From Lysobacteraceae bacterium (lineage in GTDB: Bacteria > Pseudomonadota > Gammaproteobacteria > Xanthomonadales > Xanthomonadaceae): a stretch of DNA of 64,000 nt. Positions 1-64,000 of this stretch are shown here, in pieces. The position numbers were made by a program, and so were the translations under genes. Below the pieces are notes generated by a model that worked only from the letters and a program-made list of their open reading frames with translations, ran no database searches and was not told the origin of the DNA. The stretch is from assembly GCA_016789405.1 (NCBI GenBank), contig JAEUPQ010000034.1:1-64000 (forward strand), written 5' to 3'. Positions within the stretch are counted from its first letter, which is position 1. Every line of letters starts with the position of its first letter.

Positions 1-1
1 G

Positions 2-184
2 ATCGCGCCGGACGGCTCGGTCTACGTGCTGCACAACCGTTCGGGCGGCGGCACCGACAACATCAACCAGACCTACACGGTCAACCTGTCGGGCGAAGCG
101 CTGAACGGCACGTGGAAGCTCCGCGTGAACGACAACGCCAATGCCGATACCGGCTACATCAACAGCTGGAGCGTCACGTTCTGA
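2..184 (+). CDS. 3' end of a secreted protease-type protein: C-terminal P-domain (proprotein-convertase / pre-peptidase C-terminal beta-sandwich). Gene is 5'-truncated by the window edge
   Basis: Frame-2 translation IAPDGSVYVLHNRSGGGTDNINQTYTVNLSGEALNGTWKLRVNDNANADTGYINSWSVTF then stop. The G-x-W-x-L-x-V-x-D ... G-x-L-x-x-W-x-L pattern is typical of P-domains at the C-termini of secreted S8/M-family proteases. No start codon in window. Confidence 0.5.
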   Translation: MAPDGSVYVLHNRSGGGTDNINQTYTVNLSGEALNGTWKLRVNDNANADTGYINSWSVTF

Positions 185-246
185 TCGGAAGGATTCGATC
201 TGGGTGACGCGTTTCGAGCCGCGGATCGCAAGATCCGCGGCTCTTT

Positions 247-1914
247 TCATTGCCGGCCCACGCGCGACGCGGCCCACGCCGCCAGCTTTTCCCGGCCGAT
301 CTTCGCGTTGTGGCGGATGTCGACCGGGAATGCCGCAGGGTGATGCAGGAAGGCATCGACCTTCGCCGTGTGCACGAATCCATCGCCGAGGTGGCGCAGT
401 TCCTCTTCGATGCGCGGCCATTCCTGTGCGGACACGCCCGCACGCAGCTCCACGCACAGCACCGCCCGCTGCGCACCGAAGGCGCCAACGCCGACCAGCG
501 CGGTGCGCCGAACCTCGCGATGGGTGTTGAACACCGGTTCGACCTGCTCGGTGCACAGCGTCGTCGTCGCGGTCACCACGCGCTGCGATTTCCGGCCGCA
601 GAACCACAGTCGGCCCTCGGCATCGAAATAACCGAGGTCGCCCATGCGATGCACGATGCGTTCGCCGCCATCGGCCAGCGTCTCGCGGATCTTCGCCAGG
701 CGGGTCTGCGCGTCGCGATTGAAGTACAGGTCGGTGGCGCTGGGGCCCGCGACCGTGATCTCGCCGACGATGCCGCCCTTCACAACCAGATCGTCGGACC
801 AGCCTTCAATCGCGTCGTCGGTGACGCGGATCAGGCGCACCTCGTTCGGCGGCACCGCGCGGCCGACGCAGGTGCCTGCGCCCTGCTCGGTGCGCTCGCG
901 CAGCGTGAGCAGCTCGCGTCCCTCGATGATCGCCACCGGCAGGCATTCGGTCGCACCGTAGGGCGTCCAGAAGCGTCCGTCCGGTGGCAACAACGACTGG
1001 ATCTTCGCGACGACGTCCGCCGGTACCGGCGCACCGGCCGACATCACCGTCTTGACCGTCTTCAGCGATTCGCCGTGATCGGCGAGCACGCGCATCAGGG
1101 CCGGCGAGCCGAACAACTGGTCCACGCCGAAACGTTCGATCGCCGCGTGCAGCTTGCGCGGGTTCGCTTTCGCCGGCCGCGTCGGGTCCATGTCGGGGAT
1201 GATCGACGTCGTGCCCAATGCCGGATCGAACAGCGCGAACGGCGGAAACGTCGGCAGGTTCACGCCGCCCGGCGCGATGCCGAAGGCCGCGCCCATCATT
1301 TCGATCTGCGCCACGAAATGGCGGTGCCGGTACACCACGCCCTTGGGCACGCCTGTCGAGCCGCTGGTGAACAGGATCGCGGCCACGTCGTCGGGCCGGG
1401 TATCGGCAAGCTGTGGCCCGGCGCCGGCGCCACTGGCTTCGACGTCCGCCAGCGTTGCATCCGCGAGGATCGCCCGCGCACCGGTGGTCACGCGAATGCG
1501 CGCGCTGCGCGCCCAGCGCAGCAGCACCCGCGCGAACTGCGCCAGCGGAATGCCGATGAAGGCCTCGGGTTTCGCCTCGTCCAGGCATTGCCGCAGCGCA
1601 CGCTTGTCGATGCCCGGATCCACCAGCACCGGCACGGCACCGGCCTTGAACAGGGCGAACATCAGCAGGAAGAACTCCGGCGTCGGCCGCACCATCACCA
1701 CCGTGCGCGTGCCCCGCGCGATGCCGCGCCTTGCCAGCCCGGCGGCGATCGCATCGCTGCGCGCGTCGAGCTGGGCATAGGTCAGGGCCACGTCGTAGCG
1801 GCCGGACGACCCGGGGCAGCGCATCGCCACCTGGTCGGGGCGCTCGCGGGCCAGGCGCGGCAGGCTGGCGGCGATGTTGCAGGCGGCGGCGGGCGTGTCG
1901 GACGATGGATTCAT
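247..1914 (-). CDS. oleC: AMP-dependent synthetase/ligase, OleC-like (olefin beta-lactone synthetase family)
   Basis: 555-aa ORF. Adenylate-forming enzyme motifs: TSGSTGVPKG (P-loop), YGATE, and a GDLGYxDxxGxLxxxGRK hinge. It lies next to an OleB-like hydrolase, with an OleA-like thiolase 11 kb upstream. High third-position GC. Confidence 0.75.
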   Translation of the reverse strand: MNPSSDTPAAACNIAASLPRLARERPDQVAMRCPGSSGRYDVALTYAQLDARSDAIAAGLARRGIARGTRTVVMVRPTPEFFLLMFALFKAGAVPVLVDPGIDKRALRQCLDEAKPEAFIGIPLAQFARVLLRWARSARIRVTTGARAILADATLADVEASGAGAGPQLADTRPDDVAAILFTSGSTGVPKGVVYRHRHFVAQIEMMGAAFGIAPGGVNLPTFPPFALFDPALGTTSIIPDMDPTRPAKANPRKLHAAIERFGVDQLFGSPALMRVLADHGESLKTVKTVMSAGAPVPADVVAKIQSLLPPDGRFWTPYGATECLPVAIIEGRELLTLRERTEQGAGTCVGRAVPPNEVRLIRVTDDAIEGWSDDLVVKGGIVGEITVAGPSATDLYFNRDAQTRLAKIRETLADGGERIVHRMGDLGYFDAEGRLWFCGRKSQRVVTATTTLCTEQVEPVFNTHREVRRTALVGVGAFGAQRAVLCVELRAGVSAQEWPRIEEELRHLGDGFVHTAKVDAFLHHPAAFPVDIRHNAKIGREKLAAWAASRVGRQ

Positions 1915-2018
1915 GCCTGCATTCTCTCGCGACCGGCGCGGTGCTTGCCAATCACGGCCGGAAGCGCAGAATCCCCGACCCGTCCCTGTCCTCGTGTCAT
2001 CGCCCCGGTTCGCCGCGC

Positions 2019-2378
2019 ATGTCGCATCCCTGCCTGTCCTGCGGCGCCTGCTGCGCCGCCTACCGCGTCAGTTTCCACTGGTCGGAGGCCGACCCGGCGC
2101 TGGGCGGCGTCGTGCCCGTGGAACTGACCGAAACCCTCGGCGCGCACCAGCGCTGCATGCGCGGCACATGGTCGGACCAGCCGCATTGCGTCGCACTGGC
2201 AGGCACGGTCGGCGAGGCCGCGCACTGCACCATCTACGAAGCGCGACCGTCGCCGTGCCGCGAACTGCGGATGTCGTGGGAAGACGGCTCGCCCAACCCG
2301 CAGTGCGACCGCGCACGCGCGCGCTACGGATTGGCGCCACTCACGCCGGAAGAGGCCGCGCGGGCGCGGGACCACTGA
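2019..2378 (+). CDS. YkgJ-family (UPF0153) cysteine-cluster protein, putative Fe-S/Zn-binding
   Basis: 119 aa starting MSHPCLSCGACCAAYRV, i.e. the CxxCGxCC signature of the YkgJ/UPF0153 family. The ORF track shows a longer 1731..2378 ORF, but the family-typical N-terminus begins at the ATG near 2019. It lies opposite-strand between the oleC- and oleB-like genes. Confidence 0.55.
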   Translation: MSHPCLSCGACCAAYRVSFHWSEADPALGGVVPVELTETLGAHQRCMRGTWSDQPHCVALAGTVGEAAHCTIYEARPSPCRELRMSWEDGSPNPQCDRARARYGLAPLTPEEAARARDH

Positions 2379-2412
2379 CTCGCCATCGACGCCACTCGGG
2401 GCGTCTGCGCCA

Positions 2413-3309
2413 TCAGACCGGATTGGCGTCCAGGAAGCGACGGATCGCCGGCACCAGCACCTCGTGCTTGTCTTCCAGCACGTAGTGGTGCGCATCGTGG
2501 AAGGCATGCACCTCGGCATTCGGCAGCGCGCGCTGGAAGCCTTCGAGGAAGTGCTGGTCGAACACGAAGTCCTGGAGCCCCCAGGCGATGAACGCCGGGC
2601 GGTCCGCATACGTCGGCAGGCGCTGTTCCGATGCCTTCAGCAATGCCCAGGCGGGATCGCCCTCGGCGAGCGGGATGTCCTGGACGAAACGCAGCGTGGA
2701 AATGCGGTTCGCCCACGAATCGTAGGGCGCGACGTAGCCGCGATAGACGTCCTTCGACAGCTTGCGCGACACGCAGTCGCGCGCGGTGCCGGCGGCGAAG
2801 GCATTGAACGCGCGGATCAGGAGCGCACCCAGCATCGTGTTGCGGCACAGGTTCAACTGCCACGGCATCGGCTTGGCCGCAGGCAGCGGGAACGCGGCGG
2901 TGTTGGTGATCACCAGTCGGCGCACCTGCGCCTGGTGCGACAGCGCCCAGCCGAAGCCGATCATGCCGCCCCAGTCGTGCACCGCCAGCGTCACCGGCCC
3001 GTCGATGCCCAGGTGTTCGAGCAGCCGCGACACGTCGTCGACGCGCGACTGCAGGGTGTAGGTGTAGCGGTCGTCGCCGGGTTTGTCCGACAAGCCCATG
3101 CCGACGTGGTCCGGCACGATGCAGCGGTACCGATCGCTCAAGCCCGACACCAGGTGCCGCCACAGGAAGCTCCACGAGGGATTGCCATGCAGCATGACGA
3201 CCACCTCGCCATCGCGCGGCCCCTCGTCGAGGTACGACATCGCGATGCCGGGGCGAACCTCGAAGCGGTTCGGTGTGAAGGGGTAATCCGGGAAAGTCTG
3301 CGGGGTCAT
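2413..3309 (-). CDS. oleB: alpha/beta-hydrolase, haloalkane-dehalogenase-like (OleB-like)
   Basis: The ORF track gives 518 aa, but the first 220 codons are an Arg/Pro-rich run typical of GC artefact. The real protein starts MTPQTFPDYPF at 3309, giving 298 aa. It has the HGNPSWSF (HGxP) oxyanion motif, a VHDWGG nucleophile elbow (Asp nucleophile, dehalogenase-type) and a C-terminal His. It is adjacent to oleC. Confidence 0.75.
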   Translation of the reverse strand: MTPQTFPDYPFTPNRFEVRPGIAMSYLDEGPRDGEVVVMLHGNPSWSFLWRHLVSGLSDRYRCIVPDHVGMGLSDKPGDDRYTYTLQSRVDDVSRLLEHLGIDGPVTLAVHDWGGMIGFGWALSHQAQVRRLVITNTAAFPLPAAKPMPWQLNLCRNTMLGALLIRAFNAFAAGTARDCVSRKLSKDVYRGYVAPYDSWANRISTLRFVQDIPLAEGDPAWALLKASEQRLPTYADRPAFIAWGLQDFVFDQHFLEGFQRALPNAEVHAFHDAHHYVLEDKHEVLVPAIRRFLDANPV

Positions 3310-3364
3310 GTCGGGGTCCGGGCCGGCACCGTGGACGGCGGCAGCCTTGCGAAACGAGGCCGCC

Positions 3365-3434
3365 AAGAATAAGGCCTGTGCCGGTTTTTGGCACCGAAAC
3401 CGCACCGAAAAGCGCCGAAAACGCGACTTCGGCC
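3365..3434 (-). repeat. three degenerate 11-bp tandem repeats GCGTTTTCGGC / GCTTTTCGGT / GCGGTTTCGGT (minus-strand reading) followed by a short GTGCC-N7-GGCAC hairpin; possible weak terminator or RNA element after the PLD gene
   Basis: Plus strand reads ...gcctgtgccggtttttggcaccgaaaccgcaccgaaaagcgccgaaaacgcg... The TTTTCGG-type unit occurs three times at about 11-bp period. The stem is 5 bp only, so this is weak as a terminator. Coordinates approximate. Confidence 0.3.
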
Positions 3435-4145
3435 TCAGCGATCTCCGCCGTATGCGGCCCACAGGCGCTCGAAGCGCTCGGCGAAGGCCCGGACCAGGCG
3501 GACGTCGTCGGTGACGATCAGGTTTTCCTCGTTGCCTTCGGTGGCGCTGCGGGTCCAGTTGAAGCTGCCGGTGGCCAGGCGGCGTCCGTCGAACAGGGCG
3601 AACTTGTGGTGCATGTGGAAGGCGCTGGCGTCCAGCCTCACGGGCAAGCCGTGGTCGCGCAGGCGCAGCATGTCGCTGCCGGCATCGTGGACCTTGTGGT
3701 CGTCGCCGATGATGCGTACCGCGACGCCGCGCGCGTGGGCGTCGGTGAGCGCCGAGGTGAGCCGGTCGTCGGAGACGGTATAGACGCAGACATCGATCGC
3801 GCGCTTCGCGCCGAGGCACAGCTCGCGCAGCTTGCGCAGGCAGTCCTCGCCCGGCGAGAACCAGGCATTGGCATCCACCGGCGGCGGATCGGCGACTGCA
3901 TCGAGGGTGCGCACGACCTGCTCCAGCCATCGCAGCAGGTCCATCGGTGCGAACGCCGGATCCGACCACCGCTCGCGCACCAGGTCGAAGGCACGATTGC
4001 GCAGATACCGGACGCGGTCGCGCGCGAGCCCGGCGCCGAGCTGTCGCAGCTCGAGTTTCTCGTCATCGTCCAGCACCGCGTCCGCCGCGCTTTCGCGCAG
4101 CAGGCGATCCAGTTCGGCGAAATCGATCCGGGCCGCGTCGCTCAC
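3435..4145 (-). CDS. phospholipase D-family protein with a single HKD motif (Nuc-like endonuclease or single-HKD phospholipase / cardiolipin-synthase-like), with an N-terminal ~100-aa helical extension
   Basis: 236 aa. It contains HMHHKFALFDGRRLATGSFNWT, i.e. HxK(x)4D(x)6GSxN, the canonical HKD catalytic motif, present once. Single-HKD proteins act as dimers. The GTG start overlaps the stop of the upstream giant gene (GTGA), implying translational coupling. Confidence 0.75.
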   Translation of the reverse strand: MSDAARIDFAELDRLLRESAADAVLDDDEKLELRQLGAGLARDRVRYLRNRAFDLVRERWSDPAFAPMDLLRWLEQVVRTLDAVADPPPVDANAWFSPGEDCLRKLRELCLGAKRAIDVCVYTVSDDRLTSALTDAHARGVAVRIIGDDHKVHDAGSDMLRLRDHGLPVRLDASAFHMHHKFALFDGRRLATGSFNWTRSATEGNEENLIVTDDVRLVRAFAERFERLWAAYGGDR

Positions 4146-7100
4146 CGCGGCGTCCGTCCGAGCAGGCGGTCCGAGAATTCCTCCAGCGCCTTCTGCAACT
4201 GCACTTCGCGTTCGCCCGGCGGCACCAGGGCCTCTTCGCCCGGGGCCCGACGACGACGCGTGCCTGCGGCCGGTGCCGCCTTCATCGCTTCGGTCTGCGC
4301 GGTGATCCGTTCGGCGATCAGCGCCATGACCTGCTGCAACTGCACCTGCTGTTCGGCATGCCGCTCATACCACTCCGGCATGGGCGGCTGCGCAGCCGGC
4401 GGCGCGGCTTCGGGTGAGACCACGCGCGGTGCGGCCATCGCTTCGGACAACCGCTCCAGCGATGCGAGGATCTGCGCCCACGGTGCCGGCTCGGGAGGTG
4501 CAGCAGGCGTTGCGGGCGCACGTTCGCCCAGCTTCTCGAGACCGCGTACGCCTTCGACCAGGTCGGCCAGCTGCGCGACCACGCGCGGGCCGACCTCGGC
4601 ATCGTCGGACCCCATCGCCTTGTTGCGCAGGAAGTCGCGCTTGATCTGCGCCCAGCGCGCAGCCTGGGTTTCGCTCATCACTTCGCGCAGTTCCGCGAGC
4701 TTGAGCAGGTTCTCCTCGGCGCCGGTGGTGAGCAGCTGCGATTCGCCCTGGTAGTGGTCCGCGATGAGCTGCTGCAACTCCGCGGCATTCATCACCGGCG
4801 AGATCTTCTCGGCGAGCTTGTTCATGTTGCGGTAGCTGCCCTGCAGCTTGAACGACGGCTCGGTGCGGTACTTGTCGGCCTGCGCGGCGCTGGCGATGTA
4901 CTGCTGGTTGACGCGGTAGACCACTTCGCGCACCTGCATGAGACGCTCCAGTGTCGCGGTGATCTCGTTGATCTCGGCCGCGCTGTAGGCATGGCTGAGG
5001 CTGTTCGCCGAGAAAGGCTTGCCCGCGATCTTGTCGACCAGCTTGTAGAGATCGCCGAGGTCGCGCGTGGCCAGCGGCGCCAGCACGGCATTGGAGGTCA
5101 GGCAGTTCTCGACATAGCTCAGCTTGAAGGCCTCTTCCATGCCGCCCAGCACGTCGCCGAGGTTGTAGATGTCGGCACGGTTGGCCAGCATGTCCGGGAT
5201 CTTGAAGACCTCGCCGGACTCGGTGTACGGGTTGCCGGCCATGACCACGCAGAATTTCTTGCCGCGCAGGTCGTAGGTGCGGGTGCGTCCCTGCCACACG
5301 CCTTCGATGCGGCGGGTGCCGTCGCACAGCGAGATGAACTTCTGCAGGAACTCCGGGTGCGTGTGCTGGATGTCGTCGACGTACAGCATCACGTTGTTGC
5401 CCATCTCCAGCGCGAGGTTGAGCTTTTCAAGCTCCTGTCGCGCGGCGGCATCGGGTGCCTGTGCCGGGTCGAGCGAACGCACTTCGTGGCCCAGCGCCGG
5501 GCCATTGATCTTCATGAAGATCAGGCCGAGCCGGTGCGCAACGTACTCCATCAGCGTGGTCTTGCCGTAGCCCGGTGGCGAGATCAGCATCAGCATGCCC
5601 ATCAGGTCGCTGCGCTTGCTCTCGCCGACCGTGCCCATCTGCTTGGCCAGGTTGTCGCCGATCACGCCCAGGTAGACATCGTTGATGAGCTTGTTGCGCA
5701 CGAACGAACTCAGCGGACGCGCCTTGAATTCCGACAGGCGCAACGCCTCGCGCTCGCGCGCGACCAGCGCCTGGCGCAACGCATGGCAGCGCCGGAACTT
5801 CGGCAGGAAATCCGAACGATGCCGGCGCAACCGCTCGGCGATATCGTCGACGCCCAGATGGATCGTGCCCGCCGCGATGCGCGGATGCTCGCCGAGCAGG
5901 CCGGCGACGCTCGCGCGCAGGTCGACCTCGACCACCTTCGACAAGGCCTCATCGCCGAGCAGCAGCAGGGCCACCGCTTCCGGCAGATAGTCGATGAGCG
6001 ACGCCTGCGCGGGATCCTGCGCCAGCGCATCGAACCAGTGCCGCGCCAGGTGCCAGCGCGCGGCAGGCTGCTCGCGCAGCGCGTTGAGGGATGCCTGCAG
6101 GTCGTCCCAGAGTCGTTCGGCGACCAGGCGCTGCCGCAAGGCCTCGTGCAGCTGTCGAGCATACTTGCTGAATGCGAAGGACTGGTGCTGCGTGGCGATC
6201 ACGGCGATCAGGTAGTCGGCAGCCGGCGCGCACAGCGCTTCGTCCACGGGCAAACCCTGCGCCTGTGCTTCGGCGTGCATCGCGAGGGCGATCTCGTCGC
6301 GCAGGCTGACCAGTCCGCCACGGTGCGAAAACACGCGATCGATGCTCGTGGCATTGCGCGCACGGTCCGCCCAGAGCCCGGCGTCCTCGCGATCACGGAC
6401 GCTCGACCAGAACAGGCTCGCCCACGCGCGCGCCGCTGGTGCATGCACCAGCAAGCCGGCGCTGTCGCGCAGCGGCAGCAGCGCCGCCAGCAGCAGGGCG
6501 GCATCGTGGTCGTGGATGCCTTTCTCGTACCCGTCGCGATAGCGCGACGCGGAGAATTCGCGGATCGTCTTCGACAGCAGCTCCGGCTGCTTCGCCTGCT
6601 GGCGCAGCAGGTCGAGACTCAGTCCTTCGCGGCCGGCCTCGGCCGCATCGATGACTTCGCCCAGCAGGTACTCGGCGCGATAGAGCTGCGGCGACTCCGA
6701 CTCCAGGCCCAGCGACCAGAAGTCGCGCAGCGCGTCGAGTTCCGCGTCGCGCACCGGCGAGAAGAACTCGGTACCGGTCAGGTGCAGGGCAAGGCCATCC
6801 TCGCGCGGCAGCACCGTGAGATCGAGCTCCTGGGTGTTGACGCTGAAGCGGTGTCGAGGGCCGAGCTTGATGACGTTGCCGCCTTCCTCGAACAGCTCGG
6901 TGCGGTCGCGCAACGCGCGCACGGCCTGGTCGCGCACGCCCTTGAGGCGCGCGTCGATGTCGTCGGCCTTCACCGAATCCTTGAGCGCGCGCAGGCGATC
7001 GGCCAGGTCGCGCAGCTTCAGGATCAGCGCATCGCCGGCGAAGAAGGCATTGAGTTCGTCCATGCCCGAGAGCCGCGCAGTGCGCCTGCCGAGTCCGTCG

Positions 7101-9481
7101 AGGATGCGCGATGCCGCGTCGGCCAGCGACTGGGTCTTGCGCTGGCGCTCGTCGAGCAGCGATTGCTTGTGCGTCTCGAAGGTGTCGAGCAGTTCGTCGC
7201 GCTTGGCGACGATGTCGCCGAGGAACTGCTCGTGCTCGCCGAACTGGCTTTCGAGTTCCTCCAGCTGGATCATCAGCCGCGACAGTTCCTGGTCGCAGCG
7301 CTCCGGGTCCCGCGAAGAAGCCAGCGCACTGGCGATGCTCTGTCCGAACAGCGTGAACTGCGCGCCGAACTGGGCCACGGCTTCGCTCGATCCCAGAGCC
7401 TTGCGGCGCTGGTCCGCGCGCGCCTTGGCCTGGTTGAGCTTCGCGTAGATCTCGGAGATGGTCTCGACGATCCGCGTGCGCCGGGTCGCGTCGTCCACCT
7501 TCAACGTCGCCATCAACTCAGACAGCACGTCCAGGTCCGTGGACAGCGCCTGCATTCCCTGCAGCGGCGTCTGCAGCGCAGTCACGCTGGCCGCCTTCTG
7601 CGCTTCGCCATCAAGCGACTGCAGGCGTTCCGAGAACGGATGCAGCGCCTTGTCTCCCGCGAGGAATCCACTCGTGGCCTCGCCGACCTGCGTCTGCGCG
7701 GCGAGCAACTCCGCCTCCATCGCGTCGACGGCGGCCACGTCGACATAGCGCTGCTCGCGAAGCGTCAGCAGGCGCCCGCGCTGCGCAGTGATCGCGTTGA
7801 GTGCATCGACGCAATCCTGGACCTTTTCCCAGCTGTCCGGATGCAAGCCGCCCAGCAGCGTCTTCTGTCGCTCGGACGCGTCGCGCATCGCGTCCGCGGA
7901 CTGGCGACGGATGCTCTCGACCTTTTCGTACTCGTCGAGCACGGCCTCGCTGCTGGCGACGATCTCGCGCAGCAGCGGCGCCAATCCATCGCAATGCCGG
8001 TCCTCGATCCAGTGGTACTGGTCGAACAGGCGACGTGTGGTCTGGGTGAGCAACTGGTAGCGCTGCGCCGACACGTCGGCGGTGTCGATCTCGCGCGCGA
8101 GACTCAGCAGGTCGGAGATGCCGCGCACCAGTTCAGGGTTGCCGATGCGCCCCATGAACGTATTCGCCGCGGGCGCCTTCGCCACATGGTCGTCGAAGGC
8201 GAACGGCGTCTGCCACACCTGCATCGGATGGATCTTCGTCGGCTCGCTGCTCTGGGCCGTGAAGATCACCATGCGCCCGTCTTCCAGCCGCGCATAGCCA
8301 TGACCGATGATCGGCGGCTGCATGCCCCGCTGGATCGTGTTGTAGACGAACAGCGCGACGCGGCCATCCTGCGGCTCGTAGAACAGGTACAGCACGTCCT
8401 CGCCATTGGGCGAGCGGATCTTGCGCTTGAAGCGCATGCCTTCGACGGCCTGGTCGAACGTGCGGGTCTCGCCATTCTGCAGCATGTAGCCACCGGGAAA
8501 GACGATGCCGTGGTCGTCCGGCAACTGCACGCAGGCCTGGCCGATGGCATCGATGCGATGCACCTTGCCTGAAATCGTGTTGTAGGCCAGGTGGCGCCAC
8601 TGCTGTTCCCGGTACGGCAGGACCTTCAGCAGCACGAGACTGCCGACCCGCGCGAAGTCGACCTGCGCGTCGTCGAGCGACTGGGTCTTGTCCTCCACCG
8701 GCTCGCGGTAGATGCCCAGTCCATCCTCGGTGTTGTTCTCGACCTTGATCGTCAGGTCGCCATTGACCGTCTCGACGAACAAGGTATCGAGGATGTTGAG
8801 GTGCGGGTGCCGGCCGTTGACGGCCATGTCGCGCGTCGCGCGCATCCATTCGAAGTCGTAGGGCGCCGGCAGGGCGATGTCGCGCTCACCCCGGTTGTCG
8901 ATGTAGCGCACGCCGCTGCCGTCGACATGCCAGCGGAAGACGCGCATGTCCTCGATGCGCTCGCCGATCTGGAACGCCGCCAGCAACTTGTCGTCGCGCA
9001 CCACCAGCTGCAGGAGCTTCGTGTCCTTGTAGTAGGCGTGCAGCTCGGTGAAGTCCTTCACGAACGCGGCTTCGCCGAGGAAACTCGCCGACGCGGCGAC
9101 GGGCGTCACGTCGTAGCCATCGGCGCCTTCGACCAGACGGTACAGCGAGAACACGTCCTCGATCCGGGTCTCCTTCTTGAGCCCGATGAAGACGTTGTAG
9201 CCGAAGAGCAGGCAATCGCCGACCTGCACGATGTCGCGTGCGACGCAGTTGTGCTCGGTGCGGATGCGCAGGCGCCCGACGACCTCCATCCGGCTGCTGC
9301 CGAACTCCTGCAGCCGCTGCGTGTTCAGGCCCTCGGCGAGGACACGAAGTTGCGCGCCCTGGTCGCCGAGACGCTTGCGCAGCACGTCATAGGCGCCGCC
9401 TTCGGCGACGGCCTTGTCGACTTGCGACACAGCGAGAGCTGCACCGTCCGTATTCGCACTTGTCGTGGTGTTTTCCGCCAT
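4142..9481 (-). CDS. giant (1779 aa) cytoplasmic protein: N-terminal beta-rich region (~450 aa), ~600 aa of predicted coiled coil, a helical region, one AAA+ ATPase module (Walker A at about residue 1305), and a Pro/Ala/Gln-rich coiled-coil tail; family not recognised
   Basis: ATG start with GGAAG upstream. AAA+ motifs appear in canonical order and spacing: Walker A ISPPGYGKTT; Walker B VMLYVDDIQ about 55 aa later; sensor-1 and arginine finger CVVMAGNPYTESGEVFKIPDMLANRADIY about 45 aa after that. Heptad-like charged repeats (for example ELLAAQTQVGEATS..., LEELESQFGEHEQFLGDIVAKRDELLDTFETHKQSLLDERQRK). No TM segments seen. High third-position GC throughout. Confidence 0.8.
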   Translation of the reverse strand: MAENTTTSANTDGAALAVSQVDKAVAEGGAYDVLRKRLGDQGAQLRVLAEGLNTQRLQEFGSSRMEVVGRLRIRTEHNCVARDIVQVGDCLLFGYNVFIGLKKETRIEDVFSLYRLVEGADGYDVTPVAASASFLGEAAFVKDFTELHAYYKDTKLLQLVVRDDKLLAAFQIGERIEDMRVFRWHVDGSGVRYIDNRGERDIALPAPYDFEWMRATRDMAVNGRHPHLNILDTLFVETVNGDLTIKVENNTEDGLGIYREPVEDKTQSLDDAQVDFARVGSLVLLKVLPYREQQWRHLAYNTISGKVHRIDAIGQACVQLPDDHGIVFPGGYMLQNGETRTFDQAVEGMRFKRKIRSPNGEDVLYLFYEPQDGRVALFVYNTIQRGMQPPIIGHGYARLEDGRMVIFTAQSSEPTKIHPMQVWQTPFAFDDHVAKAPAANTFMGRIGNPELVRGISDLLSLAREIDTADVSAQRYQLLTQTTRRLFDQYHWIEDRHCDGLAPLLREIVASSEAVLDEYEKVESIRRQSADAMRDASERQKTLLGGLHPDSWEKVQDCVDALNAITAQRGRLLTLREQRYVDVAAVDAMEAELLAAQTQVGEATSGFLAGDKALHPFSERLQSLDGEAQKAASVTALQTPLQGMQALSTDLDVLSELMATLKVDDATRRTRIVETISEIYAKLNQAKARADQRRKALGSSEAVAQFGAQFTLFGQSIASALASSRDPERCDQELSRLMIQLEELESQFGEHEQFLGDIVAKRDELLDTFETHKQSLLDERQRKTQSLADAASRILDGLGRRTARLSGMDELNAFFAGDALILKLRDLADRLRALKDSVKADDIDARLKGVRDQAVRALRDRTELFEEGGNVIKLGPRHRFSVNTQELDLTVLPREDGLALHLTGTEFFSPVRDAELDALRDFWSLGLESESPQLYRAEYLLGEVIDAAEAGREGLSLDLLRQQAKQPELLSKTIREFSASRYRDGYEKGIHDHDAALLLAALLPLRDSAGLLVHAPAARAWASLFWSSVRDREDAGLWADRARNATSIDRVFSHRGGLVSLRDEIALAMHAEAQAQGLPVDEALCAPAADYLIAVIATQHQSFAFSKYARQLHEALRQRLVAERLWDDLQASLNALREQPAARWHLARHWFDALAQDPAQASLIDYLPEAVALLLLGDEALSKVVEVDLRASVAGLLGEHPRIAAGTIHLGVDDIAERLRRHRSDFLPKFRRCHALRQALVAREREALRLSEFKARPLSSFVRNKLINDVYLGVIGDNLAKQMGTVGESKRSDLMGMLMLISPPGYGKTTLMEYVAHRLGLIFMKINGPALGHEVRSLDPAQAPDAAARQELEKLNLALEMGNNVMLYVDDIQHTHPEFLQKFISLCDGTRRIEGVWQGRTRTYDLRGKKFCVVMAGNPYTESGEVFKIPDMLANRADIYNLGDVLGGMEEAFKLSYVENCLTSNAVLAPLATRDLGDLYKLVDKIAGKPFSANSLSHAYSAAEINEITATLERLMQVREVVYRVNQQYIASAAQADKYRTEPSFKLQGSYRNMNKLAEKISPVMNAAELQQLIADHYQGESQLLTTGAEENLLKLAELREVMSETQAARWAQIKRDFLRNKAMGSDDAEVGPRVVAQLADLVEGVRGLEKLGERAPATPAAPPEPAPWAQILASLERLSEAMAAPRVVSPEAAPPAAQPPMPEWYERHAEQQVQLQQVMALIAERITAQTEAMKAAPAAGTRRRRAPGEEALVPPGEREVQLQKALEEFSDRLLGRTPR
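5130..5615 (-). other. AAA+ ATPase module inside the giant protein (Walker A GYGKTT at about 5548-5580)
   Basis: By-eye motif mapping: PPGYGKTT ... LYVDDIQ ... VMAGNPYT ... DMLANRADIY. Coordinates approximate (plus or minus a few nt). Confidence 0.6.
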
Positions 9482-9699
9482 GTCTTCCGATCGTCGCTGT
9501 CAGTGGCGCGGCGACTACGACCCCGCGCCGATTTCAAGGGAAATGCTTGTTGCCTGTCGGCACTGCAACCATGACGGGTTCGAACGCCATCGATTTCCAC
9601 CGTCTTCGACGGCCATCGTCTGCTCGGAACCGTTCACCAACGGTACGCAGGAACCCTGGCGCCGATCCACCCGGCATTGCATTTTCGATGCTCTGCGCG

Positions 9700-10287
9700 T
9701 CACGCACCCGTGCTGACCGCTGCCATTTTGTCGCATGGCCCGGACACACCCTGCTTCCGCCTGATCTCATCCGGCCCCATGGCCGCTGCCGTGCCTGATT
9801 GGTGGGATGCTGGAACCCATTCACGCACCTTCTGCTCTTTCAAGACAACGGCATCGACGTACGTGACGGCTTTCGATTTCGTGCAGATGATCACGAGTGC
9901 GAATCGCCCGCCCCCCATGTCCAGCGCACTGGCGTCCATGGCTTCTGCAGATGCGACCTTGCGGACGTCGACGGAGCCCATCGCATCCTTCCTGGCAGCA
10001 AGGCGTGCTTCGAAGTCCCGGTACTCGTTCGCGTCTCGATAGGCTTTCAGCATCCCGGTCCAGAGCTGCTCGTACATGGCCCGGTCGGCCATTTCCACAT
10101 AGCGCATCGCCGCGAGTGTCGCTCCTTCCCGCTCGACTGCTCTCAGTGCGACCACCGTTCCTTCGAAGTCAAGCGATTCCTCCTGCCCTGCATGGACTTC
10201 GCCTGCAAGGACTTCGCCTGCATCGCCGCATCCCGAGACCAGCATCGTCGCTCCCAGCACCATCGCCATCATTGCGGTACGAATCAT
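9700..10287 (-). CDS. putative lipoprotein of unknown function
   Basis: The ORF track gives 9700..10317 from a TTG. The in-frame ATG at 10287 (MIRTAMMAMVLGATMLVSGCGDAG) gives a typical lipoprotein signal peptide with lipobox LVSGC and a GAGGAA RBS about 10 nt upstream. The C-terminal part is low-complexity, so the true stop and extent are uncertain. Confidence 0.45.
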   Translation of the reverse strand: MIRTAMMAMVLGATMLVSGCGDAGEVLAGEVHAGQEESLDFEGTVVALRAVEREGATLAAMRYVEMADRAMYEQLWTGMLKAYRDANEYRDFEARLAARKDAMGSVDVRKVASAEAMDASALDMGGGRFALVIICTKSKAVTYVDAVVLKEQKVREWVPASHQSGTAAAMGPDEIRRKQGVSGPCDKMAAVSTGA

Positions 10288-10415
10288 GTTTGCCAATTCC
10301 TCATGAGATCTGTTCAACGGGGGATGGAGCGGACAACACGGATCTCGACCGAATCATCGCCGCGCTCGGCGACGACGATCCGCGCGGAGCCTCGCATCGA
10401 CCGCCGGGAGCTGGA

Positions 10416-12404
10416 TCAAGCTTCTTCCGGTTCCACGGCCTTCTTCCCACCCACCTGCATCGACAGCAGCTTCTGCAGCACTTCCTGCACGATCGGACTC
10501 TTGCCGGCGACGCCTTCCACCGCCTTGCCGACCGACAGCGCCTTGGCGAACGAGTCGAAGAACGCACCTTCGCCGCCGACGATGTCGATGTTCGCCTTGG
10601 CCAGCGCGGTGGACAGCACCTCGGCCTGCTCGCGCGCGATCTCCTTGTTCGCTTCGATCGAGGCCAGCGCCTGCTCGAAGTTCTTTTCCAGCTGCATGCG
10701 GAACTCCTCGTGCGCACGCGCCTGGTCGCTGAGCGAGCCCAGCGCGCCGAACTTCTCGGTCAGACCCTCGGCCTCCGAGCGGTACTTCTGGCGCATCACT
10801 TCGGCCTCGCTGAAGCCGACGTCCTTGGTGACCTTCGCCTGCGCCTCGCCCAGCTGCGTTTCGCCGCGCGCCTTCGCTGCCAGGTTCTCTTCGAGTACCT
10901 TCGCGTCGGCGAGGCCCTTGTCCTGCGTGCCGCGCGCTTCCGCGGCCAGGGTTTCGGCGACCACGCGCGCCTTGGCCAGGCCTTCCTTCTCGAGCGCCGC
11001 CGCGGTGATCTCGCGCACGCGCGCATCGGCCAGACCGGGCGCCGCGCGCTCGGCTTCGATACCTTCCGCCATGCGCTTCTTCGCCTCGGCCTGCTTCGCA
11101 GCCGCTTCCAGTTCGGCCTGCGCGATCACGGTCAGCTCGACCGCCTTGTGCTTCGATGCCTGCTCGTCGGCTTCGGCCTGCTTGACCTGGCGCACCAGCT
11201 CTTCTTCGGCCTTGGCCTGCGCGGCGAGGATCGTCACCTGCTTCTTGCGATCGGCCTCGGACACTTCACGCACTTCCTTGATGCGCTCCTGCTCCAGCGC
11301 CACGGTCTTGTCGACGGCGACGCGCTCGCGGACCACGTTGGCGATGTCCTTGCGCTGGATCTCCAGCGCCTTTTCCTTCTCGATCTTCTGCAGCTCGACC
11401 TCGCGCTCGCGAGACACGATCTCGAGTTCCTTGGCGCGCGTGACCTTCTCGACCTCGATCACGACGGCACGCTGGCGATTCTGCTCGGCCACTTCGACTT
11501 CGCGCAGCCTGTTCTGGTCGCGGATGTCGAGCTGCTCCTGGGTCGCCAGGCGCGCCTGCTCGGCCTTGAGGCGCTCTTCTTCCTGCACCTTCAGCGTTTC
11601 GGCTTCTTCGCGCGCACGAATCGTTGCGATCTCGCGCTTCTGGCGCGCCTCGGCATCGGCCTGCTGGCGCTCCAGCGCGAGCATCGCCTCGCGCGTCTCG
11701 ACGTTCTTCTTGGTGATCGCAAGTTCCTCGTTGCGCGCCAGCTCGTTGGTGATGACGTTCTGCGCGGCGGTGAGCTCGGTGATCTTGCGGATGCCTTCGG
11801 CGTCGAGGATGTTGCTCGGGTCGAGCGAGTTCTTCGGCGTCTGCTCCAGGTAGTCGATCGCGACGTCTTCCAGCACGTAGCCGTTGAGGTCGTTGCCGAT
11901 GACCTGGATGATGCGGTCGCGGAACTCCTGGCGGTTCTCGAACAGCTTCACGAAGTCGATCTGCTTGCCGACCGTCTTCAGCGCTTCGGAGAACTTCGCG
12001 TTGAACAGCTCGTTGACCGCGACCTTGTCGGACGCGCGGTCGACGCCGATCGCCTTGGCCACCTTCAGCACGTCCTGCGCGGTCTCGTTGACGCGCAGGT
12101 AGAACGCGACGGTGATGTCGGCACGCATGTTGTCCTGGCAGATCAGTCCGTCCTTGCCGCGGCGATCCACTTCGAGGGTGATCAGCGAGATCCGCATGAA
12201 CTCCTTCTTGTAGATCACCGGATAGACCAGCGCACCAGTGAAATGCACCTTCGGCGTCGACGACATGTCGTTGACGATCAGCGCCGTGCCCTGCGGCACC
12301 TTGATGTAGAAGGCCTTGAAGAGGCCGACGATGCCGAGCAGCATCACGATGATGGCGCCCGTGATTGTTAGGAGCATCATGACGTTCGGACCCAGGTCGT
12401 TCAT
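10416..12404 (-). CDS. flotillin-like SPFH/band-7 protein (YqiK family)
   Basis: 662 aa from ATG at 12404, with a strong AGGAGGAA RBS 7 nt upstream. It has an N-terminal TM helix, then an SPFH domain (KVPQGTALIVNDMSS...ITLEVDRRGKDGLICQDNMRADITVAFYLRV), then a very long EA/K-rich coiled-coil/flotillin region. The extra N-terminal codons in the track ORF (GTG at 12455) are rejected. Confidence 0.85.
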   Translation of the reverse strand: MNDLGPNVMMLLTITGAIIVMLLGIVGLFKAFYIKVPQGTALIVNDMSSTPKVHFTGALVYPVIYKKEFMRISLITLEVDRRGKDGLICQDNMRADITVAFYLRVNETAQDVLKVAKAIGVDRASDKVAVNELFNAKFSEALKTVGKQIDFVKLFENRQEFRDRIIQVIGNDLNGYVLEDVAIDYLEQTPKNSLDPSNILDAEGIRKITELTAAQNVITNELARNEELAITKKNVETREAMLALERQQADAEARQKREIATIRAREEAETLKVQEEERLKAEQARLATQEQLDIRDQNRLREVEVAEQNRQRAVVIEVEKVTRAKELEIVSREREVELQKIEKEKALEIQRKDIANVVRERVAVDKTVALEQERIKEVREVSEADRKKQVTILAAQAKAEEELVRQVKQAEADEQASKHKAVELTVIAQAELEAAAKQAEAKKRMAEGIEAERAAPGLADARVREITAAALEKEGLAKARVVAETLAAEARGTQDKGLADAKVLEENLAAKARGETQLGEAQAKVTKDVGFSEAEVMRQKYRSEAEGLTEKFGALGSLSDQARAHEEFRMQLEKNFEQALASIEANKEIAREQAEVLSTALAKANIDIVGGEGAFFDSFAKALSVGKAVEGVAGKSPIVQEVLQKLLSMQVGGKKAVEPEEA

Positions 12405-12480
12405 TGCGTTTCCTCCTGATCTCTCATTGCATTGTTCGTTCGCTGCACCGCCCACGGAATCCGGGCATCGGCACAGATGG

Positions 12481-13176
12481 TCATATTTCTTCGAATTCCG
12501 TCGTCGACGTCACCCGATAGGCGTTCTGTTCATCCAGGTATTCGATCAGCACGACGCGATCGCCCCTCACGAAACGGCCTGGTACGTCGCAACGCACCTG
12601 CAGGATCAATCCGGCGCCGCCGTCATCGACCCAGGCGGTACCGTGCGTGTGCGTGATCTCCGGGCTGCGCACCTCGGCATAGCGGCCGAGCAACGGGCGC
12701 TGCGTGACCGGTTCGTAGCGGCGCAGCAGCCTGCGCACCGGGGCCAGCACCATGCGCCCGACCGGGATCGACAACAGCAGGCCACCGAACATCGTCGCGA
12801 TCGCGGCCAGCGTGGCGCCGATGCCTTCGGGCATCGCACTGATCACATGCAGGTCGACCATGAAGCAGAACGACCAGCCGACGATGGCGATGATCGTGAA
12901 GACCACCATCACCGGTACGCCGTGCAGACCGAACTTCATCAGGAAGCCGCCGAAGCTGCCATGGTCGCCGTGCGCATCGTGCGAACCGTGCGCGCCATGC
13001 GCTCCGTGGGCACCGTGCATGGCATCGGCGCCGATGTCGTCCGGCAGCAGGCCATCCAGCGCGTCGAGCTCGAGGATGCCCAGCGCCGACAGCAGCCAGT
13101 GCACGGTCACCACCAGCAGCAGCACGCTGTACACGACGGTCGGGAACGATGTCACGACCTTCAGGAACACTTCCAT
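12481..13176 (-). CDS. YqiJ/NfeD-like inner-membrane protein (partner of flotillin), with a His-Gly repeat loop
   Basis: 231 aa. Two TM segments. A C-terminal OB-fold-like region (GRYAEVRSPEITHTHGTAWVDDGGAGLILQVRCD...GDRVVLIEY) as in NfeD/YqiJ proteins. GGAGG RBS upstream. Contains HGAHGAHGAHGSHDAHGDHG. Confidence 0.7.
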   Translation of the reverse strand: MEVFLKVVTSFPTVVYSVLLLVVTVHWLLSALGILELDALDGLLPDDIGADAMHGAHGAHGAHGSHDAHGDHGSFGGFLMKFGLHGVPVMVVFTIIAIVGWSFCFMVDLHVISAMPEGIGATLAAIATMFGGLLLSIPVGRMVLAPVRRLLRRYEPVTQRPLLGRYAEVRSPEITHTHGTAWVDDGGAGLILQVRCDVPGRFVRGDRVVLIEYLDEQNAYRVTSTTEFEEI

Positions 13177-13249
13177 CTCGCCTCCCCTCTTCTCGCGGCG
13201 CGTTTCATCGCCGCCTGCCCCTTGCCGAAAACTACGCCTTGCTCGTCCG

Positions 13250-14011
13250 TCATTCGTCCTGCCGATCCTTCAGGCGCGACAGCACGGCCTCGGTGCGATC
13301 CTCTTCCGCGATGATGCCGGCGCGTCGCAGCCGTGCTTCGAGCGATGCGTCGAGTTCGTCGCCCGCCTCGACCTTCAGCGCATCCAGTGTCACGCCACGT
13401 TCGGCCTGCCTGCGCTTGATGCGCTCGAGCGAATCCAGCGCGGTCCGCACGCGACCATCCGAATCGCGACGCCGCTGCGCCATCGCGACCTGCGCGCGCT
13501 GCACGGTTTCCGTCGCGCGCACGGTGTCGACCTGCTGCTTGAGTCGACCGATGTTCGCCTCGAAGTTCGCCGCGACCTTGCGCAGCTGCGCGATGCCGTC
13601 GGTGAATTCCCGCACCTGTGCGGCGTGGCCGTCGCGCTCGATCTCCAGCAGGGCGATGTGTCCCGCGACGTCGCGGGCCAGCGCGTCCTCGCCGGACTTC
13701 AGCGCCTTCAGCGCATAGCCCTCGTATTCCTCCAGCCTGGCGTTCGCCGAGGCGAGGCGCTCCTGCGCGACCTTGCAGCGCGCCATGGTCTCGGCCAGCG
13801 TCGTGCGCACGCGGCGCAGTTCGGCGTCGTTGTCGCGGATCTCCTCGTCGAGGATGCGCAGCGCCTGGCTGTCGGCAATGACATCGCCCAGCCCGTCGAC
13901 ACCGCCACGCACCGCCGCGACCAGGCGGCGCCACAGCGCGGACGGCTCCGGCACGTCCGTCGTTTCGATTTGCGGCTTCGACTTGCGTCCGCCCTGCGCC
14001 TTCGTGCTCAT
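13250..14011 (-). CDS. PspA/IM30/Vipp1-family protein (ESCRT-III-like; YjfJ-type paralog)
   Basis: The track ORF is 462 aa, but the real start is MSTKAQGGRKS at 14011, giving 253 aa. The ATG overlaps the yjfI-like stop (ATGA). The protein is all-helical with charged heptads, for example MARCKVAQERLASANARLEEYEGYALKALKSGEDALARDVAGHIALLEIERDGHAAQ. Confidence 0.85.
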   Translation of the reverse strand: MSTKAQGGRKSKPQIETTDVPEPSALWRRLVAAVRGGVDGLGDVIADSQALRILDEEIRDNDAELRRVRTTLAETMARCKVAQERLASANARLEEYEGYALKALKSGEDALARDVAGHIALLEIERDGHAAQVREFTDGIAQLRKVAANFEANIGRLKQQVDTVRATETVQRAQVAMAQRRRDSDGRVRTALDSLERIKRRQAERGVTLDALKVEAGDELDASLEARLRRAGIIAEEDRTEAVLSRLKDRQDE

Positions 14012-14448
14012 GCGGCCTCCCGCAGGTGCCATTCGTAGGCTTCGGTGGCGCGGATGACGTTGTCGGCGAGCGTTTCCATCTCGAACAGCACGTCGGCGAG
14101 CGAGGACGCCGAGCTGAGCGCGCCGAACATGATGTAGACCGCTTCGCCGTCGATCGTCTCGATGCCGAGCGTCGACAGCGGGAACAACTTGTGGGTCCGC
14201 AGCAGCTCTTCGTTGAAACCGGCGGCATCGCGGACCTGGGACACAGGCCAGAGCATCGCTTCGACGACGATCTGCCGACCGACCACGGCCATGTACAGCG
14301 GCAGGTCGCCGTAATCGTGCATGGTCAGGTACAGGCCGGGCTCGGCGCCGTCGATCAGCTCGGCCGTGATCACGCCAAGGCGCGCGCCATCGCTGGCGAC
14401 CAGGGCGTCGTGCAGGGCCTTCGCGGTCCACAGGGTCTTGTCGGGCAT
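14008..14448 (-). CDS. YjfI-like protein (DUF2170), conserved partner of PspA-family yjfJ
   Basis: 146 aa from MPDKTLW, preceded by a strong GGAAGGAGAG RBS. LLRTHKLFPLSTLGIETIDGEAVYIMFGALSSAS matches E. coli YjfI LLQTHKLVPLSTVGINTLNGEEYYIAFGALSSQS. The track's extension to 14670 starts at a TTG that is actually a TTGACA -35-like hexamer. An in-frame upstream ATG at about 14634 cannot be fully excluded. Confidence 0.7.
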   Translation of the reverse strand: MPDKTLWTAKALHDALVASDGARLGVITAELIDGAEPGLYLTMHDYGDLPLYMAVVGRQIVVEAMLWPVSQVRDAAGFNEELLRTHKLFPLSTLGIETIDGEAVYIMFGALSSASSLADVLFEMETLADNVIRATEAYEWHLREAA

Positions 14449-14639
14449 GGCGAGCTCTCCTTCCGTCGGCGCCGCCGGCGAGGGCCCGCCTCGCGGCAGG
14501 CGCATCCGCCGCTCCACGGCCGCCAGTTCGTCGGCGTATTCGGGCAACACCCACAACTCCTTCTTCACCAGGCCCTGCTCGCGCAGGCGGTCGCGATGTC
14601 GTCGCTGGTAGAAGGCGGAGCTGCGGCGTTCCATGCATC

Positions 14640-14700
14640 GATCATGAATGTCACATGTGAGGACTGTCAATCCATCACATGTAACGTCCGGACGAACGGC
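14640..14700 (-). promoter_or_regulatory. putative promoter/operator of the yjfI-pspA-flotillin block: TTGACA -35-like hexamer flanked by two copies of TCACATGT(G/A)A (the first a perfect 10-bp palindrome)
   Basis: Minus-strand reading: ttacatgtgatggaTTGACAgtccTCACATGTGAcattcatgatc. A repeated palindromic element overlapping -35/-10 suggests a repressor operator. Coordinates approximate. Confidence 0.35.
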
Positions 14701-14717
14701 AACGCCGACCCTCAGGC

Positions 14718-14750
14718 AAAGAAAAACCCCGGCCGGGGCCGGGGTTTCGG
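14718..14750 (-). terminator. rho-independent terminator downstream of the oleA-like gene (GC hairpin CCCCGGCC..GGCCGGGG followed by TTTTTCTTTG on the minus strand)
   Basis: Plus strand reads caaagaaaaaccccggccggggccggggtttcgg. A perfect 8-bp GC stem, then a T-run in the gene's direction. It separates oleA from the downstream co-directional block. Confidence 0.5.
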
Positions 14751-14779
14751 GTGCCGCGAGAACGCATGAGGCCGGGGAA

Positions 14780-15802
14780 TTACCAGACCACTTCCGCCAT
14801 CGAGCAGTTCAGGCCCGAGCCGATGCCCAGCAGGGCGACGCGGTCGCCCTTCTTGAGGCGGCCCATCTCGCGCAGCTTGCTGAGCACGATCGGTACCGAG
14901 GCCGGGCCGATGTTGCCGTGTTCGCCGAAGATGGTCAGGACCTTCTTGGGGTCGATGCCGAAAGCCTGGATGAAGGCCTGGGTGTGGACCTTGCTGACCT
15001 GGTGGATGACGAACTCGTCCATCTCGTCGACCGCCCAGCCCAGCGCCTGCTTGGCGGCGATGAAGGTCTTCTGCGCCAGCTTCAGGCCCTCGGTGAGCAG
15101 CATCTTGGTGTCGGTGACCATGCGGTCGAGGTTGCCGCGGCAGAGGGTGTTCCACTGCGTGGCGGCGCGCGTGACGCCGCCGCGATAGCGCGGCGCGCCC
15201 GGGGCCAGCTCGGCGCGGGCCAGGACCATGGCGGCGGCGCCGCAGCCCAGGGTCAGGGTCGCCATTTCGTTGCGGAACTCTTCCTCGGTCGCATCCGGGC
15301 GAGTCATGCGCTCGATGGTCTTCTCGTAGGCGAGGTTCGCGGTTTCGCCATCGACGATCAGCGCGTAGTCGATCTCGCCGCGCTCGATCATGCGGCTGGC
15401 GATGTCCATGCCGTTGAGGAAGGCGAGACAGGCGTTGGCCACGTCGAAGTTCTGGCAGGTATCGGGCAGGCCGAGGTTGCCGCTGACGATGCTGGCCGTG
15501 GACGGCTCCAGGTAGTCGCGGCTGACCGAGGTGTTGACCAGCAGGCCGATGCGCGAGGGGTCGATGCCGGCGTCCGCCAGCGCCTTCACGCCGGCGAGGG
15601 TGGCGGCGTCGGACGCCTGCACCTCGTCGTCCCAGAGGCGACGGGAATGAATGCCGGCGACGTCTTCCAGGACGTTGGCCTTGATGCCGAGGCGATCCAG
15701 AGTCGGCTTGAGACGGGCGTTGATCTCGGCACTGGTGAGCTGACGCGGAGCGTCGATGTGGGCCAGGCCGGCGATAGCGACGTGTTGGAACAGCATGGGC
15801 AA
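14780..15802 (-). CDS. oleA: FabH-like thiolase, OleA-like (olefin biosynthesis head-to-head Claisen condensing enzyme)
   Basis: 340 aa. Thiolase/KAS-III fold with an active-site Cys in NACLAF, a later His in IHQVS, and GNIGPASVP (the Asn region). The N-terminus MPMLFQHVAIAGLAHIDAPRQLTSAEINARL resembles Xanthomonas OleA. The oleB/oleC-like genes are 11 kb downstream. Confidence 0.75.
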   Translation of the reverse strand: MPMLFQHVAIAGLAHIDAPRQLTSAEINARLKPTLDRLGIKANVLEDVAGIHSRRLWDDEVQASDAATLAGVKALADAGIDPSRIGLLVNTSVSRDYLEPSTASIVSGNLGLPDTCQNFDVANACLAFLNGMDIASRMIERGEIDYALIVDGETANLAYEKTIERMTRPDATEEEFRNEMATLTLGCGAAAMVLARAELAPGAPRYRGGVTRAATQWNTLCRGNLDRMVTDTKMLLTEGLKLAQKTFIAAKQALGWAVDEMDEFVIHQVSKVHTQAFIQAFGIDPKKVLTIFGEHGNIGPASVPIVLSKLREMGRLKKGDRVALLGIGSGLNCSMAEVVW

Positions 15803-15966
15803 AGGGCCATGAGACAGTCAGGAACCGTATAGGTTACCGCCTTCGATACCCGGCCGCATGCAAAAAGGGCCCCGGCTGTCGCATTTTTGACCACCGGTCC
15901 CGAAATCGGCCGCCCCGGACAAGCCTCCAGGGCCACGGCAGGCCTGCGGAGACCGCCCGTCGGCGG

Positions 15967-16284
15967 TCATTTCCGGCAGCGCCAGGCCGCGAAACGCTGG
16001 GCGCCGTCGGCCGGCGGGGACAGCGGATGGACGCTGTCGGCGCCGATGCCCGGGGCCTCGTTGCGGGCCAGGGTCTCCAGTTCATCGCGTACCCGCACCG
16101 GGTTGCGCTCGTAGGGCCCGAGGCTGTCCTTGACCGAGACCTCGACCTCGCCGCGCTTCTCGCAGCCGGACGGCGGCTGGGCCAGGACACGTACCTGGCT
16201 GGCGCCGGGCGCCATGTGCACCCAGGTGCAGGCGCCGAGGAGCAGGCTGAAGGGCAGGACGGACCACGCACGCGAAAAGGACAT
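15967..16284 (-). CDS. small lipoprotein (105 aa), unknown function
   Basis: MSFSRAWSVLPFSLLLGACTWV signal peptide with lipobox LLGAC. Strong third-position GC. Other ORFs overlapping this region in the track are GC artefacts. Confidence 0.55.
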   Translation of the reverse strand: MSFSRAWSVLPFSLLLGACTWVHMAPGASQVRVLAQPPSGCEKRGEVEVSVKDSLGPYERNPVRVRDELETLARNEAPGIGADSVHPLSPPADGAQRFAAWRCRK

Positions 16285-16442
16285 CGGGAACTCCGTGAGG
16301 ACGACGAACGGACTGGCAGAAACACGATGCCCGCCATGATGGCGGGCATCGCGTGAACGTCACAAGGCGCGAAGCGATCAAAACACTGTCGATTCACCGA
16401 TATCAGCCGCCCGCGCGGCCTTGACGCCGTCGGCGCTCATGG

Positions 16443-19337
16443 TCACTTGCGGGCGGGCTTTCCATCGGCATCGACGATCGAGACTTCGCCGAACTTCAGC
16501 TCGCGCACCGGCTTCTCGATCTGCTTCAGGTCGCCGACCACCACCCAGGTCAGCGCATCGGGATCGATCGTCGAGGCCGCAGCCTTGATCTGTTCGACCG
16601 TCAGGCCCTCGATCTCCGCCTTGCGCTGGAACACGTAGTCATCCGGGCGATCGAAACGGACGATGCCGCCGAGCGTGCCGAGCACGGCGCTGGCGGTTTC
16701 GTACGAACCGGGCAGGCCGCGGATTTCGGTGGCCTGGATCTTGGCCACTTCCTCCGGCTTCGGCGGCGCCTTGCCGGTGGCGTACTCGCTGATCTCGCGA
16801 CGCAGTTCCTTCAGCGAATCCGCGGTCTTGTCGATCTGCACGGCGGCGAACGCCATCCACGGACGCTGGCCCAGCGCGCTGCTGGCCGAGCTGTACGAGC
16901 CGTAGGCCCAGTGCTTGTCCTCGCGCAGGTTCATGTTCAGGCGCGAGGAGAATTCGCCGCCCAGCACCGAGTTGGCGATGTCGAACTTCACTGCTCCGGC
17001 ATCCTTGCTGGACGGGGCGAGCTGGCCGACGTAGATGTTGGCCTGCACGGCGCCGGGCTGGTCGATCAGGAACACGCGCGGCTTCTTCGGCAGGGCCACG
17101 GCCGGGATCGCGGCGTTGCTGCGGCCTTCGCCCTCGCCCTTCCAGTCGCCCAGGTGCTTCTCGAGCACCGGCACGATCTCGGCCAGGGTGGTGTCGCCGA
17201 CGATCACCAGCGTGGCGCCTTCCGGGCGCACCCAGCGCGCGTGGTAGGCGCGCAGGTCTGCGGCCGACAGCGAGGCGATGGACGCCTCGGTGCCGGTGCC
17301 GCTGAACGGGATCGCGTACGGATGGCCTTCGCCGTACAGCAGCGGCGGCAGCACGCGCATCGCGGCACCGTTGGGCCGCGCCTTTTCCTGCTTGATGCCG
17401 GCGATCCAGGTGGCCTTCACGCGATCGATTTCCGCCTGTTCGAAGCGCGGGCGACGCAGCATGTCGGCGAACAGCGCGACCGACGGATCGAGGTTCTGCT
17501 TGAGCGCGGACAGCCCGGCGCTGGTGCCGTCGAGGCTGGCACCGGCGCCCAGGTTGGCGCCCAGCACTTCGGCGCGGTTGCCGAACGCGATGGCGTCGTA
17601 CTCGCCCGCGCCTTCGTCGAGCATGCCCATGGCGAAGCCGGAGGTGCCGAGCTTGCCGCCCTGGTCGGCGACATAGCCGCCGCCGAAGAGGTAGCTCATC
17701 TGGATCACGGGCACGCCCGGGCGCTCGGCGAGGATGACCTGCGTGCCGTTCTTGAGGGTGGCGCGCTGCAGCGAGGGGAACTTCAGGTCGGGGAATTCGC
17801 TGGGCACCTGCACGCCCTTCGAGCGATCGACGCTGGTCTCGACCGTGCGGTACTTCTTGTCGACCGGCGGCAGGTTCAGCGGGGCCGGAACGGCGGCGGG
17901 CTCTTCGGCCAGCGGGGTGCGCTCGCCGGGCGTGACGGTCAGCGTGTGGCTGCCCTTGCCGCTGCCCAGCCAGGTGGCGCCGACGGCCTTGACCTGCGCC
18001 GGCGTCGCGGACTCCATGGTCTTGAGGCTGGTGCGGAAGCAGCCCGGGTTGCCGGTGTAGACGGTGCACTCCGCGAGGACGTCGGCCTTGCCGCCGAAGC
18101 CGCCGATGCGTTCGACGCCGCGGATGAAGCCCGCCTGGATCACCGAGCGCGCCTGGTCGAGCTCGACCTGGGTCGGGCCTTCGGCAAGCAGCTTCTTCAG
18201 TTCCTCGTCGATCACGGCTTCGACCTTCGCCGGGTCGACGCCGTTCTTCACGGTCGCGACGATCAGGAAGTTGGAGCTGAGCTGCGAGTATTCGGCGCTG
18301 GCGGACACGCTGTCGACCAGCTTGTCGTTGAAGAACAGGCGCTGGTCCAGGCGCGACGCGCGGCTGCCGCCGAGCACCTGCGCGAACAGCTGCAGGCGGT
18401 CGATGTCGACGCTGCCGGCCTGCGCCACGTTCCACACGCGATAGATGCGCGTCTGCGGCACCTTGTCGCTGAGCGTGGCGCGCGAGTCGGCCTTCAGCGG
18501 GGCCACGTCGACCTTCGGCTGGGCCATCGTCGGGCCGGCCGGGATGTGACCGAAGTACTGCGTGACCTTCTGCTTCGCGGTGGCCAGGTCGATGTCGCCG
18601 GCCAGCACCAGCACGGCGTTGTTCGGGCCGTACCAGGTGCGGAACCAGTTCTTCACGTCATCGAGCGAGGCGGCATTGAGGTCGGCCATCGAACCGATGA
18701 CCGTGTGGCCGTAGGGATGGGTCTTGGGATACATCGCCTTGCCGATCATGTCCCAGACCTGGCCGTACGGCTGGTTCTCGCCCTGGCGCTTCTCGTTCTG
18801 GACCACGCCGCGCTGTTCGTCCAGGGTCTTCTGGTCGATCGCGCCGAGCAGGTGGCCCATGCGGTCGGACTCCATCCACAGCGCCATGTCCAGCGCGGTG
18901 GTCGGCACGTTCTGGAAGTAGTTGGTGCGGTCCTGGTTGGTGGTGCCGTTCTGGTCGGTCGCGCCGACCATTTCGAACGGCTCGAAGAACTCGCCCGGGT
19001 GGTTCTCCGAACCGTTGAACATCAGATGCTCGAACAGGTGCGCGAAGCCGCTGCGTCCCGCCGGTTCGTCCTTGCTGCCCACGTGGTACCAGACGTTCAC
19101 CGCCACGATCGGCGCCTTGCGGTCGGTGTGGACCACCACGCGCAGGCCGTTGGGCAGGGTGAAGCTCTCGTAGGGAATGTCGACGCGGGGGCCGGCGGCA
19201 GTCTTGGCCAGGGCCGGGGTGGGCATCAGCGAGGCGGTGCCGCCGAGGGCGGTGGCGAGCGCGAAGGCGAGCAGGCCGGCGCGGAACGGACGGGCGCCGG
19301 TCTTGGATGCCGGCTTGAGGGAACGGGCGAGGGACAT
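16443..19337 (-). CDS. secreted M16-family zinc metallopeptidase (pitrilysin/insulinase-like, two M16 units)
   Basis: 964 aa. Signal peptide. Inverted zinc motif HLFEHLMFNGS (HxxEH) in the first half, with a second inactive-type M16 unit in the C-terminal half. Confidence 0.9.
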   Translation of the reverse strand: MSLARSLKPASKTGARPFRAGLLAFALATALGGTASLMPTPALAKTAAGPRVDIPYESFTLPNGLRVVVHTDRKAPIVAVNVWYHVGSKDEPAGRSGFAHLFEHLMFNGSENHPGEFFEPFEMVGATDQNGTTNQDRTNYFQNVPTTALDMALWMESDRMGHLLGAIDQKTLDEQRGVVQNEKRQGENQPYGQVWDMIGKAMYPKTHPYGHTVIGSMADLNAASLDDVKNWFRTWYGPNNAVLVLAGDIDLATAKQKVTQYFGHIPAGPTMAQPKVDVAPLKADSRATLSDKVPQTRIYRVWNVAQAGSVDIDRLQLFAQVLGGSRASRLDQRLFFNDKLVDSVSASAEYSQLSSNFLIVATVKNGVDPAKVEAVIDEELKKLLAEGPTQVELDQARSVIQAGFIRGVERIGGFGGKADVLAECTVYTGNPGCFRTSLKTMESATPAQVKAVGATWLGSGKGSHTLTVTPGERTPLAEEPAAVPAPLNLPPVDKKYRTVETSVDRSKGVQVPSEFPDLKFPSLQRATLKNGTQVILAERPGVPVIQMSYLFGGGYVADQGGKLGTSGFAMGMLDEGAGEYDAIAFGNRAEVLGANLGAGASLDGTSAGLSALKQNLDPSVALFADMLRRPRFEQAEIDRVKATWIAGIKQEKARPNGAAMRVLPPLLYGEGHPYAIPFSGTGTEASIASLSAADLRAYHARWVRPEGATLVIVGDTTLAEIVPVLEKHLGDWKGEGEGRSNAAIPAVALPKKPRVFLIDQPGAVQANIYVGQLAPSSKDAGAVKFDIANSVLGGEFSSRLNMNLREDKHWAYGSYSSASSALGQRPWMAFAAVQIDKTADSLKELRREISEYATGKAPPKPEEVAKIQATEIRGLPGSYETASAVLGTLGGIVRFDRPDDYVFQRKAEIEGLTVEQIKAAASTIDPDALTWVVVGDLKQIEKPVRELKFGEVSIVDADGKPARK

Positions 19338-19549
19338 GCGGAATCTCCTGCGAAGGTGATCTGGGCGGCCGTGTCGTGCCAGGGCGGCCCGGGGACGGCG
19401 GCAACGGACAAATCGCCGGTCGGCCGTGGCCCGGGCGGGCTTTGGACAGACTTCAGCGAGCGTTGCATGCTAGCGACGCCCCCCCCGGCTGGCACTAGGC
19501 CACAAGTCCCGGTCGGGCCTTCCGACCGCATTCCGCCAAGGAGCCCCGC

Positions 19550-20245
19550 ATGGCACGACACGCCCTCGTCACCGGCGCCAACCGGGGCATCGGCCTCGAA
19601 TTCGTCCGCCAGCTGCTGGCCCGCGGCGACCGTGTGGTCGCCACCTGTCGCCAGCCGGGCAAGGCCACGGCCCTGAACACCCTGACCGGCGAGTACCCAG
19701 GCCGCCTGCGGGTACTGCCGCTGGACGTGGCCCGGGAAAAGTCCCGCGCCGAACTGGTCCGCGAACTGCCGCTGGTCTGCGAGCACCTGGACCTGCTGGT
19801 CAACAACGCCGGCGTCCTGCACTCCGGCGAACGTTTCGGCCATCTGTCGCAGCCCCTGCTGGAAGACAGCCTGGCCGTGAACGCACTCGGCCCGCTGCTG
19901 GTGACCGAAGCCCTGGCGCCGACGCTGGCCGACGGCGCGCGCGTGGCGAACGTCTCGTCGATGATGTCCTCGCTGGCGACCCGCCACGAGTACCGCTCCC
20001 CTGGCTACTGCATGGGCAAGGCCGCGCAGAACATGGCCACGGTGCAGCTGGCGCATGCGCTGCGTCCGCGCGGGATCGTGGTCCTGGCCCTGTGTCCGGG
20101 CTGGGTGCAGACGGACATGGGCGGCGAAGGCGCGCAGATCAGCCCGACGCAGTCCGTGCAGGGACTGCTGCGCGTCATCGATGGGGCCGGCATCGAGGAC
20201 AGTGGCCGCTTCATCGACTGGCAGGGCGAGGCAATGGCCTGGTAG
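19550..20245 (+). CDS. short-chain dehydrogenase/reductase (SDR), CsgA/C-factor-like
   Basis: 231 aa. TGANRGIG cofactor motif, NNAG, and a YxxxK catalytic dyad (YCMGK). AAGGAG RBS upstream. Confidence 0.85.
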   Translation: MARHALVTGANRGIGLEFVRQLLARGDRVVATCRQPGKATALNTLTGEYPGRLRVLPLDVAREKSRAELVRELPLVCEHLDLLVNNAGVLHSGERFGHLSQPLLEDSLAVNALGPLLVTEALAPTLADGARVANVSSMMSSLATRHEYRSPGYCMGKAAQNMATVQLAHALRPRGIVVLALCPGWVQTDMGGEGAQISPTQSVQGLLRVIDGAGIEDSGRFIDWQGEAMAW

Positions 20246-20282
20246 CGCATCCGCGCATGCCGGCATGCCCGTACCCATGGGC

Positions 20283-21059
20283 ATGAACCGGACATCCCGC
20301 CACGCACTGCGCCTCGCCCCCTGCGTTTTCGCATTCTGCCTGCTCGCACCGCTTCACGCCCGCGCGACCCTGCTGGCCGTGGACGGCGACGCGCGATCGC
20401 CCGACCATGCCCGCCTGCTCTACCGCGAAAGCCACCTGATCCGGCAGGACGGCGACCGCCCCCTGGAGCGACTCGTGCTGTATCGCTGCCCGGATGGACG
20501 GGCGTTCGCGCGCAAGCGGATCGACTACCGCACGTCGGCGCTGGCGCCGGAATTCGAGATGGTGGATGCCCGGGGACATCGCGAAGGCCTGCGCCGGCAG
20601 GGCGGCCGCATCCTGGTGTGGAGCGGCGACGACGCGCCGCGCGCGCTGTCGCCCCCGGGCGGTCCGCTGGTCGCGGATGCCGGTTTCGACGAATACCTGC
20701 GCCGCCACTGGACCACCGCGACATCGGGCAAGCCCCAGGTCATCGCGTTCGCGGTGCCGTCCTACGGCCGCAGTCTCTCGTTCAAGGTGCGTGGCCAGCC
20801 CGCGCGCGATGCGGCAGGACCGCACCGATTCGAACTGCGCCTCGACGGCCTGCTCGGGCGGCTGGCGCCTCCGATCCAGGTCGAGTACGACGAGCAGCGC
20901 CGGCTGCGCCGCTTCATCGGCCTCACCAACATCCGCGACGCCCGCGGCGACCAGATCGAAGCGGAGATCGTGTTCGCCGACGCGCCGCGCCAGGTCGATC
21001 CGGGCCAATGGCAGGCGGCGTCCGGAACGGCACTGACGAACTGCACGCTGGGCCGATGA
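20283..21059 (+). CDS. secreted protein of unknown function
   Basis: The track ORF is 20055..21059; the likely start is MNRTSRHALRLAPCVFAFCLLAPLHARA (signal peptide) at 20283. No recognisable catalytic motif. Confidence 0.5.
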   Translation: MNRTSRHALRLAPCVFAFCLLAPLHARATLLAVDGDARSPDHARLLYRESHLIRQDGDRPLERLVLYRCPDGRAFARKRIDYRTSALAPEFEMVDARGHREGLRRQGGRILVWSGDDAPRALSPPGGPLVADAGFDEYLRRHWTTATSGKPQVIAFAVPSYGRSLSFKVRGQPARDAAGPHRFELRLDGLLGRLAPPIQVEYDEQRRLRRFIGLTNIRDARGDQIEAEIVFADAPRQVDPGQWQAASGTALTNCTLGR

Positions 21060-21152
21060 GCCGCCCGAACGCCAGCTGACCCCGCGACGCAACCGCACTG
21101 GCCGACAGCGGCACGCACGGCGATGCTCGGGCTTTCCCCAAGGATGCCTGCC

Positions 21153-21395
21153 ATGCGCCGCCTGCCCCTGTTTTCGCTGTCGCTCGCCCTTGCCGTGCTC
21201 GCCAGCGCCTGCGGTTCGATGGAGATGCGCGACACCAATGCCATCGTGGATGCCGACCCGCTGTGCACCAGCCAGCCGAGCCAGCCGAACGAACCGACCG
21301 CGGCGCGCTGCGAACGCAAGACCGAGGTGAAGTACCAGCGAAAGAACGAACCGCTGGACCTGGGCGGCAAGTCGCGCGGCGACCATCCCGAGTAA
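21153..21395 (+). CDS. small lipoprotein (80 aa)
   Basis: MRRLPLFSLSLALAVLASACGS with lipobox LASAC. AAGGAT RBS about 7 nt upstream of this ATG. Confidence 0.45.
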   Translation: MRRLPLFSLSLALAVLASACGSMEMRDTNAIVDADPLCTSQPSQPNEPTAARCERKTEVKYQRKNEPLDLGGKSRGDHPE

Positions 21396-21489
21396 CCGGA
21401 TCGGATCGTGGCAGAGGCGATGCGACGCGTGATGCGACGTGTAGCATGGCGCGACCTGTCGCCACTCGTCGCGCGCGTTCGACATCGCC

Positions 21490-21957
21490 ATGTTCCACGT
21501 CCTGCTCTACCAGCCCGAGATCCCGCCGAATACCGGCAATGTCATTCGCCTGTGCGCGAACACCGGTGCGTGCCTGCACCTGATCCGCCCGCTGGGGTTC
21601 GAGATCGACGACAAGCACCTGCGTCGCGCCGGACTGGACTACCACGAGTACGCGCGGATGCAGGTGCATGACTCGCTGGACGCGGCGCTCGCCGCGATTT
21701 CCCCGAAGAGGCTCTTCGCACTGAGCACGCGCAACTCGACGCGCTACGACCGCGTGGCGTTCTCGCCCGGCGATGCATTCCTCTTCGGTCGCGAAACCAG
21801 CGGCCTGCCGGACGCGGTACTCGCGACGATTCCCGACGAACACCGGCTGCGCTTGCCGATGCAGCCAGGCAACCGCAGCCTCAATCTTTCGAACGCAGTG
21901 GCCGTCGTCGTATTCGAAGCATGGCGGCAATCGGGATTCGACGGCGCATCGGACTGA
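21490..21957 (+). CDS. trmL: tRNA (cytidine/uridine-2'-O)-methyltransferase TrmL (SpoU/TrmH family)
   Basis: 155 aa. MFHVLLYQPEIPPNTGNVIRLCANTGACLHLIRPLGF ... FLFGRETSGLP ... NLSNAVAVVVFE are the SPOUT motifs of TrmL/YibK. Confidence 0.85.
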   Translation: MFHVLLYQPEIPPNTGNVIRLCANTGACLHLIRPLGFEIDDKHLRRAGLDYHEYARMQVHDSLDAALAAISPKRLFALSTRNSTRYDRVAFSPGDAFLFGRETSGLPDAVLATIPDEHRLRLPMQPGNRSLNLSNAVAVVVFEAWRQSGFDGASD

Positions 21958-21985
21958 TCCTTCGATGGCGCGCCCGCAAAACCGC

Positions 21986-22027
21986 GACGGGCGGGCACCG
22001 CTGAAGGTGCCCGCCCGTCGTTTCATC
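21986..22027. terminator. bidirectional rho-independent terminator between convergent trmL and the EF-hand gene (perfect 14-bp stem GACGGGCGGGCACC / GGTGCCCGCCCGTC with a 6-nt loop, T-runs on both sides)
   Basis: gcgacgggcgggcaccgctgaaggtgcccgcccgtcgtttcat on the plus strand. The minus-strand reading is followed by GCGGTTTTGCGGG. Confidence 0.6.
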
Positions 22028-22126
22028 CGGCTTCGCAGCGGCGAAGCCATCTTGCGCCACGTCGCGTGGCGACGGCGGTGCGCGCTCTGCCCGCCGGTGA
22101 ATCAGTCAACGCGATGCAGTGCGTGA

Positions 22127-22477
22127 TCAGCGCTGGGTATCGGCCTTCGGCTGGCCCTTGCCGTTGGATGCGAGGTAGGTCTTGTACTCCTCGCCGGTCA
22201 GGGCGCCATCGGCATTGCTGTCGGCCTGGTCGAAAACGGCCTGCAGCGACGGGATGTTGCCCGCCTCTTCCTTGCTCAAGGAACCGTTCTTGTCGGTGTC
22301 GAGTTCGGACCAGGTCTTCTTCGCCGGTGCTGCGGCCGGGGTAGCGGCATCGGTGCTCTGCTGCGGCTGCGCGCCGGTTTCGCTGGTGGGCGGCGGCGTC
22401 TGCTGCGCGAACGCCAGCGGCATGGCAGCGGACAGGATCAGCAGGGCGGAGGTGGTGGCGAGATTGCGTCGGGTCAT
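22127..22477 (-). CDS. periplasmic EF-hand calcium-binding protein
   Basis: 116 aa. Signal peptide. Two canonical EF-hand loops, DTDKNGSLSKEE and DSNADGALTGEE. Confidence 0.7.
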   Translation of the reverse strand: MTRRNLATTSALLILSAAMPLAFAQQTPPPTSETGAQPQQSTDAATPAAAPAKKTWSELDTDKNGSLSKEEAGNIPSLQAVFDQADSNADGALTGEEYKTYLASNGKGQPKADTQR

Positions 22478-22726
22478 TGCGTCTTCTCCATTCAGGGGTC
22501 ATGTCGAGCGGTTCGTGGATCGGGGGAAGAACCGTTCGGGACACACCATGCGAGCCCCGCGATGAATCGATTCCATGACGCGAACATGAACGCAACGCGG
22601 CCTTAACCACCACGTTGCCGATCCATGCAAGACACCGCCTCGAATCGTGATCAAGCGCAGGAAAATGTGCATCTTTCACGCGTTCATCACACTGAATCGA
22701 ACACAACCTTCACGAGAAGGCGCGAA

Positions 22727-23053
22727 TCAACCCGCCTGCGCGAGCAGCGCGTCGACATCCGCCTGCACCGTCGGCCGCACCACGCGCCCCAGTTCTTCGC
22801 CATCGCGCAGCAGCACCAGCGTCGGCCACAGCTTGATGCGGAACGAACGTCCGAGCGGACGCCCCGGGCCGTCCTCGATCTTGATGTGGCGGATGTCGTC
22901 GCGCACGGCGAGCGCGGTTTCGAACAGCGGCTGCGCGCCGATGCAGTGCGGGCACCATGGCGCACCGAATTCGATGGCGGTCAGTCCGGACCAGGCGTCG
23001 ACCTCGACGCGTGCGGGTTCGTTGATTGCAAAGTCGGCGACGTAGGGCATCAA
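22727..23053 (-). CDS. thioredoxin-family protein (WCPHC active site)
   Basis: 108 aa. FGAPWCPHCIGAQP is the CxxC motif in thioredoxin context. Confidence 0.7.
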   Translation of the reverse strand: MMPYVADFAINEPARVEVDAWSGLTAIEFGAPWCPHCIGAQPLFETALAVRDDIRHIKIEDGPGRPLGRSFRIKLWPTLVLLRDGEELGRVVRPTVQADVDALLAQAG

Positions 23054-23114
23054 TGCGCGTTCGCGTGAAGTGGACGAGCATGATGGCGCAAGTCGCCGTG
23101 CGTCGGCACGACCT

Positions 23115-24608
23115 TCAGCGACGCGGCACGGTGCGCGGCGGCCGTGCGTCCTGTGCCGGTCGCGCCAGCGGCGGCGGAACGGCGGTCGGTCGCGGGCGCA
23201 CCAGCGGCTTCGAGCCGGGCAGTTCGAACGGACCGATCAGGCTGTCGATGTCCACGTCTTCCAGCGCGCCGATGTCCATCGTGAAGTAGCCCTGCGGAAT
23301 CCGTGCGCGATGATCGCCCGGCGCGAGCTTCGCGCGCTGCGGCGCATCGTAGCGGACCAGCGGCAGGGACCACGGCATCGGGAACGCCTGCGGCGATGGC
23401 GGCTTGTTCGCGCCTGCGTTGCGCAGCGGACTGTCCGGCGACGGGCGGAGGTTGCGCTGTGCGATGTCGCGGAACCGGGGATCGGTGCCGGTGAGGGTCG
23501 ACGTCCATTCCGGCGGTACGGAGGTCGCGTTCGACTGCACCCAGTTGCGCGTGCCGGAAACGCTGCGCACGCCGCTCCATGGCGCCGTGGTGAAGGGCGC
23601 GCACACCGGCGATGACGCAGTCGTGTTCTCGCGCAGGATCGCCGGCGCCGCGCCGCCGGTCTGGAAGATCGCGTTGTTGTGCATCTCCACGCTGCCCGCG
23701 CCGAGCTGCACGTACACAGCGGTCGCCGCGCCGGGGCGATCGAACAGGATGGTGTTGCCGACCATGCGCACGCGGCCATCGCTGGATCCATTGAGGTCGC
23801 CACCGATGCGGATCGCATTCGGCCAGCTCGTCGAGGTGTGCACGATCACGTTGTCGAGCAGTTCGGCATCCTCGCGTTTCGTCGCGCGCGTCCAGCCGCT
23901 GGCCTGGGTTTCGCAGTCGGGGCCGATCAGCTCCAGCTCCTGGTAAACCGAACCCTCGAACCAGTTGGAATGGATCTCGGCGCGCTCGTGCCTGTTCTTC
24001 AGCAGGTTGCCGCCGTTGCCGCTGTGCACGTAGTTGAAACGCATGCGGAAGACCGAGCCCGGATACGCCATCTCGTCGGATTGCATGTAGATCGGGTGCC
24101 GCGTGCTGCCGCTGCCTGCGTCGTACACTTCGCTGTATTCCAGCGTGAAGCTGCCCGAGTTCAGGTCGGCGCCGAGGATGCCGTGGCCCGGGCAGGCGTG
24201 GATCACGGCATCACGGACCGTGATGTCGTGCGCTTCGCTGAAGACGCAGGTGTTCGTGCCGCCGCGCACCTCGAAGCCTTCGAACACCACGTGGTTCGAT
24301 CGCTGGAACTTGATGCTGTGCGTGCCGCCCGAGATCACCGGCCGGCTGGCGCCGGCCACGCGCCGCCAGCGGATCACCACCGGGTTGCCTGGCGCGCCGC
24401 CGTCGTCTTCACCGACGATCACGCTGTTGTAGGTGGCATTGCCATCCACTTCGACGATGTCGCCGGGCGCGAGGTCGTTGCCGTTGAACAGGGTCGACAG
24501 CTGGGTGTATTCGCGCCCGCTCGGGCCAACGGTGTAGGTCCTTGCGGATACCGGCGCGGCGAGGCACGCCAGCATCAGGCATGACGCGATGGCGAGGGAC
24601 TTGGACAT
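23115..24608 (-). CDS. secreted right-handed parallel beta-helix protein (pectin-lyase fold; possible polysaccharide lyase or hydrolase), with a Pro-rich C-terminal tail
   Basis: The track ORF is 579 aa, but the real start is MSKSLAIASCLMLACLAAPVSA (signal peptide) at 24608 with GGAG 6 nt upstream. Repetitive Gly/Asn/Thr/Val beta-helix rungs, for example NSVIVGEDDGG...ISGGTHSIKFQRSNHVVFEGFEVRGGTNTCVF. Confidence 0.65.
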   Translation of the reverse strand: MSKSLAIASCLMLACLAAPVSARTYTVGPSGREYTQLSTLFNGNDLAPGDIVEVDGNATYNSVIVGEDDGGAPGNPVVIRWRRVAGASRPVISGGTHSIKFQRSNHVVFEGFEVRGGTNTCVFSEAHDITVRDAVIHACPGHGILGADLNSGSFTLEYSEVYDAGSGSTRHPIYMQSDEMAYPGSVFRMRFNYVHSGNGGNLLKNRHERAEIHSNWFEGSVYQELELIGPDCETQASGWTRATKREDAELLDNVIVHTSTSWPNAIRIGGDLNGSSDGRVRMVGNTILFDRPGAATAVYVQLGAGSVEMHNNAIFQTGGAAPAILRENTTASSPVCAPFTTAPWSGVRSVSGTRNWVQSNATSVPPEWTSTLTGTDPRFRDIAQRNLRPSPDSPLRNAGANKPPSPQAFPMPWSLPLVRYDAPQRAKLAPGDHRARIPQGYFTMDIGALEDVDIDSLIGPFELPGSKPLVRPRPTAVPPPLARPAQDARPPRTVPRR

Positions 24609-24750
24609 GACATCTCCGGGACATGTTCGACGAAGGCTGGCGCCCCCCGCGCCGTCGATCGCAAGGATGGCACAGCCGACAACCGCGTCCGTGAGGCGTA
24701 TCACGTCGCTGGCAGCGTATCCTGTGCGCCGTCGACGGAGGAGCATCTGC

Positions 24751-25173
24751 ATGGACTCGGAACGCCCCCCGGATTCCCCCGACCCGCAGCCGGCATATCG
24801 ACTGTCGTTCGCCCAGGCGGACGGCTTCCTGCGCGTGCAGGTCTCCGGCGACATCGATGCGCAGCAGGTGCGGATCGCCTACTGGCGCGAGATCGTCGCC
24901 GTGGCGCGCACCCGCGGCGAGCGCAAGCTGCTGGTGTTCGACCGCAAGAAGGGCGTGCCGGCCACGCCGGACGAACTGGCCGAGATGGCGAGGCTGTTCA
25001 GCGTCGATGCCGTGCATTTCGATCGCGTCGCGGTGGTGGAGCCGACGCCGACCTTCCTGCAGGCCATGGAGCACGCCGAGATCCACGGGCGCAGCCTCGG
25101 CATCAACGTCCGCATCTTCGCAGACGAATCCAGCGCCGAGCGCTGGCTCCTGTTCGGCAGCGCCGACGACTGA
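24751..25173 (+). CDS. hypothetical protein (140 aa)
   Basis: GGAGGAG RBS about 10 nt upstream of ATG MDSERPPDSPDP. No recognisable motif. Placed upstream of the ABC transporter operon. Confidence 0.4.
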   Translation: MDSERPPDSPDPQPAYRLSFAQADGFLRVQVSGDIDAQQVRIAYWREIVAVARTRGERKLLVFDRKKGVPATPDELAEMARLFSVDAVHFDRVAVVEPTPTFLQAMEHAEIHGRSLGINVRIFADESSAERWLLFGSADD

Positions 25174-25241
25174 GCCTTCGCGCCGATCCCGACGGCCCGT
25201 TCGGAGACCGCCCCTGTCTTCCGGCCTATGTGGCTAGGTGT

Positions 25242-25255
25242 TGTAGTTAACTACA
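25242..25255. promoter_or_regulatory. perfect 14-bp palindrome TGTAGTTAACTACA in the promoter region of the ABC transporter operon (candidate repressor operator)
   Basis: ...ggctaggtgTTGTAGTTAACTACActacctactcacttgggg... lies 60-75 bp upstream of the ATPase ATG at 25319. It overlaps a TTGTAG -35-like hexamer. Confidence 0.4.
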
Positions 25256-25318
25256 CTACCTACTCACTTGGGGATGAAGGCTTGCCGTCGGCAGGCCGTC
25301 CGTATGGGGATCGGGGTC

Positions 25319-26200
25319 ATGTCGCACTGCAATCTTTCACTGGAATCAGTGACTTATCGGTATTCGAAGCAACAGGCGGCGGTCAGCGGGCTGGCGCTGG
25401 ACCTCGGGCCGGGCATCCTCGGCCTGCTTGGCCCGAACGGCGCCGGCAAGTCCACCTTGATGCGGATGCTCGCCACGATGACCCGCCCGAGCGAGGGACG
25501 GATCACCTGGAACGGCACCGACATCGCCCGTGAGCCGAACGTCCTCCGCGCCACGCTGGGCTATCTGCCGCAGGATTTCGGCGTCTACCCGGCACTGAGC
25601 GCCCGCGAGTTCCTCGGCTTCGTCGCGGCCGTGAAGGGCCTCCCCGGCGCGAAGGCGCGTGCGCGGGTGGACGAGTGCCTGTCGATGGTCGGCCTCAGCG
25701 ATGCCGCCGATCGCCGCCTCGGCGACTTTTCCGGCGGCATGCGCCAGCGCGTCGGCATCGCCCAGGCCCTGCTCAACGACCCGGCCCTGCTGATCGTCGA
25801 CGAACCGACGGTCGGCCTGGATCCCGAAGAACGCATGCGTTTCCGGCATCTGCTGACCGACCTCGCCGGCGAGCGCCTGGTGATCCTGTCGACCCACATC
25901 GTGTCGGACGTGGAAGCCAGCGCCACCAGCATCGCGGTGATGACCGCCGGCCAGCTGCGTTTCCACGGCACGCCCGAGCAGCTGATCGCGCGCGCCGAGG
26001 GCCACGTCTGGGAATGGACGATCGCGCCGGAGCGACTGGCCGACGTGCGCCAGCGCCACAAACTCTGCGGTTCGCTGCGCCGGCCGGACGGCATCCGCGT
26101 GCGGGTGATCGCCGACGCCGCGCCGGACGCGGACGCGCAATGCGTCGCGCCCGAGCTGGAAGACGCCTACACCTGGCTGACCGGCGCGGAGGCGCACTGA
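25319..26200 (+). CDS. ABC transporter ATP-binding protein (ABC-2/DrrA-like)
   Basis: Walker A GPNGAGKST. ABC signature FSGGMRQRVGIAQAL. Walker B LLIVDEPTVGLD. H-loop present. The start is chosen at MSHCNLSLESVTYRY; the track's longer N-terminus is rejected. Confidence 0.85.
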   Translation: MSHCNLSLESVTYRYSKQQAAVSGLALDLGPGILGLLGPNGAGKSTLMRMLATMTRPSEGRITWNGTDIAREPNVLRATLGYLPQDFGVYPALSAREFLGFVAAVKGLPGAKARARVDECLSMVGLSDAADRRLGDFSGGMRQRVGIAQALLNDPALLIVDEPTVGLDPEERMRFRHLLTDLAGERLVILSTHIVSDVEASATSIAVMTAGQLRFHGTPEQLIARAEGHVWEWTIAPERLADVRQRHKLCGSLRRPDGIRVRVIADAAPDADAQCVAPELEDAYTWLTGAEAH

Positions 26201-26201
26201 C

Positions 26202-27779
26202 ATGGATCTGCTCCACATGGGCACGCTCCAGCGCGTCCTCGCGATCCTGATGGCGGACCTGCGCGAACGCATGCGCACGCCGCGGTTCTGGGTGGTGCTC
26301 GGCATCATGACCGCCGCCACGTGGTGGTGCTTCCCACCGGCGGATGCGGGCTACAGCACCCTGTCGCTGCTGGATGGCTCGCGCGGCCGCTATTCCAGCG
26401 GCTGGATAGGCATGGGTTTGGGCCTGATCTACAGCAGCCTGCTGCTCAACCTCGTCGGCTTCTACCTCGTGCGCGGCACCTTGACCCGCGACTTCGATAC
26501 CCGCGTCTGGCAGCTGCTGGTGGCGACGCCGATGACGCGCGGCGGCTACCTGCTGGCGAAATGGGCCAGCCACATGGTGGTGTTCGGCGCGATCATGCTG
26601 ACCGGTGTCGTCGTTGCGCTCGTCGCGCAGTGGGTGCGCGCGGAGGACCGCCACATCGACCTGATCGAGCTGCTCAAGCCGCTGCTGCTGCTCAGCGTGC
26701 CCAGCCTCGCGCTGACCGCGATGTTCGCGATCTGGTTCGACATGGTGCCGTGGCTGCGACGCACCGCCGGCAACGTGCTGTTCTTCATCGTGTGGACGAC
26801 GATGCTGACGATGTCGGTCGCCGGCCAGGAAGGCGATGCGCACCCCGAACCGCAGGGCTGGACCAGCGATCCCAGCGGCATGATCGTCGCCGCGCGCGAA
26901 TTCCATCGCGTTCGTTTCGAACAGACGGGCAAGGCGCAGCCATTCGGCTTCAACCTCGGTGGCGATCGGGTGACCGTCGACTCCACTTTCTTCGACTGGC
27001 CGGAATGGAAGCCGGACGCCAGGCTCGTGGCGAGTCGCGCCCTGTGGCTGCTGCTCGCGATGCTGGGCACGCTCGCCGCAGCGCCGCTGCTGGACTGGGC
27101 CGCCTCGCGCGGGCTTGGCAAGACGAAGGCGCGCAGCGGTGGCGGACGCGCGATGCGTTGGCTGCACCGTCTGTTCGATCGCGTGCTCGATCCCTTCGCG
27201 CGCGGGTCACTGGGCATCCTGACGATCGCCGAACTCAAGCTGGTGCTGCGCCAGCGCGCCTGGTGGTGGTGGGCGGCGGCACTGGGCGTGATGGGCGCGC
27301 AGTTCGGCGCACCGGAAGGCCTGCGCGTGGGCCTGTTGCTGGCCTGGATGCTGCCGCTGGACGTGCTGGCGCGCGGCGTGCTGCGCGAACGCGACCACGA
27401 CACCGGCGCACTGGTGTTCACCGCGCCGAACGCACTGCTGCGCCTGCTCGCCGCGCGTTTCCTCGTCGGCTTCATCCTGCTGTTCGGGCTGAGCCTGCCG
27501 GCGCTGGTGCGCATGATCGCCAGCGAACCTCTGCAGGCACTCGCGGCGGTGACCGCGATGGCGTCGATCGCCAGCTGGGGCCTGTGCATGGGCGCGCTGT
27601 GCCGGAATTCGCGGCCGTTCGAACTGCTGATGGTGTGCACCGCCTATGTCTGCCTGCAGGGCGCCGCGATCTTCGCGGTCATCAGCGAACCGGCCTGGAC
27701 GCTCACCGTGCATGCGATCGGACTGCTGCCGGCCTGGATGCTGCTGGCCTGGGCCTGGCCGCGACTGGCACGACGCTGA
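26202..27779 (+). CDS. ABC-2-type transporter permease (large, multi-TM)
   Basis: 525 aa. The start is 1 nt after the ATPase stop. Multiple hydrophobic helices. No other recognisable motifs. Confidence 0.7.
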   Translation: MDLLHMGTLQRVLAILMADLRERMRTPRFWVVLGIMTAATWWCFPPADAGYSTLSLLDGSRGRYSSGWIGMGLGLIYSSLLLNLVGFYLVRGTLTRDFDTRVWQLLVATPMTRGGYLLAKWASHMVVFGAIMLTGVVVALVAQWVRAEDRHIDLIELLKPLLLLSVPSLALTAMFAIWFDMVPWLRRTAGNVLFFIVWTTMLTMSVAGQEGDAHPEPQGWTSDPSGMIVAAREFHRVRFEQTGKAQPFGFNLGGDRVTVDSTFFDWPEWKPDARLVASRALWLLLAMLGTLAAAPLLDWAASRGLGKTKARSGGGRAMRWLHRLFDRVLDPFARGSLGILTIAELKLVLRQRAWWWWAAALGVMGAQFGAPEGLRVGLLLAWMLPLDVLARGVLRERDHDTGALVFTAPNALLRLLAARFLVGFILLFGLSLPALVRMIASEPLQALAAVTAMASIASWGLCMGALCRNSRPFELLMVCTAYVCLQGAAIFAVISEPAWTLTVHAIGLLPAWMLLAWAWPRLARR

Positions 27780-27792
27780 GGGCACCGCTGGA

Positions 27793-28260
27793 TCAGTCCG
27801 ATGGGCCTGGCCCGTCGGCCAGGTCATCAAGGATCGGGCACTCCGGCCGATCGTCGCCGTGGCAGCGGGTCGCCAGCGCATCGAGCGTGCGCTGCATCGC
27901 CTGCATCTGCGCGATCTTCTCGCCCAGCTCGCGCGAATGCTCGCGCGCCATCGCCTTCACTTCGGCGCTGGCGCGCGAGCGGTCGTCCCACAGGCCCAGC
28001 AGGGATTCGATCTGCCGGATCGAAAACCCGAGGTCACGCGCGCGCTTGATGAAGCGCAATCGATGCAGGTCGGCTTCGGCGTAGAGACGATAGCCCGCGA
28101 AGGTGCGGCCCACCTCGGGCAGCAGGCCGATGCTTTCGTAGTGACGGATCATCTTCTGGCTGACGCCCGTCGATGCTGCGGCTTCGCCGATGTTGTGCAG
28201 GCCCTGGTCGCGTGCCTCGGCGAGTTCAGGGCGCGGCGTGCGGGACATTCGATGCGGCAT
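27793..28260 (-). CDS. cueR: MerR-family Cu(I)-responsive transcriptional regulator (CueR/HmrR-like)
   Basis: N-terminal HTH (GEAAASTGVSQKMIRHYESIGLL), a dimerisation helix, and a C-terminal metal-binding loop CHGDDRPECP. Downstream of copA on the same strand. Confidence 0.8.
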   Translation of the reverse strand: MPHRMSRTPRPELAEARDQGLHNIGEAAASTGVSQKMIRHYESIGLLPEVGRTFAGYRLYAEADLHRLRFIKRARDLGFSIRQIESLLGLWDDRSRASAEVKAMAREHSRELGEKIAQMQAMQRTLDALATRCHGDDRPECPILDDLADGPGPSD

Positions 28261-28271
28261 GACAGGCGACC

Positions 28272-30725
<2,454 letters not shown>

Positions 30726-30750
30726 GGCGGTCTCCGGTTCGGGTCCGCGA

Positions 30751-30832
30751 CCAGCGTCGACCCTGCCATCATGGCAAGGTCAAGCGTGGCATGCGACCGC
30801 TTGACCCTGACACAGGGGCAGGGTCGACGCTG
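30751..30832. promoter_or_regulatory. divergent copA/copZ promoter region with two near-identical about 35-bp MerR-type operator/promoter elements in inverted orientation (TTGACC -35 followed by a dyad GACCyTG-N9-CAGGGTC)
   Basis: copZ side (plus strand): cgCTTGACCCTGACACAGGGGCAGGGTCGACGCTG. copA side (minus-strand reading): cgCTTGACCTTGCCATGATGGCAGGGTCGACGCTG. The dyad overlaps the -35 with an extended spacer, as in CueR/MerR-regulated promoters. Coordinates approximate. Confidence 0.5.
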
Positions 30833-30882
30833 CCCTGGCCGGCAAGCGGCCGGCGTCCGTTCACACTCCCAGCGAGGACACC

Positions 30883-31086
30883 ATGAAATTCGACGTCGAA
30901 GGCATGACCTGCGGACACTGCGTCCGCGCCATCACCCGCGCGATCCACACCCTCGACCCCGACGCCCGCGTCGATGTCGATCTCGCCGCAGGCGTCGTGA
31001 CCGTCGAGGGCCAGCTCCTCGCCGACGCCGCCGCCGACGCGATCACGCGCGAGGGCTACACCGTGCGCGGGCGTGGGCCGGGGTGA
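30883..31086 (+). CDS. copZ: CopZ-like heavy-metal-associated (HMA) copper chaperone
   Basis: 67 aa with the GMTCGHC metal-binding motif. GAGGA RBS. Divergent from copA. Confidence 0.8.
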   Translation: MKFDVEGMTCGHCVRAITRAIHTLDPDARVDVDLAAGVVTVEGQLLADAAADAITREGYTVRGRGPG

Positions 31087-31094
31087 GCTTTTTT

Positions 31095-32360
31095 CACAAA
31101 GGGACACCCACTTTCTCTTTTTTAAAGGGACACCCACAAATCAGATTTCCCCGACACCTCATCGGGAACTTCCCCGACATGCCGCTGCCCGGGAATACGC
31201 CACGCTTTCCGCATGGCCCGTCCCCGATCCCAGATCGCACCCCCTGATGCCGCTGGCGCGTATCACTGCGTCCAGCGCTGCGTGCGGCGTGCGTTCCTCT
31301 GCGGCGTCGACCGGTACACCGGGCAGAACTTCGAGCATCGCAAGGCCTGGATCGAATCCCGCATCCGGCTGATCGGCGAATGCTTCGCGGTCGCGATCGA
31401 CGCGTATGCGGTCATGAGCAACCACTTGCACCTCGTGCTGCGCATCGATCCCGCTTCCGCCGCGACATGGAGCGATGAGGACGTCGCGGCGCGATGGGTC
31501 CGACTCTTCCCGCCACGCGAGGATGACGATGCGGCCGTGGAACGCAAACGCCAGCGGCTGCTCTCGGATCCAGAACGCGTCGACCTCGTACGACGACGCC
31601 TCGGCAGTCTGTCATGGCTGATGCGCTGCCTGGTCGAACCCATCGCCCGGCGTGCCAATCGCGAAGATGGCTGCAAGGGACGATTCTGGGAAGGCCGCTA
31701 CAAATGCCAGGCACTCTGCAATGAGCGGGCCCTGCTCGCCGCCATGGCCTATGTCGACCTCAATCCGATCCGCGCGGGCATGGCGGACACGCTCGAAGAC
31801 TCCACGCATACGAGCATCGCCGAACGCATCGCAGCCGCGACCATCGAACCGACTCATCTCTCGCAGCTAATCAGGCCGATCATCGGCAATCTGCCCCCAT
31901 CACTCGCACTGACGACTGCCGACTATCTGCAAATCGTCGATTGGACAGGTCGTCAGCTCGTCCCGGGGAAACGTGGACGCATCACGGGCGATACACCCGC
32001 GATCCTCGAAGTCATCGACACGGACGCGAAACGCTGGGCAGCACGGGTCGGTGCCTTCGGCAGCGGCTGGCATCGCGCTGCTGGTTCCGCGCAGGACCTC
32101 ATCGCGCTTGCGCAGCGGCTCGGGCAGCGGTGGATGAAGGGTCTGCGGCTGGCAATGACACTGGGCTGATAGATCACGGCAGGCGACCTTGGCCCGAAAG
32201 GGAGGATGGCGCCTGCGCGTGGTGTTTTCGGGCGGTGGGGGGATACCGAAAACCCTGGTTAAAAAGGCTTGGAATTCAAACTGCGGATGCCTGACCGAGA
32301 CACCGATGAGGCGATGAGGAATTGTGGGTGTCCCGGTCTTCCCCTCCGGGTGTCCATTCT
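31095..32360 (+). mobile_element. IS-like element (~1.27 kb) carrying a HUH/Y1 (RAYT/IS200-like) transposase-like gene; bounded by duplicated subterminal repeats GGGACACCCAC (two direct copies at the left end, two inverted copies at the right end); markedly lower GC than its surroundings
   Basis: Left end: ...cacaAAGGGACACCCACtttctcttttttAAAGGGACACCCACAAatcag at about 31098-31140. Right end: aattGTGGGTGTCCCggtcttcccctccGGGTGTCCat at about 32324-32355 (reverse complement GGGACACCCACAA, an exact 13-bp match to left copy 2). AT-rich flanks contrast with about 70% GC context. I looked for target-site duplication and did not find one. Confidence 0.4.
31213..32169 (+). CDS. HUH-type Y1 transposase-like protein (REP-associated tyrosine transposase / IS200-like fold) with a ~150-aa C-terminal extension
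   Basis: 318 aa. HUH motif in VMSNHLHLVLRI. Catalytic-Tyr region AMAYVDLNPIRAGMA resembles the RAYT motif YIxxNPVRAGL. Lower GC than neighbours. Sits inside the repeat-bounded element. Confidence 0.55.
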   Translation: MARPRSQIAPPDAAGAYHCVQRCVRRAFLCGVDRYTGQNFEHRKAWIESRIRLIGECFAVAIDAYAVMSNHLHLVLRIDPASAATWSDEDVAARWVRLFPPREDDDAAVERKRQRLLSDPERVDLVRRRLGSLSWLMRCLVEPIARRANREDGCKGRFWEGRYKCQALCNERALLAAMAYVDLNPIRAGMADTLEDSTHTSIAERIAAATIEPTHLSQLIRPIIGNLPPSLALTTADYLQIVDWTGRQLVPGKRGRITGDTPAILEVIDTDAKRWAARVGAFGSGWHRAAGSAQDLIALAQRLGQRWMKGLRLAMTLG

Positions 32361-32465
32361 GGTTATCAACGCACCCAGCAATCAGCAATCAGCAACACAA
32401 AAAATGGCACGGCAAGTGGCAGGCAACCCATTTTCATAACATCTTTCTTCATGTCCGGTCTTTCG

Positions 32466-32939
32466 TCACTGCCATGTCATCAGATCGAGGAGAGTCATAT
32501 CAGACGGACTCAATACCACAATGTAAAAGAGACCATCTCCAGAGAAGTGAACCTCAACCCCTCTTGCAATCTGATCCTCCCCGTACGCGATAAAAAAAGG
32601 CTGCCCCCCCGCCTCGATCAGCTTCACCAGTTCCATTTCGCCCCGTCCTTTCGCGAACTGAGCAACAGCATTCCGACCATCGCCCGCCCACCAAGTGACA
32701 AGATTCCTTAAAACCGCATCATCGCCAATATATGAAACGTAAGGGCCCGCGTACTTGGAGCAATGGCCTGATACCTCCAATGAAATCTGACGATCTCGGC
32801 CGCCTTCAGTTCTTCTGTAGCAAAAGTCAGCCGCTTCGGTGCTCGACACCTTCTCATTCGCCTCGCTCTCCGTTACAGAGCACGCGTTGCAGGCGAGCAT
32901 CAGCGAGGACGTTGCCACGATGAGACATTTTCGCTTCAT
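32466..32939 (-). CDS. low-GC lipoprotein of unknown function (157 aa)
   Basis: MKRKCLIVATSSLMLACNAC signal peptide with lipobox LMLAC. About 50% GC versus about 70% background. The ATG overlaps the stop of the upstream small ORF (ATGA). Confidence 0.5.
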   Translation of the reverse strand: MKRKCLIVATSSLMLACNACSVTESEANEKVSSTEAADFCYRRTEGGRDRQISLEVSGHCSKYAGPYVSYIGDDAVLRNLVTWWAGDGRNAVAQFAKGRGEMELVKLIEAGGQPFFIAYGEDQIARGVEVHFSGDGLFYIVVLSPSDMTLLDLMTWQ

Positions 32940-33214
32940 CGTTTTCCTCGACCATGTCGATCTTTCAATGAGCATCCCAGTCTTCCACAGATACGAGGTT
33001 CGGCAGGGTACGCCCCGTGAGCGTTCCTATTTTCATTGGCTGACTTCGCTTGAGACCATTCGAGCACCCACTCCTCCAACGCCTGCCGGGAGCTGAAGGT
33101 TGCCCCAGCCTCTGGCTGCCCATCCTCTGCGAAGGAGTTCCAGAACTCGACCCAGAACCCGCCGTCTTGATGCCGTGACACTTCGACGAACGCGCAACAG
33201 CTGATGGCGTACAT
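32936..33214 (-). CDS. small hypothetical protein (92 aa), translationally coupled to the low-GC lipoprotein
   Basis: MYAISCCAFVEVSRHQDGGFWVEFWNSFAEDGQPEAGATFSSRQALEEWVLEW... The stop overlaps the lipoprotein ATG. Intermediate GC. No homology recognised. Confidence 0.3.
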   Translation of the reverse strand: MYAISCCAFVEVSRHQDGGFWVEFWNSFAEDGQPEAGATFSSRQALEEWVLEWSQAKSANENRNAHGAYPAEPRICGRLGCSLKDRHGRGKR

Positions 33215-33226
33215 GACCTGAATCTC

Positions 33227-33643
33227 CTACCCCATCCACCCAGCGAACACCCCCAGCGGATGATGCGCGCGGGCGACGGAAACCATGAACAGGAAGGTGG
33301 CGACGGCACCGACGAAGCACAGTGCGCGCGTTCGCTGGGTGCGTGCGCGCTTGAGCGCGAACGTGCCGAGCGCGATGTAGGCCAGGAGCAGCACGATCTT
33401 CGCGGTCAGCCAGCCGTTGGCGAACAAGGCGACCGGCAGGATCGCGGCCAGTGCCAGCGCCGCTGCCAGCAGGACGCTGTCGATGGCGTAGCTGGTGAGG
33501 CGCACCGGCTTGCGCATCGGCCATGACGCGCCGGCAAGCACGCTGGTGCCGCGCGCGAAGAACAGCGCGCCGCTGAGCAGCACGCAGGCGATGTGCAGGG
33601 TGCGCAACTCGGGGTAGTACGCCAGCAGTCCGGTGGGATCCAC
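33227..33643 (-). CDS. SirB2/YchQ-family small inner-membrane protein
   Basis: 4-TM pattern LRTLHIACVLLSGALFFARG ... LTSYAIDSVLLAAALALAA ... KIVLLLAYIALGTFALKRAR, as in E. coli YchQ. The start is uncertain (GTG near 33643, or a TTG a few codons later); the track's longer ORF is rejected. Confidence 0.45.
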   Translation of the reverse strand: MDPTGLLAYYPELRTLHIACVLLSGALFFARGTSVLAGASWPMRKPVRLTSYAIDSVLLAAALALAAILPVALFANGWLTAKIVLLLAYIALGTFALKRARTQRTRALCFVGAVATFLFMVSVARAHHPLGVFAGWMG

Positions 33644-33701
33644 GCTCGAAACCTCGTCAAGTCGATGTCGTCGCCCGCACGCGCGGGCGGCCGGCATGGT
33701 C

Positions 33702-34919
33702 TCACGTCGCGGGCGCGGCGACGATCCGGTTCGGGCCGACGCGCTTGGCGTCGTACATCGCGTGGTCGGCGCGCGCGAGCAGCGCGTCGAAGTCGTCGCC
33801 CGAACCGCAGGCGATGCCGATGCTCAGGCAGACGGACACTTCCAGGCCGTCCAGCGGCACGGTGGTCTGCAGCGCGAGCGTGCGGATCTTTTCCGCGACG
33901 GCATGCGCGGCCTCCGGCGTTGCATTCGGCAACAGCACGGCGAACTCGTCGCCGCCGAGGCGTCCGCAGATGTCCGAACGGCGCAGCGCGGCGCGCATCA
34001 GGTCCGCCACGTGCGCCAGCATCGCGTCGCCGACCGAGTGGCCGTGGCCGTCGTTGATGTCCTTGAAGTGGTCCAGGTCGATGAGCAGGATCGCGACGCG
34101 GCTGTTCTCGCGCGTGGCCAGCTGCATCAGCGCACGCGCGGCGGAGGTGAAGGCACGACGATTGTTCAAGCCGGTCAGCACATCGGTTTCGGCGTGCCAT
34201 TGCGCGATGCGGTTGGCTTCGCGCAGGCGATGGGTCTGGCGGACGCTTTCGTCCATCCGGGCGCCATAGGCGAACACGCTGCGCGAGGTGCTGATCGCGA
34301 ACAGCGCGCCGGCCAGTGCCGCCCACTGCGCAACGCTGTCGCCGGAGGACAGCAGCAACAATTCGATCGGCAGCAGCAGCAGGCCGATCACCAGCAGCGT
34401 GTAGCGCGGAAACAGGCCGTAGGCGACCAGCGAGGCGCCGGCGAGGCCGATGAGGAAGGAAAAGGTCACCAGCATCTGAAGCAGCGGCGCGCCCAGCACG
34501 AGCAGCGGCGCGCCGAGTCCCCACATGAGCGACGACACGAGAACCGTGAGCGCATAACGCCTGAACCACGTCGCCATCGCGCCTGCATCCGCGCGCCGGC
34601 GACGATAGACGAGGACCAGCGACAGCCGCAGCAGCATGGCCATCGCGAAGATCGCCAGCCACGACAGCAGCAGGCCATGCGCCGCACTTCCCCAGACCGC
34701 GCAAACCCAGAGCACGCCGGCAATCAGCGAGCCAGCGAAGCTGTGGCTGGCTTCGCGGTGCAGGACCCGGATCTTGTCGATCCCCACTTCGCGCTCGATG
34801 TCGAGCTGGGACGGCGGCGGCCCGTGTTCCGTTCCCCTGCCGGCAGGCGCGCCCGGCGCAGCCACGGGCGAGGCGTGCGTTTCCATCGGAGGCAGCTCGT
34901 TGGCGAGCGGGGACGACAT
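33702..34919 (-). CDS. diguanylate cyclase (GGDEF) with N-terminal multi-TM sensor domain
   Basis: RLGGDEF active site with RxxD I-site context upstream. About 200 aa of hydrophobic helices N-terminal. Start chosen at MSSPLANELPPMETH. Confidence 0.8.
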   Translation of the reverse strand: MSSPLANELPPMETHASPVAAPGAPAGRGTEHGPPPSQLDIEREVGIDKIRVLHREASHSFAGSLIAGVLWVCAVWGSAAHGLLLSWLAIFAMAMLLRLSLVLVYRRRRADAGAMATWFRRYALTVLVSSLMWGLGAPLLVLGAPLLQMLVTFSFLIGLAGASLVAYGLFPRYTLLVIGLLLLPIELLLLSSGDSVAQWAALAGALFAISTSRSVFAYGARMDESVRQTHRLREANRIAQWHAETDVLTGLNNRRAFTSAARALMQLATRENSRVAILLIDLDHFKDINDGHGHSVGDAMLAHVADLMRAALRRSDICGRLGGDEFAVLLPNATPEAAHAVAEKIRTLALQTTVPLDGLEVSVCLSIGIACGSGDDFDALLARADHAMYDAKRVGPNRIVAAPAT

Positions 34920-35104
34920 GTTCGGGGATGGGGTGGACCGTGAAGGGCCTTCTCCATCAAGCAAGAAGCAGGCCATCGCGACCGCAAGCACATGATTCCG
35001 ACATCGGATCAATCACTTGCATACGACAGGCATGCGCGAAAACCGTGGTATTCGCAGCCCCTGGCGACCGAATGCGACGCGAACGTCGCGCCCGTGACCC
35101 GCCC

Positions 35105-36496
35105 TCAGATCGCGCGGGAAAAACGGGGCCGCTCGGCCGGCTTCTGCAGATAGTGGTCGAAGCACATGGCGACATTGCGCAGCAGCAGGCGACCGCGCGC
35201 GGAGACCTCGATGCGATCCCTGTCGATCCGGACCAGGCCGTCGGCCGCCAGCGGCGCCAGCTGCGTCAGCGCATCGGCGAAATAGGTGCGGAAATCGATG
35301 CCGTAGCGTCGCTGCAGCGCCGACACGGGGATGTCGCCCTGGCACATCAGGTGCTGGATGAGGTCCGCCCGCAGCTGGTCGTCGTCGCTCAGGAACATGC
35401 CGCGGAAGACCGGCAGCCGGCCTTCGTCCAGCGCCGCCTGCCAGGCAGGAAGATCACGCGGGTTCTGGCTGAAACTGGTGCCGATGTGGCTGATCGCGCT
35501 CACGCCGAGGCCGACGAGGTCGCTGTCGGCATGGGTGGTGTAACCCATGAAGTTGCGATGCAGGCCGCCGCGCGCCTGTGCCTGCGCGAGTTCGTCGTCG
35601 GGCAAGGCGAAATGGTCCATCCCGATGTAGTCGTATCCCGCGGCCGTGAGGGTTTCGATCGCCAGTTGCAGCAGGGCGAGCTTGGTCTCGGCGTCGGGCA
35701 ACAGGCTCGCATCGAGCTGGCGCTGCGCCTTGAACATGTCCGGCAAGTGCGCGTAGCTGTACACCGCGAGCCGGTCGGGACGCATCGCGATGACCGTCTC
35801 GAGCGTACGCCGGAAGCCTTCGACGGTCTGGTTCGGCAGGCCGTAGATCAGGTCGATGTTGACCGAGCGGAAGCCGTGCTCGCGGCATGCGTCGACGACC
35901 GCGCGCGTCTGTTCCACGCCCTGGATGCGGTTCACCGCTTCCTGCACCGCGGGATCGAAATCCTGCACGCCCAGGCTGGCCCGGTTGAAGCCGGCCTGCG
36001 CCAGTTCGCCGATGTCGCGCGGCAGCACCGTACGCGGATCCAGTTCGATGGAGATGTCGCGGTCGCTCGCGTCGCTGAAACGGAAATACCGTCGCATCAC
36101 GTCGACGGTGCAGCGCAACTGCGTCGCGCTGAGGAAGTTCGGCGTGCCGCCGCCGAAATGCAGCTGGATGACCTCCCGATCCCGATCGAACAGCGGCGCG
36201 ATCATCGCGATCTCGCGGCACAGATGGGTCAGGTAGTCGTCGCCGCGGCTGTGGTCCCGGGTGATGACTCGGTTGCAGCCACAGTAGAAACACGGACTGA
36301 GGCAGAACGGCACGTGCACGTACAGCGACAGCCGGCGCGGGATCGGGTCGCCGTTGCTGTCCTGGATGGCACGTCGCAATTCGGCTTCGCCGAAGTCGGC
36401 GCCGAACTGCGGCGCCGTCGGATACGACGTGTAGCGCGGGCCGGGCCGGTCGTAGCGGCGCAGCAGATCGGGATCGAAGGTCAGTCGCGGCATCAT
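35105..36496 (-). CDS. hemN: oxygen-independent coproporphyrinogen III oxidase HemN (radical SAM)
   Basis: 463 aa from MMPRLTFDPDLLRRYDRPGPRYTSYPTAPQF. CLSPCFYCGC is the CxxxCxxC radical-SAM cluster. Matches E. coli HemN along its length. The track's 81-codon N-terminal extension is rejected. Confidence 0.85.
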   Translation of the reverse strand: MMPRLTFDPDLLRRYDRPGPRYTSYPTAPQFGADFGEAELRRAIQDSNGDPIPRRLSLYVHVPFCLSPCFYCGCNRVITRDHSRGDDYLTHLCREIAMIAPLFDRDREVIQLHFGGGTPNFLSATQLRCTVDVMRRYFRFSDASDRDISIELDPRTVLPRDIGELAQAGFNRASLGVQDFDPAVQEAVNRIQGVEQTRAVVDACREHGFRSVNIDLIYGLPNQTVEGFRRTLETVIAMRPDRLAVYSYAHLPDMFKAQRQLDASLLPDAETKLALLQLAIETLTAAGYDYIGMDHFALPDDELAQAQARGGLHRNFMGYTTHADSDLVGLGVSAISHIGTSFSQNPRDLPAWQAALDEGRLPVFRGMFLSDDDQLRADLIQHLMCQGDIPVSALQRRYGIDFRTYFADALTQLAPLAADGLVRIDRDRIEVSARGRLLLRNVAMCFDHYLQKPAERPRFSRAI

Positions 36497-36540
36497 GGCC
36501 GCAAGGTACGCACCGGGCGCAGGCCCGGCTTTGACCCAGA

Positions 36541-37410
36541 TCAACCTGCGGCCGATCCCGCCACGGCGAACTCGCGGGGCAGCACGCTGGACGGCACGTC
36601 CAGTTCGACCGACAGCGCCAGGTGGTCCGACCAGGCGGCCGGAACGGCACGCATGCCGGCGCAGCTCAGGCCATCGGACAGCAGCACGTGGTCGATCGCG
36701 CGCTGCGGTCGCCAGCTGGGGAACGTATGCACGGCACACGCGGGCGGCTGCAGCCGCGTGCGCTGGAACAGCAGCGACATCTCGGGCTGGTCCACGGTGC
36801 AGTTGAAATCGCCCATCAGCACGCTGTGCGGATGGTCCTGGAGCAGTTCGCCGATGAAGGCCAGCTGCGAACGCCGGGAGCCGGCGCCCAGCGACAGGTG
36901 CGCGACCGCGATGGTCAGGCTGTCGCGGTCGCGTCCGAAGCGCGCGACCAGGACGCCACGTCCGGCGATCCGCCCGGGCAAAGGATGGTCGCTGACTTCG
37001 ACGGGTTCGATGCGCGACAGCAGCGCGTTCGCGCTGGAGGCGACCACGCCCATCCGTCGACCGTGCGCGGCGGTGCCGTTGCCGATGACGCCCACGCTGC
37101 GGTTGGGCTGGTGGGTCCAGAAGTCGAACCCCGCGCGCTCGGCCAGGTAATGGGTCTGGTTGGTGAAGCCCGAACGCCAGCTGCCCGGATCGCTTTCCTG
37201 CAGGCCGACGATGTCGTGGCCTGCAGCGAGCGCGGCGATGGCGTCGAGCGATGCACGCTTGTTGCCGGCCGGCAGCACGTGCGACCAGCTGCGGGTGGCG
37301 TAATCGGTGTAGCGCCGGGTGCTGGCCCCGGCCTGGATGTTGGCGCTGAGCAGCCTGAGCCGCCGCAATGCGCTCGCGGCGGCGTGGGCCGCGGCCGGTG
37401 TCGATGTCAT
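36541..37410 (-). CDS. endonuclease/exonuclease/phosphatase (EEP) family protein
   Basis: 289 aa from MTSTPAAAHAAASALRRLRLLSANIQAG. EEP motifs LLSANIQ, GLQE, GDFN and SDH. Confidence 0.7.
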   Translation of the reverse strand: MTSTPAAAHAAASALRRLRLLSANIQAGASTRRYTDYATRSWSHVLPAGNKRASLDAIAALAAGHDIVGLQESDPGSWRSGFTNQTHYLAERAGFDFWTHQPNRSVGVIGNGTAAHGRRMGVVASSANALLSRIEPVEVSDHPLPGRIAGRGVLVARFGRDRDSLTIAVAHLSLGAGSRRSQLAFIGELLQDHPHSVLMGDFNCTVDQPEMSLLFQRTRLQPPACAVHTFPSWRPQRAIDHVLLSDGLSCAGMRAVPAAWSDHLALSVELDVPSSVLPREFAVAGSAAG

Positions 37411-37450
37411 GCCCGGCCGCTCCGGTTGGGGATCACGCCTGCGACGCGGA

Positions 37451-38311
37451 TCAGGGCGTGGCCGGCGTGGCAGCGCCTGCGGCCTGTGCGCGTTCGTACG
37501 CGATGAGCGCATCGGTCACGCGCAGGCGGTCTTCGGCGCTGCGACCGAGCACGCGGTACTTGCCGTTGACGAAGATCGTCGGGGTGCTCGGCGTCGCACC
37601 GATCGACTGCGAGGCGAAGTACTGCTTGGCCTTGTTGAACTTGCCAGTGACGGCGAAGCTCTTCATGTTGCCGGCGAACGCCTTCGCGTCCACGCCGAAC
37701 TGGGCGTAGAAGGCCGAGATGTCGGCATCGCTGTCTTCGCCGCGCTCACCCTTGAGCTTGCCTTCCAGGTGGATCGCGTCGTAGACCTTCTCGTGCGCCT
37801 TTTCGGCGATGCCCATCGTCTGCGCGGCATAGAACGCCCGCACGTACTGGTCCCAGTTGCCACCGAACGCGGCCGGCACGTAGGTGAAGCGCACGTCGGC
37901 CGGAAGGGTCTTCTTCCAGTTGCCGATCAGCGGCTGGAACGAGGCGCAGGCCGGGCAGACGAAGTTGAACATCTCGACGACTTCGATCTTGCCGTTCAGG
38001 GGCTCGAACGGCTGGCCGTTCTGGACGAGTTCGTAGTCGGTGCCCAGCTTGAGGCCCGGGACCGGACCGTCGGCGGATGCCGGCGCGGCGGACGGCGTCG
38101 CGCTGGCGTCGTTGCCGGCCGCCGGATCGGCGACCACGGCGTTCGGGTCGTTGCCCGCGGCGGCGGCGATCTCCGCATCCTTCATGGTCTGCGCGTCAGT
38201 GGCGGCCGTGTCGGTCGCGGCAGGCGCGTCGGTGGTGGCAGCGTCGTCCTTGCCCGTGCACGCGGTCAGCGCGAGTGCGGCAAGCAGGGCGAAGGGCAGG
38301 TATCGCTTCAT
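37451..38311 (-). CDS. dsbA: DsbA-family thiol:disulfide oxidoreductase, lipoprotein form with a long Ala/Thr/Asp-rich linker (CPAC active site)
   Basis: Lipobox LALTAC. Active site FNFVCPACASF. DsbA-type C-terminal region with cis-Pro context (ATPSTPTIFVNGKY). Confidence 0.8.
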   Translation of the reverse strand: MKRYLPFALLAALALTACTGKDDAATTDAPAATDTAATDAQTMKDAEIAAAAGNDPNAVVADPAAGNDASATPSAAPASADGPVPGLKLGTDYELVQNGQPFEPLNGKIEVVEMFNFVCPACASFQPLIGNWKKTLPADVRFTYVPAAFGGNWDQYVRAFYAAQTMGIAEKAHEKVYDAIHLEGKLKGERGEDSDADISAFYAQFGVDAKAFAGNMKSFAVTGKFNKAKQYFASQSIGATPSTPTIFVNGKYRVLGRSAEDRLRVTDALIAYERAQAAGAATPATP

Positions 38312-38421
38312 CGGTGTGTCTCCTGTCGGAATGCGGTCGGTCTGTCGAACGATCTGTCGAAACTGCAGGCGACGCCGCGCATCGACGCGGCGTCGCGGAA
38401 ATCCGCCGGTGGCGACCCGGC

Positions 38422-39063
38422 TCAGCGCTTGGCTTTCGCCCGCTCCATCGCGACCAGGGCGTCGGCCACGCGCAGGCGGTCGGCCAGCGAAGCGCCTCGC
38501 ACCACGTACTTGCCGTTCACCACGAGGGTGGGCGTGCCCTGGATGCCATTGGCCTTCATGAAGGTCCGCACGCGCTGCATCTTCGCGGCGGTGTCCTTCG
38601 ACTCCATCAAGGCCACCATGCGGGCCTGGTTCAGACCCTTCTGCGCGAACCAGGTTCCCACCTCACCGACGGTCGGGTTGTTGCGCGGCAGGCTGCCGTC
38701 CTTGTGGATCGCATCGAACAGCGCGTTGTGCACCTTCGGCAGCGCCTTGGCCGATTCCGCCGCGAAATAGGCCAGGGCATAGGTGTCGTCCAGGTCGAAG
38801 GCTACCGGGACGTAGGTGAAGCTGACATCGGCGGCCTGCTTGGTCTTCCAGGCATCGACCATCGGCTGGAAATCGGCGCAGTGGTGGCACCAGTAGGCGA
38901 AGACTTCGGCCACTTCGATCTTGCCGTTGGCCGGCTGCCAGCGCTGTCCCTGCGGCAGCACTTCGTAGTCGCGACCGGCCTGGACCGGGCCCGAGGGCGC
39001 CTGCGCGCAAGCGGTCAGCGGAAGGACGAGCGAGAGCAACAACCAGGCAAGCAGACGCGGCAT
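38422..39063 (-). CDS. dsbA: DsbA-family thiol:disulfide oxidoreductase, second tandem paralog (CHHC active site)
   Basis: 213 aa. Signal/lipobox PLTAC. Active site FAYWCHHCADF. GTPTLVVNGKY. Confidence 0.8.
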   Translation of the reverse strand: MPRLLAWLLLSLVLPLTACAQAPSGPVQAGRDYEVLPQGQRWQPANGKIEVAEVFAYWCHHCADFQPMVDAWKTKQAADVSFTYVPVAFDLDDTYALAYFAAESAKALPKVHNALFDAIHKDGSLPRNNPTVGEVGTWFAQKGLNQARMVALMESKDTAAKMQRVRTFMKANGIQGTPTLVVNGKYVVRGASLADRLRVADALVAMERAKAKR

Positions 39064-39195
39064 GAGGGGGAACCTGTGTCGGGGGAATGAAAAACGCCGG
39101 CACAGAGGATGTCCGTGCCGGCGTCGGGATTCAAGCTGGGTTGCGCAGGTGGATCACGCGCTGTCGCGACGCCGGGCAGGCTGCCCGGCCGGCCA

Positions 39196-39987
39196 TCAGC
39201 CGCCCTTCGCCTGCGGCGCGCGGGCGTGCAGGCCCTGCATGTAGCTGGCCAGGGACTGTATTTCCTCGTCGGTCAGCGGCTTGGCCACGGCGGCCATCAC
39301 GTCGAAGTGCGCCTTCTCGGCTTCGGTCAGCGTGGTGGTGCCGGCACGGTATTCCTCGAGGCGGCGCTTGGTGTACCACGCCTGCTGGCCACCAACGTGC
39401 GGATAGGCCGGACCCGGATTGCCGGCGCCGGTGGGGCCGTGGCAGGCCATGCAGGCCGGCAGGCCGCGCTGCGGGTCGCCGCTGCGGTACAGCTTCTGGC
39501 CCACTTCGTAGAACTTCATGCCCTGGTTCGGGCCCTGCGCGATGACCGTGTCGTCGGCGATGCCTGCGCCCGACTTCTGGGTGGCGTAGTAGGCGCCGAT
39601 GTCGCGCATGTCCTGCGCGCTGAGCGCAGCGGCGAACGGCTGCATGATGGCGTTGGCGCGCTGGCCGCCCTTGAACAGCGCCAGCTGGGTGGCGACGTAG
39701 CGCTCGCTCTGGCCGGCGATGCGCGGGTAGAGGGTCGGATCCGCCGTCGAATTGCCGTCGAGGCCGTGGCAGGCGGCGCAGGCGCCAGCCTTGGCGGCGC
39801 CGGCCTTGGCGTCGCCGCCCTTGGCCTTGGCCAGTTCGGTCAGCACGGATGCGTCCAGGGGCGCGGTCTGGACCGGCGCGGCTTCGGGCACGGGAGTGAC
39901 CGTGGTCTGGGCGATGGCGGCGGCCGCCGCGACCGCGAGGACCGCAAGACCGGCAAAACCGAAGGCACGTGCGTGACGCATGCTCAA
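39196..39987 (-). CDS. dihaem cytochrome c4
   Basis: Signal peptide. Two haem-binding motifs CAACH and CMACH with downstream Met ligands. About 260 aa, typical for cytochrome c4. Divergent from engB. Confidence 0.85.
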   Translation of the reverse strand: MSMRHARAFGFAGLAVLAVAAAAAIAQTTVTPVPEAAPVQTAPLDASVLTELAKAKGGDAKAGAAKAGACAACHGLDGNSTADPTLYPRIAGQSERYVATQLALFKGGQRANAIMQPFAAALSAQDMRDIGAYYATQKSGAGIADDTVIAQGPNQGMKFYEVGQKLYRSGDPQRGLPACMACHGPTGAGNPGPAYPHVGGQQAWYTKRRLEEYRAGTTTLTEAEKAHFDVMAAVAKPLTDEEIQSLASYMQGLHARAPQAKGG

Positions 39988-40110
39988 GACTCCAAAAGGA
40001 CGGGACGCGGGGTCGGCTGGCGCCGACCGCAGGCCGAAACCGTGGAATTATCGTCGGCGTGCCGGAGCCGGTCAAACCGGGACGGGCGACCCCGCCGGTC
40101 GTGCGATGCT

Positions 40111-40746
40111 ATGCCGATGGCTACCCCACCCAACCCCTTCGTCCGCGCCAGCTACCTGCTGGCCGCCCATACCCCGCGCCAGCTGCCGCTCGATGGCGGC
40201 GCCGAGGTCGCTTTCGCCGGTCGTTCGAACGCCGGCAAGTCCAGCGCGCTCAACGCGCTCTGCCAGCAGAACGCGCTGGCCAGGGTGTCCAAGACGCCCG
40301 GCCGCACGCAGCAGCTGGTGTTCTTCGAACTGCCGCCGCACGAAGCGAAGTTCCTGGTCGACCTGCCCGGCTACGGCTACGCCAAGGTGCCGCAGGACCT
40401 GCAGGCGCACTGGCAGGCCTTCATCGACCAGTACTTCCGTACGCGCCAGGCGCTGAAGGGACTGGTCGTCGTGATGGACATCCGCCATCCGCTGAAGGAC
40501 TACGACCGGCAGATGATCGCCTATGCCGCCGAACGCGGCCTGCCTGCGCACGCCATCCTGACCAAGGCCGACAAGCTCGGCCGTGGTGCAGCCGGCAACG
40601 TGCTGCTCGCCGTGCGCAAGGATCTGCAGGCCCAGTACGGCGATACCGTGAGCGTGCAGACCTTCTCCGCCGAATCCAAGGCCGGCGTCGACGAATTGCG
40701 CAGCGTGGTCGCGGGCTGGCTCGAGATCGGCCGCCCGGCCGCTTGA
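40111..40746 (+). CDS. engB: ribosome-biogenesis GTPase EngB (YihA/YsxC)
   Basis: 211 aa from MPMATPPNPF. G1 GRSNAGKSS. G3 DLPGYG. G4 TKADK. Matches E. coli YihA. The track's longer ORF is rejected. Confidence 0.9.
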   Translation: MPMATPPNPFVRASYLLAAHTPRQLPLDGGAEVAFAGRSNAGKSSALNALCQQNALARVSKTPGRTQQLVFFELPPHEAKFLVDLPGYGYAKVPQDLQAHWQAFIDQYFRTRQALKGLVVVMDIRHPLKDYDRQMIAYAAERGLPAHAILTKADKLGRGAAGNVLLAVRKDLQAQYGDTVSVQTFSAESKAGVDELRSVVAGWLEIGRPAA

Positions 40747-40805
40747 CGCCTGTCACGACACGGCGTTAAGAAGACGAAGCCTTTTCCCCCGAAGGATCCT
40801 CAAGG

Positions 40806-41735
40806 ATGTCCCCATCCCAGCGCACCGGCAGGCGCCGTCTCGCGACGGCCGCCATGACCGCCCTGCTGTCGTTTTCGCTGACCGCCTGCGGCGGCAGCAG
40901 CGACCCGGCCGCCACGGCCACCCAGAAACAAGACAAGACCGCCCCCCGACAGGACGTTCCGCCCGTGACCACCCCAGCCCCGCCGAAGATGGCCGCGCAG
41001 CCGCCATCGCCCAGCAGCATCCTGTACCTGATCTACCAGAAGGACGGCGACGGCGCGTTGTCGTACGAAGTCGACGACGGCGCGATCGCCACCTGGTGGT
41101 TCGGCCATTCGTTCGACCTCGGCGGCAAGCACTGGTACACGGGCTTCGCCTACAACACGCCTGAAATCTACGGCCCGAAGGACGAAAGCGCCGTGCCCGC
41201 GCCCGGCGACAAGGTCAACATCACCGCCGCGACGCTGTTCAAGGACGGCGCCGGATCCGAGAAGGAATGGACCATCGACGGTGCGTTCCCGACCATCGGC
41301 GAATTCGGCGCTTACCAGCGCGCCGGCGAGATCGACAAGACGCGCAGGATCGAGAGCAAGGACACCGGTGACGGCCGCATGGTGCTGGCGGTCCCGGTCA
41401 CGTTCTTCGAGAACGGCCTGGTGACGTCATCGTACGAAGTCTTCGTGTTCGACTCGGCCAACATGGACCTCGATGTGAACTACGGACGCAAACGCTGGGC
41501 CTATGCCGGCAACGTCGTGACCGGCGAGGACAACGATGCGGATTGCGGCCAGGAAGCCGGCGATCGCGCGTGCTATGCGACCAAGGGCACGCTCAGCTTC
41601 GGCGAAGCCGGCAGCGGCGGCCTGCCCGCCATCCGCATCGCGATGAGCGGCACCGGGGCCAATGCCGAAGCGGCGAACGGGGTCACCGAGTACCGCTACG
41701 ACACCGACAAGAAGCAGTACTTGGCGTCTCCCTGA
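40806..41735 (+). CDS. periplasmic lipoprotein, candidate cognate immunity protein (X-Tfi-like) for the downstream effector
   Basis: Lipobox LSFSLTACGG. Pro/Ala-rich linker, then a globular domain. Placed immediately upstream and co-directional with an XVIPCD-type effector gene, the usual X-Tfi/X-Tfe arrangement. Confidence 0.55.
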   Translation: MSPSQRTGRRRLATAAMTALLSFSLTACGGSSDPAATATQKQDKTAPRQDVPPVTTPAPPKMAAQPPSPSSILYLIYQKDGDGALSYEVDDGAIATWWFGHSFDLGGKHWYTGFAYNTPEIYGPKDESAVPAPGDKVNITAATLFKDGAGSEKEWTIDGAFPTIGEFGAYQRAGEIDKTRRIESKDTGDGRMVLAVPVTFFENGLVTSSYEVFVFDSANMDLDVNYGRKRWAYAGNVVTGEDNDADCGQEAGDRACYATKGTLSFGEAGSGGLPAIRIAMSGTGANAEAANGVTEYRYDTDKKQYLASP

Positions 41736-42048
41736 CATCCGCGCGGCCGAGACCCGGCAGCCGATGACCGGCACAACCGGTCTCGACCGCTGCGACCCAC
41801 TCCCGGTACGATCCCGGGATTGCTAGACTTCATCCCGCGTGTCGGACCTGGTCCGGCACGCAGGCAGTTTTGTTGACTGACCGTAGAGGGCTCATGGATG
41901 AGTCCGGTCGACACCCATGCCGGGCGGCCCTTCGGGGGCGTCCGGGCGCGTTTTCATGGTCGACCACACACAGAGGGTCCACGGACGGATCCGGTTGACG
42001 CGCCGTGGCGGCGATACCGCCACCCTCAACCCTACGGAAAGCACACAC

Positions 42049-44061
42049 ATGCCACGCGATTACAGCAAGACCGAAATCCTCGACATCATCGAGAAGGAAG
42101 CCAAGGAACGCGGCATCCCGCGCGACGACTTCCTGCGCTTCGCCTACATCGAAACCGGCGGCAAGTTCGACGAGACCGCCAGCCGCGGCGAGAAGGGCGC
42201 CAAGGGCCTGTTCCAGTTCACCCCGGGCACCGCGACCGCATACGGCATCCGCGGCCGTGAATTCGACCCCGTGGCCAATACCGACGCGGCCGCCCAGCTC
42301 TACCTCGACAACCGCCAGGCATTGGTCAATCGCCATGCCAAGGATGGACGCCCCTACCTGTCGGGCTCGGCGCAGCCGGATGGCCTGGACATGTACCTCG
42401 CCCACCAGCAGGGCGCCGCCGGTTACCGTTCGATCCAGTCCGCCATCGCCACGGGCGAGTTCAGCCGCGACGACACGCGCCGCAACATCCTGAACAACAT
42501 CAGCTCGAAGGATTTCGAGAAGGTCACCGGCCACAAGTTCGCCGACGTGTCGAAGATGTCGGACCGCGATCTGGCGACCAGCTTCACGGCCTACTGGGAC
42601 AAGAAGTTCGACCGCATCCAGATTCCGGAAAAGAACATCGGCGCGGTCACGCAGGGGAACACGCAGGCGACCACGCCGGCGCAGACCACGCAGACGCCCG
42701 CACAGACACCGGCCCAGACCCAGACGCCTGCGCAGACGCCCGCACAGAGCGGCAAGGGCATCGAGCTCAACGATGCGCATGCGCTCACGCTGAAGTACGA
42801 CCACGTGAAGTACGCCATGAGCGGCAAGATCGCCGGCGTCAGCGGCAAGAATCCGGACCAGGGTTACGTCGACTGCTCCGGCTGGGCGGTGACCCTGCAG
42901 AACGCGACGATGCGCGAGATCAACCGCGAAGCGGGTCGCGAGGTCTTCAGCAAGAGCGAGATGTTCAGTCCCGGCATGGACGGCGCCGCGATGATCGTGA
43001 AGAAGGCCGAGGAACGCTCGGGCGTGATGCTGACCGGTGCGCAGGTCACGCGCGGCGCGCTCAAGGAAGGCATGATCATCGGCGAAGACAACGGCCCGAC
43101 CAAGTGGGACGGCGGCCGTTATAAGGGCATCGACCATATCGTCATGGTCGTGCGCGACCCGAAGAGCGGCGAGCTGATGGTCAGCCAGTCGCGCGGCGGC
43201 GAAGGCGTGGAACTGAGCTCGCTCGACAAGTACCTCGAACGCAAGCAGGCGAACGGCGTGAAGCTCTACGCCACCGACCCGCTGGCCGAAGCGCGCACCC
43301 TGCTGCAGGACCGCAACCAGTCGCAGACACAGGCCACGCCCGCGCAGAAGCCGGCGACCCAGGACGCGCTGGCCGACGGCGTGCTCAAGCGCGGCGAGGA
43401 CGGCGCGGCGGTGAAGCAGTTGCAGACGCAGCTGTCCGACCTGGGCTTCAAGCGCCAGGACGGCAAGCCGTTCAACGCCACCGGGCACTACGGCGACAAC
43501 ACCGTCGCTGCGGTGAAGGAATTCCAGAAAGCCAACAACCTGCCGCCGACCGGCGAAGCCGACGCGGCCACGCGCGAGAAGATCCAGGCGCAGTTGCAGC
43601 AGCGCACCGCGACGCAGGCAACGCCTGCCGAAGCGACGCCGTCGAAGCCCGCGCCGACGCAATCGAACGTGGCGCAGCCTTCGCTGGCCAGTCCGCAGCA
43701 TCCCGACCACGGGCTGTACAAGCAGGCGCTGTCGAACCTCGAACAGCTCGGGTCTTCCGGCGGCTTCAAGTCGCGCGAGCAGATGGAGCAGGCCGCGGGC
43801 GCGCTTGCCGCGGACGCCAAGGCCACCGGCCTCAACCGCATCGACCATGTCAGCCGCAGCAACAACGGGCAGGGCTTCCTGATCGCGGTGCAGGGCGTGA
43901 ATGGCGATCCGGGCCATCCGGCGGCGAAGCATGCCTACATCGACTACACCCAGGCCACGTCGCAGACGCTCGAACAGAGCACGCAGATGGCCAATGCCAA
44001 GTCGGCCGAAACGCCGCAGGTCGCGCAGCAGACGCAGGAAGCGCAGCGCCGCGGACCGTGA
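42049..44061 (+). CDS. multi-domain secreted peptidoglycan hydrolase with a C-terminal XVIPCD-like domain: candidate antibacterial T4SS effector (X-Tfe). Domains: N-terminal lytic-transglycosylase (SLT), TPAQ repeat linker, Cys-peptidase-like region, PG_binding_1 domain, XVIPCD
   Basis: Start MPRDYSKTEILDII at 42049; the track's 44-codon extension is rejected. SLT motif GAKGLFQFTPGTATAYGI. DCSGWAV putative nucleophile. PG-binding repeat LKRGEDGAAVKQLQTQLSDLGF...AVKEFQKANNLPPTG. The C-terminus has GLNRIDHV and FLIAVQG plus the Gln-rich tail QVAQQTQEAQ; motif identity is from memory of published XVIPCD alignments. Confidence 0.7.
   Translation: MPRDYSKTEILDIIEKEAKERGIPRDDFLRFAYIETGGKFDETASRGEKGAKGLFQFTPGTATAYGIRGREFDPVANTDAAAQLYLDNRQALVNRHAKDGRPYLSGSAQPDGLDMYLAHQQGAAGYRSIQSAIATGEFSRDDTRRNILNNISSKDFEKVTGHKFADVSKMSDRDLATSFTAYWDKKFDRIQIPEKNIGAVTQGNTQATTPAQTTQTPAQTPAQTQTPAQTPAQSGKGIELNDAHALTLKYDHVKYAMSGKIAGVSGKNPDQGYVDCSGWAVTLQNATMREINREAGREVFSKSEMFSPGMDGAAMIVKKAEERSGVMLTGAQVTRGALKEGMIIGEDNGPTKWDGGRYKGIDHIVMVVRDPKSGELMVSQSRGGEGVELSSLDKYLERKQANGVKLYATDPLAEARTLLQDRNQSQTQATPAQKPATQDALADGVLKRGEDGAAVKQLQTQLSDLGFKRQDGKPFNATGHYGDNTVAAVKEFQKANNLPPTGEADAATREKIQAQLQQRTATQATPAEATPSKPAPTQSNVAQPSLASPQHPDHGLYKQALSNLEQLGSSGGFKSREQMEQAAGALAADAKATGLNRIDHVSRSNNGQGFLIAVQGVNGDPGHPAAKHAYIDYTQATSQTLEQSTQMANAKSAETPQVAQQTQEAQRRGP
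42661..42752 (+). repeat. imperfect 15-bp tandem repeats encoding (T)PAQT linker repeats inside the effector gene
   Basis: acgccggcgcagaccacgcagacgcccgcacagacaccggcccagacccagacgcctgcgcagacgcccgcacagagc encodes TPAQTTQTPAQTPAQTQTPAQTPAQS. Confidence 0.5.
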
Positions 44062-44098
44062 GCACGACGTTCCCGGGCGCCAACGCGCCCGGGAACGC

Positions 44099-44470
44099 TC
44101 AACCGGCGGCGTAGTGCAGCATCATCATGTAGAGGGCGGCGCCGCCCACGGCGATCGCGACGAACAGCAGCAGCCGCTTCACCGCGACCACGCGCACCTG
44201 CGCCGGCGTCTTTTCGTCGTCTCCGACTGCGTCGAGTGATTCGTCCTCGAACCCGACCGGTTCGCTGCTTTCCCAGTCGTCGACCACCGCGCGCGCAGCT
44301 TCCACGTGTTCGTCTGGCGCAACGACGAACACTTCGGTGTTCGCCGGCAGTTCGCCGACGGCGCCCTGGAGGAATTCGCCCTGCACGAAAGCCGGGATCC
44401 CTTCGGCTTCCATCAGCTGGCGCAGCAGGTGCGCATCGCTGAGATTGGCGGCACGGTAGACGATTTGCAT
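44099..44470 (-). CDS. DUF2007-like small protein with C-terminal TM anchor
   Basis: 123 aa from MQIVYRAANLSDAHLLRQLMEAEGIPAFVQGE (DUF2007-type N-terminus) with a C-terminal hydrophobic helix LLLFVAIAVGGAALYMMML. The track's 82-codon N-terminal extension is rejected. Confidence 0.45.
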   Translation of the reverse strand: MQIVYRAANLSDAHLLRQLMEAEGIPAFVQGEFLQGAVGELPANTEVFVVAPDEHVEAARAVVDDWESSEPVGFEDESLDAVGDDEKTPAQVRVVAVKRLLLFVAIAVGGAALYMMMLHYAAG

Positions 44471-44740
44471 CGGGCTGGATCCTCCGGGAACGGGCACGCT
44501 GGATGAGCTTAGCCCAGCGGCCGCACCGATCGTGCGTGCAGGATGATCCGCTCTTCTCCCGGACTTCGCCTTCAGGGTGTGGCCGCCCCTGCAGCCACCC
44601 GGTTCCGGCGGGCGCGGTCCCGGCACGATCCGCGCACGATCCCGGCACGGACCTGCTTCCCCTTGCGCACGCCTCCGGAGAATTCGCATGGAAGCCCACC
44701 GGATCCTGCTCCACACCTGCCCATCTCCTGGCGAAGATGG

Positions 44741-45472
44741 TCAGCTCGTGCCGATGAACCGCAAACCGACACCCGGTTCCGTTGCGATGTACCTCGGGCT
44801 GGCGGCATCGTCGCCGAGCTTGTGGCGCAACTTGCCGACCAGCACGCGGAGGTAGTGCGTGTCTTCTTCGTGGTCCGGCCCCCAGAGTTCACGGAGGATC
44901 TGCGGCTGCGTGACCACGCGTCCGACGTTGCGGGCCAGCAGCGCGAGCAATGCGTATTCCTTGCGCGCCAGGAGGATCGACACGCCATCGAGCGTGACTT
45001 CCCGGCGGGCGAGGTCGATGTGCAACCGGCCATCATCGAACACCACCGAGCCCTCCAGCGGCGCCGCACGCGCACGCAGCAGGGCGCGAACGCGCGCCAT
45101 CAGTTCCTGGATACCGAAAGGCTTGGTGACGTAATCGTTGGCGCCCGCATCGAGCACCATGACCTTCTCCGCTTCTCCGGATCGCACCGTCAGCACAAGC
45201 ACGGGCGCCTGCGACCACTCGCGCAACTGCCCGAGCACTTCGCGACCTTCCATGTCCGGGAGCCCCAGATCGAGGATCACCAGGTCGGCGCCGTTGGTCG
45301 CGAGTGCGGCGAGGCCGGCCGCACCGTTCTCCGCGAGCTCGACGCGATAGCCCTGTGCACGCAGGCTGATGTCGAGGAAGCGGCGGATCTGCGGCTCGTC
45401 GTCGATCACCAGGACACGAACGGGCGATGCACCGGCAGACACGCCTGTCGTGGGTGCGGGCGCTTTCGTCAT
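44741..45472 (-). CDS. kdpE: OmpR-family response regulator KdpE
   Basis: Receiver domain VLVIDDEPQIRRFL with Asp in LVILDLGLPDMEG. C-terminal winged-helix domain. Overlaps the kdpD stop by 4 nt. Confidence 0.9.
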   Translation of the reverse strand: MTKAPAPTTGVSAGASPVRVLVIDDEPQIRRFLDISLRAQGYRVELAENGAAGLAALATNGADLVILDLGLPDMEGREVLGQLREWSQAPVLVLTVRSGEAEKVMVLDAGANDYVTKPFGIQELMARVRALLRARAAPLEGSVVFDDGRLHIDLARREVTLDGVSILLARKEYALLALLARNVGRVVTQPQILRELWGPDHEEDTHYLRVLVGKLRHKLGDDAASPRYIATEPGVGLRFIGTS

Positions 45473-48138
45473 GGACGGCGTTCGTTGTCCGGCGGCAGGA
45501 TGCGGGGAAGGGTAATACGGATGACGGTACCGCGACGATCCGCATCGACCCCATCGCCCGGCAGCGCCTCCACGCTCCCGCCGTGCGCACCGACCATGCC
45601 CTGCGTGATCGCCAGCCCCAACCCGGTGCCGTGCCCCCCGCGATCGCCACGCTCGACGCTGTAGAACATGTCGAAGATGCGCTTGCGTTCATCGTCGGGA
45701 ATGCCGGGGCCGCGATCACGGACATCGACCTGCAGCGCGCCATCGTCCAGTCGCCGCGCGGAGATCTCGACGGCTTCGCCGGCCGGGGAGAATTTCGCGG
45801 CGTTCTCGATCACGTTGAACAGCGCCTGTTCGATCAGTGCAGGATGCACCCAGATGGGTTCGACGTCGGCGTCGACCTGCACCCTGGCGACGCTGGCGGG
45901 CTGGTAGCGCTGCAGCCGCGACACCGCGGAGCCGATCAGCTCGTCCACGCCGATCCAGTCGCGATTGAGCGCGAGCCCGCCGTGGCCGAGCCGGGTCATG
46001 TCGAGCAGGTTCTGGATGTAGCGGTCCAGGCGTTCGCCTTCCAGGCGCACGGTGTCGAGCAGCGCATGGCGGTCTTCGGGACTCATGGCATCGCCGTAGG
46101 AATCCAGGCTGCCCGCGGCACCGATGATCGAGGCCAGTGGCGAACGCAGGTCGTGCGAAACCGAGGACAGCAATGCGGAACGCAGGCGTTCTGTTTCGCC
46201 GCTGAGTTTCGCGCGCTCGAGATCGGAGACCAGGCGCGTGCGCTGGACCGCGTCGGCGATGTCGGCCGTCATCGCTTCGGCCAATCGGCGCTGCTCCGCC
46301 CCCAGCCGGGACACATGTCCGGGCAGGCGCAGGCCGATCACACCGGCGGGCTTGCCGTCGATCACCAGCGGCAGGAACCACCAGTCCGCATTCGCGAGCG
46401 TGTCGGTGAAGCGACCTGCGGGCTGGCGATGCCGGCATGCCCAGTCGGCGGCGGCGCCATCCTTCTCGCTGAGCGCGAATGCGCCGCCGCGCGGCAGAGG
46501 ATCGTCGCCCACGTGCAGCAGGGCATCGCCATCGATGCAGCGCTGCAGGGCGACGCGTCCTGCTTCCACGACCTGGCCGATGTCCGCCGCGCTCGCGAGG
46601 TGACGACCGAGTGCCTGCAATGCGCCTGCATGCGCGTTGGCCGCACGCAAGGCGACGACCTGGGCGCGCAGCCTGGCCGCGAGCCGGCCGGACACCAGCG
46701 CGGCCACCAGGAACAGCAATACCGTCGCCACGCCCTGCCGTGCACCGATGTAGAGCGTGAAACGCGGCTCGATGAAGAAGAAGTTGTAGGCGAAGAAGCA
46801 CAGCGTCGCCGCAATCACCGCTGCCGCCATGCGCGTGCGCGCCGCGACCACGATGACTGCGACGATGAACACCATCGACAGGTCATCGAGGCCGGCATGC
46901 CTCTCCAGCAGCCATCCGAGGCTGATGGCTGCGGCGGCAGCGACGACCGGCAGCACGAAGTCGGCCCGGGTGAGGCCTCCGCCTGCCTCGCGCAGCGTAC
47001 GCCTGGCGCGGGCGCGGGCTTCCGGCGTGCTGATGATCGTGAGCTCGTAATGCGCACCCAGCTGCAGCAATCGCTGCGTGATCGTCCGGTTGAACATGCG
47101 CGCGATCGGGCGTTCTCGCGTCCGTCCGAGCACGATGGTCGACGCGCCGATGCGCCCGGCGTGATCCAGCAGCGCTTCAACGACGCTGGGGCCATGAAGC
47201 ACTTCGGTCTCGCCGCCGAGACGACGCGCCAGCGCGAACGCACGATCGACTTCCTGCTGCGCCTCCGCCGAGGGCGCGCCGGAGGACTGCACGGTGACCA
47301 CGGTCCATGGCGCATCGCGACGCTCGGCGATGCGGCGCGCCATGCGCACCAGGTACTCGGACTGCCCCAGCCCGTCGATGGCCACCATCACCTGCCGACG
47401 CAGCGACATGCCGGGCAGGCCGCGCGCGGCCTGCGCTTCGCGCAGGTCGCTGTCGACCCGATCGGCCGCGACCTGCATCGCCAGCTCGCGCAGTGCGGTG
47501 AGGTTCGAAGGCGAGAAGAACGCCTGCAATGCCTGCGCCGCGTGCTCGGGCACGTAGACCTTGCCTTGCTGCAGGCGCTCGATCAACTCGCGCGGCGGCA
47601 GGTCGATCAGCTTGATGTCGCGCAGCCGGTCGAACACCAGGTCGGGCACGGTCTCGCTGACGCGCACGCCGGTGATCCGGTGCACCACGTCGTTCAGGCT
47701 CTCCAGATGCTGGATGTTGATCGTGGTGTAGACATCGATGCCCGCATCCAGGAGCTCGATCACGTCCTGCCAGCGTCGTTCGTGGCGGCTGCCGGGCGCA
47801 TTGCGATGCGCAAGCTCGTCCACCAGCGCGACCTGGGGCCTCCGCGCGACGAGCGTGTCGAGATCGAGCTCATCGAGCATGCGCCCGTGATATTCGATCG
47901 ACCGCCGCGGCAGCACTTCCAGACCTTCGAGCATCGCCTGCGTGTCCGCACGGCCATGGGTCTCGACCAGGCCCACGACCACGTCGACGCCCTGTTTCTC
48001 CAAGTCGCGCGCCCGGGACAGCATGGCGCATGTCTTGCCGACGCCCGGTGCCGCGCCGAGGAAGATGGTCAGGCGACCGCCTCCCCACTTCTGCAATTCG
48101 CCGATGAGGGCGTCGGCCTGTGCGCTGCGTTCGGTCAT
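45469..48138 (-). CDS. kdpD: sensor histidine kinase KdpD (KdpD N-terminal domain + Usp + TM + HisKA/HATPase)
   Basis: 889 aa. N-terminal P-loop GAAPGVGKTCAML. Four TM helices. H-box SHDLRSPL. G-boxes DRGPGIPDDE and GTGLGLAI. Confidence 0.9.
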   Translation of the reverse strand: MTERSAQADALIGELQKWGGGRLTIFLGAAPGVGKTCAMLSRARDLEKQGVDVVVGLVETHGRADTQAMLEGLEVLPRRSIEYHGRMLDELDLDTLVARRPQVALVDELAHRNAPGSRHERRWQDVIELLDAGIDVYTTINIQHLESLNDVVHRITGVRVSETVPDLVFDRLRDIKLIDLPPRELIERLQQGKVYVPEHAAQALQAFFSPSNLTALRELAMQVAADRVDSDLREAQAARGLPGMSLRRQVMVAIDGLGQSEYLVRMARRIAERRDAPWTVVTVQSSGAPSAEAQQEVDRAFALARRLGGETEVLHGPSVVEALLDHAGRIGASTIVLGRTRERPIARMFNRTITQRLLQLGAHYELTIISTPEARARARRTLREAGGGLTRADFVLPVVAAAAAISLGWLLERHAGLDDLSMVFIVAVIVVAARTRMAAAVIAATLCFFAYNFFFIEPRFTLYIGARQGVATVLLFLVAALVSGRLAARLRAQVVALRAANAHAGALQALGRHLASAADIGQVVEAGRVALQRCIDGDALLHVGDDPLPRGGAFALSEKDGAAADWACRHRQPAGRFTDTLANADWWFLPLVIDGKPAGVIGLRLPGHVSRLGAEQRRLAEAMTADIADAVQRTRLVSDLERAKLSGETERLRSALLSSVSHDLRSPLASIIGAAGSLDSYGDAMSPEDRHALLDTVRLEGERLDRYIQNLLDMTRLGHGGLALNRDWIGVDELIGSAVSRLQRYQPASVARVQVDADVEPIWVHPALIEQALFNVIENAAKFSPAGEAVEISARRLDDGALQVDVRDRGPGIPDDERKRIFDMFYSVERGDRGGHGTGLGLAITQGMVGAHGGSVEALPGDGVDADRRGTVIRITLPRILPPDNERRP

Positions 48139-48257
48139 GGCATCGGATGGCTCGTGGCGGGCTACGCGTCCGCGCGGCCGCGGGACGAGGGTAATGTAGA
48201 ACGACGCATGCGGATCGGCGACTGTGCGCCATCAACAGCCGCATCGGCATCGCAGGG

Positions 48258-48914
48258 TCACGGTTCCGACTGCAGCGTGTCCAGGGCCAGGTTGAGTTCG
48301 AGTACGTTGACGCGCGGCTGGCCCAGCAACCCGTACTGCGGCGCTTCGACATGCGCATCCACCGCGTTCCGGACCACGGCGACATCGAGGCCGCGCGCCC
48401 GTGCCACGCGCGCCATCTGGATGCGCGCGGCGGCCGGACTGATGTGCGGATCGAGTCCGCCGCCGGATTGGGTCACCAGATCGCCGGGCACTTCGGCCGG
48501 CGAAACGCCTTCGCGTGCGGCGACCGCAGCGACGGCCTCGTTCACGCGCTTGCGCAGTTCGGGGTTGCTGCGCGCCTGATTGCTGCCGGCGGCGGCCATC
48601 GGATCGTAATTCGCTGCGGACGGTCGCGATGCGAAGTAGCGATCGTCGGTGAACGGCTGCGGCACCAGCGCCGAACCGACGACGGTTCCCTCGCGCACGA
48701 TCAGGCTTCCCTGCGCCTGTTCCGGAAACAGCACGCGACCCAGTCCGGCACCGGCGAACGAGTACAGCAGGCCGAAGCAGGCCATCACCACGCACGCGAA
48801 CACGATCGAGGCGCGCCATGCGCCGCCGGGCTGCAGGTGCTCGCCGTTGGCCGCGGATGCGTCAGGCAGGCTTGCCGCGGCAGGGCTGTGGGTGGAATTC
48901 ACGTCAGGCTCCAA
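48258..48914 (-). CDS. kdpC: potassium-transporting ATPase subunit KdpC
   Basis: 218 aa with a single N-terminal TM helix and [20 protein letters not shown] KdpC motifs. Exact start uncertain; possible N-terminal extension. Confidence 0.8.
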
Positions 48915-50979
48915 TGGCGACGAGCGCCAGGTCGATGATCTTGATGGCGATGAACGGCAGGATCACGCCGCCCATGCCGTAGACCAGCATGTTCCGGCGC
49001 AACAGCGACACGGCCGTGGCGGGTTCGAAGCGCACGCCCTTCAATGCGAGCGGGATCAGCGCAGGGATGATCAGCGCGTTGAAGATCAGCGCCGCCAGCA
49101 CGGCGTTCTGCGGATTCGACAGCTGCATGACGTTCAACGCAGCCAGCCGTGGCGCATGTCCATCGACCGCAACCGCAGCGAAGAGCGCCGGCAGGATCGC
49201 GAAGTATTTCGACACATCGTTGGCCAGCGAGAACGTGGTCAGCGCGCCACGGGTGATCAACTGCTGCTTGCCCACTTCGACCACCGCCAGCAGCTTCGCC
49301 GGATCGGAATCGAGGTCGACCATGTTGCCGGCCTCCTTCGCCGCCTGCGTGCCGGAGTTCATCGCGAGGCCGACATCGGCCTGCGCCAGTGCCGGTGCGT
49401 CGTTGGTGCCGTCGCCGACCATGGCGACCAGGCGGCCACCGGCCTGTTCGGCGCGGATGCGCGCAAGCTTGTCTTCGGGGCGGGCTTCGGCGATGTAGTC
49501 GTCGACGCCAGCCTCGGCGGCGATGGCCGCAGCCGTGAGCGGGTTGTCGCCAGTGATCATCACCGTGCGGATGCCCATGGCACGCAGGCGTGCGAAGCGT
49601 TCCTTCACGCCATGCTTGACCACGTCGGACAACTCGACCACACCGAGCACATGCCTGCCTTCCGACACCACCAGCGGCGTTGCGCCACCGCGGGCGACCT
49701 GCTCGATGCGTGCATTGAGTTCCGCCGACACCTCGCCGCCAAGCGCCAGCACATGTCGCGCGATGGCATCGCCCGCACCCTTGCGGATGACGCGTGGCGC
49801 CTGCATGTCCGCGCCGGGCAGGTCGACCCCCGACATGCGCGTCTGCGCGGTGAACTGGATGTAGTGCGCACGCTCGGGATCGGCGATGCCGCTGTGCTGC
49901 TCGCGGGCCAGGCGGACGATCGACTTGCCTTCCGGCGTGGGGTCGGCCAGTGACGACAGCAGCGCGGCATCGCGCAGCTGCTCGCGGTGGATGCCCGCCA
50001 GGGGATGGAAGGCGGTGGCCTGGCGGTCGCCATGCGTGATCGTTCCGGTCTTGTCGAGCAGCAGCACGTCGATGTCGCCGGCGATTTCCACCGCCTTGCC
50101 GGACTTGGCCAGCACGTTCGCCGCGAGCGCGCGATTCATGCCCGCGATGCCGATGGCAGGCAGCAGGCCGCCGATGGTGGTCGGGATCAGGCAGACCAGC
50201 AGGGCGATCAGCAGCAGCGGATCGAGCGCGATGCCCACGAATCCGGCCAGGAACGGCAAGGTGGCGCAGACGATGAGGAACGTCAGCGTCATCGCGGCCA
50301 GCAGCATGGTGAGCGCGATCTCGTTCGGCGTCTTCTGGCGGTTCGCGCCTTCGACGAGCGCGATCATGCGGTCCAGGAAGCTGCCGCCCGGCTCGGCGCT
50401 GACTTCGACGATGATCGTGTCCGACAGCACCCTGGTGCCGCCGATCACGCCACTGCGGTCCGTGCCGGCCTCGCGCAGCACCGGTGCGGATTCGCCGGTC
50501 ACCGCCGCTTCGTTGATGCTGGCGATGCCTTCGATGATCTCGCCGTCGGCAGGAATCAGTTCGCCCTCGCCGACGATCACACGATCGCCGCAACGCAGTT
50601 GCGTGGCGGGCACGCGGGTTTCGTTGCGTTGCGCGTCGAGCCTGCGCGCCACCAGGTCGCGGCGGGCCGCACGAAGCGTCGCCGCCTGGCCTCGGCCGCG
50701 CGCTTCGGCCACGGCCTCGGCGAAATTGGCGAACAGCACGGTCGCGAACAGGACCAGCGTCACCGCCGTTCCGAACACGACCTGCGTGCCCACGACTGCG
50801 GTGATCAGCGCGGACAGGAGCGTACCGAGCAGCACGACCGCGATCACCGGGCTCTTCAAGGCCTGGCGCGGCGCGAGCTTGCGGAATGCCTCGATCATGG
50901 CCGCACGCAGCGCCGCCGCATCCAGGCCCGCCAGCGATCGGCGTGCGGTATCCGCATGGCGGTGGGAATGGTCATTCAT
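48904..50979 (-). CDS. kdpB: potassium-transporting P-type ATPase subunit KdpB
   Basis: 691 aa from [22 protein letters not shown] phosphorylation motif. [28 protein letters not shown]. The track's 86-codon extension is rejected. Confidence 0.9.
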
Positions 50980-50990
50980 GGTTCGACATC

Positions 50991-52775
50991 TCAGTGACTG
51001 GCCAGCGAAAGGTGTTCGGCCACCGGGCCCAGCACCAGCGCAGGCGTGAATTGCAGGACGGTCAGGATCACGATCACCGCGATCAGCGTCAGCGCGAAGG
51101 TCGGCGTTTCGACGTGCAGCGTGCCGCTGCCTTCCGGCGCCGCCCGCTTCTTCGCCATCGAGCCGGCGATCATCAGCGGGATGACCAGTGCCGGATACCG
51201 GCCCAGGGCAAGGACGACGGCACAGGTCAGGTTCCACCAGGCGCTGGCATCACCCAAGCCCTCGAAACCGGAACCGTTGTTGGCGAACGCCGACGTGTAC
51301 TCGTAGAACACCTGGCTGATGCCATGGAAGCCCGGGTTCGTTGTTCCCGTTTCGAAGCCGTCCATGACACCGGGCAGCGCGAGCGTGAGCGCGGTGAAGC
51401 CGAGCACGACCAACGGCTGCAGCAGGACCAGCAGCGCCAGCAGGCGGACTTCACGCGCTTCGATCTTGCGCCCGAACAGTTCGGGCGTTCGCCCGGTCAT
51501 CAAGCCGGCAAGAAACACCGCCAGCAGCAGGTACACCAGGAACTGCTGCAAGCCGCAACCGATGCCGCCCCAGATCGCATTGACGAGCATGTTGCCGATG
51601 CTCACGCCGCTGGTGAGCGGCGCCAGCGAGTCGTGCATCGCGTTGACCGAGCCATTGCTGCTCTGCGTGGTCAGCGCGGCCCAGAGCGCCGATGCGTCCG
51701 CGCCCAGCCGGACTTCCTTGCCTTCCATCAGCGCCGGATCGAGCGCAGTGGACGAATGCCCTTCCGACCAGATCGCGACACCCGTGGATATCGTCGACAT
51801 CAGCAGCATGCTGCCGAACACCAGTGCCGTGAACCTGGGCCGGCGCGCGAGGCGGCCCGCCATGAACGTGACGGCGACCGGAATCAGGATGAGTGCAAGC
51901 GTTTCCAGCAGGTTGGACAGCGGCGTCGGGTTTTCCAGCGCGACCGTGCTGTTCGGCCCGTACCAGCCACCACCGTTGGTACCCAGCTGCTTGGCCGCCA
52001 CCATCGGCGACACAGGTCCCAGCGGGATCTTCTGCGCGTCCATGCCTGCGCTGCTGTCGATCGGCGCGACCGTCGGGCCACCCAGCAGGGTCGAAGGCAC
52101 GCCCTGCCAGGTCAGCAGCAGCGACCACAGCAGGCACAGCGGCAACATGAAGCGCAGCGTCGCGCGCGTCACATCGATCCAGAAACTGCCGACATCGCGT
52201 TCTGCATTCTCCATGCTGGCCGACTGGTGGGTCGCTTGGCGCAAGGATGTCGGCTCATGACCGACCGATGCAGAAAGTGCATCGGTCGAAAGCATGCGCG
52301 CTCGTCCACCGAACAGCCCACGCAGCGTCGCCACGACCAGCGCCAGCCCCATCATCGGCGTCACCACCTGCAGGCCGACGATGCCGACCATCTGCGAGAG
52401 ATAGCTCAGCTGCGCCTGACCCGAATAGTGCTGCTGGTTGGTGTTCGTCAGGAACGACACCATCGTGTGCAGCGCCGTGTCCCAGCGCATGTTCGGGATC
52501 TGGTCCGGGTTGAGCGGCAGCCACGCCTGGGTCATGAACAAGACCCACACCAGCGTGCCGAGCACCAGGTTGGATGACAGGAAGGCCTTGGCGTAGGACT
52601 TCCAGTCCATGCCACCGTCGGGACGGACGCCCAGGGCACGGTAGATCAGCCCTTCGACCGGCGCGAAGAACCGGTCCAGCCAGGACGACTCGGCGCGCAT
52701 GACATGCGCGAGATAGAGCCCGAGCGGCCAGCCGAGGCCGACCGCGAGCACGAAGACAAGAATGGGTTCAGCCAT
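50991..52775 (-). CDS. kdpA: potassium-transporting ATPase subunit KdpA
   Basis: 594 aa. [27 protein letters not shown]-terminus. Multiple K-channel-like selectivity loops ([20 protein letters not shown]). Confidence 0.9.
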
Positions 52776-52843
52776 GTTCGTTCACCGAAACTTGGAGCGT
52801 GGAGGTGCGCTTTCGATTCCCGCGCGACCGACGGTGCCGTCGA

Positions 52844-52936
52844 TCAGAAATCCTCGGGACGCAGCACCACGTAGAGCAGGTACGCCGCAGCCACGATCAC
52901 CGCGACACCGCAGACAAGGGACAACCAGCCAGGCAT
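52844..52936 (-). CDS. kdpF: KdpF, small hydrophobic subunit of the Kdp complex (30 aa; below the ORF-track size cutoff)
   Basis: Minus-strand ORF MPGWLSLVCGVAVIVAAAYLLYVVLRPEDF ending about 68 nt upstream of kdpA. Single TM helix, as in E. coli KdpF. Coordinates hand-indexed, plus or minus 1-2 nt. Confidence 0.55.
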   Translation of the reverse strand: MPGWLSLVCGVAVIVAAAYLLYVVLRPEDF

Positions 52937-52951
52937 CGTCGTACTCCCGGT

Positions 52952-53683
52952 TCAAAAGGACGCTTGCAGCGCCGCTTCGACGCGCGATCCTGCGAACTCG
53001 CCGCCGAAGATCGCCTTCGCGTTCGAATCGGTGTGATGTGCGGTCAGGCGCGCTTCGAACGGCGCCTTGAACGCCCACACCGCGCTGGCCAGGCCGTGTG
53101 TGTAGCCATCCCTGGCCACGACTGCGTCGTCCAGGAAGTAGTGCCCCGCCGCCACTTCGAAGCGGAACGTGTCGGTCACCGGGAACTTCGCGCCGACCAG
53201 TGCATAGGTGCCATCGGCGTCGTAGCCCAGCGCCTCGTTGGAATAACCCAGCGAGAGCCAGTAATTGCTCTTGTACGTGAGCGTGCCGTTGAGTTCGGTC
53301 CAGTCGAGGTCGACCGTGGTCGATGGATACTGGTAGCGGATCGCGTTGACATCGACCGCCCAGTCGTCGTTCAGGGCCTTGCCCCAGCCGACCGTGAAAT
53401 CCAGTTCGCTGCTGGCGTGCGTTTCAGGAGCGAATTCGACGTTCGACCCCCAGGCCGAAGCGTAGAAACCCGATGCACCTGCCACCTTGACGCCCGCCTG
53501 CACGGTGGCATCACCCTGTGTCTGGGTGGAACCGCGCCAGACGTAGTCGGTCCCCAGTGCCGCGTTGCCGGTCACCTCGGCTGCCTGGGCGTTGTAGCCC
53601 AGGACCATGAGCCCGGCTGCGGCAAGGATGGCGATGACCAGGGGGGGCAGTGCTTCGCGCACATGCTTCGAATCAAGTTGCAT
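52952..53683 (-). CDS. outer-membrane beta-barrel protein (porin-like) immediately upstream of kdpF
   Basis: 243 aa from MQLDSKHVREALPPLVIAILAAAGLMVLGYNAQAAE (signal peptide). Alternating amphipathic beta-strands. C-terminal ...LQASF ends in the aromatic residue typical of OMPs. Only about 15 nt separate its stop from kdpF. Confidence 0.6.
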   Translation of the reverse strand: MQLDSKHVREALPPLVIAILAAAGLMVLGYNAQAAEVTGNAALGTDYVWRGSTQTQGDATVQAGVKVAGASGFYASAWGSNVEFAPETHASSELDFTVGWGKALNDDWAVDVNAIRYQYPSTTVDLDWTELNGTLTYKSNYWLSLGYSNEALGYDADGTYALVGAKFPVTDTFRFEVAAGHYFLDDAVVARDGYTHGLASAVWAFKAPFEARLTAHHTDSNAKAIFGGEFAGSRVEAALQASF

Positions 53684-53857
53684 GGGACCGCTCGTGGATG
53701 TCGTCGTGGCCGGTCTGGCCACGCAGGCATTCTCGGCAGGTGCGCCGTAAAGCCTCTATTCCCGACTCGGTGCGGACGCATCAAATCCCCGTAAACAACA
53801 CTGCTTCCGGAAACGATGATGCTTCATCGGGGCGCCGGGAGGGGAATCTGGCTGACC

Positions 53858-53892
53858 CGAAAAGAACGCGGCCGGGCATGTGCCCGGCCGCG
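53858..53892 (-). terminator. rho-independent terminator after the S8 peptidase gene (GCGGCCGGGCA-CA-TGCCCGGCCGC hairpin + GTTCTTTTC on the minus strand)
   Basis: Plus strand reads gaaaagaacgcggccgggcatgtgcccggccgcgcg. An 11-bp GC stem with a T-run in the gene's direction. Coordinates approximate. Confidence 0.55.
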
Positions 53893-53972
53893 CGTGTTGC
53901 TCGATCCGCGTCGACGACCGTCGAGGTCGGCCGTCGCCGTGGATCGATCCTGGTCGATGCGTTGCCGATCGA

Positions 53973-55157
<1,185 letters not shown>

Positions 55158-55905
55158 GATCACTCCCTTTATTCGTAGTTTCGAGATGGTGGTTTCTTTT
55201 GTTCGGCGCGGCGATGCGCGCCGTGTCGGCGCGATCCCGGGATGCGTTGGCGAAGACGCGCCACTCCGCCGCAGTCGCGACTGCGTGGACGACGAATCAA
55301 TGGCTGACGGATCGGGCCTGGGTGCTCCGTGTTGCTGCAGTGCCCGATGCTTTCCCCCCTGCGGATCGCGGGCAGACACTAGGAATCGGCTTCCCGGGGT
55401 GTCAATCGCCCTCGCTGTGCCGACTTTGGCTTCGGCGGCGACTCCGTATCCGTTGAAACTTTGTCCCCAGGGGTCAAAGCAAACTTTGTCTCAGTTCGTA
55501 CCCCGTACCGGTACGGCATACCGTGGACCGCATACGACGCAAGCCCGTGATCGGTCAGGAAAAGGATGACAAAGGCAATCGCGCCGCATCGCAGCAGATT
55601 TCCTTAGGGAATATCGTCATACCGAAAAATGCATATGTAGCGCGATCTTCAACAGGTATCGCGCCAAACGTTGAAGAAACCGCACAGATACCCGACTCCT
55701 GCTGCGGCGCAGCAGGCTCATGCGGCGCGATGTGATCGTCCCTGCGCGGGAATGAGGCATCACGGCCAAGCGCCGTGATCCGGTTTCGGGCGCCACTGCG
55801 CTTACCTGTTCGAGCCGTTTCCGGTTCGCATCCGGGCGCGCCCGCATCCTCCTGCGGTCAACGGCGCCCATCCCTCATCGCATCATCTGATCCACGGACA
55901 TCCAC

Positions 55906-56388
55906 ATGACGCGCAACATCGCCCCCCTGCTCCTCGGTCTCGCATTCACCCTCACCGCTTCGGCCGCAAGTGCGGCCACGCCGCCATCGAACTATTCCGG
56001 CTACGTGAAGCTGTGCAACCTGCGCCTGCAAGCCAAGGTCGATATCACGTTCGGCCAGACAGGCACCACCGCCTCGGTGGTGGCGAAGTCCAGCCCGGTC
56101 ACGTACAACCCCGCCCTCATGACCGCAGGCGTGTATGGGTACAGCATCGTGGCGGAGACCGCCGTGAAGCCGAGCAACGCGCATCCGTGGTTCTTCACCG
56201 AGGCCGAGCAGTTCGGCAGCAGCGGCAACGCGCAGCCGGACGTCAGGACCGGCGACGTCATCTTCAAGGACCCGAATTGCGACATGCGCGGCACCGTGAC
56301 CATCACCACCCAGTGCCCGGCCATCAGCGGCATGACCAGCGATACCCGCGTCGTCGAACGCCGCTGGGTCGGCTGCGGCGTCGACTGA
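55906..56388 (+). CDS. small secreted Cys-containing protein (160 aa), unknown function
   Basis: Signal peptide MTRNIAPLLLGLAFTLTASAASAA. Five Cys residues. Divergent from the S8 peptidase across a 750-bp intergenic region. Confidence 0.5.
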   Translation: MTRNIAPLLLGLAFTLTASAASAATPPSNYSGYVKLCNLRLQAKVDITFGQTGTTASVVAKSSPVTYNPALMTAGVYGYSIVAETAVKPSNAHPWFFTEAEQFGSSGNAQPDVRTGDVIFKDPNCDMRGTVTITTQCPAISGMTSDTRVVERRWVGCGVD

Positions 56389-56447
56389 TCCGTCGATGTC
56401 GACATCCCGACGGCGCCATGCCGCCGGGATGTCGAACCAGCCTGGCC

Positions 56448-57365
56448 TCACGCCGCGTCGCGCAGTCGCGGATCCATGCCTGCCCGCAAGGCGTCGACCA
56501 GCGCATTGATCGCCACGATCAGCACACCGACCACCAGCACCACGCCGAGCACGAGGGTGTAGTCGCGATTGAGCGCACCCTGCACGAAGAATCGGCCCAT
56601 GCCGGGAATGCCGAACACCTGCTCGACCACTGCGGAACCGGTGACGATGTTGATCAAGGCCGGCGACAGCCAGGCCACCACCGGCAACAGGGCCGGCTTG
56701 AGGGCGTGGGCGAACAACAGGCTGGTTTCCGACAGTCCGCGGGCACGGGCCGCCGACAGGTATTCGGCATGACGCACGTCCAGCATCGACGCCCGGGTCA
56801 GCCGCGCGCAGTAGGCCAGGTTCGGCAGCGCCAGGGCGATGGCCGGCAACACCACGTTCGTCCAGTCGCCCCAGCCTCCGGCCGGCAGCCAGTGCAGGGT
56901 GACCGCGAACAACAGCACCAGCAGCGGCGCGACCACGAACTTCGGCACCGCCAGGCCCAGGCCGGCGAACAGCATCAGCAGGCGATCCAGCCAGGAGCCT
57001 TCGCGCTGCGCGGACCAGATTCCCAACGGGACGCCAAGCAGCAGGGCCATCAGCAGGGCAAGGCCGCCGTTGATGAGCGACACCGGCAGCGCCTGCGCGA
57101 CCAGCTGGTTGACCGTGTAGTCCGGATACTGGAACGAGGGCCCGAGGTCGCCGCGCGCGATGTCGCCGAGCCACGCGGCGTATTGCGCCGGCAGCGGACG
57201 GTCGAGCCTGTACCTGGCTTCCAGGGCAGCCTGCACTTCCGGCGGCGCGGCCTTCTCGGTGTCGAAGGGCCCTCCGGGTGCCGCACGCAGCAGCACGAAG
57301 CACAGCGTGGCCAGCAGCCAGACCGTGAGCAGCGCTTCGCCTGTGCGCGCCAGCAGTCGCCTCAT
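56448..57365 (-). CDS. ABC transporter permease, peptide/nickel family (DppB/OppB-like)
   Basis: 305 aa. Six TM. EAA-like loop ARARGLSETSLLFAHALKPALLPVV. N-terminal LLATLCFVLLRAAPGGPF, typical of DppB/OppB. Confidence 0.8.
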   Translation of the reverse strand: MRRLLARTGEALLTVWLLATLCFVLLRAAPGGPFDTEKAAPPEVQAALEARYRLDRPLPAQYAAWLGDIARGDLGPSFQYPDYTVNQLVAQALPVSLINGGLALLMALLLGVPLGIWSAQREGSWLDRLLMLFAGLGLAVPKFVVAPLLVLLFAVTLHWLPAGGWGDWTNVVLPAIALALPNLAYCARLTRASMLDVRHAEYLSAARARGLSETSLLFAHALKPALLPVVAWLSPALINIVTGSAVVEQVFGIPGMGRFFVQGALNRDYTLVLGVVLVVGVLIVAINALVDALRAGMDPRLRDAA

Positions 57366-57368
57366 CGG

Positions 57369-58064
57369 TCAGACCTGAACATCGAACAGCCGGCCGATCA
57401 CCGCCGCGGCCGCCATCGCCATCGCGCCCCAGAAACCCACGCGCAACGCGCCGCGCACGACCGCCGCGCCGCCGACCCGGGCCGCCAGCCCGCCCGACAG
57501 CAGCAGCGCCGCCACGGTCACGGCGACGACCGCCGGCTCGATGCGACCCACCGGCGCGAGCAGCACGGCGAGGATCGGCAGCACCGCGCCCGCCGCGAAG
57601 GCCGCCGCGGACGACAAGGCGGCCTGCAGCGGGCGGGCGCGCAGCGACTCGGTGATGCCGAGTTCGTCGCGGGCGTGGGCCCCCAGCGCATCATGCGCGG
57701 TCAACTGCTGCGCGACCTGCTTCGCCAGTTCAGGGCTCAAGCCGCGCTGCACGTAGATGTGCGTCAGCTCCTGCAGTTCGGCATCGGGATCCTCCGCAAG
57801 CTCGCGGGTTTCCTTCGCGATGTCGGCATGCTCGGTGTCCGCCTGCGACTGCACCGACACGTATTCGCCCGCCGCCATCGACATCGCACCTGCGACGATG
57901 CCGGCGATGCCGCTGCCCAGCACCACGCGCGCGTCCGCACCGGACGCGGCGACACCGACCACCAGGCCGGCGATGGAAATGATGCCGTCGTTGGCGCCGA
58001 GCACGGCGGCACGCAGCCAGCCGACGCGATCGGTGCGATGGGTCTCGATGTGCCAGCGGCGCAT
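57369..58064 (-). CDS. VIT1/CCC1-family iron/manganese transporter
   Basis: 231 aa from MRRWHIETHRTDRVGWLRAAVLGANDGIISIAGLVVG. VIT-family motifs ANDGIIS and MAAGEYVSV. The track's 148-codon extension is rejected. Confidence 0.7.
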   Translation of the reverse strand: MRRWHIETHRTDRVGWLRAAVLGANDGIISIAGLVVGVAASGADARVVLGSGIAGIVAGAMSMAAGEYVSVQSQADTEHADIAKETRELAEDPDAELQELTHIYVQRGLSPELAKQVAQQLTAHDALGAHARDELGITESLRARPLQAALSSAAAFAAGAVLPILAVLLAPVGRIEPAVVAVTVAALLLSGGLAARVGGAAVVRGALRVGFWGAMAMAAAAVIGRLFDVQV

Positions 58065-58096
58065 GGCGGCTCCTGAAGTGTCGTGGAAATCGATGG

Positions 58097-59683
58097 TCAG
58101 TGGTCGGCGAAGGACATCCAGCGCGACGGATGCCGGTCGAGCGGATTGGCCTCGAAACCGCGGACATCGTCGTGGACCAGATGCTTCGACGTGTAGAAAT
58201 ACAGGGGAATCGCGACATGCGCATGCAGCAGTCGCGTTTCGGCCGCGCGCAGCCATGCATTGCGGGCAGGCTCGGAGCGCGCCGCATCGGCGCGCTGCAT
58301 CGACGACCGGTAGCGATCGTCGTCGTAGCCCATCCAGTTCAACGCGCCGTCGTCGGCGAAACCGACCAGGAAGTTGCGCGCATCCGCGACATCGCCGATC
58401 CAGCCGCCGCGAAACACCTCGGTGATCGCGCGCTGGCGACGGTTCTGCACGAACACCTTCCATTCCTCGTTGCGCAGCCGGACGCGCACGCCGAGCGTGT
58501 CGCGCCACATCGCCGCCACCGCCAGCGCCATGCGCCGATGCGGTGTCGAGGTGTTGTAGCGCAGCTCGATCGTCAGCGGCCGCGCCCTGGAATAGCCGGC
58601 CGCGCGATAGAGCGCCTTCGCCCGTGCCTCGCGTTGCGCCTGGGTCCAGCCGGCCCAGTGCAGCCGCGCTGGTTCGTAGCCCGGGATCCCCGGCGGCACG
58701 ATGCCGTAGGCCGGCGTTTCGCCGAACCCGGTGATGTAGCGCGTGAGCTTGTCACGATCCACGGCCAGCGACAGCGCTTCGCGCAGCCGTGGCGCATCCT
58801 TCAACGGTGGCCGCGTGGTGTTGAGCCCCAGCCAGAACGCGCCGAGGTACGGCGACAGCCGCAGGCGCGAACCATGCCGCGCGCGCAGCTTCGCCAATGG
58901 CTGCGGCGGCACGGTTTCGGTCACGTGCAGGTCGCCGGCGACGAAACGCTGCAGTTCGGCGGCCGCGTCCTCGGTCACGTGGAAACGCACGCGCCCGATG
59001 CGCACGTCCTTCGCACCGTGGAAGTGCGGGTTCTTCTCGACGACCAGATGCGCCTGCGGCATCCAGACGCTCAGCCGATACGCACCGTTGCCCACGAGCC
59101 GGCCGGGACGCGTGTGCTGGTTGCCGTGCCGTGCCACTGCCGGGAGATACACCGGAAACGCGATCGGCAAGGTCAGCAGTGCCGGCAACGCGACATGTCG
59201 AGACGTGCGCACGCGCACCGTGCGCGCATCCGGTGCGTCGATGCCCAGGTGCTGCGGCGGCAGCGTGCCGGCGCGGACCTCGGGCACGTGCAGCACGGCA
59301 TCGAACTGCTCCGCGAACGGCGCTGCGGTCGCCGGCGTGAAGGCGCGACGGAAGCTGTCGACGACCTGCCCTGCATCCAGCGGTTCGCCGTTGCTCCAGC
59401 GCAGCCCGGCCCTGAGATGGAAGGTCCATGTGCGCCCGTCGGGCGAGACCGACCAGCGTTCGGCCATGCCCGGGATGAGCCGGCCACGGGCGTCTTCGCT
59501 CACCAGCCCTTCGTACAGATCGCGCAGCACGTTGCCGCACGCGACTTCCTGGCAGGCATGGGCATCCAGCGTCGATGGCTCCGGCCCATTGCCGCGCTCC
59601 AGCGTGCGCGGCTGCGCAAGCGACGCCGGGGCGCAGGTCGCCATGGAACACAGCGACAGCAGCAGGGCAACAATTCGGGTCAT
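58097..59683 (-). CDS. ABC transporter substrate-binding protein, family 5 (peptide/nickel/opine type)
   Basis: 528 aa. Signal peptide. Length and conserved segments (LVVEKNPHFHG, RLSPYLGAFWLGLNT) typical of SBP_bac_5. Confidence 0.8.
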   Translation of the reverse strand: MTRIVALLLSLCSMATCAPASLAQPRTLERGNGPEPSTLDAHACQEVACGNVLRDLYEGLVSEDARGRLIPGMAERWSVSPDGRTWTFHLRAGLRWSNGEPLDAGQVVDSFRRAFTPATAAPFAEQFDAVLHVPEVRAGTLPPQHLGIDAPDARTVRVRTSRHVALPALLTLPIAFPVYLPAVARHGNQHTRPGRLVGNGAYRLSVWMPQAHLVVEKNPHFHGAKDVRIGRVRFHVTEDAAAELQRFVAGDLHVTETVPPQPLAKLRARHGSRLRLSPYLGAFWLGLNTTRPPLKDAPRLREALSLAVDRDKLTRYITGFGETPAYGIVPPGIPGYEPARLHWAGWTQAQREARAKALYRAAGYSRARPLTIELRYNTSTPHRRMALAVAAMWRDTLGVRVRLRNEEWKVFVQNRRQRAITEVFRGGWIGDVADARNFLVGFADDGALNWMGYDDDRYRSSMQRADAARSEPARNAWLRAAETRLLHAHVAIPLYFYTSKHLVHDDVRGFEANPLDRHPSRWMSFADH

Positions 59684-59803
59684 CGGCGGGGGCTATAGTG
59701 TCGGCCTTGCGATGTTAGGGGACGCCCCCCATCTCGCCTACCCGCGCAACCGGATTGCCCTCGGCACCCTCGTTGCAGGCATCCCCACGCAAACGGAAGC
59801 CCC

Positions 59804-61168
59804 ATGTCGAGCCCAAGCCACGTCGCCGACACCCCCATCACCCACCGCGACGAACTGGTCGCCGTGCTGGCCTCCGGCGAAAAGCCCAAGGCCGACTGGC
59901 GCATCGGCACCGAACACGAGAAGTTCGGATTCCGCCTCGACGACCTCCACCCGCCGACCTTCGACGGTCCGCAGGGGATCGAAGCGTTGCTCGAAGGTCT
60001 CACCCGCTTCGGCTGGACGCGTGCGCAGGAGCACGGCCGGACCATCGCGCTGACCAAGGACAACGCCTCGGTCACGCTGGAACCCGCTGGCCAGCTGGAA
60101 CTCTCGGGCGCGCCGCTGGAAACGATCCACCAGACCTGCGTCGAAGTCGGCACGCACCTGAAGGAAGTGAAGACCGTCGCCGACGAACTCGGCCTGGGCT
60201 TCCTTGGCATGGGCTTCCAGCCGAAGTGGCGCCGCGACGAAATGCCGTGGATGCCGAAAGGCCGCTACAAGATCATGCGCGCCTACATGCCGAAGGTCGG
60301 CGATCTCGGCCTGGACATGATGACCCGCACCTGCACCGTGCAGGTCAATCTCGACTACGCCAGCGAAGCGGACATGGTGAAGAAGTTCCGCCTATCGCTT
60401 GCGCTGCAGCCGATCGCCACCGCCCTGTTCGCCGATTCGCCCTTCACCGAAGGCAAGCCGAACGGCTACCTGTCCTACCGCTCGCACATCTGGACCGACA
60501 CCGATCCCGATCGCACGGGCATGCTCGACTTCGTGTTCGAGGATGGTTTCGGCTACGAACGCTACGTCGACTACCTGCTCGACGTGCCGATGTATTTCTC
60601 CTACCGCAACGGCGAATACATCGACGCCAGCGGCAAGTCGTTCCGCAGGTTCATGCAGGGCGAACTCGACGTGCTGCCCGGTGCGTTGCCGACGCTGCGC
60701 GACTGGTCCGACCACATGACCACCGCATTCCCGGAAGTGCGCCTGAAGAAGTTCCTGGAAATGCGCGGCGCCGACGGCGGCCCCTGGAACCGCCTGTGCG
60801 CACTGCCGGCGTTCTGGGTCGGCCTGCTGTACGACCAGACCGCGCTCGATGCCGCATGGGACCTGGTGAAGGACTTCAGCATGGCCGAACGCAACGCGCT
60901 GCGCGACAACGTGCCGAAACAGGCGCTGCACGTACCCTTCCGCAACGGCACGCTCCGCGACCTCGCACGCGAAGCGCTGAAGATCTCCGCCGAAGGCCTG
61001 CGCCGTCGCGCCGCACTCAACAGCCAGGGCGTGGACGAAACCCGCTTCCTCGACCCCGTCATCGAAGTCGTGGAACGCGGCCAGACCGCGGCCGAACGCA
61101 AGCTCGAACTCTTCCACGGCGAGTGGAACGGTGAGATCGACCGCGTGTTCCGAGAGTTCGCGTACTGA
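59804..61168 (+). CDS. gshA: glutamate--cysteine ligase, plant/proteobacterial GCS2 type
   Basis: 454 aa. [19 protein letters not shown] and [31 protein letters not shown] are motifs of plant-type gamma-glutamylcysteine synthetase. Confidence 0.85.
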
Positions 61169-61327
61169 GCCGATCATCCCACGGCAGCCGGCACGCCGGT
61201 TGGCCACCCATGTCCCGCAGACATCGCGGGACATGGCGCTCATGCGCGACTTATGCACACGAATGCATAGCCGGCGCCGAGATTTTTTGTATACCCTTGG
61301 GAAACGCCCCCCACGCGTACCCCCATC

Positions 61328-64000
61328 ATGCGATTGCGCGAACGTCTCGAATTTGCCGAGAGCGATACCCTGCTGCGCGACGATGTCCGTCGCCTCGGCG
61401 CCATGGTCGGCCAGATGCTGGCCGAACAGGTCTCACCCGAGTTCCTCCAGCAGGTCGAAACCCTCCGCCGCGCCGCGATCGCGCGTCGCGAGCAGGGGGA
61501 AACCATCGATGACCTGGCGGCACGCCTGACGGATGTGCCGTCGGACGATGCCGACGCACTGGTCCGGGCCTTCACCGCGTATTTCAACGTCGTCAATCTC
61601 GCCGAGCGCGTGCATCGCATCCGCCGGCGCCGCGATTACCAGCGCAAGACCGACGCGCCGCAGCCGGGCGGCTTCACCGCCGTGCTGCGCACGCTGCGCG
61701 ACGACGGCGTCACCCTCGACGACCTGTGCGGCCTGCTGTCGCGCCTGCGCGTCGAGCCGGTATTCACCGCGCATCCCACCGAAGCGATCCGCCGCGCGCT
61801 GCTGCTGAAGGAGCGCACGATCACCGAGCGCCTGATCGCGGACATCGACCGCCAGCGCACGCCCGCCGAGCGTGGCGCAGACACCGCGCGCATCCGCCAG
61901 GCGCTCACTGCAGCCTGGCAGACGGCCGATGCGCCGTCGCAGCGCCCGAAGGTCTCGGACGAGGTCGAGCACATCGGCTACTACCTCGGCAACGTGCTCT
62001 ACCGGGTGCTGCCGGTGTACTACGAAGCCTTCGCCGATGCGGTGCAGGCCGTGTACGGCGAATCGCTGGAACTGCCGACGTTGCTGCGCTTCGGCACATG
62101 GGTCGGCGGCGACATGGACGGCAATCCGAAGGTCGGCGCGGACACCATTCGCGCCGCGCTCACCGCACAGCGTTCGCAGGCGCTGAACAGCTATCGCCAC
62201 GACCTGCAGGCGCTCGCCGAAACCCTGACCCAGAGCCGCGACCGCGTGCGCGCCGACGACACCGTCGAGCAACGGATCGCCGAGTACACCGCGCTGCTGC
62301 CGGCGGATGCGGCGAAGTTGAGCCCGCGCCTGGCCGACATGCCGTATCGCCAGCTCATCAACCTGATGCGCGCGCGCCTGTCGGCGACGCTCGCCGGCGG
62401 CCCCGGGGCCTATCCCGATGCCGATGCGCTGCTGTCCGACCTGCGCACCATCGACGCCAGCCTGCTCCACAATCGCGGCGAGCACGCTGGCCACTTCGCG
62501 CTGCAGCGCGTGCTCTGGCGCGTGAAGACCTTCGGCTTCCATCTCGCCACGCTCGACCTGCGCCAGGATTCCGGCACGCACGACGATGCCGTGTCCGCGC
62601 TGCTCGGCGACGGCGACTGGACGTCGCGACCGGTGTCGGAACGCGTCGAACGGCTGCACGCCATCATCGACGGCGCGATGCGCGTCGACCGCGAGGCCGC
62701 TGGCGCACGCAACACGCTCGACGTGTTCCGCACGGTGCATGAGGCGCGCGCGACCTTCGGCGCGCACGCGTTCGGCCCCTACATCATCAGCATGAGCCGC
62801 AGCGCCGCCGATGCGCTGGCCGTGCTGGCGCTGGCGCGGACCGCGGACTGCCTCGAGGACGGCGAGGTGCCGCTCGATGTCGCGCCGCTGTTCGAGACCA
62901 TCGACGACCTGCGCGCGGCGCCCGACATCATGCGCGCCCTGTTCGACGATCCCGCCTACCGCCGGCACCTGAAGGCCCGCGGCGAACGGCAGATCGTGAT
63001 GCTCGGCTATTCCGACAGCGCGAAGGACGGCGGCATCCTCGCCTCGCGCTGGTCGCTGCAGCGAACGCAGGTCGAGCTGCTGGAACTGTCGCAGCAGGCC
63101 GGCGTGCGCATCGTGTTCTTCCATGGTCGCGGCGGCTCGGTCAGCCGCGGCGGCGGCAAGACCGAGCGCGCGGTCATCGCCGCGCCGCGCGGCACCGTCG
63201 ACGGCGTGCTGCGCGTGACCGAGCAGGGCGAGGTCATCCATCGCAAGTACGCGATCCGCGCACTGGCGATGCGCAACCTCGAACAGACCACGGGCGCCGT
63301 GCTGCGCGCCAGCCTGCGTCCGCGCCCGCCCGAGCCGCGCGAGATCCGCTGGCGCGACCTCGCGGCCACGCTCGCGCAGCGTTCGCGTTCGCATTACCGG
63401 GCGCTGGTGCACGAGCATCCGGAATTCCCCGCGTACTTCCGCGCGGCAACGCCGATCGACGTGATCGAACAATTGCGCCTGGGTTCGCGTCCGTCGAAGC
63501 GGCGCGAAGGCGGCATCGAAGCGCTGCGCGCGATTCCGTGGGTCTTCGCCTGGTCGCAGAACCGCTCCGGCCTGACTGGCTGGTACGGCGTGGGCACCGC
63601 CCTGTCCAGCGCGATCGCCGAAGTGGGCCACGACACCGTCGCCGGCATGGCGCGCGACTGGCCGTTCTTCGCGGCCATGCTCGACGACATCGAAATGCTG
63701 CTGGCGAAGTCCGACATCGACATCTTCGAACGCTACTCGCGCCTCGCCGGCCCTCTGCACGACACGTTCTTCCCCGGCATCGCCGAGGAGTTCGCGCGGA
63801 CCTGCGACACGATCCTCGCGCTGCGCGACCGCGGCACGCTGCTGCAGGACGACTACAGGCTTCGCCTGTCGATCCGCCTGCGCAATCCCTATGTCGACCC
63901 GATCAGCCTGCTTCAGGTGGAACTGCTGCAGCGCTGGCGTGCGACCGACCGCAACGACGACGCGCTGCTGCAGGCGCTGGTCACGACGGTGAACGGCATT
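61328..64000 (+). CDS. ppc: phosphoenolpyruvate carboxylase, 5' part (about 890 codons; 3' end beyond the window)
   Basis: Not in the ORF track because there is no stop within the window. By-eye translation from ATG MRLRERLEFAESDTLLRDDV runs in frame to position 64000. Contains VFTAHPTE, FGTWVGGDMDGNP, GYSDSAKDGG and FHGRGGSVSRGGG, the hallmark PEPC motifs. Start coordinate hand-indexed, plus or minus 1 nt. Confidence 0.85.
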   Translation, partial: MRLRERLEFAESDTLLRDDVRRLGAMVGQMLAEQVSPEFLQQVETLRRAAIARREQGETIDDLAARLTDVPSDDADALVRAFTAYFNVVNLAERVHRIRRRRDYQRKTDAPQPGGFTAVLRTLRDDGVTLDDLCGLLSRLRVEPVFTAHPTEAIRRALLLKERTITERLIADIDRQRTPAERGADTARIRQALTAAWQTADAPSQRPKVSDEVEHIGYYLGNVLYRVLPVYYEAFADAVQAVYGESLELPTLLRFGTWVGGDMDGNPKVGADTIRAALTAQRSQALNSYRHDLQALAETLTQSRDRVRADDTVEQRIAEYTALLPADAAKLSPRLADMPYRQLINLMRARLSATLAGGPGAYPDADALLSDLRTIDASLLHNRGEHAGHFALQRVLWRVKTFGFHLATLDLRQDSGTHDDAVSALLGDGDWTSRPVSERVERLHAIIDGAMRVDREAAGARNTLDVFRTVHEARATFGAHAFGPYIISMSRSAADALAVLALARTADCLEDGEVPLDVAPLFETIDDLRAAPDIMRALFDDPAYRRHLKARGERQIVMLGYSDSAKDGGILASRWSLQRTQVELLELSQQAGVRIVFFHGRGGSVSRGGGKTERAVIAAPRGTVDGVLRVTEQGEVIHRKYAIRALAMRNLEQTTGAVLRASLRPRPPEPREIRWRDLAATLAQRSRSHYRALVHEHPEFPAYFRAATPIDVIEQLRLGSRPSKRREGGIEALRAIPWVFAWSQNRSGLTGWYGVGTALSSAIAEVGHDTVAGMARDWPFFAAMLDDIEMLLAKSDIDIFERYSRLAGPLHDTFFPGIAEEFARTCDTILALRDRGTLLQDDYRLRLSIRLRNPYVDPISLLQVELLQRWRATDRNDDALLQALVTTVNGI

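Follow-up and report, generated by a model that had tools for sequence, protein, structure and literature searches.

Head-to-head olefin biosynthesis proceeds through a short series of reactions: OleA condenses two acyl-CoAs, OleD (a 2-alkyl-3-oxoalkanoate reductase, i.e., an extended SDR of the 3beta-HSD type) reduces the beta-keto acid, OleC forms the beta-lactone ring, and OleB decarboxylates the lactone to the olefin. Clusters of the corresponding genes have been described as containing "0 to 3 intermediate genes" (Robinson et al. 2020, PMC7064751), and the ole region of X. campestris holds two extra genes, PF13784 and PF03692 (PMC7064751), so that the view of these genes as contiguous in the Xanthomonadaceae, put forward in an earlier sequence-only reading of the locus discussed here, was too strong. 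A second described system of relevance is the operon type delineated in a computational study (Ravi et al. 2024, PMC11237479), in which a DUF2170-PspA pair is accompanied by a band-7/flotillin protein, a novel AAA+ ATPase and a YqiJ/YuaF-like 3TM protein, as well as by a PLD hydrolase in some Proteobacteria.

Both systems meet in the DNA analysed here, a stretch of 64,000 nt from Lysobacteraceae bacterium GCA_016789405.1 (hereafter, the window; L numbers designate the homologous loci and contigs with which it was compared). As previously read, oleC (247-1914), oleB (2413-3309) and oleA (14780-15802) are all encoded on the minus strand and follow the order of the pathway. Compared with the oleABCD genes of X. 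campestris and Luteimonas (PMC7064751; OleA structures 3ROW and 4KTI), the enzymes are orthologous and the order oleA, oleB, PF03692 ykgJ-type gene, oleC is shared. However, in the window seven genes (3435-14634) form a block of 11.3 kb between oleA and oleB, compared with 0 or 1 (Fic, in X. campestris) in the known clusters, and oleC is not followed by oleD, which lies ~5 kb further in the two closest relatives. The best explanation, and in our judgement a highly probable one, is the old insertion of a six-gene operon between oleA and oleB, inherited vertically ever since together with true ole orthologues.

The olefin beta-lactone synthetase OleC passes the NCBIfam equivalog of that name, a curated model for the Xanthomonas-type enzyme (NF045786, 1026.7 bits for a cutoff of 900), matches PF00501 (AMP-binding) and is encoded by a gene 74-94% identical to the oleC of 80 Lysobacteraceae loci. 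OleA, a non-decarboxylative Claisen-condensing thiolase, scores 472.1 bits against PRK09258/NF006720 (cutoff 285), with residues 3-340 covered, and can be aligned over its whole length to the solved OleA structures of Xanthomonas, 3FK5, 3ROW and 4KTI (E ~5e-185). The true start of its gene is likely the ATG at 15796. Aligned to 3FK5 and 3ROW, OleA retains the catalytic Glu, Cys, His and Asn, within YLEPST, ANACLA, VIHQVS and GEHGNIG, respectively. We take these residues to be Cys143, Glu117, His285 and Asn315 in the numbering of the X. campestris construct, that is, native 123, 97, 265 and 295. OleB, a haloalkane-dehalogenase-like alpha/beta hydrolase, matches PF00561 and haloalkane-dehalogenase models with scores below their cutoffs, carries an HDWGG nucleophile motif (Asp) and matches structures of haloalkane dehalogenases (E ~1e-36 to 1e-40). 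In loci that include oleB, this gene adjoins oleC at the orthologous position. Since there is no curated OleB model, its assignment is based on family and synteny, and the protein is a predicted decarboxylase of cis-beta-lactones to olefins. The ole genes remain under purifying selection, with dN/dS values of 0.09-0.20 for oleC, 0.10-0.26 for oleA and 0.04-0.25 for oleB. In sum, oleA, oleB and oleC are genuine orthologues of the genes for head-to-head olefin synthesis, arranged in a fragmented but stable cluster, and they point to olefin production by the source organism.

The sequence-only reading had left room for paralogous enzymes with another role, to which a decaying pathway that has lost oleD could be added; if OleD and OleB did not act together, ketones or beta-lactones could replace olefins as the product. 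The lack of OleD in the window, the loci L025 and L033, in which no oleD was found within 10 kb of oleC, and an OleB that has no curated model to confirm it would fit such a scenario. It is nonetheless very improbable in view of an OleC above its equivalog cutoff, an OleA that very closely resembles the characterised enzyme of Xanthomonas and keeps its catalytic residues, the orthologous synteny and flanks, the dN/dS range of 0.04-0.26 across the three genes, and the finding of oleD close by in L003 and L004, the closest relatives.

The absence of oleD from the window, which had been noticed before, was reproduced by tblastn with the OleD of a relative (no match in the 64 kb at E<=1e-3), and probably reflects where the window ends. 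The SDR at 19550-20245 (+) had rightly been set apart from OleD: it is a classical short SDR by Pfam and a conserved flank gene in relatives. What follows the oleC stop at its 3' side is a GC-rich terminator-like hairpin of 12 pairs (216-243), which looks like a bidirectional terminator, and the 3' end of a convergent gene for a secreted trypsin-like protease (2-184, +; translation ending in ...SWSVTF*). This end shares 81-91% identity with the C-terminal part of the post-oleC protease in L005, L006, L009, L010, L012-L014 and L085, and in relatives the protease gene is the first of the insert that parts oleC from oleD, the order being oleC-protease-DUF4197-oleD in L163-L168. Given that oleD is found on the same strand 1.4-8.5 kb past oleC in L003, L004, L009-L011, L013-L017, L022 and L031, it is probably located just beyond the left edge of the window, with its loss or a more distant location in the source organism as a further possibility. 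The exact OleC of this organism is carried in Logan only by 2-kb contigs.

On the other side of the locus, upstream of oleA, the window carries a small hypothetical ORF, an M16 peptidase (16443-19337, -) and the aforementioned SDR (15834-20245 altogether; Pfam matches), and the order SDR-M16-(small ORF)-oleA is also seen in relatives with compact clusters. A compact SDR-M16-oleA-oleB-(ykgJ)-oleC-oleD arrangement with gaps below 100 bp occurs in L024, L056, L063, L065, L073 and L077, and represents the ancestral state, which many Lysobacteraceae keep along with the upstream flank of the window. Other relatives show the same interruption as the window. The module lies directly upstream of oleB in L003, L005-L008, L010-L013, L015-L017, L022, L025, L031 and L032; overall, the oleA-module-oleB layout is present in at least 16 species-level Lysobacteraceae genomes and ~10 metagenome contigs, and the single contigs L085, L087 and L089 span (M16/SDR)-oleA-module-oleB-oleC. 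This comparison bears out the first alternative raised by the sequence-only reading, namely, the insertion of the module into an ancestral ole cluster, since the compact relatives share the upstream flank and the module stands alone elsewhere. It does not allow the insertion to be recent: as that reading itself had reasoned, the same interrupted layout with conserved flanks in so many species speaks for an old, stable organisation. The oleA-oleB junction is, moreover, a permissive site, which in other lineages hosts Fic, MmeI restriction-modification and Bro-N genes, TauE, PIN and others, GST, or GDPD and ADH, and in some relatives is free of cargo.

As for the block itself, it had been described as seven unrelated genes; the count stands, but the genes are not unrelated to one another, since six of them form a known operon type and the seventh (DUF4019) is a later addition. 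All of them are encoded on the minus strand. The first gene of the operon encodes a DUF2170 protein (YjfI family, CesT/Tir-like; 14008-14634; PF09938, E 2.6e-50; start read from the sequence), and its stop codon is overlapped (ATGA) by the ATG, likewise read from the sequence, of the gene for PspA/IM30 (bacterial ESCRT-III-like; 13250-14011; PF04012, E 7.7e-40). The following product, of 231 aa (12481-13176), gives no family match; by eye, it displays roughly three hydrophobic stretches and, at the C-terminus, a domain rich in beta structure. Its gene keeps its place before the flotillin gene across module loci, and the protein, which would suit the 3TM YqiJ/YuaF component of PMC11237479, is taken as a putative YqiJ/NfeD-like membrane partner of flotillin. 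The flotillin/YqiK-like membrane protein (10416-12404) appears on inspection to consist of an N-terminal transmembrane segment and a long coiled-coil-like region, and yields no match in Pfam and PDB sequence searches; it is named after its close homologues ("flotillin family protein" or "YqiK" at NCBI and JGI) and is 75-97% identical across loci. Beyond the DUF4019 gene (9700-10317; PF13211) come a 1779-aa DUF3686 + DUF7902 + AAA+ ATPase (4142-9481; PF12458, 668.7 bits; PF25472; AAA_5/AAA at residues 1297-1424) and, as the last gene of the operon, a PLD/HKD-superfamily hydrolase (3435-4145; PF13091 PLDc_2, E 5.6e-29) with DrmC-like PADLOC matches.

The series made up of DUF2170, PspA, a small multi-TM protein, a putatively flotillin/YqiK-like protein, the giant AAA+ ATPase and PLD agrees in content and order with the operon of Ravi et al., the support coming from Pfam for DUF2170, PspA, AAA+ and PLD, and from source names for flotillin. 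Both are widespread as stand-alone operons: the module was found with no ole genes within 10 kb in ~66 metagenome loci, in which the DUF3686 ATPase gene is kept after the flotillin gene and, in 29 of 66 (mostly ole-free), is directly followed by the PLD gene. The module of the window differs in being embedded in a lipid-biosynthesis cluster and in having the extra DUF4019 gene; likewise, the paper reports band-7 and beta-propeller domains, whereas the flotillin-like protein here has no Pfam match. Judging by family names and source annotations, the module also resembles a fusion of two E. coli pairs, yqiJK (NfeD-like + flotillin) and yjfIJ (DUF2170 + PspA paralogue), to which it adds the DUF3686 ATPase and the PLD hydrolase.

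With regard to the age of the insertion, ole and module genes have diverged alike, with dS values of 0.33-0.44 with respect to L003 and 0.61-0.76 with respect to L006, and this matched synonymous divergence indicates an old insertion inherited vertically. Furthermore, the ole-linked flotillin genes are all in one clade. When GC and codon usage are compared, as had been suggested, six of the seven genes of the block resemble the host in GC3 and codon usage, and the exception is the DUF4019 gene, an outlier in codon usage with a GC3 of 0.68 (0.85-0.89 in its neighbours), which among all loci is present only in L003 and is a later, low-GC, single-gene insertion inside the module. A local GC dip at ~9.5-12.5 kb, together with a promoter and a terminator of its own, might be cited in favour of the ~11-kb block being a recent, strain-specific, horizontally acquired island. 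To this we attach almost no credence, because the block is common to many species with matched dS, six of its seven genes are host-like, only the DUF4019 gene looks recent, and insertion scars, flanking repeats, tRNA, IS element, integrase and mobility genes were looked for at the block and none was found. With an old insertion, the interruption is an ordinary change in gene order. In a neighbour-joining tree of OleC, L031, L032, L095 and L096 are apart from the main module clade and the compact locus L020 is nested inside it. These placements, which carry no support values, weigh against a single insertion, which would have been followed by occasional loss or recombination.

The signals around the module agree with the sequence-only reading in that oleA has a terminator of its own, a terminator-like hairpin with a T-run at 14740-14725 (-), and in that a new promoter follows. 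The latter is a promoter-like site at 14670-14641 (-) that agrees with the consensus at 10 of 12 positions (TTGACA-18-CATGAT; a consensus match only, as are the terminator-like hairpins) and is flanked within the promoter region (14641-14681) by two TCACATGTGA boxes. Such conserved boxes (TYACATGTGA) precede the DUF2170 gene in 37 of 58 module loci, against none of 58 control regions, and are not mentioned in the sections of PMC11237479 considered. A further terminator-like hairpin lies just after the PLD gene (3414-3433, -), where the inserted operon ends. The ole pathway would thus be encoded by several transcription units and not by one compact cluster, in contrast to X. campestris and Luteimonas. 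Since a comparable hairpin and T-run follow oleA in the compact clusters L029, L037, L038, L073, L061 and L063, the post-oleA hairpin predates the insertion. The most probable course of events starts in an ancestor of a Lysobacter/Thermomonas-like clade, in which the short spacer between oleA and oleB received, past the terminator already following oleA, a self-contained operon of six genes for membrane stress or membrane remodelling. This operon brought its own regulated promoter and terminator and was then inherited vertically with the ole genes. In the lineage of the window and L003, the DUF4019 gene joined the module later, and a separate opposite-strand insertion (in relatives, protease and DUF4197 genes, plus a TonB-dependent receptor in L003) displaced oleD, which came to lie a few kb beyond oleC.

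Could the PspA/flotillin/AAA+ operon have been kept in the ole cluster through a functional linkage with membrane hydrocarbons? Flotillin and PspA might organise or buffer a hydrocarbon-rich membrane, olefins might tune membrane domains, the module might respond to the hydrocarbon load, or read-through might provide co-regulation or co-expression. If true, this would explain both the persistence of the linkage across many species and the second flotillin module near oleD in some Luteimonas. The layout is indeed stable in at least 16 species, the module sharing both strand and direction with the ole genes; the products of both gene sets have to do with the cytoplasmic membrane (PMC7064751 and PMC11237479); and L041 and L074 contain, a few genes past oleD, a second flotillin module, which is abbreviated and distantly related. 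However, in L041 this second module is parted from oleD by SDF, ubiJ and ubiB; ole genes are lacking within 10 kb of most module loci, and the module is lacking from most ole clusters; in other lineages the same junction is occupied by unrelated genes, among them those for restriction-modification and toxins; and the module keeps conserved promoter boxes of its own, with terminator-like hairpins at its two ends. Among the top results of a full-text literature search, there was no paper on flotillin together with Ole genes. Functional coupling is therefore unlikely, and an insertion at a permissive site is preferred.

Finally, the separation of about 500 bp between oleB and oleC, with a convergent YkgJ gene in it, was also read correctly. 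The gap measures 498 bp and contains, on the opposite strand, a YkgJ-family CxxCxxCC gene (2019-2378, +; PF03692, E 4.6e-9), divergent from oleC and convergent with oleB. A gene of this type is found between oleB and oleC in ~50 of 80 loci, and PF03692 genes have been reported within the ole clusters of X. campestris and Luteimonas (PMC7064751); it is, in other words, a conserved, already published passenger of the ole clusters of Xanthomonadales.

Read along the minus strand, the window carries an M16 peptidase gene (16443-19337) with a small ORF next to it in the direction of transcription, oleA (14780-15802), a hairpin with a T-run (14740-14725), a promoter-like TTGACA-18-CATGAT (14670-14641), a block of seven genes (14634-3435), a second hairpin (3433-3414), oleB (2413-3309) and oleC (247-1914). 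The plus strand holds a PF03692 (YkgJ-type) gene between oleB and oleC (2019-2378) and the 3' end of a convergent gene for a trypsin-like protease (2-184), with a 12-pair hairpin (216-243) between the latter and oleC. The GC content is around 67%, a GC3 of 0.8-0.9 marks the real genes, and the coordinates of the sequence-only reading were all correct on re-check. That reading had also considered that the three Ole-like proteins might be paralogues with another role, which finds no support here: oleA, oleB and oleC are genuine ole genes. At 1026.7 bits, OleC is above the cutoff (900) of the NCBIfam equivalog for olefin beta-lactone synthetases of the Xanthomonas type, and OleA, at 472, is above that of PRK09258 (285). 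Over its full length OleA aligns with Xanthomonas OleA proteins of solved structure (3FK5, 3ROW and 4KTI among them; E ~5e-185), and it keeps the active-site residues Glu 117, Cys 143, His 285 and Asn 315 (construct numbering). The dN/dS values of the three genes against relatives are 0.04-0.25. The oleB product is an alpha/beta hydrolase of the haloalkane-dehalogenase-like type with an HDWGG nucleophile motif, in a position that is orthologous by synteny in related genomes, and a paper by Christenson et al. (2017) assigns OleB to the haloalkane-dehalogenase family in its title. Regarding the Ole enzymes themselves, these results bring no new biochemistry and leave present knowledge unchanged.

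The genes that separate oleA from oleB had been described as unrelated to one another, a view that has to be abandoned. All on the minus strand, they encode a DUF2170/YjfI protein (14008-14634), PspA/IM30 (13250-14011, with an ATGA overlap between its start and the DUF2170 stop), a multi-TM protein of 231 aa (12481-13176), a protein of 662 aa that is flotillin/YqiK by source annotation (10416-12404), a DUF4019 protein (9700-10317), a 1779-aa DUF3686, DUF7902 and AAA+ ATPase (4142-9481) and a PLD/HKD hydrolase (3435-4145). An operon outlined by Ravi et al. 2024 (PMC11237479) combines CesT/Tir(DUF2170) and PspA with a TM-band-7-flotillin protein, a novel AAA+ ATPase and a YqiJ/YuaF-like 3TM protein, together with, in some Proteobacteria, a PLD hydrolase; six of the seven genes of the block, hereafter the module, match this operon type, those for the multi-TM and flotillin-like proteins as probable counterparts. 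With the flotillin-like protein as query, a scan of metagenomes yielded 80 loci; in about 66 of these the module occurs by itself, any ole gene being absent within 10 kb, and the PLD gene directly follows the ATPase gene in 29 of the 66 that have the latter. The flotillin-like protein had no match in a PDB sequence search, and a literature search for DUF3686 by family name found nothing. A role in anti-phage defence was considered and rejected, as PADLOC gave weak DrmC-like matches for the PLD gene and none for the remaining genes.

The module also has a conserved promoter region of its own. Two TYACATGTGA boxes flank its -35-like TTGA(CA) upstream of the DUF2170 gene (14647-14681, minus strand), and such boxes appear in 37 of 58 module loci of diverse lineages vs none of 58 control regions, in the same position upstream of the DUF2170 gene within the module loci L084-L162. 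They are followed by a TAGNCT -10-like element, and since the ATG lies only ~8-10 nt further, the transcript may be leaderless. The boxes are a candidate operator for a regulator. These boxes and the fact that the module stands alone elsewhere indicate that the block is an autonomous, separately regulated operon. The DUF2170 domain comprises residues 69-204 of its protein; the N-terminal ~60 aa form an extension with a weak MazE-like match (E 0.017), which, speculatively, could bind DNA and serve in autoregulation of the operon.

How the module came to lie between oleA and oleB can be approached from the gene order of relatives. An OleC scan with one genome per species yielded 80 Lysobacteraceae loci, the best match being that of Lysobacter sp. 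BL-A-41-H3 (94%). Many genomes (e.g., loci L024, L056, L063, L065, L073 and L077) have a compact SDR-M16-(small ORF)-oleA-oleB-(ykgJ)-oleC-oleD arrangement with gaps below 100 bp and the same upstream flank as the window. In 16 others (L003, L005-L008, L010-L013, L015-L017, L022, L025, L031 and L032) the module lies directly upstream of oleB, its PLD end alone is visible in four more short loci, and three metagenome contigs (L085, L087 and L089) carry (M16)-oleA-module-oleB-oleC in one piece. The proposal of an insertion into the ole cluster is therefore backed by the compact clusters and the stand-alone modules, but the event was not recent: the interrupted arrangement, with conserved flanks, is old and common to many relatives, and hence a stable organisation.

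Several results bear on the age of that insertion. A neighbour-joining tree of the flotillin-like protein groups every ole-linked module in one clade. Synonymous divergence is similar for ole and module genes, both against the close relative L003 (dS of 0.35 for OleC, 0.37 for OleB, 0.33 for the flotillin, 0.44 for DUF3686 and 0.41 for PLD) and against the module-bearing L006 (0.61-0.76). The GC3 and codon usage of the module are host-like except in DUF4019, and scans for Rfam RNAs, tRNAs, mobility genes and flanking repeats revealed no insertion scar, only chance-level GC-rich matches. Taken together, these results point to a single old insertion, after which the module was inherited vertically. 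In an OleC tree, which carries no support values, L031, L032, L095 and L096 fall outside the main module clade and the compact locus L020 is nested inside it; there may have been occasional loss or recombination after the insertion. The DUF4019 gene is a later single-gene insertion inside the module: among the fetched loci it is found in the window and L003 only, it is a codon-usage outlier (GC3 of 0.68 vs 0.85-0.89 in its neighbours), and it occupies, together with a promoter-like site of its own (10296-10268), the interval from the flotillin to the AAA+ gene (9482-10415), which in L005 measures ~115 bp. In the window, the DUF2170-PspA-flotillin-AAA+-PLD operon, which is still uncharacterised, has clear limits, a history of vertical inheritance and a conserved candidate operator, and this example could aid experiments on it.

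A stable linkage of this kind, between two sets of genes that both concern the cytoplasmic membrane, raises the question of whether the module and olefin synthesis are functionally coupled. In L041 and L074, a further flotillin module, abbreviated and very divergent, lies downstream of oleD-SDF-ubiJ-ubiB and would fit such a coupling. We nevertheless regard it as quite improbable, given that most modules lie away from ole genes and the majority of ole clusters lack one, that the module has retained promoter boxes and terminator-like hairpins of its own, and that the oleA-oleB junction takes unrelated cargo in other lineages; moreover, no paper linking flotillin with the Ole pathway was among the top results of a full-text search. 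The abbreviated module of those two Luteimonas-like genomes (L041 16567-21614, L074 7545-13550; just after oleD-(SDF)-ubiJ-ubiB) consists of YqiJ-like, flotillin and DUF3686 AAA+ genes, without DUF2170 or PspA; as the source of the window's module it was rejected, its flotillin gene being the most distant lineage in the tree.

The oleA-oleB spacer is a permissive insertion site whose cargo varies by lineage: Fic, an MmeI-type restriction-modification enzyme and Bro-N in L030; TauE, a PIN toxin, an Rce1-like protein, a hydrolase and UPF0149 in L036; UPF0149 and GST in L041; and GDPD, ADH and a VCPO-like gene in L082. Even in compact clusters (L029, L037, L038, L073, L061 and L063), oleA is followed, before oleB, by a GC-rich hairpin and a T-run, so that the terminator after oleA appears ancestral, and oleA may generally be transcribed apart from oleBCD, or be attenuated.

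The absence of oleD was confirmed for the window itself, where the OleD of L024 as query had no match and Pfam disclosed no other candidate among all ORFs of 300-370 aa, but it is best explained by the window's end plus a second insertion. In most relatives oleD directly follows oleC, whereas in the window's clade it lies 1.4-8.5 kb away on the same strand (5.0 and 5.1 kb, respectively, in L003 and L004, the two nearest to the window). In L003 the interval holds opposite-strand genes for a trypsin-like protease, DUF4197 and a TonB-dependent receptor, with ubiJ and ubiB coming after oleD, and the order oleC-protease-DUF4197-oleD recurs in further relatives. Since window positions 1-184 are the 3' end of the protease found after oleC in those relatives, the most likely place for oleD is a few kb beyond the window's left edge. 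In two relatives, L025 and L033, oleD is absent within 10 kb of oleC. The exact OleC protein of the window matched only two 2-kb Logan contigs, and homologues of the L003 OleD proved to come from other samples and to be no closer relatives. The C-terminal domains of the protease differ among close relatives (window 2-184, L003 11866-13083, L012 13367-14554): the ending ...SWSVTF is common to the window and L012, and the C-terminal region of L003 is different, which points to a C-terminal domain swap.

The opposite-strand gene between oleB and oleC (2019-2378) is the PF03692 gene already known from ole clusters. Robinson et al. 2020 (PMC7064751) reported it with PF13784 as one of two extra genes in the X. 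campestris ole region and as the sole extra gene in that of Luteimonas, and described oleABCD clusters as having "0 to 3 intermediate genes". It is present between oleB and oleC in ~50 of the 80 Lysobacteraceae loci. Fragmentation of the ole cluster in Lysobacteraceae goes far beyond that published range (PMC7064751), and searches in which contiguous oleABCD is a requirement will overlook or mis-score olefin producers of the family; the arrangement in the window is ordinary, if extreme, gene-order plasticity in a known pathway. A Luteimonas subgroup (L042, L046, L049, L053, L055, L058 and L062) has an oleC-oleD pair that has lost oleA and oleB as neighbours, with M16 and SDR inverted upstream, a further rearrangement of the cluster; in L058, oleB is 8.9 kb away. 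The oleB-ykgJ/oleC spacer also has variable cargo in relatives, such as a stand-alone PLD gene, 57-59% identical to that of the module and without the latter, in L068 (~8827) and L078 (~9201), and an FAD-dependent monooxygenase in L164 (404-1663).

Follow-up and report, generated by a model that had tools for sequence, protein, structure and literature searches.

The closest described relative of the locus analyzed here is the bacABCDEF ("biofilm-associated cluster") operon of Pseudomonas aeruginosa, in which bacA to bacF were shown by RT-PCR to be co-transcribed and mutation of bacA raised BacB-F by 6- to 13-fold (PMC10948618). That study proposed a sigma-54 site for the operon; it reported BacE as co-transcribed and co-regulated only, and made no mention of an ATPase. 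Virulent phage infection induces PA3728-PA3732 together (PMC12041424), these genes are also jointly induced in another stress proteome (PMC13637947), and membrane-active staphylococcal peptides induce PA3731 (bioRxiv 10.1101/2023.01.29.526047). Deletion of paFlo3 (bacD) in PA14 decreased biofilm by only ~20% and caused no strong phenotype (PMC13086221). Ravi et al. 2024 had already described operons of this type in a brief and purely computational account, with a "novel AAA+ ATPase" and, in some Proteobacteria, an optional HKD phospholipase D (PMC11237479).

The window, a 64,000-nucleotide stretch of Lysobacteraceae DNA, encodes DUF2170/BacA, PspA, short NfeD/YqiJ-like three-TM, SPFH/flotillin-like, BacE and HKD phospholipase-D-like proteins, which is the bacABCDEF order (Table 1); it shares with P. 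aeruginosa the Pfam architecture of BacE, the flanking genes, their order and their strand. The BacA-like protein matched DUF2170 (E=2.6e-50), passed the NCBIfam equivalog model NF050185, 'biofilm formation regulator BacA' (315 bits vs. a cut-off of 300), and was 54% identical to P. aeruginosa BacA, extension included. The BacB-like protein, whose start codon shares the sequence ATGA with the stop codon of bacA, was 53% identical to the PA3731-type BacB of P. aeruginosa. Identity to P. aeruginosa BacC was 39% for the short NfeD/YqiJ-like BacC, which carries a His-rich loop at residues 53-72; Pfam YqiJ_N was present in one distant homologue, and the P. aeruginosa orthologue, PA14_16160, has been termed a short NfeD (PMC13086221). 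The BacD-like protein was 79% identical to BacD/PaFlo3 (name from PMC13086221). It had no Pfam match and no PDB sequence match, and Band_7 was matched by 3 of its 30 aligned homologues (best E=5e-11). The BacF-like protein, with a GTG start overlapping the bacE stop codon, was 57% identical to P. aeruginosa BacF, and the HxK-x4-D-x6-GSxN motif was present in its translation.

Table 1. Features of the bac-type locus in the window.
Feature	Position	Strand	Description
Terminator-like hairpin after upstream FabH-like gene	14725..14740	-	Consensus scan; upstream boundary of operon
Promoter and operator region	14641..14684	-	Two copies of palindrome-containing repeat; sigma-70-like site
bacA-like gene	14008..14634	-	208 aa; conserved ~45-aa N-terminal extension, then DUF2170 (YjfI, CesT/Tir-like) domain
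bacB-like gene	13250..14011	-	PspA/IM30 family; Pfam PspA_IM30 E=5.5e-39
bacC-like gene	12481..13176	-	231 aa; three TM-like segments (hydropathy) and soluble C-terminal domain
bacD-like gene	10416..12404	-	~662 aa; N-terminal TM helix, divergent SPFH/band-7 domain, long charged helical region (flotillin-like)
Inserted DUF4019 lipoprotein-like gene	9700..10287	-	Between bacD and bacE; Pfam 29.4 bits vs. cut-off 26.5
bacE-like gene	4142..9481	-	1779 aa; DUF3686, DUF7902 and AAA+ domains
DUF3686 domain	8012..9349	-	aa 45-490; beta-propeller-like domain (aa 66-425) inserted in helical bundle
DUF7902	7400..7651	-	aa 611-694, inside helical middle; Pfam E=2.9e-26
Conserved motif Y985-x2-G-x-H-D-x-D-A994 (GYEKGIHDHDA)	6500..6529	-	Middle region; at least 90% conserved in 70-member alignment
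AAA+ module	4562..5629	-	aa 1285-1640; Pfam AAA_5 and AAA matches
Variable Pro/Ala-rich C-terminal tail	4145..4531	-	aa 1651-1779
bacF-like gene	3435..4145	-	236 aa; single-HKD phospholipase-D superfamily; Pfam PLDc_2 E=5.6e-29
Terminator-like hairpin directly after bacF	3414..3433	-	Consensus scan; downstream boundary of operon

The DUF4019 gene between bacD and bacE, whose product has a lipobox-like N-terminus, has no counterpart in the P. aeruginosa operon. None of the 81 other loci carries it, not even locus L002 at 94% identity, and its GC3 was 0.69, vs. 0.85-0.89 for the bac genes; it lies outside the conserved bac system. Terminator-like sites in the region were no more common than expected by chance, and the hairpin upstream of the operon is therefore only a positional hint.

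Upstream of bacA, two repeat copies, TTACATGTGA at 14684-14675 and TCACATGTGA at 14660-14651, bracket a TTGACA -35 hexamer (14670-14665), which is followed by a CATGAT -10 hexamer at 14646-14641 and the bacA ATG at 14634. In 1.57 Mb of sequence from related loci, a strict ACATGT-N14-18-ACATGT pattern was found at 25 places, each directly upstream of bacA. The conserved TTACATGTAA-type operator pair before bacA co-occurs with the conserved N-terminal extension of BacA. In contrast to the sigma-54 proposal for P. aeruginosa, no -24/-12 match was found upstream of bacA in the window.

The bacE-like ORF begins with ATG and is uninterrupted, and its GC content at the three codon positions is 0.70/0.42/0.88. 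Because of this codon-position bias and of full-length homologues with up to 91% identity, the ORF is coding and is not a high-GC shadow ORF. In Pfam profile searches, the protein matched DUF3686 (E=4e-201, 668.7 bits vs. a cut-off of 25) and DUF7902 (E=3e-26, 91.9 bits vs. a cut-off of 26). Its database homologues, which go by the name 'DNA repair ATPase', number in the thousands. P. aeruginosa BacE (PA3728/PA14_16190) was 69% identical over 1692 aligned residues, 95% of the length. Thus, the protein is almost certainly the orthologue of P. aeruginosa BacE, encoded by the fifth conserved gene of a bac-type operon. A preliminary description of this DNA had considered the protein unclassified and outside any known family, and had noted that a confident profile match to a characterized family would remove its novelty. 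The first view does not hold, given the Pfam matches and a named orthologue in bacABCDEF. As to the second, the matches are confident and the DUF3686-DUF7902-AAA+ family is already catalogued, so that the protein is not a new kind and its novelty is lost; the family is nonetheless one without a characterized biochemical function, and a literature search found no mention of DUF3686/PF12458.

The overall architecture given in that description is real: a 1779-aa ORF encodes a domain rich in beta strands at the N-terminus, then a helical middle, a single AAA+ module and a Pro-rich tail. Every motif lies where it was placed. In an AlphaFold2 model (pLDDT 81, pTM 0.77), the N-terminal part contains ~28 strands within residues 66-425, and the surrounding DUF3686 bundle is formed by a helix at 30-60 and helices at 442-519. 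The middle had been described as about 600 aa of coiled coil. It is helical, but this length was overstated: residues 442-519 fold back on the 30-60 helix, the helical stretch, interrupted by Gly/Pro at intervals of 30-60 residues, ends at about residue 865, and residues 869-905 look beta-like. A distinct helical region spans residues 910-1250, and its 1040-1240 segment appears in the model as a helical domain (pLDDT 83-96 over model residues 1-140). The structure models stop at residue 519 and resume at 1040, and an extended coiled coil may lie in between. The tail (13% Pro, 19% Ala) has conservation of 0.04-0.14 and occupancy of 0.14-0.48 in the family alignment, and is longer than and different from that of P. 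aeruginosa BacE. As had been stated, neither a TM helix nor a further ATPase module is present. The best 19-mer (Kyte-Doolittle 1.73) holds R and D and is not of transmembrane grade, and the only P-loop sits in a chain roughly four times as large as is usual for AAA+ proteins.

Within the AAA+ module, the previously listed motifs ISPPGYGKTT (1300), LYVDDIQ (1366), VMAGNPYT (1413) and DMLANRADIY (1430) supply Walker A (1301-1309), Walker B (D1369/D1370), the sensor-1 residue N1417 and the arginine R1435. Across an alignment of 70 full-length members of the family, residues of these motifs showed at least 90% conservation, and Walker A, Walker B, sensor 1 and the arginine were invariant in an alignment of 14 AAA regions. 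The lid sequence QGSYR (1547-1551), absent from the earlier motif list, was also invariant in the latter alignment, and its arginine is likely the sensor-2 arginine. Because these elements are invariant or at least 90% conserved, it is plausible that BacE is an active ATPase. Conservation of the AAA+ motifs persisted in family members with as little as 29% identity in the N-terminal domain.

The module had been likened to the classic clade, to MoxR or to AAA_5 proteins, and some support was found for each, which leaves the clade ambiguous between them. In a PDB profile search, classical AAA proteins matched only the N-terminal part of the module (first 70 residues); classical-clade proteins scored best against this half, with Rix7 at E=4.6e-7. 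Pfam AAA_5 was above its cut-off, with 126 of 139 model positions aligned. Foldseek returned generic AAA+ proteins only, among them the MoxR-class protein NorQ, from a poor model of the AAA+ part (pLDDT 70, pTM 0.35), a confidence too low for the clade-defining structural insertions of the MoxR/AAA_5 group to be judged. After sensor 1, BacE reads NP-x5-G-x4-(I/L)P-x3-L-x-NR, which together with the GxSxR-like lid QGSYR resembles the MoxR/AAA_5 consensus. On sequence inspection, the segment after beta-2 reads ALGHEV and contains no aromatic pore-loop motif. Since the clade is ambiguous, a threading mechanism should not be assumed.

These features bear on whether BacE could be an assembly chaperone of the MoxR type, or else a tether with a mainly structural role. 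In either case it would help a membrane complex to form or to find its place, for instance through delivery of BacC/BacD or the PLD enzyme to particular lipid domains, rather than disassemble polymers. The AAA_5 and NorQ matches and the name 'MoxR-like ATPase' given to homologues by some sources are consistent with this, as is the great size of the regions outside the ATPase (a propeller, a helical arm and the conserved GIHDHDA middle domain), which would suit a scaffold; in RavA, of the group that includes MoxR, NorQ/CbbQ, dynein and midasin, the ATPase likewise bears a long arm that ends in a binding domain. However, a VWA-domain protein is the usual companion of MoxR, and neither the operon of the window nor the locus of P. 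aeruginosa encodes one. Dynein and midasin are chains of six modules, whereas BacE has one, and the first 70 residues of its module favor classical AAA proteins. Given the ambiguous clade, and since assembly cannot be told from disassembly at the sequence level, we consider the chaperone or tether reading unlikely.

The gene neighborhood was surveyed in 82 loci plus three loci from distant phyla. Immediately upstream of bacE and on the same strand, an NfeD-like gene was found in 77 and a flotillin-like gene in 79 of the 82 loci; PspA was present in 43, DUF2170 in 41 and a PLD-like gene in 23. The NfeD-like/flotillin-like/bacE triad was retained in a Planctomycetota MAG, an unplaced metagenomic contig and Sphingobacterium (Bacteroidota), whose locus reproduces the Bacteroidota arrangement of Ravi et al. 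2024 (PMC11237479). The constant partners of BacE are thus the NfeD-like and flotillin-like genes, and PspA/DUF2170 and the PLD-like gene are accessory, a constancy noted qualitatively as 'abbreviated operons' in that account. A shared neighborhood indicates that genes are functionally linked, but not how, or in which direction, their products act.

[quoted passage not shown] BacE might therefore be a PspA-specific, Vps4-like disassembly ATPase, with the flotillin/NfeD pair merely a membrane platform. The recurrence of PspA genes beside the triad in Proteobacteria, Bacteroidota and Planctomycetota and the classical-clade resemblance of the N-terminal half of the module, to Rix7 in particular, fit such a role. 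Yet about half of the loci lack an adjacent PspA gene, whereas SPFH and NfeD-like genes are nearly always there; BacE showed no MIT-like domain (Pfam search) and none of the other domains known to bind PspA or SPFH proteins, and its sensor-1-to-Arg segment and QGSYR look unlike the classical-clade consensus. A PspA encoded elsewhere in the genome could be the client, so exclusive action on PspA is only weakened by these counts, and we judge it improbable. Vps4 is a plausible functional analogue of BacE: it too is an AAA ATPase encoded beside an ESCRT-III-superfamily polymer (Snf7, CdvB; PspA/Vipp1 are bacterial relatives), and the N-terminal half of the BacE module resembles classical AAA proteins. 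BacE differs in being about four times larger, in having a sensor-2-like arginine and an AAA_5-like sensor-1/Arg segment, in lacking an MIT domain and in not having PspA as an obligate neighbor.

The family's database names suggest another role. DUF3686 carries the Pfam description 'ATPase involved in DNA repair', and homologues are listed at NCBI under 'DNA repair ATPase', as if BacE were an SMC/Rad50-like repair ATPase with the neighboring PLD-family protein as a Nuc-like nuclease. BacF does match the nuclease NucT, at a sub-threshold level (E=1.6e-13, 50.6 bits vs. a cut-off of 297), and BacE has weak P-loop similarity to RuvB, but the latter covers only ~40 residues (19 bits vs. a cut-off of 282). 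Moreover, the ATPase is a single AAA+ module rather than a split ABC-type head, DNA-binding or nuclease domains were not detected in BacE, its invariant neighbors are membrane proteins, and the PLD-like gene occurs in so few loci. The reports of phage and peptide induction in P. aeruginosa draw no DNA-damage link, and no supporting paper for the name was found in our literature search. The 'DNA repair' name is unsupported in view of the membrane-protein neighbors, the single AAA+ module and the silence of the literature, and such a function is very improbable.

Pairs of a large ATPase and a PLD-type effector are common in defense systems. BacE could accordingly serve phage defense or abortive infection as a motor or a sensor, in a system with an HKD-PLD effector and the membrane proteins as its site of action; BacF weakly matches DISARM DrmC models, below threshold (E=1.3e-8), and PA3728-PA3732 rise on phage infection. 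However, PspA-type envelope stress responses are likewise phage-induced, PADLOC gave only an insignificant IetA match for BacE (E=0.005 over 29 P-loop residues) and nothing for BacA, BacC or BacD, and three quarters of loci do without the PLD-like gene. Unlike patchy defense islands, the bac locus is retained with its synteny in different genera and phyla, its flanks are housekeeping-like, and 3222 near-identical P. aeruginosa sequences represent it. A defense role thus appears quite doubtful, if somewhat less so than DNA repair.

The flotillin-like and NfeD-like genes before bacE make it probable that BacE is a membrane-stress motor. The preliminary description had suggested, as one option, a scaffold-ATPase with polymers of PspA or flotillin as its target, and gene context supports this reading best, an inference drawn earlier by Ravi et al. 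2024 (PMC11237479). In B. subtilis, an SPFH protein brings PspA to the membrane (PMC8581546). FtsH with HflK/C is likewise an AAA+ ATPase functionally tied to an SPFH-family membrane scaffold (PMC13220708); unlike FtsH, BacE has neither a TM segment nor a protease domain, and BacD is a flotillin-like single SPFH protein with a short NfeD rather than an HflK/HflC pair. Taken as a whole, a BacE orthologue that serves in its bac-type operon as an ATP-driven remodeller or assembly factor of scaffolds is the explanation we favor, with some reserve, and the specific proposal that BacE remodels SPFH and/or PspA assemblies is more tentative. BacE would be a soluble AAA+ mechanoenzyme whose N-terminal propeller-like domain and helical arm dock onto a membrane-anchored BacD (flotillin-like)/BacC (NfeD-like) assembly and, where PspA is present, may also dock onto PspA polymers. 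Its ATPase ring would spend ATP to assemble, remodel or dismantle these oligomeric membrane scaffolds under envelope or membrane stress, by analogy with Vps4 on ESCRT-III or FtsH inside HflK/C cages. What is new here is the counts showing SPFH and NfeD-like genes, not PspA, as the constant neighbors of BacE, a family that quite probably serves in membrane stress or membrane organization rather than in DNA repair.

The preliminary description had left the 1779-residue protein unclassified. This view was overturned by profile searches against Pfam, in which DUF3686 matched residues 45-490 (E=4.1e-201; 668.7 bits, with the cut-off at 25; 2-448 of the 448 model positions), DUF7902 matched residues 611-694 (E=2.9e-26; 91.9 bits against a cut-off of 26), and AAA_5 and AAA matched residues 1297-1424, weakly yet above threshold. 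It was overturned as well by a named orthologue, BacE of P. aeruginosa, from the published bacABCDEF operon (bacE = PA14_16190 = PA3728; bacF = PA14_16200; PMC10948618). All six genes are present in the same order in the window, and their products share 54% (BacA), 53% (BacB), 39% (BacC), 79% (BacD), 69% (BacE) and 57% (BacF) identity with the P. aeruginosa proteins. The window BacA scored 315 bits, against a cut-off of 300, with the NCBIfam equivalog 'biofilm formation regulator BacA'. We consider the identification of the protein as BacE virtually certain, and it is a further orthologue of an already catalogued family. A confident match to a characterised family had been expected to remove its novelty; the match is confident and the orthologue has a name, but the family is without a characterised function.

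The length of the bacE open reading frame by itself is no proof of a gene, since long shadow ORFs abound in the window, where G+C ranges from 62 to 70%. The frame is a single one of 1779 codons with an ATG start and no interruption, and its G+C at the first, second and third codon position (0.70/0.42/0.88) is the signature of a real gene. Full-length database proteins up to 91% identical indicate that it is neither a pseudogene nor frameshifted. An ORF of 1272 codons antisense to bacE was not passed by the gene-picking filter on codon-position G+C; it is no gene but one of the shadow ORFs typical of high-GC DNA.

A search with the N-terminal domain among 1.84 billion representatives recovered 754 clusters (50% identity) at E<=1e-3, of which 555 had E<=1e-10. 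The P. aeruginosa homologue P0051, 69% identical and with a matching gene arrangement, stands for 3222 member sequences. Complete family proteins are 1550-2036 residues long and all carry DUF3686 at the N-terminus; the window BacE fits this layout, since its helical middle contains DUF7902 and one AAA+ module lies in its C-terminal part, and distant members have an identical precomputed Pfam set. The family ranks among the largest cytoplasmic proteins that are conserved in Pseudomonas, relatives of Lysobacter/Stenotrophomonas, Proteus/Providencia, Psychrobacter, Myxococcota, Bacteroidota and Planctomycetota. Variants of 1040-1048 residues with DUF3686 and DUF7902 and no AAA+ module also exist (P0310, P0311); the one variant locus inspected, that of P0310 (L085, 7001-10123), has no NfeD/SPFH pair and lies amid Por_Secre_tail, integrase and Rhs/Tc-toxin genes.

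Homologues are named 'DNA repair ATPase', 'AAA family ATPase' or 'MoxR-like ATPase' in the sources, and the Pfam text for DUF3686 reads 'ATPase involved in DNA repair'. The idea that BacE acts in DNA repair comes only from this name, and we found no support for such a role. No paper mentioning 'DUF3686' or 'PF12458' was found in the literature searched, and searches on DUF3686, PF12458, BacE and SPFH+NfeD+AAA+ returned no functional study of the ATPase. A repair ATPase of the SMC or Rad50 type, which would have an ABC-type head split by a coiled coil and partners that bind or cut DNA, is likewise disfavoured, as no ABC or SMC family matched and AAA+ is the only ATPase signal; the helical region gave a PADLOC match to the SMC-like LmuB at E=0.042. 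It is thus very probable that 'DNA repair ATPase' is a misnomer in the databases.

The bac genes of the window and nearby features are compiled below. In P. aeruginosa, bacABCDEF is one transcript by RT-PCR (PMC10948618), and no terminator-like site was found between bacD and bacE in the window. Exactly this class of operon was described by Ravi et al. in 2024 (PMC11237479), and an independent 2026 paper identified PA14_16180 as an SPFH protein (PaFlo3) and PA14_16160 as a short NfeD (PMC13086221). The window BacC and BacD had no matches in Pfam or the PDB, even with a 30-sequence profile. Band_7 was matched by 3 of 30 aligned BacD homologues (best E=5e-11), and a Planctomycetota BacC homologue carries Pfam YqiJ_N. 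The SPFH identity of the window BacD is therefore shown transitively, through its Band_7-matching homologues and the literature.

Features of the bac gene cluster and its surroundings in the window
Feature	Position	Strand	Remarks
FabH-like ketoacyl synthase III	14780-15802	-	upstream of the cluster
Terminator-like hairpin	14740-14725	-	upstream end of cluster
Operator-like pair	14641-14684	-	also at about 3675-3722 of the P. aeruginosa locus (L001) and in 22 other loci
Sigma-70-like promoter	within 14641-14684	-	TTGACA-18-CATGAT, upstream of bacA
bacA-like DUF2170 gene	14634-14008	-	
BacA N-terminal extension	14500-14634	-	about 45 residues
bacB (PspA gene)	14011-13250	-	ATGA overlap with bacA
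bacC	13176-12481	-	3-TM protein
His-rich loop of BacC	12960-13020	-	residues 53-72
bacD	12404-10416	-	TM, globular part and long charged helix
Sigma-70-like site	10296-10268		at the DUF4019 gene
DUF4019 lipoprotein-like gene	10287-9700	-	between bacD and bacE
bacE	9481-4142	-	
ORF antisense to bacE	4754-8572	+	1272 codons
Y-x2-G-x-H-D-x-D-A motif	6500-6529	-	BacE residues 985-994
bacF	4145-3435	-	single-HKD PLD family; GTGA overlap with bacE
Terminator-like hairpin	3433-3414	-	after bacF
AMP-binding enzyme and alpha/beta-hydrolase	247-3250	-	downstream of the cluster

Two features are peculiar to the window, a DUF4019 insertion between bacD and bacE and a different BacE tail. The DUF4019 gene is missing from all 81 other loci, among them the P. 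aeruginosa locus and one from a 94%-identical relative (L002). Because of this absence and its GC3 of 0.69 versus 0.85-0.89 for the bac genes, it looks recently acquired. The loop between TM segments 1 and 2 of BacC is His-rich (HGAHGAHGAHGSHDAHGDHG), is shared by just 7 of 77 homologues, the majority from the closest relatives of the window, and gave a weak NCBIfam match to a His-Xaa-Ser repeat. The genes beyond the two hairpins are not kept beside bacE in P. aeruginosa, the sole locus with flanks examined, and are for this reason probably unrelated genes of lipid metabolism.

To define the partners of bacE, 80 loci were fetched from one-genome-per-species contigs and, together with the P. 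aeruginosa locus and the window, were scanned with HMMs made from the window proteins. The fetched loci represent Gamma- and Betaproteobacteria, Myxococcota and two single MAGs, one of Zetaproteobacteria and one with the label Clostridia, and their N-terminal domains are 51-94% identical to that of the window. NfeD-like and flotillin-like genes were present in 77 and 79 of the 82 loci, respectively, and were nearly always immediately 5' of bacE on the same strand; exceptions were few, mostly contigs ending near the gene. The window conforms, with one gene inserted between bacD and bacE. DUF2170 (BacA) genes were found in 41, PspA genes in 43 and PLD-like genes in 23 of the 82 loci. The triad of NfeD-like, SPFH and BacE genes was also retained in all three loci from distant branches, namely Sphingobacterium (CesT_Tir, PspA, DUF4177, BacC, BacD, BacE), a Planctomycetota MAG (PspA, PspA, YqiJ_N, BacD, BacE) and an unplaced contig (BacC, BacD, BacE, TelA). 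Thus, the triad is the obligate module, with PspA accompanied by a CesT/Tir-type partner, and PLD, as recurrent add-ons, and bacE is genomically locked to the flotillin/NfeD pair across phyla. The possibility that BacE is a Vps4 analogue specific for PspA is weakened by these counts, as half of the loci have no adjacent PspA gene. Distant loci also carry TelA (toxic anion resistance) after the triad or a flanking gene with a TPM_phosphatase domain (L082, 12001-13221; the Sphingobacterium locus L083, 11874-13391), which suggests that the module takes on membrane-stress accessories that vary between phyla. TPM_phosphatase was also tied to PspA operons by Ravi et al. (PMC11237479).

We next consider the anatomy of BacE itself. 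Residues 1-520 were modelled with AlphaFold2 from a 58-sequence alignment (pLDDT 81, pTM 0.77), giving a long helix at 30-60, about 28 beta-strands within 66-425 and helices at 442-519. Searching the PDB with this model by Foldseek gave 174 matches at E<=1e-3, and the best 50 of the 174 were mostly beta-propellers, including Elp1, the WDR domain of DCAF1, CyRPA, Sec12, KLHDC3, the WD40 domain of LRRK2 and prolyl oligopeptidase. The TM-scores were only 0.07-0.40, and for this reason the domain is named 'propeller-like' and its fold is not firmly established; a beta-propeller-like N-terminal domain agrees with the published description (Ravi et al. 2024, PMC11237479). Searches of the PDB by sequence with the single protein, a full-length profile (A2) and an AAA-only profile (A4) returned P-loop-centred matches only, so that neither the N-terminal nor the middle domains had a relative of solved structure, and searches of BacE against NCBIfam and PADLOC gave nothing over noise.

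A coiled coil of about 600 residues had been proposed for the middle of the protein. Residues 450-865 are indeed helical and charged, but a Gly/Pro break occurs every 30-60 residues, 442-519 form a fold-back bundle in the model, 869-905 appear beta, and 910-1250 are a separate helical region, within which 1040-1240 were modelled as a helical domain (AlphaFold2; pLDDT 83-96 across its first 140 residues). The proposed length was therefore an overstatement, and the regular breaks and the fold-back bundle speak against a single unbroken coiled coil. The C-terminal ~130 residues are rich in Pro, as had been noted, and in Ala, and are poorly conserved. Apart from the propeller-like and AAA+ domains, the most conserved feature of BacE is the motif Y-x2-G-x-H-D-x-D-A (GYEKGIHDHDA), at least 90% conserved in 70 family members. 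It matched no family, and in its residues it resembles a metal-binding or catalytic signature.

The AAA+ motifs of the preliminary description were recovered at residues 1300 (ISPPGYGKTT), 1366 (LYVDDIQ), 1413 (VMAGNPYT) and 1430 (DMLANRADIY), and the protein has a single P-loop and no hydrophobic segment of TM grade, in agreement with that account. Conservation was determined in an alignment of 70 full-length members, whose N-terminal domains are as little as 29% identical, and in a subset of 14 for the AAA region. Walker A S1301-T1309, D1369/D1370, N1417, R1435 and QGSYR 1547-1551 are at least 90% conserved in the former and invariant in the latter, with Walker A, Walker B, sensor-1 N1417 and arginine finger R1435 in canonical order. 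The simplest reading of the sequence is that BacE would be an active ATPase under selection.

Assignment to an AAA+ clade from an AlphaFold2 model of residues 1040-1660 was abandoned, since its AAA core was too poor (pTM 0.35) and Foldseek returned AAA+ proteins exclusively, in a weak mixture (MCM, RuvB, NorQ, Cdc48, ClpB and Lon; best E ~1e-2). With the AAA-module profile, the best PDB matches were to classical AAA proteins (Rix7, E=4.6e-7, followed by NVL, VAT and p97), spanning profile positions 19-90 only, from helix 0 to strand 2. The classical AAA clade, which includes Vps4, p97/Cdc48, FtsH and katanin, is marked by two arginines in the second region of homology (RPGRFD-type) and by the lack of an arginine at sensor 2. 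No such two-arginine region was found in BacE, where one conserved Arg follows sensor 1 (R1435, in the context LANRAD), and the conserved R1551 of QGSYR occupies the place of sensor 2, against the classical definition. AAA_5 matched with 26.3-30.2 bits (cut-off 22) over positions 2-127 of 139, through sensor 1, and was found in all 14 diverse members; this match does not discriminate between clades, because all 14 also match PF00004 AAA with similar E-values. The arrangement DGTRRIEG...FCVVMAGNP-x5-G-x4-IP-x3-L-x-NR, together with a conserved lid arginine, is one that we take to be MoxR/AAA_5-like rather than classical. Structures of the MoxR/AAA_5 group show a helix-2 insert, a pre-sensor-1 hairpin and a pre-sensor-2 insert; in the BacE model, a beta-hairpin at 1391-1404, between helix 3 and strand 4, and the 116 residues that separate R1435 from QGSYR were placed with low confidence (pLDDT 37-63). 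Neither the scanned operon proteins of the window nor the called genes of the P. aeruginosa locus gave a match to a VWA domain, which the usual partner of MoxR/AAA_5 proteins carries.

The region 5' of bacA in the window contains TTACATGTGA-N14-TCACATGTGA, which brackets the -35 hexamer TTGACA. Across loci, such operator-like palindromic repeats, T(T/C)ACATGT(G/A)A, occur as a pair, sometimes a triple, about 22 bp apart around the -35 hexamer. A strict form of the pattern (ACATGT-N14-18-ACATGT) was scanned in 1.57 Mb of related loci and occurred 25 times, each time directly 5' of bacA, in 23 loci ranging from Lysobacteraceae to Pseudomonas and marine Gammaproteobacteria. BacA itself has a conserved N-terminal extension (M-x-R-x-SSA-x-YQR-x2-R-x-RLREQGLVKKE-x-W-x-LPE; weak Pfam MazE-like match, E=0.017), found in 31 of 41 BacA proteins. 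The strict operator accompanied 23 of these 31, the remaining eight having variant spacing or half-sites on inspection, and none of the 10 BacA proteins that lack the extension. This co-occurrence suggests that BacA may be a DNA-binding autorepressor, a reading in line with published data on a bacA transposon mutant, where the operon was derepressed and the BacB-F proteins rose 6- to 13-fold (PMC10948618). A sigma-54 (-24/-12) promoter was proposed upstream of bacA in P. aeruginosa (PMC10948618). In the window, TGGCAC-N5-TTGCW had no match with up to two mismatches within 14635-14780, and a sigma-70-like site stands there instead, suggesting that the putative bacA promoter leaves almost no leader and is of a sigma-70-like, not a sigma-54, type.

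In P. aeruginosa, bacE is co-transcribed and co-regulated with PspA (PMC10948618), the PspA homologue of the operon, PA3731, is induced by membrane-active peptides (bioRxiv 10.1101/2023.01.29.526047), and PA3728-PA3732 are upregulated on phage infection (PMC12041424) and in another stress proteome (PMC13637947). It is likely that BacE has a role in membrane stress or membrane organisation. A component of anti-phage defence is disfavoured, as the locus is conserved and syntenic, the top PADLOC-DB 2.0 match of BacE was IetA (E=0.005 across 29 residues), BacA, BacC and BacD had no PADLOC match, BacB matched just LmuB, marginally and through its coiled coil (E=0.0026), and the similarity of BacF to DrmC is generic to PLD proteins. 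PA3728 is often mutated in isolates from cystic fibrosis (PMC8190622), but this was set aside as functional evidence, since at 5.2 kb the gene offers mutation a large target.

In the reading that we favour, BacE would be a soluble AAA+ machine whose propeller-tipped helical arm would bind the SPFH/NfeD scaffold, plus PspA if present, and whose ATPase might remodel, build or take apart SPFH/NfeD/PspA oligomers, in a manner likened to Vps4 acting on ESCRT-III or FtsH with HflK/C. That it remodels SPFH and/or PspA assemblies at the expense of ATP is a proposal that we make tentatively; a MoxR-like assembly chaperone or tether would look the same as a remodeller in sequence, and the two are not distinguishable on this basis. 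More speculative still, and rather doubtful as a whole, is the idea that the BacE family is the missing energy source of flotillin/NfeD scaffolds, a dedicated AAA+ machine conserved from Proteobacteria to Bacteroidota and Planctomycetota. Its propeller-tipped arm would grip the SPFH assembly, which would be opened, turned over or rebuilt with ATP; on membrane damage the machine would recruit PspA (ESCRT-III) and a lipid enzyme of the PLD type, and a BacA autorepressor on the TTACATGTAA operator pair would switch the module.

For BacE, these results serve mainly as a correction, since the protein does have a family and its name in the databases is very probably wrong. The link between operator and BacA yields a model of regulation, open to direct testing, for an operon that has been connected with biofilm formation and virulence in P. 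aeruginosa. The family is still a good experimental target, as no other obvious energy consumer is associated with bacterial flotillins or, outside the PspF paradigm, with PspA. The BacE family is a concrete candidate for the disassembly of PspA and SPFH assemblies in bacteria, which would proceed without a Vps4.

What the first reader, a model, noticed from the sequence alone, without database searches (positions are those of the whole stretch)
3435..4145. Single-HKD PLD-family enzyme translationally coupled to the giant AAA+ gene
One canonical HxK(x)4D(x)6GSxN motif (HMHHKFALFD...GSFNWT) at about 3582-3612 marks a Nuc-like or single-HKD phospholipase-D superfamily enzyme. It has a roughly 100-aa helical N-terminal extension and no signal peptide. 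Its GTG start overlaps the giant gene's TGA (GTGA), so expression is probably stoichiometrically tied to the giant protein. Single-HKD PLD proteins are nucleases (Nuc, BfiI-like, many defence effectors) or lipid-modifying enzymes, and which one applies here determines the biology of the whole module.
Basis: partly seen in the sequence, partly recalled or inferred. Interest (0 to 1): 0.65.

Follow-up and report, generated by a model that had tools for sequence, protein, structure and literature searches.

The report
BacF: Zucchini-like PLD of bac operon
The gene is real and is the Lysobacter copy of bacF, the last gene of the published PspA-flotillin-giant-ATPase "bac" membrane-stress operon; it encodes an intact Nuc/Zucchini-type single-HKD phosphodiesterase whose substrate (nucleic acid or membrane lipid) has never been tested.

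Summary
ORF 3435..4145 (-) encodes a 236-aa protein with one intact HxK(x)4D(x)6GSxN motif. It has a four-helix N-terminal domain and no signal peptide or TM segment. Its only possible start, GTG, overlaps the TGA of the 1779-aa DUF3686/AAA+ gene (GTGA).

The locus is not new. It is the ortholog of the Pseudomonas aeruginosa bacABCDEF operon: DUF2170/YjfI, PspA, 3TM NfeD-like, TM+coiled-coil flotillin-like, giant AAA+, PLD. Co-transcription of that operon is published, and the PLD was noted by comparative genomics in 2024.

In 64 of 80 related genomes the PLD follows the giant gene. Only 29 of those have a spacing of 36 nt or less. In 32, genes for a rhomboid protease, TelA or a zinc-ribbon protein lie between them. 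At least 11 genomes keep the PLD without the giant.

The closest characterised relatives are nucleases, at about 39-40% identity: mouse/human/fly Zucchini (MitoPLD) and plasmid Nuc. Almost all conserved neighbours are membrane proteins.

I favour a membrane-stationed nuclease-type phosphodiesterase (about 0.45) over a cardiolipin/PG hydrolase (about 0.35). Verdict: new member of a known kind, moderate interest.

The parts
3435..4145 (-). bacF ortholog: 236-aa single-HKD PLD-superfamily protein (the finding)
   Evidence: ORF. GC3 0.88. PLDc_2 5.6e-29. Full-length homologs at 42-95% identity in 80 genomes.
4142..4145 (-). GTGA start/stop overlap between the giant gene (TGA) and bacF (GTG)
   Evidence: Sequence. 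It is the only in-frame start before conserved D8. The same 4-nt overlap occurs in L001, L003, L004, L006 and L083.
3888..4145 (-). N-terminal four-helix domain (aa 1-86), specific to this family
3450..3848 (-). PLD (HKD) catalytic domain, aa 100-232
   Evidence: Pfam. Ungapped 144-aa alignment to human PLD6 at 39% identity. Foldseek top hits are Zucchini, Nuc and NucT.
3552..3617 (-). HxK(x)4D(x)6GSxN catalytic motif (HMHHKFALFDGRRLATGSFNWT)
   Evidence: H179, K181, G193, S194 and N196 are invariant and D186 is at 98% in 66 sequences.
3414..3433 (-). Weak terminator-like hairpin just after the bacF stop. A 125-nt spacer separates bacF from oleB.
   Evidence: where the count of such sites is no higher than in shuffles. 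The fold is not exceptional, z = -0.97. This is weak evidence only.
4142..9481 (-). bacE ortholog: 1779-aa giant protein, DUF3686 + DUF7902 + AAA+ module
   Evidence: Pfam. 54-91% identical orthologs lie upstream of the PLD in 64/80 loci. PA14_16190 is described as a predicted DNA-repair ATPase (PMC8855297).
9700..10287 (-). DUF4019 lipoprotein ORF inserted between bacD and bacE. It is lineage-specific and probably not part of the core module.
   Evidence: Pfam DUF4019 1.2e-6. Lipobox LVSGC. GC3 only 0.68. Among 80 loci it is present only in L002.
10416..12404 (-). bacD ortholog: one N-terminal TM, then a long Glu/Ala/Lys/Arg-rich stretch read as coiled coil. Called band-7/flotillin in the literature.
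   Evidence: TM at aa 21-54 and sequence inspection. Start with AGGAGG Shine-Dalgarno. 58-95% identity across genera. No Pfam, NCBIfam or PDB sequence hit. Architecture taken from PMC11237479.
12481..13176 (-). bacC ortholog: hydrophobic TM segments plus a C-terminal soluble domain (YqiJ/YuaF, NfeD-like 3TM protein per the literature)
   Evidence: Hydropathy scan. Synteny. PMC11237479.
13250..14011 (-). bacB ortholog: PspA/IM30 (ESCRT-III superfamily). Its ATG overlaps the bacA TGA (ATGA).
   Evidence: PspA_IM30 7.7e-40. Start and overlap.
14008..14634 (-). bacA ortholog: DUF2170/YjfI (CesT/Tir-like), first gene of the operon
   Evidence: DUF2170 3.1e-50. Alignment A3.
14641..14670 (-). Sigma-70-like promoter match (TTGACA-18-CATGAT) upstream of bacA. 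It follows a terminator-like hairpin (14725-14740) after oleA.
   Evidence: a consensus match only. No sigma-54 -24/-12 site within 2 mismatches in this intergenic region.

Best explanation
The gene is the Lysobacteraceae ortholog of bacF, the last cistron of the bacABCDEF envelope-stress operon.

Operon order: DUF2170/YjfI chaperone-like protein, PspA (a bacterial ESCRT-III relative), 3TM NfeD-like protein, TM + coiled-coil flotillin-like protein, giant DUF3686-AAA+ ATPase, PLD.

Chemistry: BacF is a cytoplasmic, catalytically intact Nuc/Zucchini-class single-HKD phosphodiesterase. Two chains must pair to build one active site from two HKD motifs. Catalysis runs through a phospho-histidine intermediate (family knowledge).

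Expression: here it is made by termination-reinitiation at the GTGA junction with the giant ATPase gene.

Inferred steps: its acidic, family-specific four-helix N-domain docks it onto the membrane-bound PspA/flotillin/AAA+ assembly. There it most likely cuts single-stranded nucleic acid (RNA or DNA) next to the stressed membrane. This resembles membrane-anchored Zucchini, and flotillin-organised RNase Y/RNase J assemblies.

Shown: gene, motif, fold class, operon membership, coupling, phyletic pattern. Inferred: dimerisation, docking role of the N-domain, substrate.

Probabilities: the operon/enzyme-class part is about 0.9 likely. The nucleic-acid substrate call is about 0.45, against about 0.35 for phospholipid.
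For: Orthology and operon:
- The order PspA, 3TM protein, flotillin-like protein, giant, PLD is conserved in 64/80 genomes from Lysobacter, Pseudomonas, Halopseudomonas, Oceanospirillales and Motilimonas. It is also found in Vibrio.
- In P. paraeruginosa (L062) the PLD starts 15-16 nt after the giant's stop and is followed by yaeQ and recJ.
- In PA14, RT-PCR links PA14_16190 to PA14_16200. Both proteins rise 6-9 fold in a bacA mutant (PMC10948618).

Enzyme class:
- PLDc_2 at 5.6e-29, with a conserved catalytic motif.
- Best solved relatives by sequence are human/mouse PLD6 (5.8e-29, 39% identity, ungapped), fly Zucchini, Nuc and NucT. The same proteins top the fold search.
- Conjugative-plasmid Nuc-family proteins match the PLD domain at about 40% identity.
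- Every one of these with a purified-enzyme assay is a nuclease (established knowledge: Nuc, NucT, Zucchini).

Coupling: overlaps or spacers of 3 nt or less recur in distant lineages. The window clade has -4, L064 -1, L079 +3, Vibrio 0, L082 +1 and L083 -4.

Nucleic-acid hints:
- A Upf1-like SF1 helicase (AAA_11/AAA_12, with or without an MTES_1575 nuclease domain) lies next to the PLD in three lineages. In L033 its ATG (second codon of the listed ORF) overlaps the PLD stop by 1 nt.
- Flotillins are documented organisers of membrane RNase assemblies (PMC7492731).
Against: - No biochemical or genetic data exist for BacF itself.
- Nearly all recurrent neighbours are membrane proteins: PspA, flotillin-like, NfeD-like, rhomboid, TelA. 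In L077 they are a canonical Band_7/NfeD pair plus rhomboid, with no giant and no PspA. That fits a lipid substrate at least as well as a nucleic acid.
- The helicase adjacency covers only 11 of 80 loci and could be inherited synteny.
- The Zn-binding Cys/His residues near the start of the PLD6 alignment (CxC...H) are not conserved. BacF has A92, A94 and P98 there (alignment).
- The PLD-domain pI (6.7) gives no basic signature, although the human PLD6 domain is equally neutral at 6.6.
Confidence: 0.45

Rival explanations
1. BacF is a membrane-lipid phosphodiesterase. Stationed at PspA/flotillin microdomains, it hydrolyses an anionic phospholipid headgroup (cardiolipin or PG) to phosphatidic acid. 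That changes local curvature and charge and helps PspA- and AAA+-driven membrane repair or remodelling. This is the activity originally claimed for its eukaryotic relative MitoPLD.
For: - Context is overwhelmingly membrane-related. It includes PspA, a TM flotillin-like protein and a 3TM NfeD-like protein.
- A rhomboid gene lies next to the PLD in about 28 of 80 loci: between giant and PLD in 27, and just after the PLD in L077.
- TelA lies between giant and PLD in 5 Lysobacter-group loci, upstream of the PLD on the short contig L076, and after the PLD in Vibrio.
- In L077 the PLD sits with rhomboid, NfeD and Band_7 and no giant.
- In Xanthomonadales the gene sits inside the ole (membrane olefin) cluster in two different arrangements.
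- Best PDB sequence match is 'mitochondrial cardiolipin hydrolase'. JGI names homologs the same way.
- PMC11237479 treats the operon as a membrane-dynamics system.
Against: - No small single-HKD Nuc/Zuc-type enzyme has been shown with purified protein to cleave phospholipid. Purified Zucchini and Nuc cleave nucleic acids and not phospholipids (established knowledge, not re-read here).
- The 'cardiolipin hydrolase' names are transferred annotation.
- The protein has no TM or obvious membrane-inserting segment.
- Cardiolipin-synthase models score far below cutoff: ClsB 16 bits versus 281.
- Linkage to ole may be inherited regional synteny.
Confidence: 0.35
2. The giant AAA+ protein plus PLD form an anti-phage or abortive-infection module. 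The ATPase senses infection or membrane breach and the PLD nuclease degrades invader or host nucleic acid, as proposed for PLD components of DISARM, Mokosh or Dpd.
For: - PADLOC models for DrmC, MkoB/C and DpdK give weak hits to the PLD domain, best 1.3e-8.
- The architecture is a large ATPase plus a small nuclease.
- An SF1 helicase-REase gene is adjacent in some lineages.
- PspA is historically a 'phage shock' protein.
Against: - The hits reflect generic PLD homology. NCBIfam DrmC scores 32 bits versus a cutoff of 133, and DpdK 21 versus 100.
- No partner genes of those systems are present.
- The giant has no defence-model hit beyond a P-loop match at E = 0.005.
- The locus is a syntenic chromosomal block with 54-95% protein identity across orders. 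That is unlike a variable defence island.
- Full-length copies are absent from phages and from true plasmids. Only Vibrio/Photobacterium secondary chromosomes carry them.
- P. aeruginosa bac mutants show biofilm, rhamnolipid and virulence phenotypes (PMC10948618).
Confidence: 0.07
3. BacF is a non-catalytic adaptor like eukaryotic MITD1 (MIT domain + PLD fold). The helical N-domain would bind the ESCRT-III-like PspA polymer and the PLD fold would bind membrane.
For: - The domain order is the same: small helical domain, then PLD fold.
- It shares an operon with a bacterial ESCRT-III homolog.
- MITD1 binds ESCRT-III and membranes through exactly these two domains (PMC6015221).
Against: - The catalytic His, Lys, Asp, Ser, Asn and Glu are invariant or near-invariant in 66 sequences. 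That argues for enzymatic activity.
- MITD1 was not among the top 50 Foldseek hits listed.
Confidence: 0.03

Closest known systems
BacF (PA14_16200; by synteny PA3727) of the Pseudomonas aeruginosa bacABCDEF 'biofilm-associated cluster' / Psp-like operon
   Same: - Same gene order: DUF2170, PspA, 3TM protein, flotillin-like protein, giant DUF3686-AAA+, PLD.
- 56% identity to the P. paraeruginosa protein over the full length, N-domain included.
- Close juxtaposition to the giant gene.
   Different: - Here there is a 4-nt GTGA overlap instead of a 15-16-nt spacer with a GAGGAG Shine-Dalgarno.
- A DUF4019 lipoprotein gene is inserted between bacD and bacE.
- The operon sits inside the ole cluster.
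- No sigma-54-like site lies upstream of bacA, whereas one was proposed in PA14.
- Equating PA14_16200 with the PLD rests on synteny in L062, not on reading the PA14 sequence.
Zucchini / MitoPLD / PLD6 (animal piRNA-biogenesis endoribonuclease, 'mitochondrial cardiolipin hydrolase')
   Same: - Best solved-structure relative: 5.8e-29, with 39% identity over an ungapped 144 residues.
- Same single-HKD fold.
- Both act, or are predicted to act, at a membrane surface.
- Both are sometimes paired with a Upf1-like SF1 helicase (Armitage/MOV10L1 in animals, PMC4378194).
   Different: - BacF has a soluble four-helix N-domain instead of an N-terminal TM anchor.
- The Cys/His residues at the start of the PLD6 alignment are not conserved.
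- It is bacterial and cytoplasmic.
- No PIWI pathway is present.
Nuc (pKM101/IncN) and NucT single-HKD endonucleases
   Same: The PLD domain is about 40% identical to many conjugative-plasmid Nuc-family proteins. Nuc 1byr scores 3e-11 and NucT 1.3e-6. The dimeric single-HKD architecture is the same.
   Different: - Nuc and NucT are secreted or periplasmic with signal peptides and no N-domain.
- BacF has neither a signal peptide nor plasmid linkage.
- NCBIfam NucT models score 30-51 bits against cutoffs of 211-351.
MITD1 (MIT domain + PLD fold, ESCRT-III and membrane binder)
   Same: A small helical N-domain followed by a PLD fold, functionally linked to an ESCRT-III-family polymer.
   Different: MITD1's PLD fold is catalytically dead, whereas BacF's is intact. 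The N-domain is not detectably a MIT domain. This is an analogy only.

Membership tests
PLD (HKD) superfamily, PLDc_2 | HxK(x)4D(x)6G(S/T)xN motif and a Pfam score above the gathering threshold | tested here: met
   Motif at aa 179-196. PF13091 scores 101 bits versus a cutoff of 27. Conserved in the family.
Single-HKD (Nuc/Zucchini-type) subgroup | One HKD motif per chain of about 150 aa, so that a homodimer forms the active site | tested here: inconclusive
   There is one motif and one PLD domain, and the fold matches Zuc, Nuc and NucT. Dimerisation itself could not be modelled with these tools.
BacF of the bacABCDEF / CesT-PspA-flotillin-AAA+ operon | Encoded downstream of, and on the same strand as, DUF2170, PspA, 3TM protein, flotillin-like protein and DUF3686-AAA+ giant | tested here: met
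   Window gene order. The same order is found in 64/80 loci, including P. paraeruginosa. Literature.
BacF of the bacABCDEF / CesT-PspA-flotillin-AAA+ operon | Co-transcription with the giant gene | not testable with these tools
   Shown by RT-PCR only in P. aeruginosa PA14 (PMC10948618). Here it is inferred from the 4-nt overlap.
Zucchini / MitoPLD (PLD6) | N-terminal transmembrane anchor to a membrane | tested here: not met
   No TM-like segment. The N-terminus is a soluble acidic four-helix domain.
Zucchini / MitoPLD (PLD6) | Zn-binding Cys/His cluster preceding the catalytic core (ligand identity recalled from the Zucchini structures, not re-read) | tested here: not met
   In the ungapped alignment, human C34, C36 and H40 align with A92, A94 and P98.
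Zucchini / MitoPLD (PLD6) | ssRNA/ssDNA endonuclease activity | not testable with these tools
   Needs a purified-protein assay.
Nuc / NucT endonucleases | NCBIfam equivalog score above cutoff; secreted (signal peptide) | tested here: not met
   Best NucT model scores 50.6 bits versus a cutoff of 297. The others score 30-50 versus 211-351. There is no signal peptide.
DISARM DrmC / Dpd DpdK / Mokosh PLD components | Model score above cutoff and presence of the system's partner genes | tested here: not met
   DrmC_I scores 32 bits versus 133, and DpdK 21 versus 100. PADLOC hits are weak. The neighbours are PspA, flotillin-like and ole genes, not drm, dpd or mko genes.
Cardiolipin synthases (ClsA/B/C) | Two HKD motifs in one chain; model score above cutoff | tested here: not met
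   There is a single motif. ClsB scores 16 bits versus 281.
MITD1-like (MIT + PLD fold) | N-terminal three-helix MIT domain | tested here: not met

The most novel reading that the evidence does not exclude
The BacF family is the bacterial counterpart, possibly the ancestor-type, of eukaryotic MitoPLD/Zucchini. It would work inside a conserved membrane-scaffold machine made of an SPFH/flotillin protein, NfeD, a rhomboid protease, a giant AAA+ ATPase and an ESCRT-III-like PspA. This set strikingly parallels mitochondrial SLP2-PARL-AAA protease microdomains.

Either of two activities would follow. It could hydrolyse cardiolipin/PG to phosphatidic acid to drive PspA-mediated membrane repair. Or, with the adjacent Upf1-like helicase, it could act as a membrane-tethered ssRNA endonuclease that prefigures the Zucchini-Armitage pair.

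Either outcome would give the long-disputed 'lipase or nuclease' question about MitoPLD a tractable bacterial model.
Probability: 0.2. Interest if true: 0.7.

Novelty: new member of a known kind. Interest (0 to 1): 0.35.

Why it matters
The gene and its link to the giant ATPase are already in the literature, so the locus itself is not a discovery.

What remains open, and is sharpened here, is BacF's biochemistry. It is an intact, strongly conserved Zucchini/Nuc-type enzyme. It travels with SPFH/flotillin, NfeD, rhomboid, TelA and PspA genes across Gammaproteobacteria. No one has tested whether it cuts nucleic acid or phospholipid.

The bac operon affects biofilm, rhamnolipid production and virulence in P. 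aeruginosa. Bacterial PspA is now viewed as an ESCRT-III relative. Knowing what this enzyme does at the membrane would therefore inform both envelope-stress biology and the unresolved lipase-versus-nuclease debate about its mitochondrial relative.

Tried and rejected
2. N-domain in other architectures. A search of 1.84 billion cluster representatives found 48 clusters, all 279 aa or shorter, with the match at or near the N-terminus in all but two. The domain is not shared with other protein types.
3. Defence-system reading. PADLOC and NCBIfam scores are below cutoffs and there are no partner genes. Full-length copies are absent from phages and true plasmids.
4. Charge or pI as a nuclease/lipase discriminator. 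It is uninformative: the PLD domain pI is 6.7 and the human PLD6 domain is 6.6.
5. Intrinsic terminator after bacF. The scan hit is no better than shuffles and the fold has z = -0.97.
6. Sigma-54 promoter as proposed in PA14. No match within 2 mismatches lies upstream of bacA.
7. Confirming flotillin identity of the 662-aa BacD by sequence. There is no Pfam, NCBIfam or PDB hit. I rely on the TM/coiled-coil pattern and on PMC11237479.
8. Literature searches for DUF3686, PA3727 and bacterial Zucchini homologs found no functional data.
9. Foldseek against AFDB50 was unavailable.
10. ORFs 2324..3394 (-), 2464..3372 (+) and 2413..3969 (-) that overlap or adjoin the finding are frame artefacts of a 67% GC genome. 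The real gene there is oleB, 2413..3309 (-).
Full report
**1. The observation**

The window is 67.5% GC, so long spurious ORFs are common. I used GC by codon position to pick real genes.

- ORF 3435..4145 (-) has GC1/2/3 of 0.75/0.46/0.88. This is the same signature as the giant ORF 4142..9481 (-) at 0.70/0.42/0.88.
- Its translation contains HMHHKFALFDGRRLATGSFNWT, that is H179-x-K181-x4-D186-x6-G193-S194-x-N196 (window 3552-3617).
- Pfam PLDc_2 matches aa 112-229 at 5.6e-29.
- The minus strand reads ...CCG CGG TGA for the giant, and GTG AGC for the next gene. GTG (4145-4143) and TGA (4144-4142) therefore share three bases.
- That GTG is the first start codon after the upstream in-frame stop. 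No other start codon precedes the conserved D8-F9, so the start is unambiguous.
- A hydropathy scan finds no TM or signal-like segment.
- AlphaFold2 gives four N-terminal helices, a floppy linker (aa 87-98) and a PLD domain (aa 100-232). The N-domain modelled alone reaches pLDDT 87 and pTM 0.76.

All parts of the observation are confirmed.

**2. What the locus is**

All genes below are on the minus strand, listed from upstream to downstream.

- bacA: DUF2170/YjfI, 14008..14634, E = 3e-50.
- bacB: PspA/IM30, 13250..14011, E = 8e-40. Its ATG overlaps the DUF2170 stop as ATGA.
- bacC: a 231-aa protein with hydrophobic TM segments, 12481..13176.
- bacD: a 662-aa protein with one TM and a long Glu/Ala/Lys/Arg-rich stretch read as coiled coil, 10416..12404.
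- A small DUF4019 lipoprotein ORF, 9700..10287.
- bacE: the giant DUF3686 + DUF7902 + AAA+ protein, 4142..9481.
- bacF: the PLD, 3435..4145.

This is the gene order of the P. aeruginosa bacABCDEF operon. In PA14, RT-PCR linked every junction, including PA14_16190 to PA14_16200. All downstream proteins rose 6-13 fold in a bacA mutant (PMC10948618). [quoted passage not shown]

In the closely related P. paraeruginosa locus L062, the giant is followed after 15-16 nt by the PLD, then by yaeQ and recJ. BacF is therefore the PLD.

Independently, a comparative-genomics study of PSP systems described the same operon. The function of BacE and BacF is not.

**3. How conserved the giant-PLD link is**

A scan of one genome per species returned at least 587 relatives, of which the best 80 were kept. 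I mapped window proteins onto them by tblastn.

- 64 of 80 loci have the giant upstream on the same strand, almost always preceded by the flotillin-like protein, the 3TM protein and PspA.
- The lineages are Lysobacter, Thermomonas, Marilutibacter, Pseudomonas, Ectopseudomonas, Phytopseudomonas, Halopseudomonas, Oceanospirillales and Motilimonas.
- Vibrio campbellii chromosome 2 has an NfeD-like gene, the flotillin-like gene, the giant, the PLD and TelA. The spacer between giant and PLD is 0 nt.
- Two divergent metagenomic copies have the giant's C-terminus directly upstream, at +1 and -4 nt.

The junction is not constant. The spacings below are upper bounds, because I took the start codon nearest the conserved D8.

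| Spacing between giant stop and PLD start | Loci (of 64) | What lies between |
|---|---|---|
| Overlap | 5 | nothing |
| 0-36 nt | 24 | nothing |
| 64-211 nt | 3 | nothing identified |
| About 550-630 nt | 24 | a rhomboid gene (Pfam 1.7e-19) |
| 1.1-1.3 kb | 3 | rhomboid plus a zinc-ribbon protein |
| 1.8-1.9 kb | 5 | a 262-aa ORF plus TelA (7.8e-69) |

At least 11 loci with 7 kb or more of upstream sequence lack the giant:

- Stenotrophomonas-type loci read oleA-oleB-PLD-oleC.
- Tahibacter and related Lysobacterales carry a stand-alone PLD.
- Pleionea has an SF1 helicase upstream.
- Cellvibrionaceae L077 has PLD, rhomboid, NfeD and Band_7.

The PLD is thus a frequent, tightly placed, but separable accessory of the module. 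Tight coupling is real here, but it is not a family-wide rule. It does not establish stoichiometry.

**4. What kind of enzyme it is**

- By sequence, the best solved relatives are human and mouse PLD6/MitoPLD/Zucchini. The E-values are 5.8e-29 and 4e-27, with an ungapped 144-residue alignment at 39% identity. Fly Zucchini, Nuc (3e-11) and NucT (1e-6) follow.
- Foldseek ranks the same proteins first.
- More than 5000 plasmids, mostly conjugative, encode Nuc-family proteins that match only the PLD domain, at about 40% identity.
- The catalytic residues are essentially invariant across 66 family members. H179, K181, G193, S194 and N196 are at 100%; D186, N205, E207 and N208 are at 98%. The protein is therefore an enzyme, not a dead scaffold.
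- It fails the curated cutoffs for NucT, DrmC, DpdK and ClsB.
- It lacks Zucchini's TM anchor.
- The Cys/His residues at the head of the PLD6 alignment are not conserved.

It belongs to the Nuc/Zucchini clade but is not an ortholog of any named member.

The N-domain is found only at or near the N-terminus of this family. There are 48 clusters among 1.84 billion representatives, none longer than 279 aa. It has no specific structural relative. Its conserved motifs are E-K-x-E-L-R, R-[FY]-L-R-N-R-A-F-D and W-L-E-Q-V-x-K-T-L-D.

**5. Mechanism**

The robust part is this. BacF is a cytoplasmic single-HKD phosphodiesterase. It needs a homodimer to form its active site and works through a phospho-histidine intermediate (family knowledge). 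It is produced as the last cistron of a PspA/flotillin/AAA+ envelope-stress operon.

The substrate is unresolved.

Homology favours nucleic acid:
- Every purified enzyme in this clade is a nuclease (Nuc, NucT, Zucchini; established knowledge).
- A Upf1-like SF1 helicase lies beside the PLD in three lineages. In L033 its ATG (second codon of the listed ORF) overlaps the PLD stop by 1 nt.
- Flotillins are known to organise membrane RNase assemblies (PMC7492731).

Context favours lipid:
- PspA, flotillin-like, NfeD-like, rhomboid and TelA genes recur around the PLD.
- An independent Band_7/NfeD set accompanies it in L077.
- In Xanthomonadales the gene sits inside the ole membrane-olefin cluster.

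I put about 0.45 on a membrane-stationed nuclease and about 0.35 on a cardiolipin/PG hydrolase. I put about 0.07 on a defence effector, about 0.03 on a MITD1-like adaptor, and the rest on other phosphodiester substrates.

The docking role of the N-domain is inference only.

**6. Novelty and score**

The gene is a new member of a known kind: a Lysobacter BacF ortholog.

Points that add modestly to the literature:
- the Zucchini-level similarity;
- the family-specific N-domain;
- the recurring insertion of rhomboid or TelA between giant and PLD;
- the occurrence of the PLD with a different SPFH/NfeD set;
- the helicase adjacency;
- the embedding in the ole cluster.

Interest is 0.35. The locus is ordinary as a discovery, but it points at an experimentally cheap and unanswered question.

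Noticed in passing
window 247-15802 (oleC 247..1914, oleB 2413..3309, bac operon 3435..14634, oleA 14780..15802, all minus strand): The whole bacA-F operon sits between oleA and oleB of the olefin (ole) cluster. Stenotrophomonas-type loci (L021, L023, L024, L026) instead read oleA-oleB-PLD-oleC with no bacA-E. The PLD therefore stays inside the ole cluster in two different arrangements. Whether this is functional linkage or inherited synteny is unexplained.
   Followed up: partly
window 9700-10287 (-): A DUF4019 lipoprotein ORF (lipobox LVSGC) lies between bacD and bacE. Its GC3 is unusually low for this genome (0.68 versus about 0.88). Among 80 related loci it is present only in L002. It looks like a recent insertion into the operon.
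   Followed up: partly
window 10416-12404 (-): The BacD ortholog (662 aa; one TM plus a long charged coiled-coil-like stretch) is the best-conserved protein of the operon. It is 75-95% identical between Lysobacter and Pseudomonas. Yet it has no Pfam, NCBIfam or PDB sequence hit at all. Its band-7/flotillin assignment rests on the literature.
   Followed up: partly
window 14500-14634 (-) and alignment A3: BacA carries an N-terminal basic segment of about 45 aa (MERKSSAxYQRRHRxRLREQGLVKKEVWVLPE...). Many of its positions are invariant from Lysobacter to Pseudomonas, and it lies ahead of the DUF2170 domain. It has a weak MazE-like hit (E = 0.018). It could be a nucleic-acid- or partner-binding element relevant to BacA's proposed regulatory role.
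   Followed up: no
window 14634-14745 (-): Upstream of bacA lies a GC-rich terminator-like hairpin after oleA, followed by a TTGACA-18-CATGAT match. Two copies of the palindrome-like ACATGTGA/TCACATGTGA flank the -35 element. No sigma-54 -24/-12 site is present within 2 mismatches, unlike the site proposed for P. aeruginosa PA14.
   Followed up: partly
window 14008-14011 (-): The bacA stop and bacB (PspA) start overlap as ATGA, with a GGGAGG Shine-Dalgarno. This is a second translationally coupled pair in the same operon.
   Followed up: yes
L027-L059, L071-L075, L077 (e.g. L033 9437-9988): A short rhomboid-family gene (about 183-193 aa) is inserted between the giant and the PLD in many Pseudomonas and Oceanospirillales. 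Its start overlaps the giant's stop in L033. In L077 it follows the PLD and precedes NfeD and Band_7.
   Followed up: yes
L045, L056, L060, L063, L070, L076 (e.g. L045 8896-10002); L081 12694-13752: TelA (toxic anion resistance family) recurs next to the PLD in a Lysobacter subgroup, between giant and PLD and together with a 262-aa ORF of no known family. In Vibrio campbellii it lies directly after the PLD.
   Followed up: partly
L033 10687-13401 and 8 other Ectopseudomonas loci; L079 11046-13850; L080 5341-9564: A Upf1-like SF1 helicase (AAA_11/AAA_12; MTES_1575 nuclease domain in L079/L080, DUF4011 in L080) lies next to the PLD in three lineages. The pairing recalls Zucchini with the Armitage/MOV10L1 helicase, but may be only synteny.
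   Followed up: partly
window 4142-4750 (-), C-terminal ~200 aa of the giant protein: The giant protein ends in a Pro/Ala-rich, low-complexity tail. tblastn matches to relatives mostly stop short of it. This tail lies immediately before the coupled PLD start.
   Followed up: no
window 1731-2378 (+): An ORF with a CxxCxxCC (YkgJ-type) zinc/iron-chelating domain lies on the opposite strand between oleB and oleC. It is conserved at that position in related Lysobacteraceae loci.
   Followed up: no
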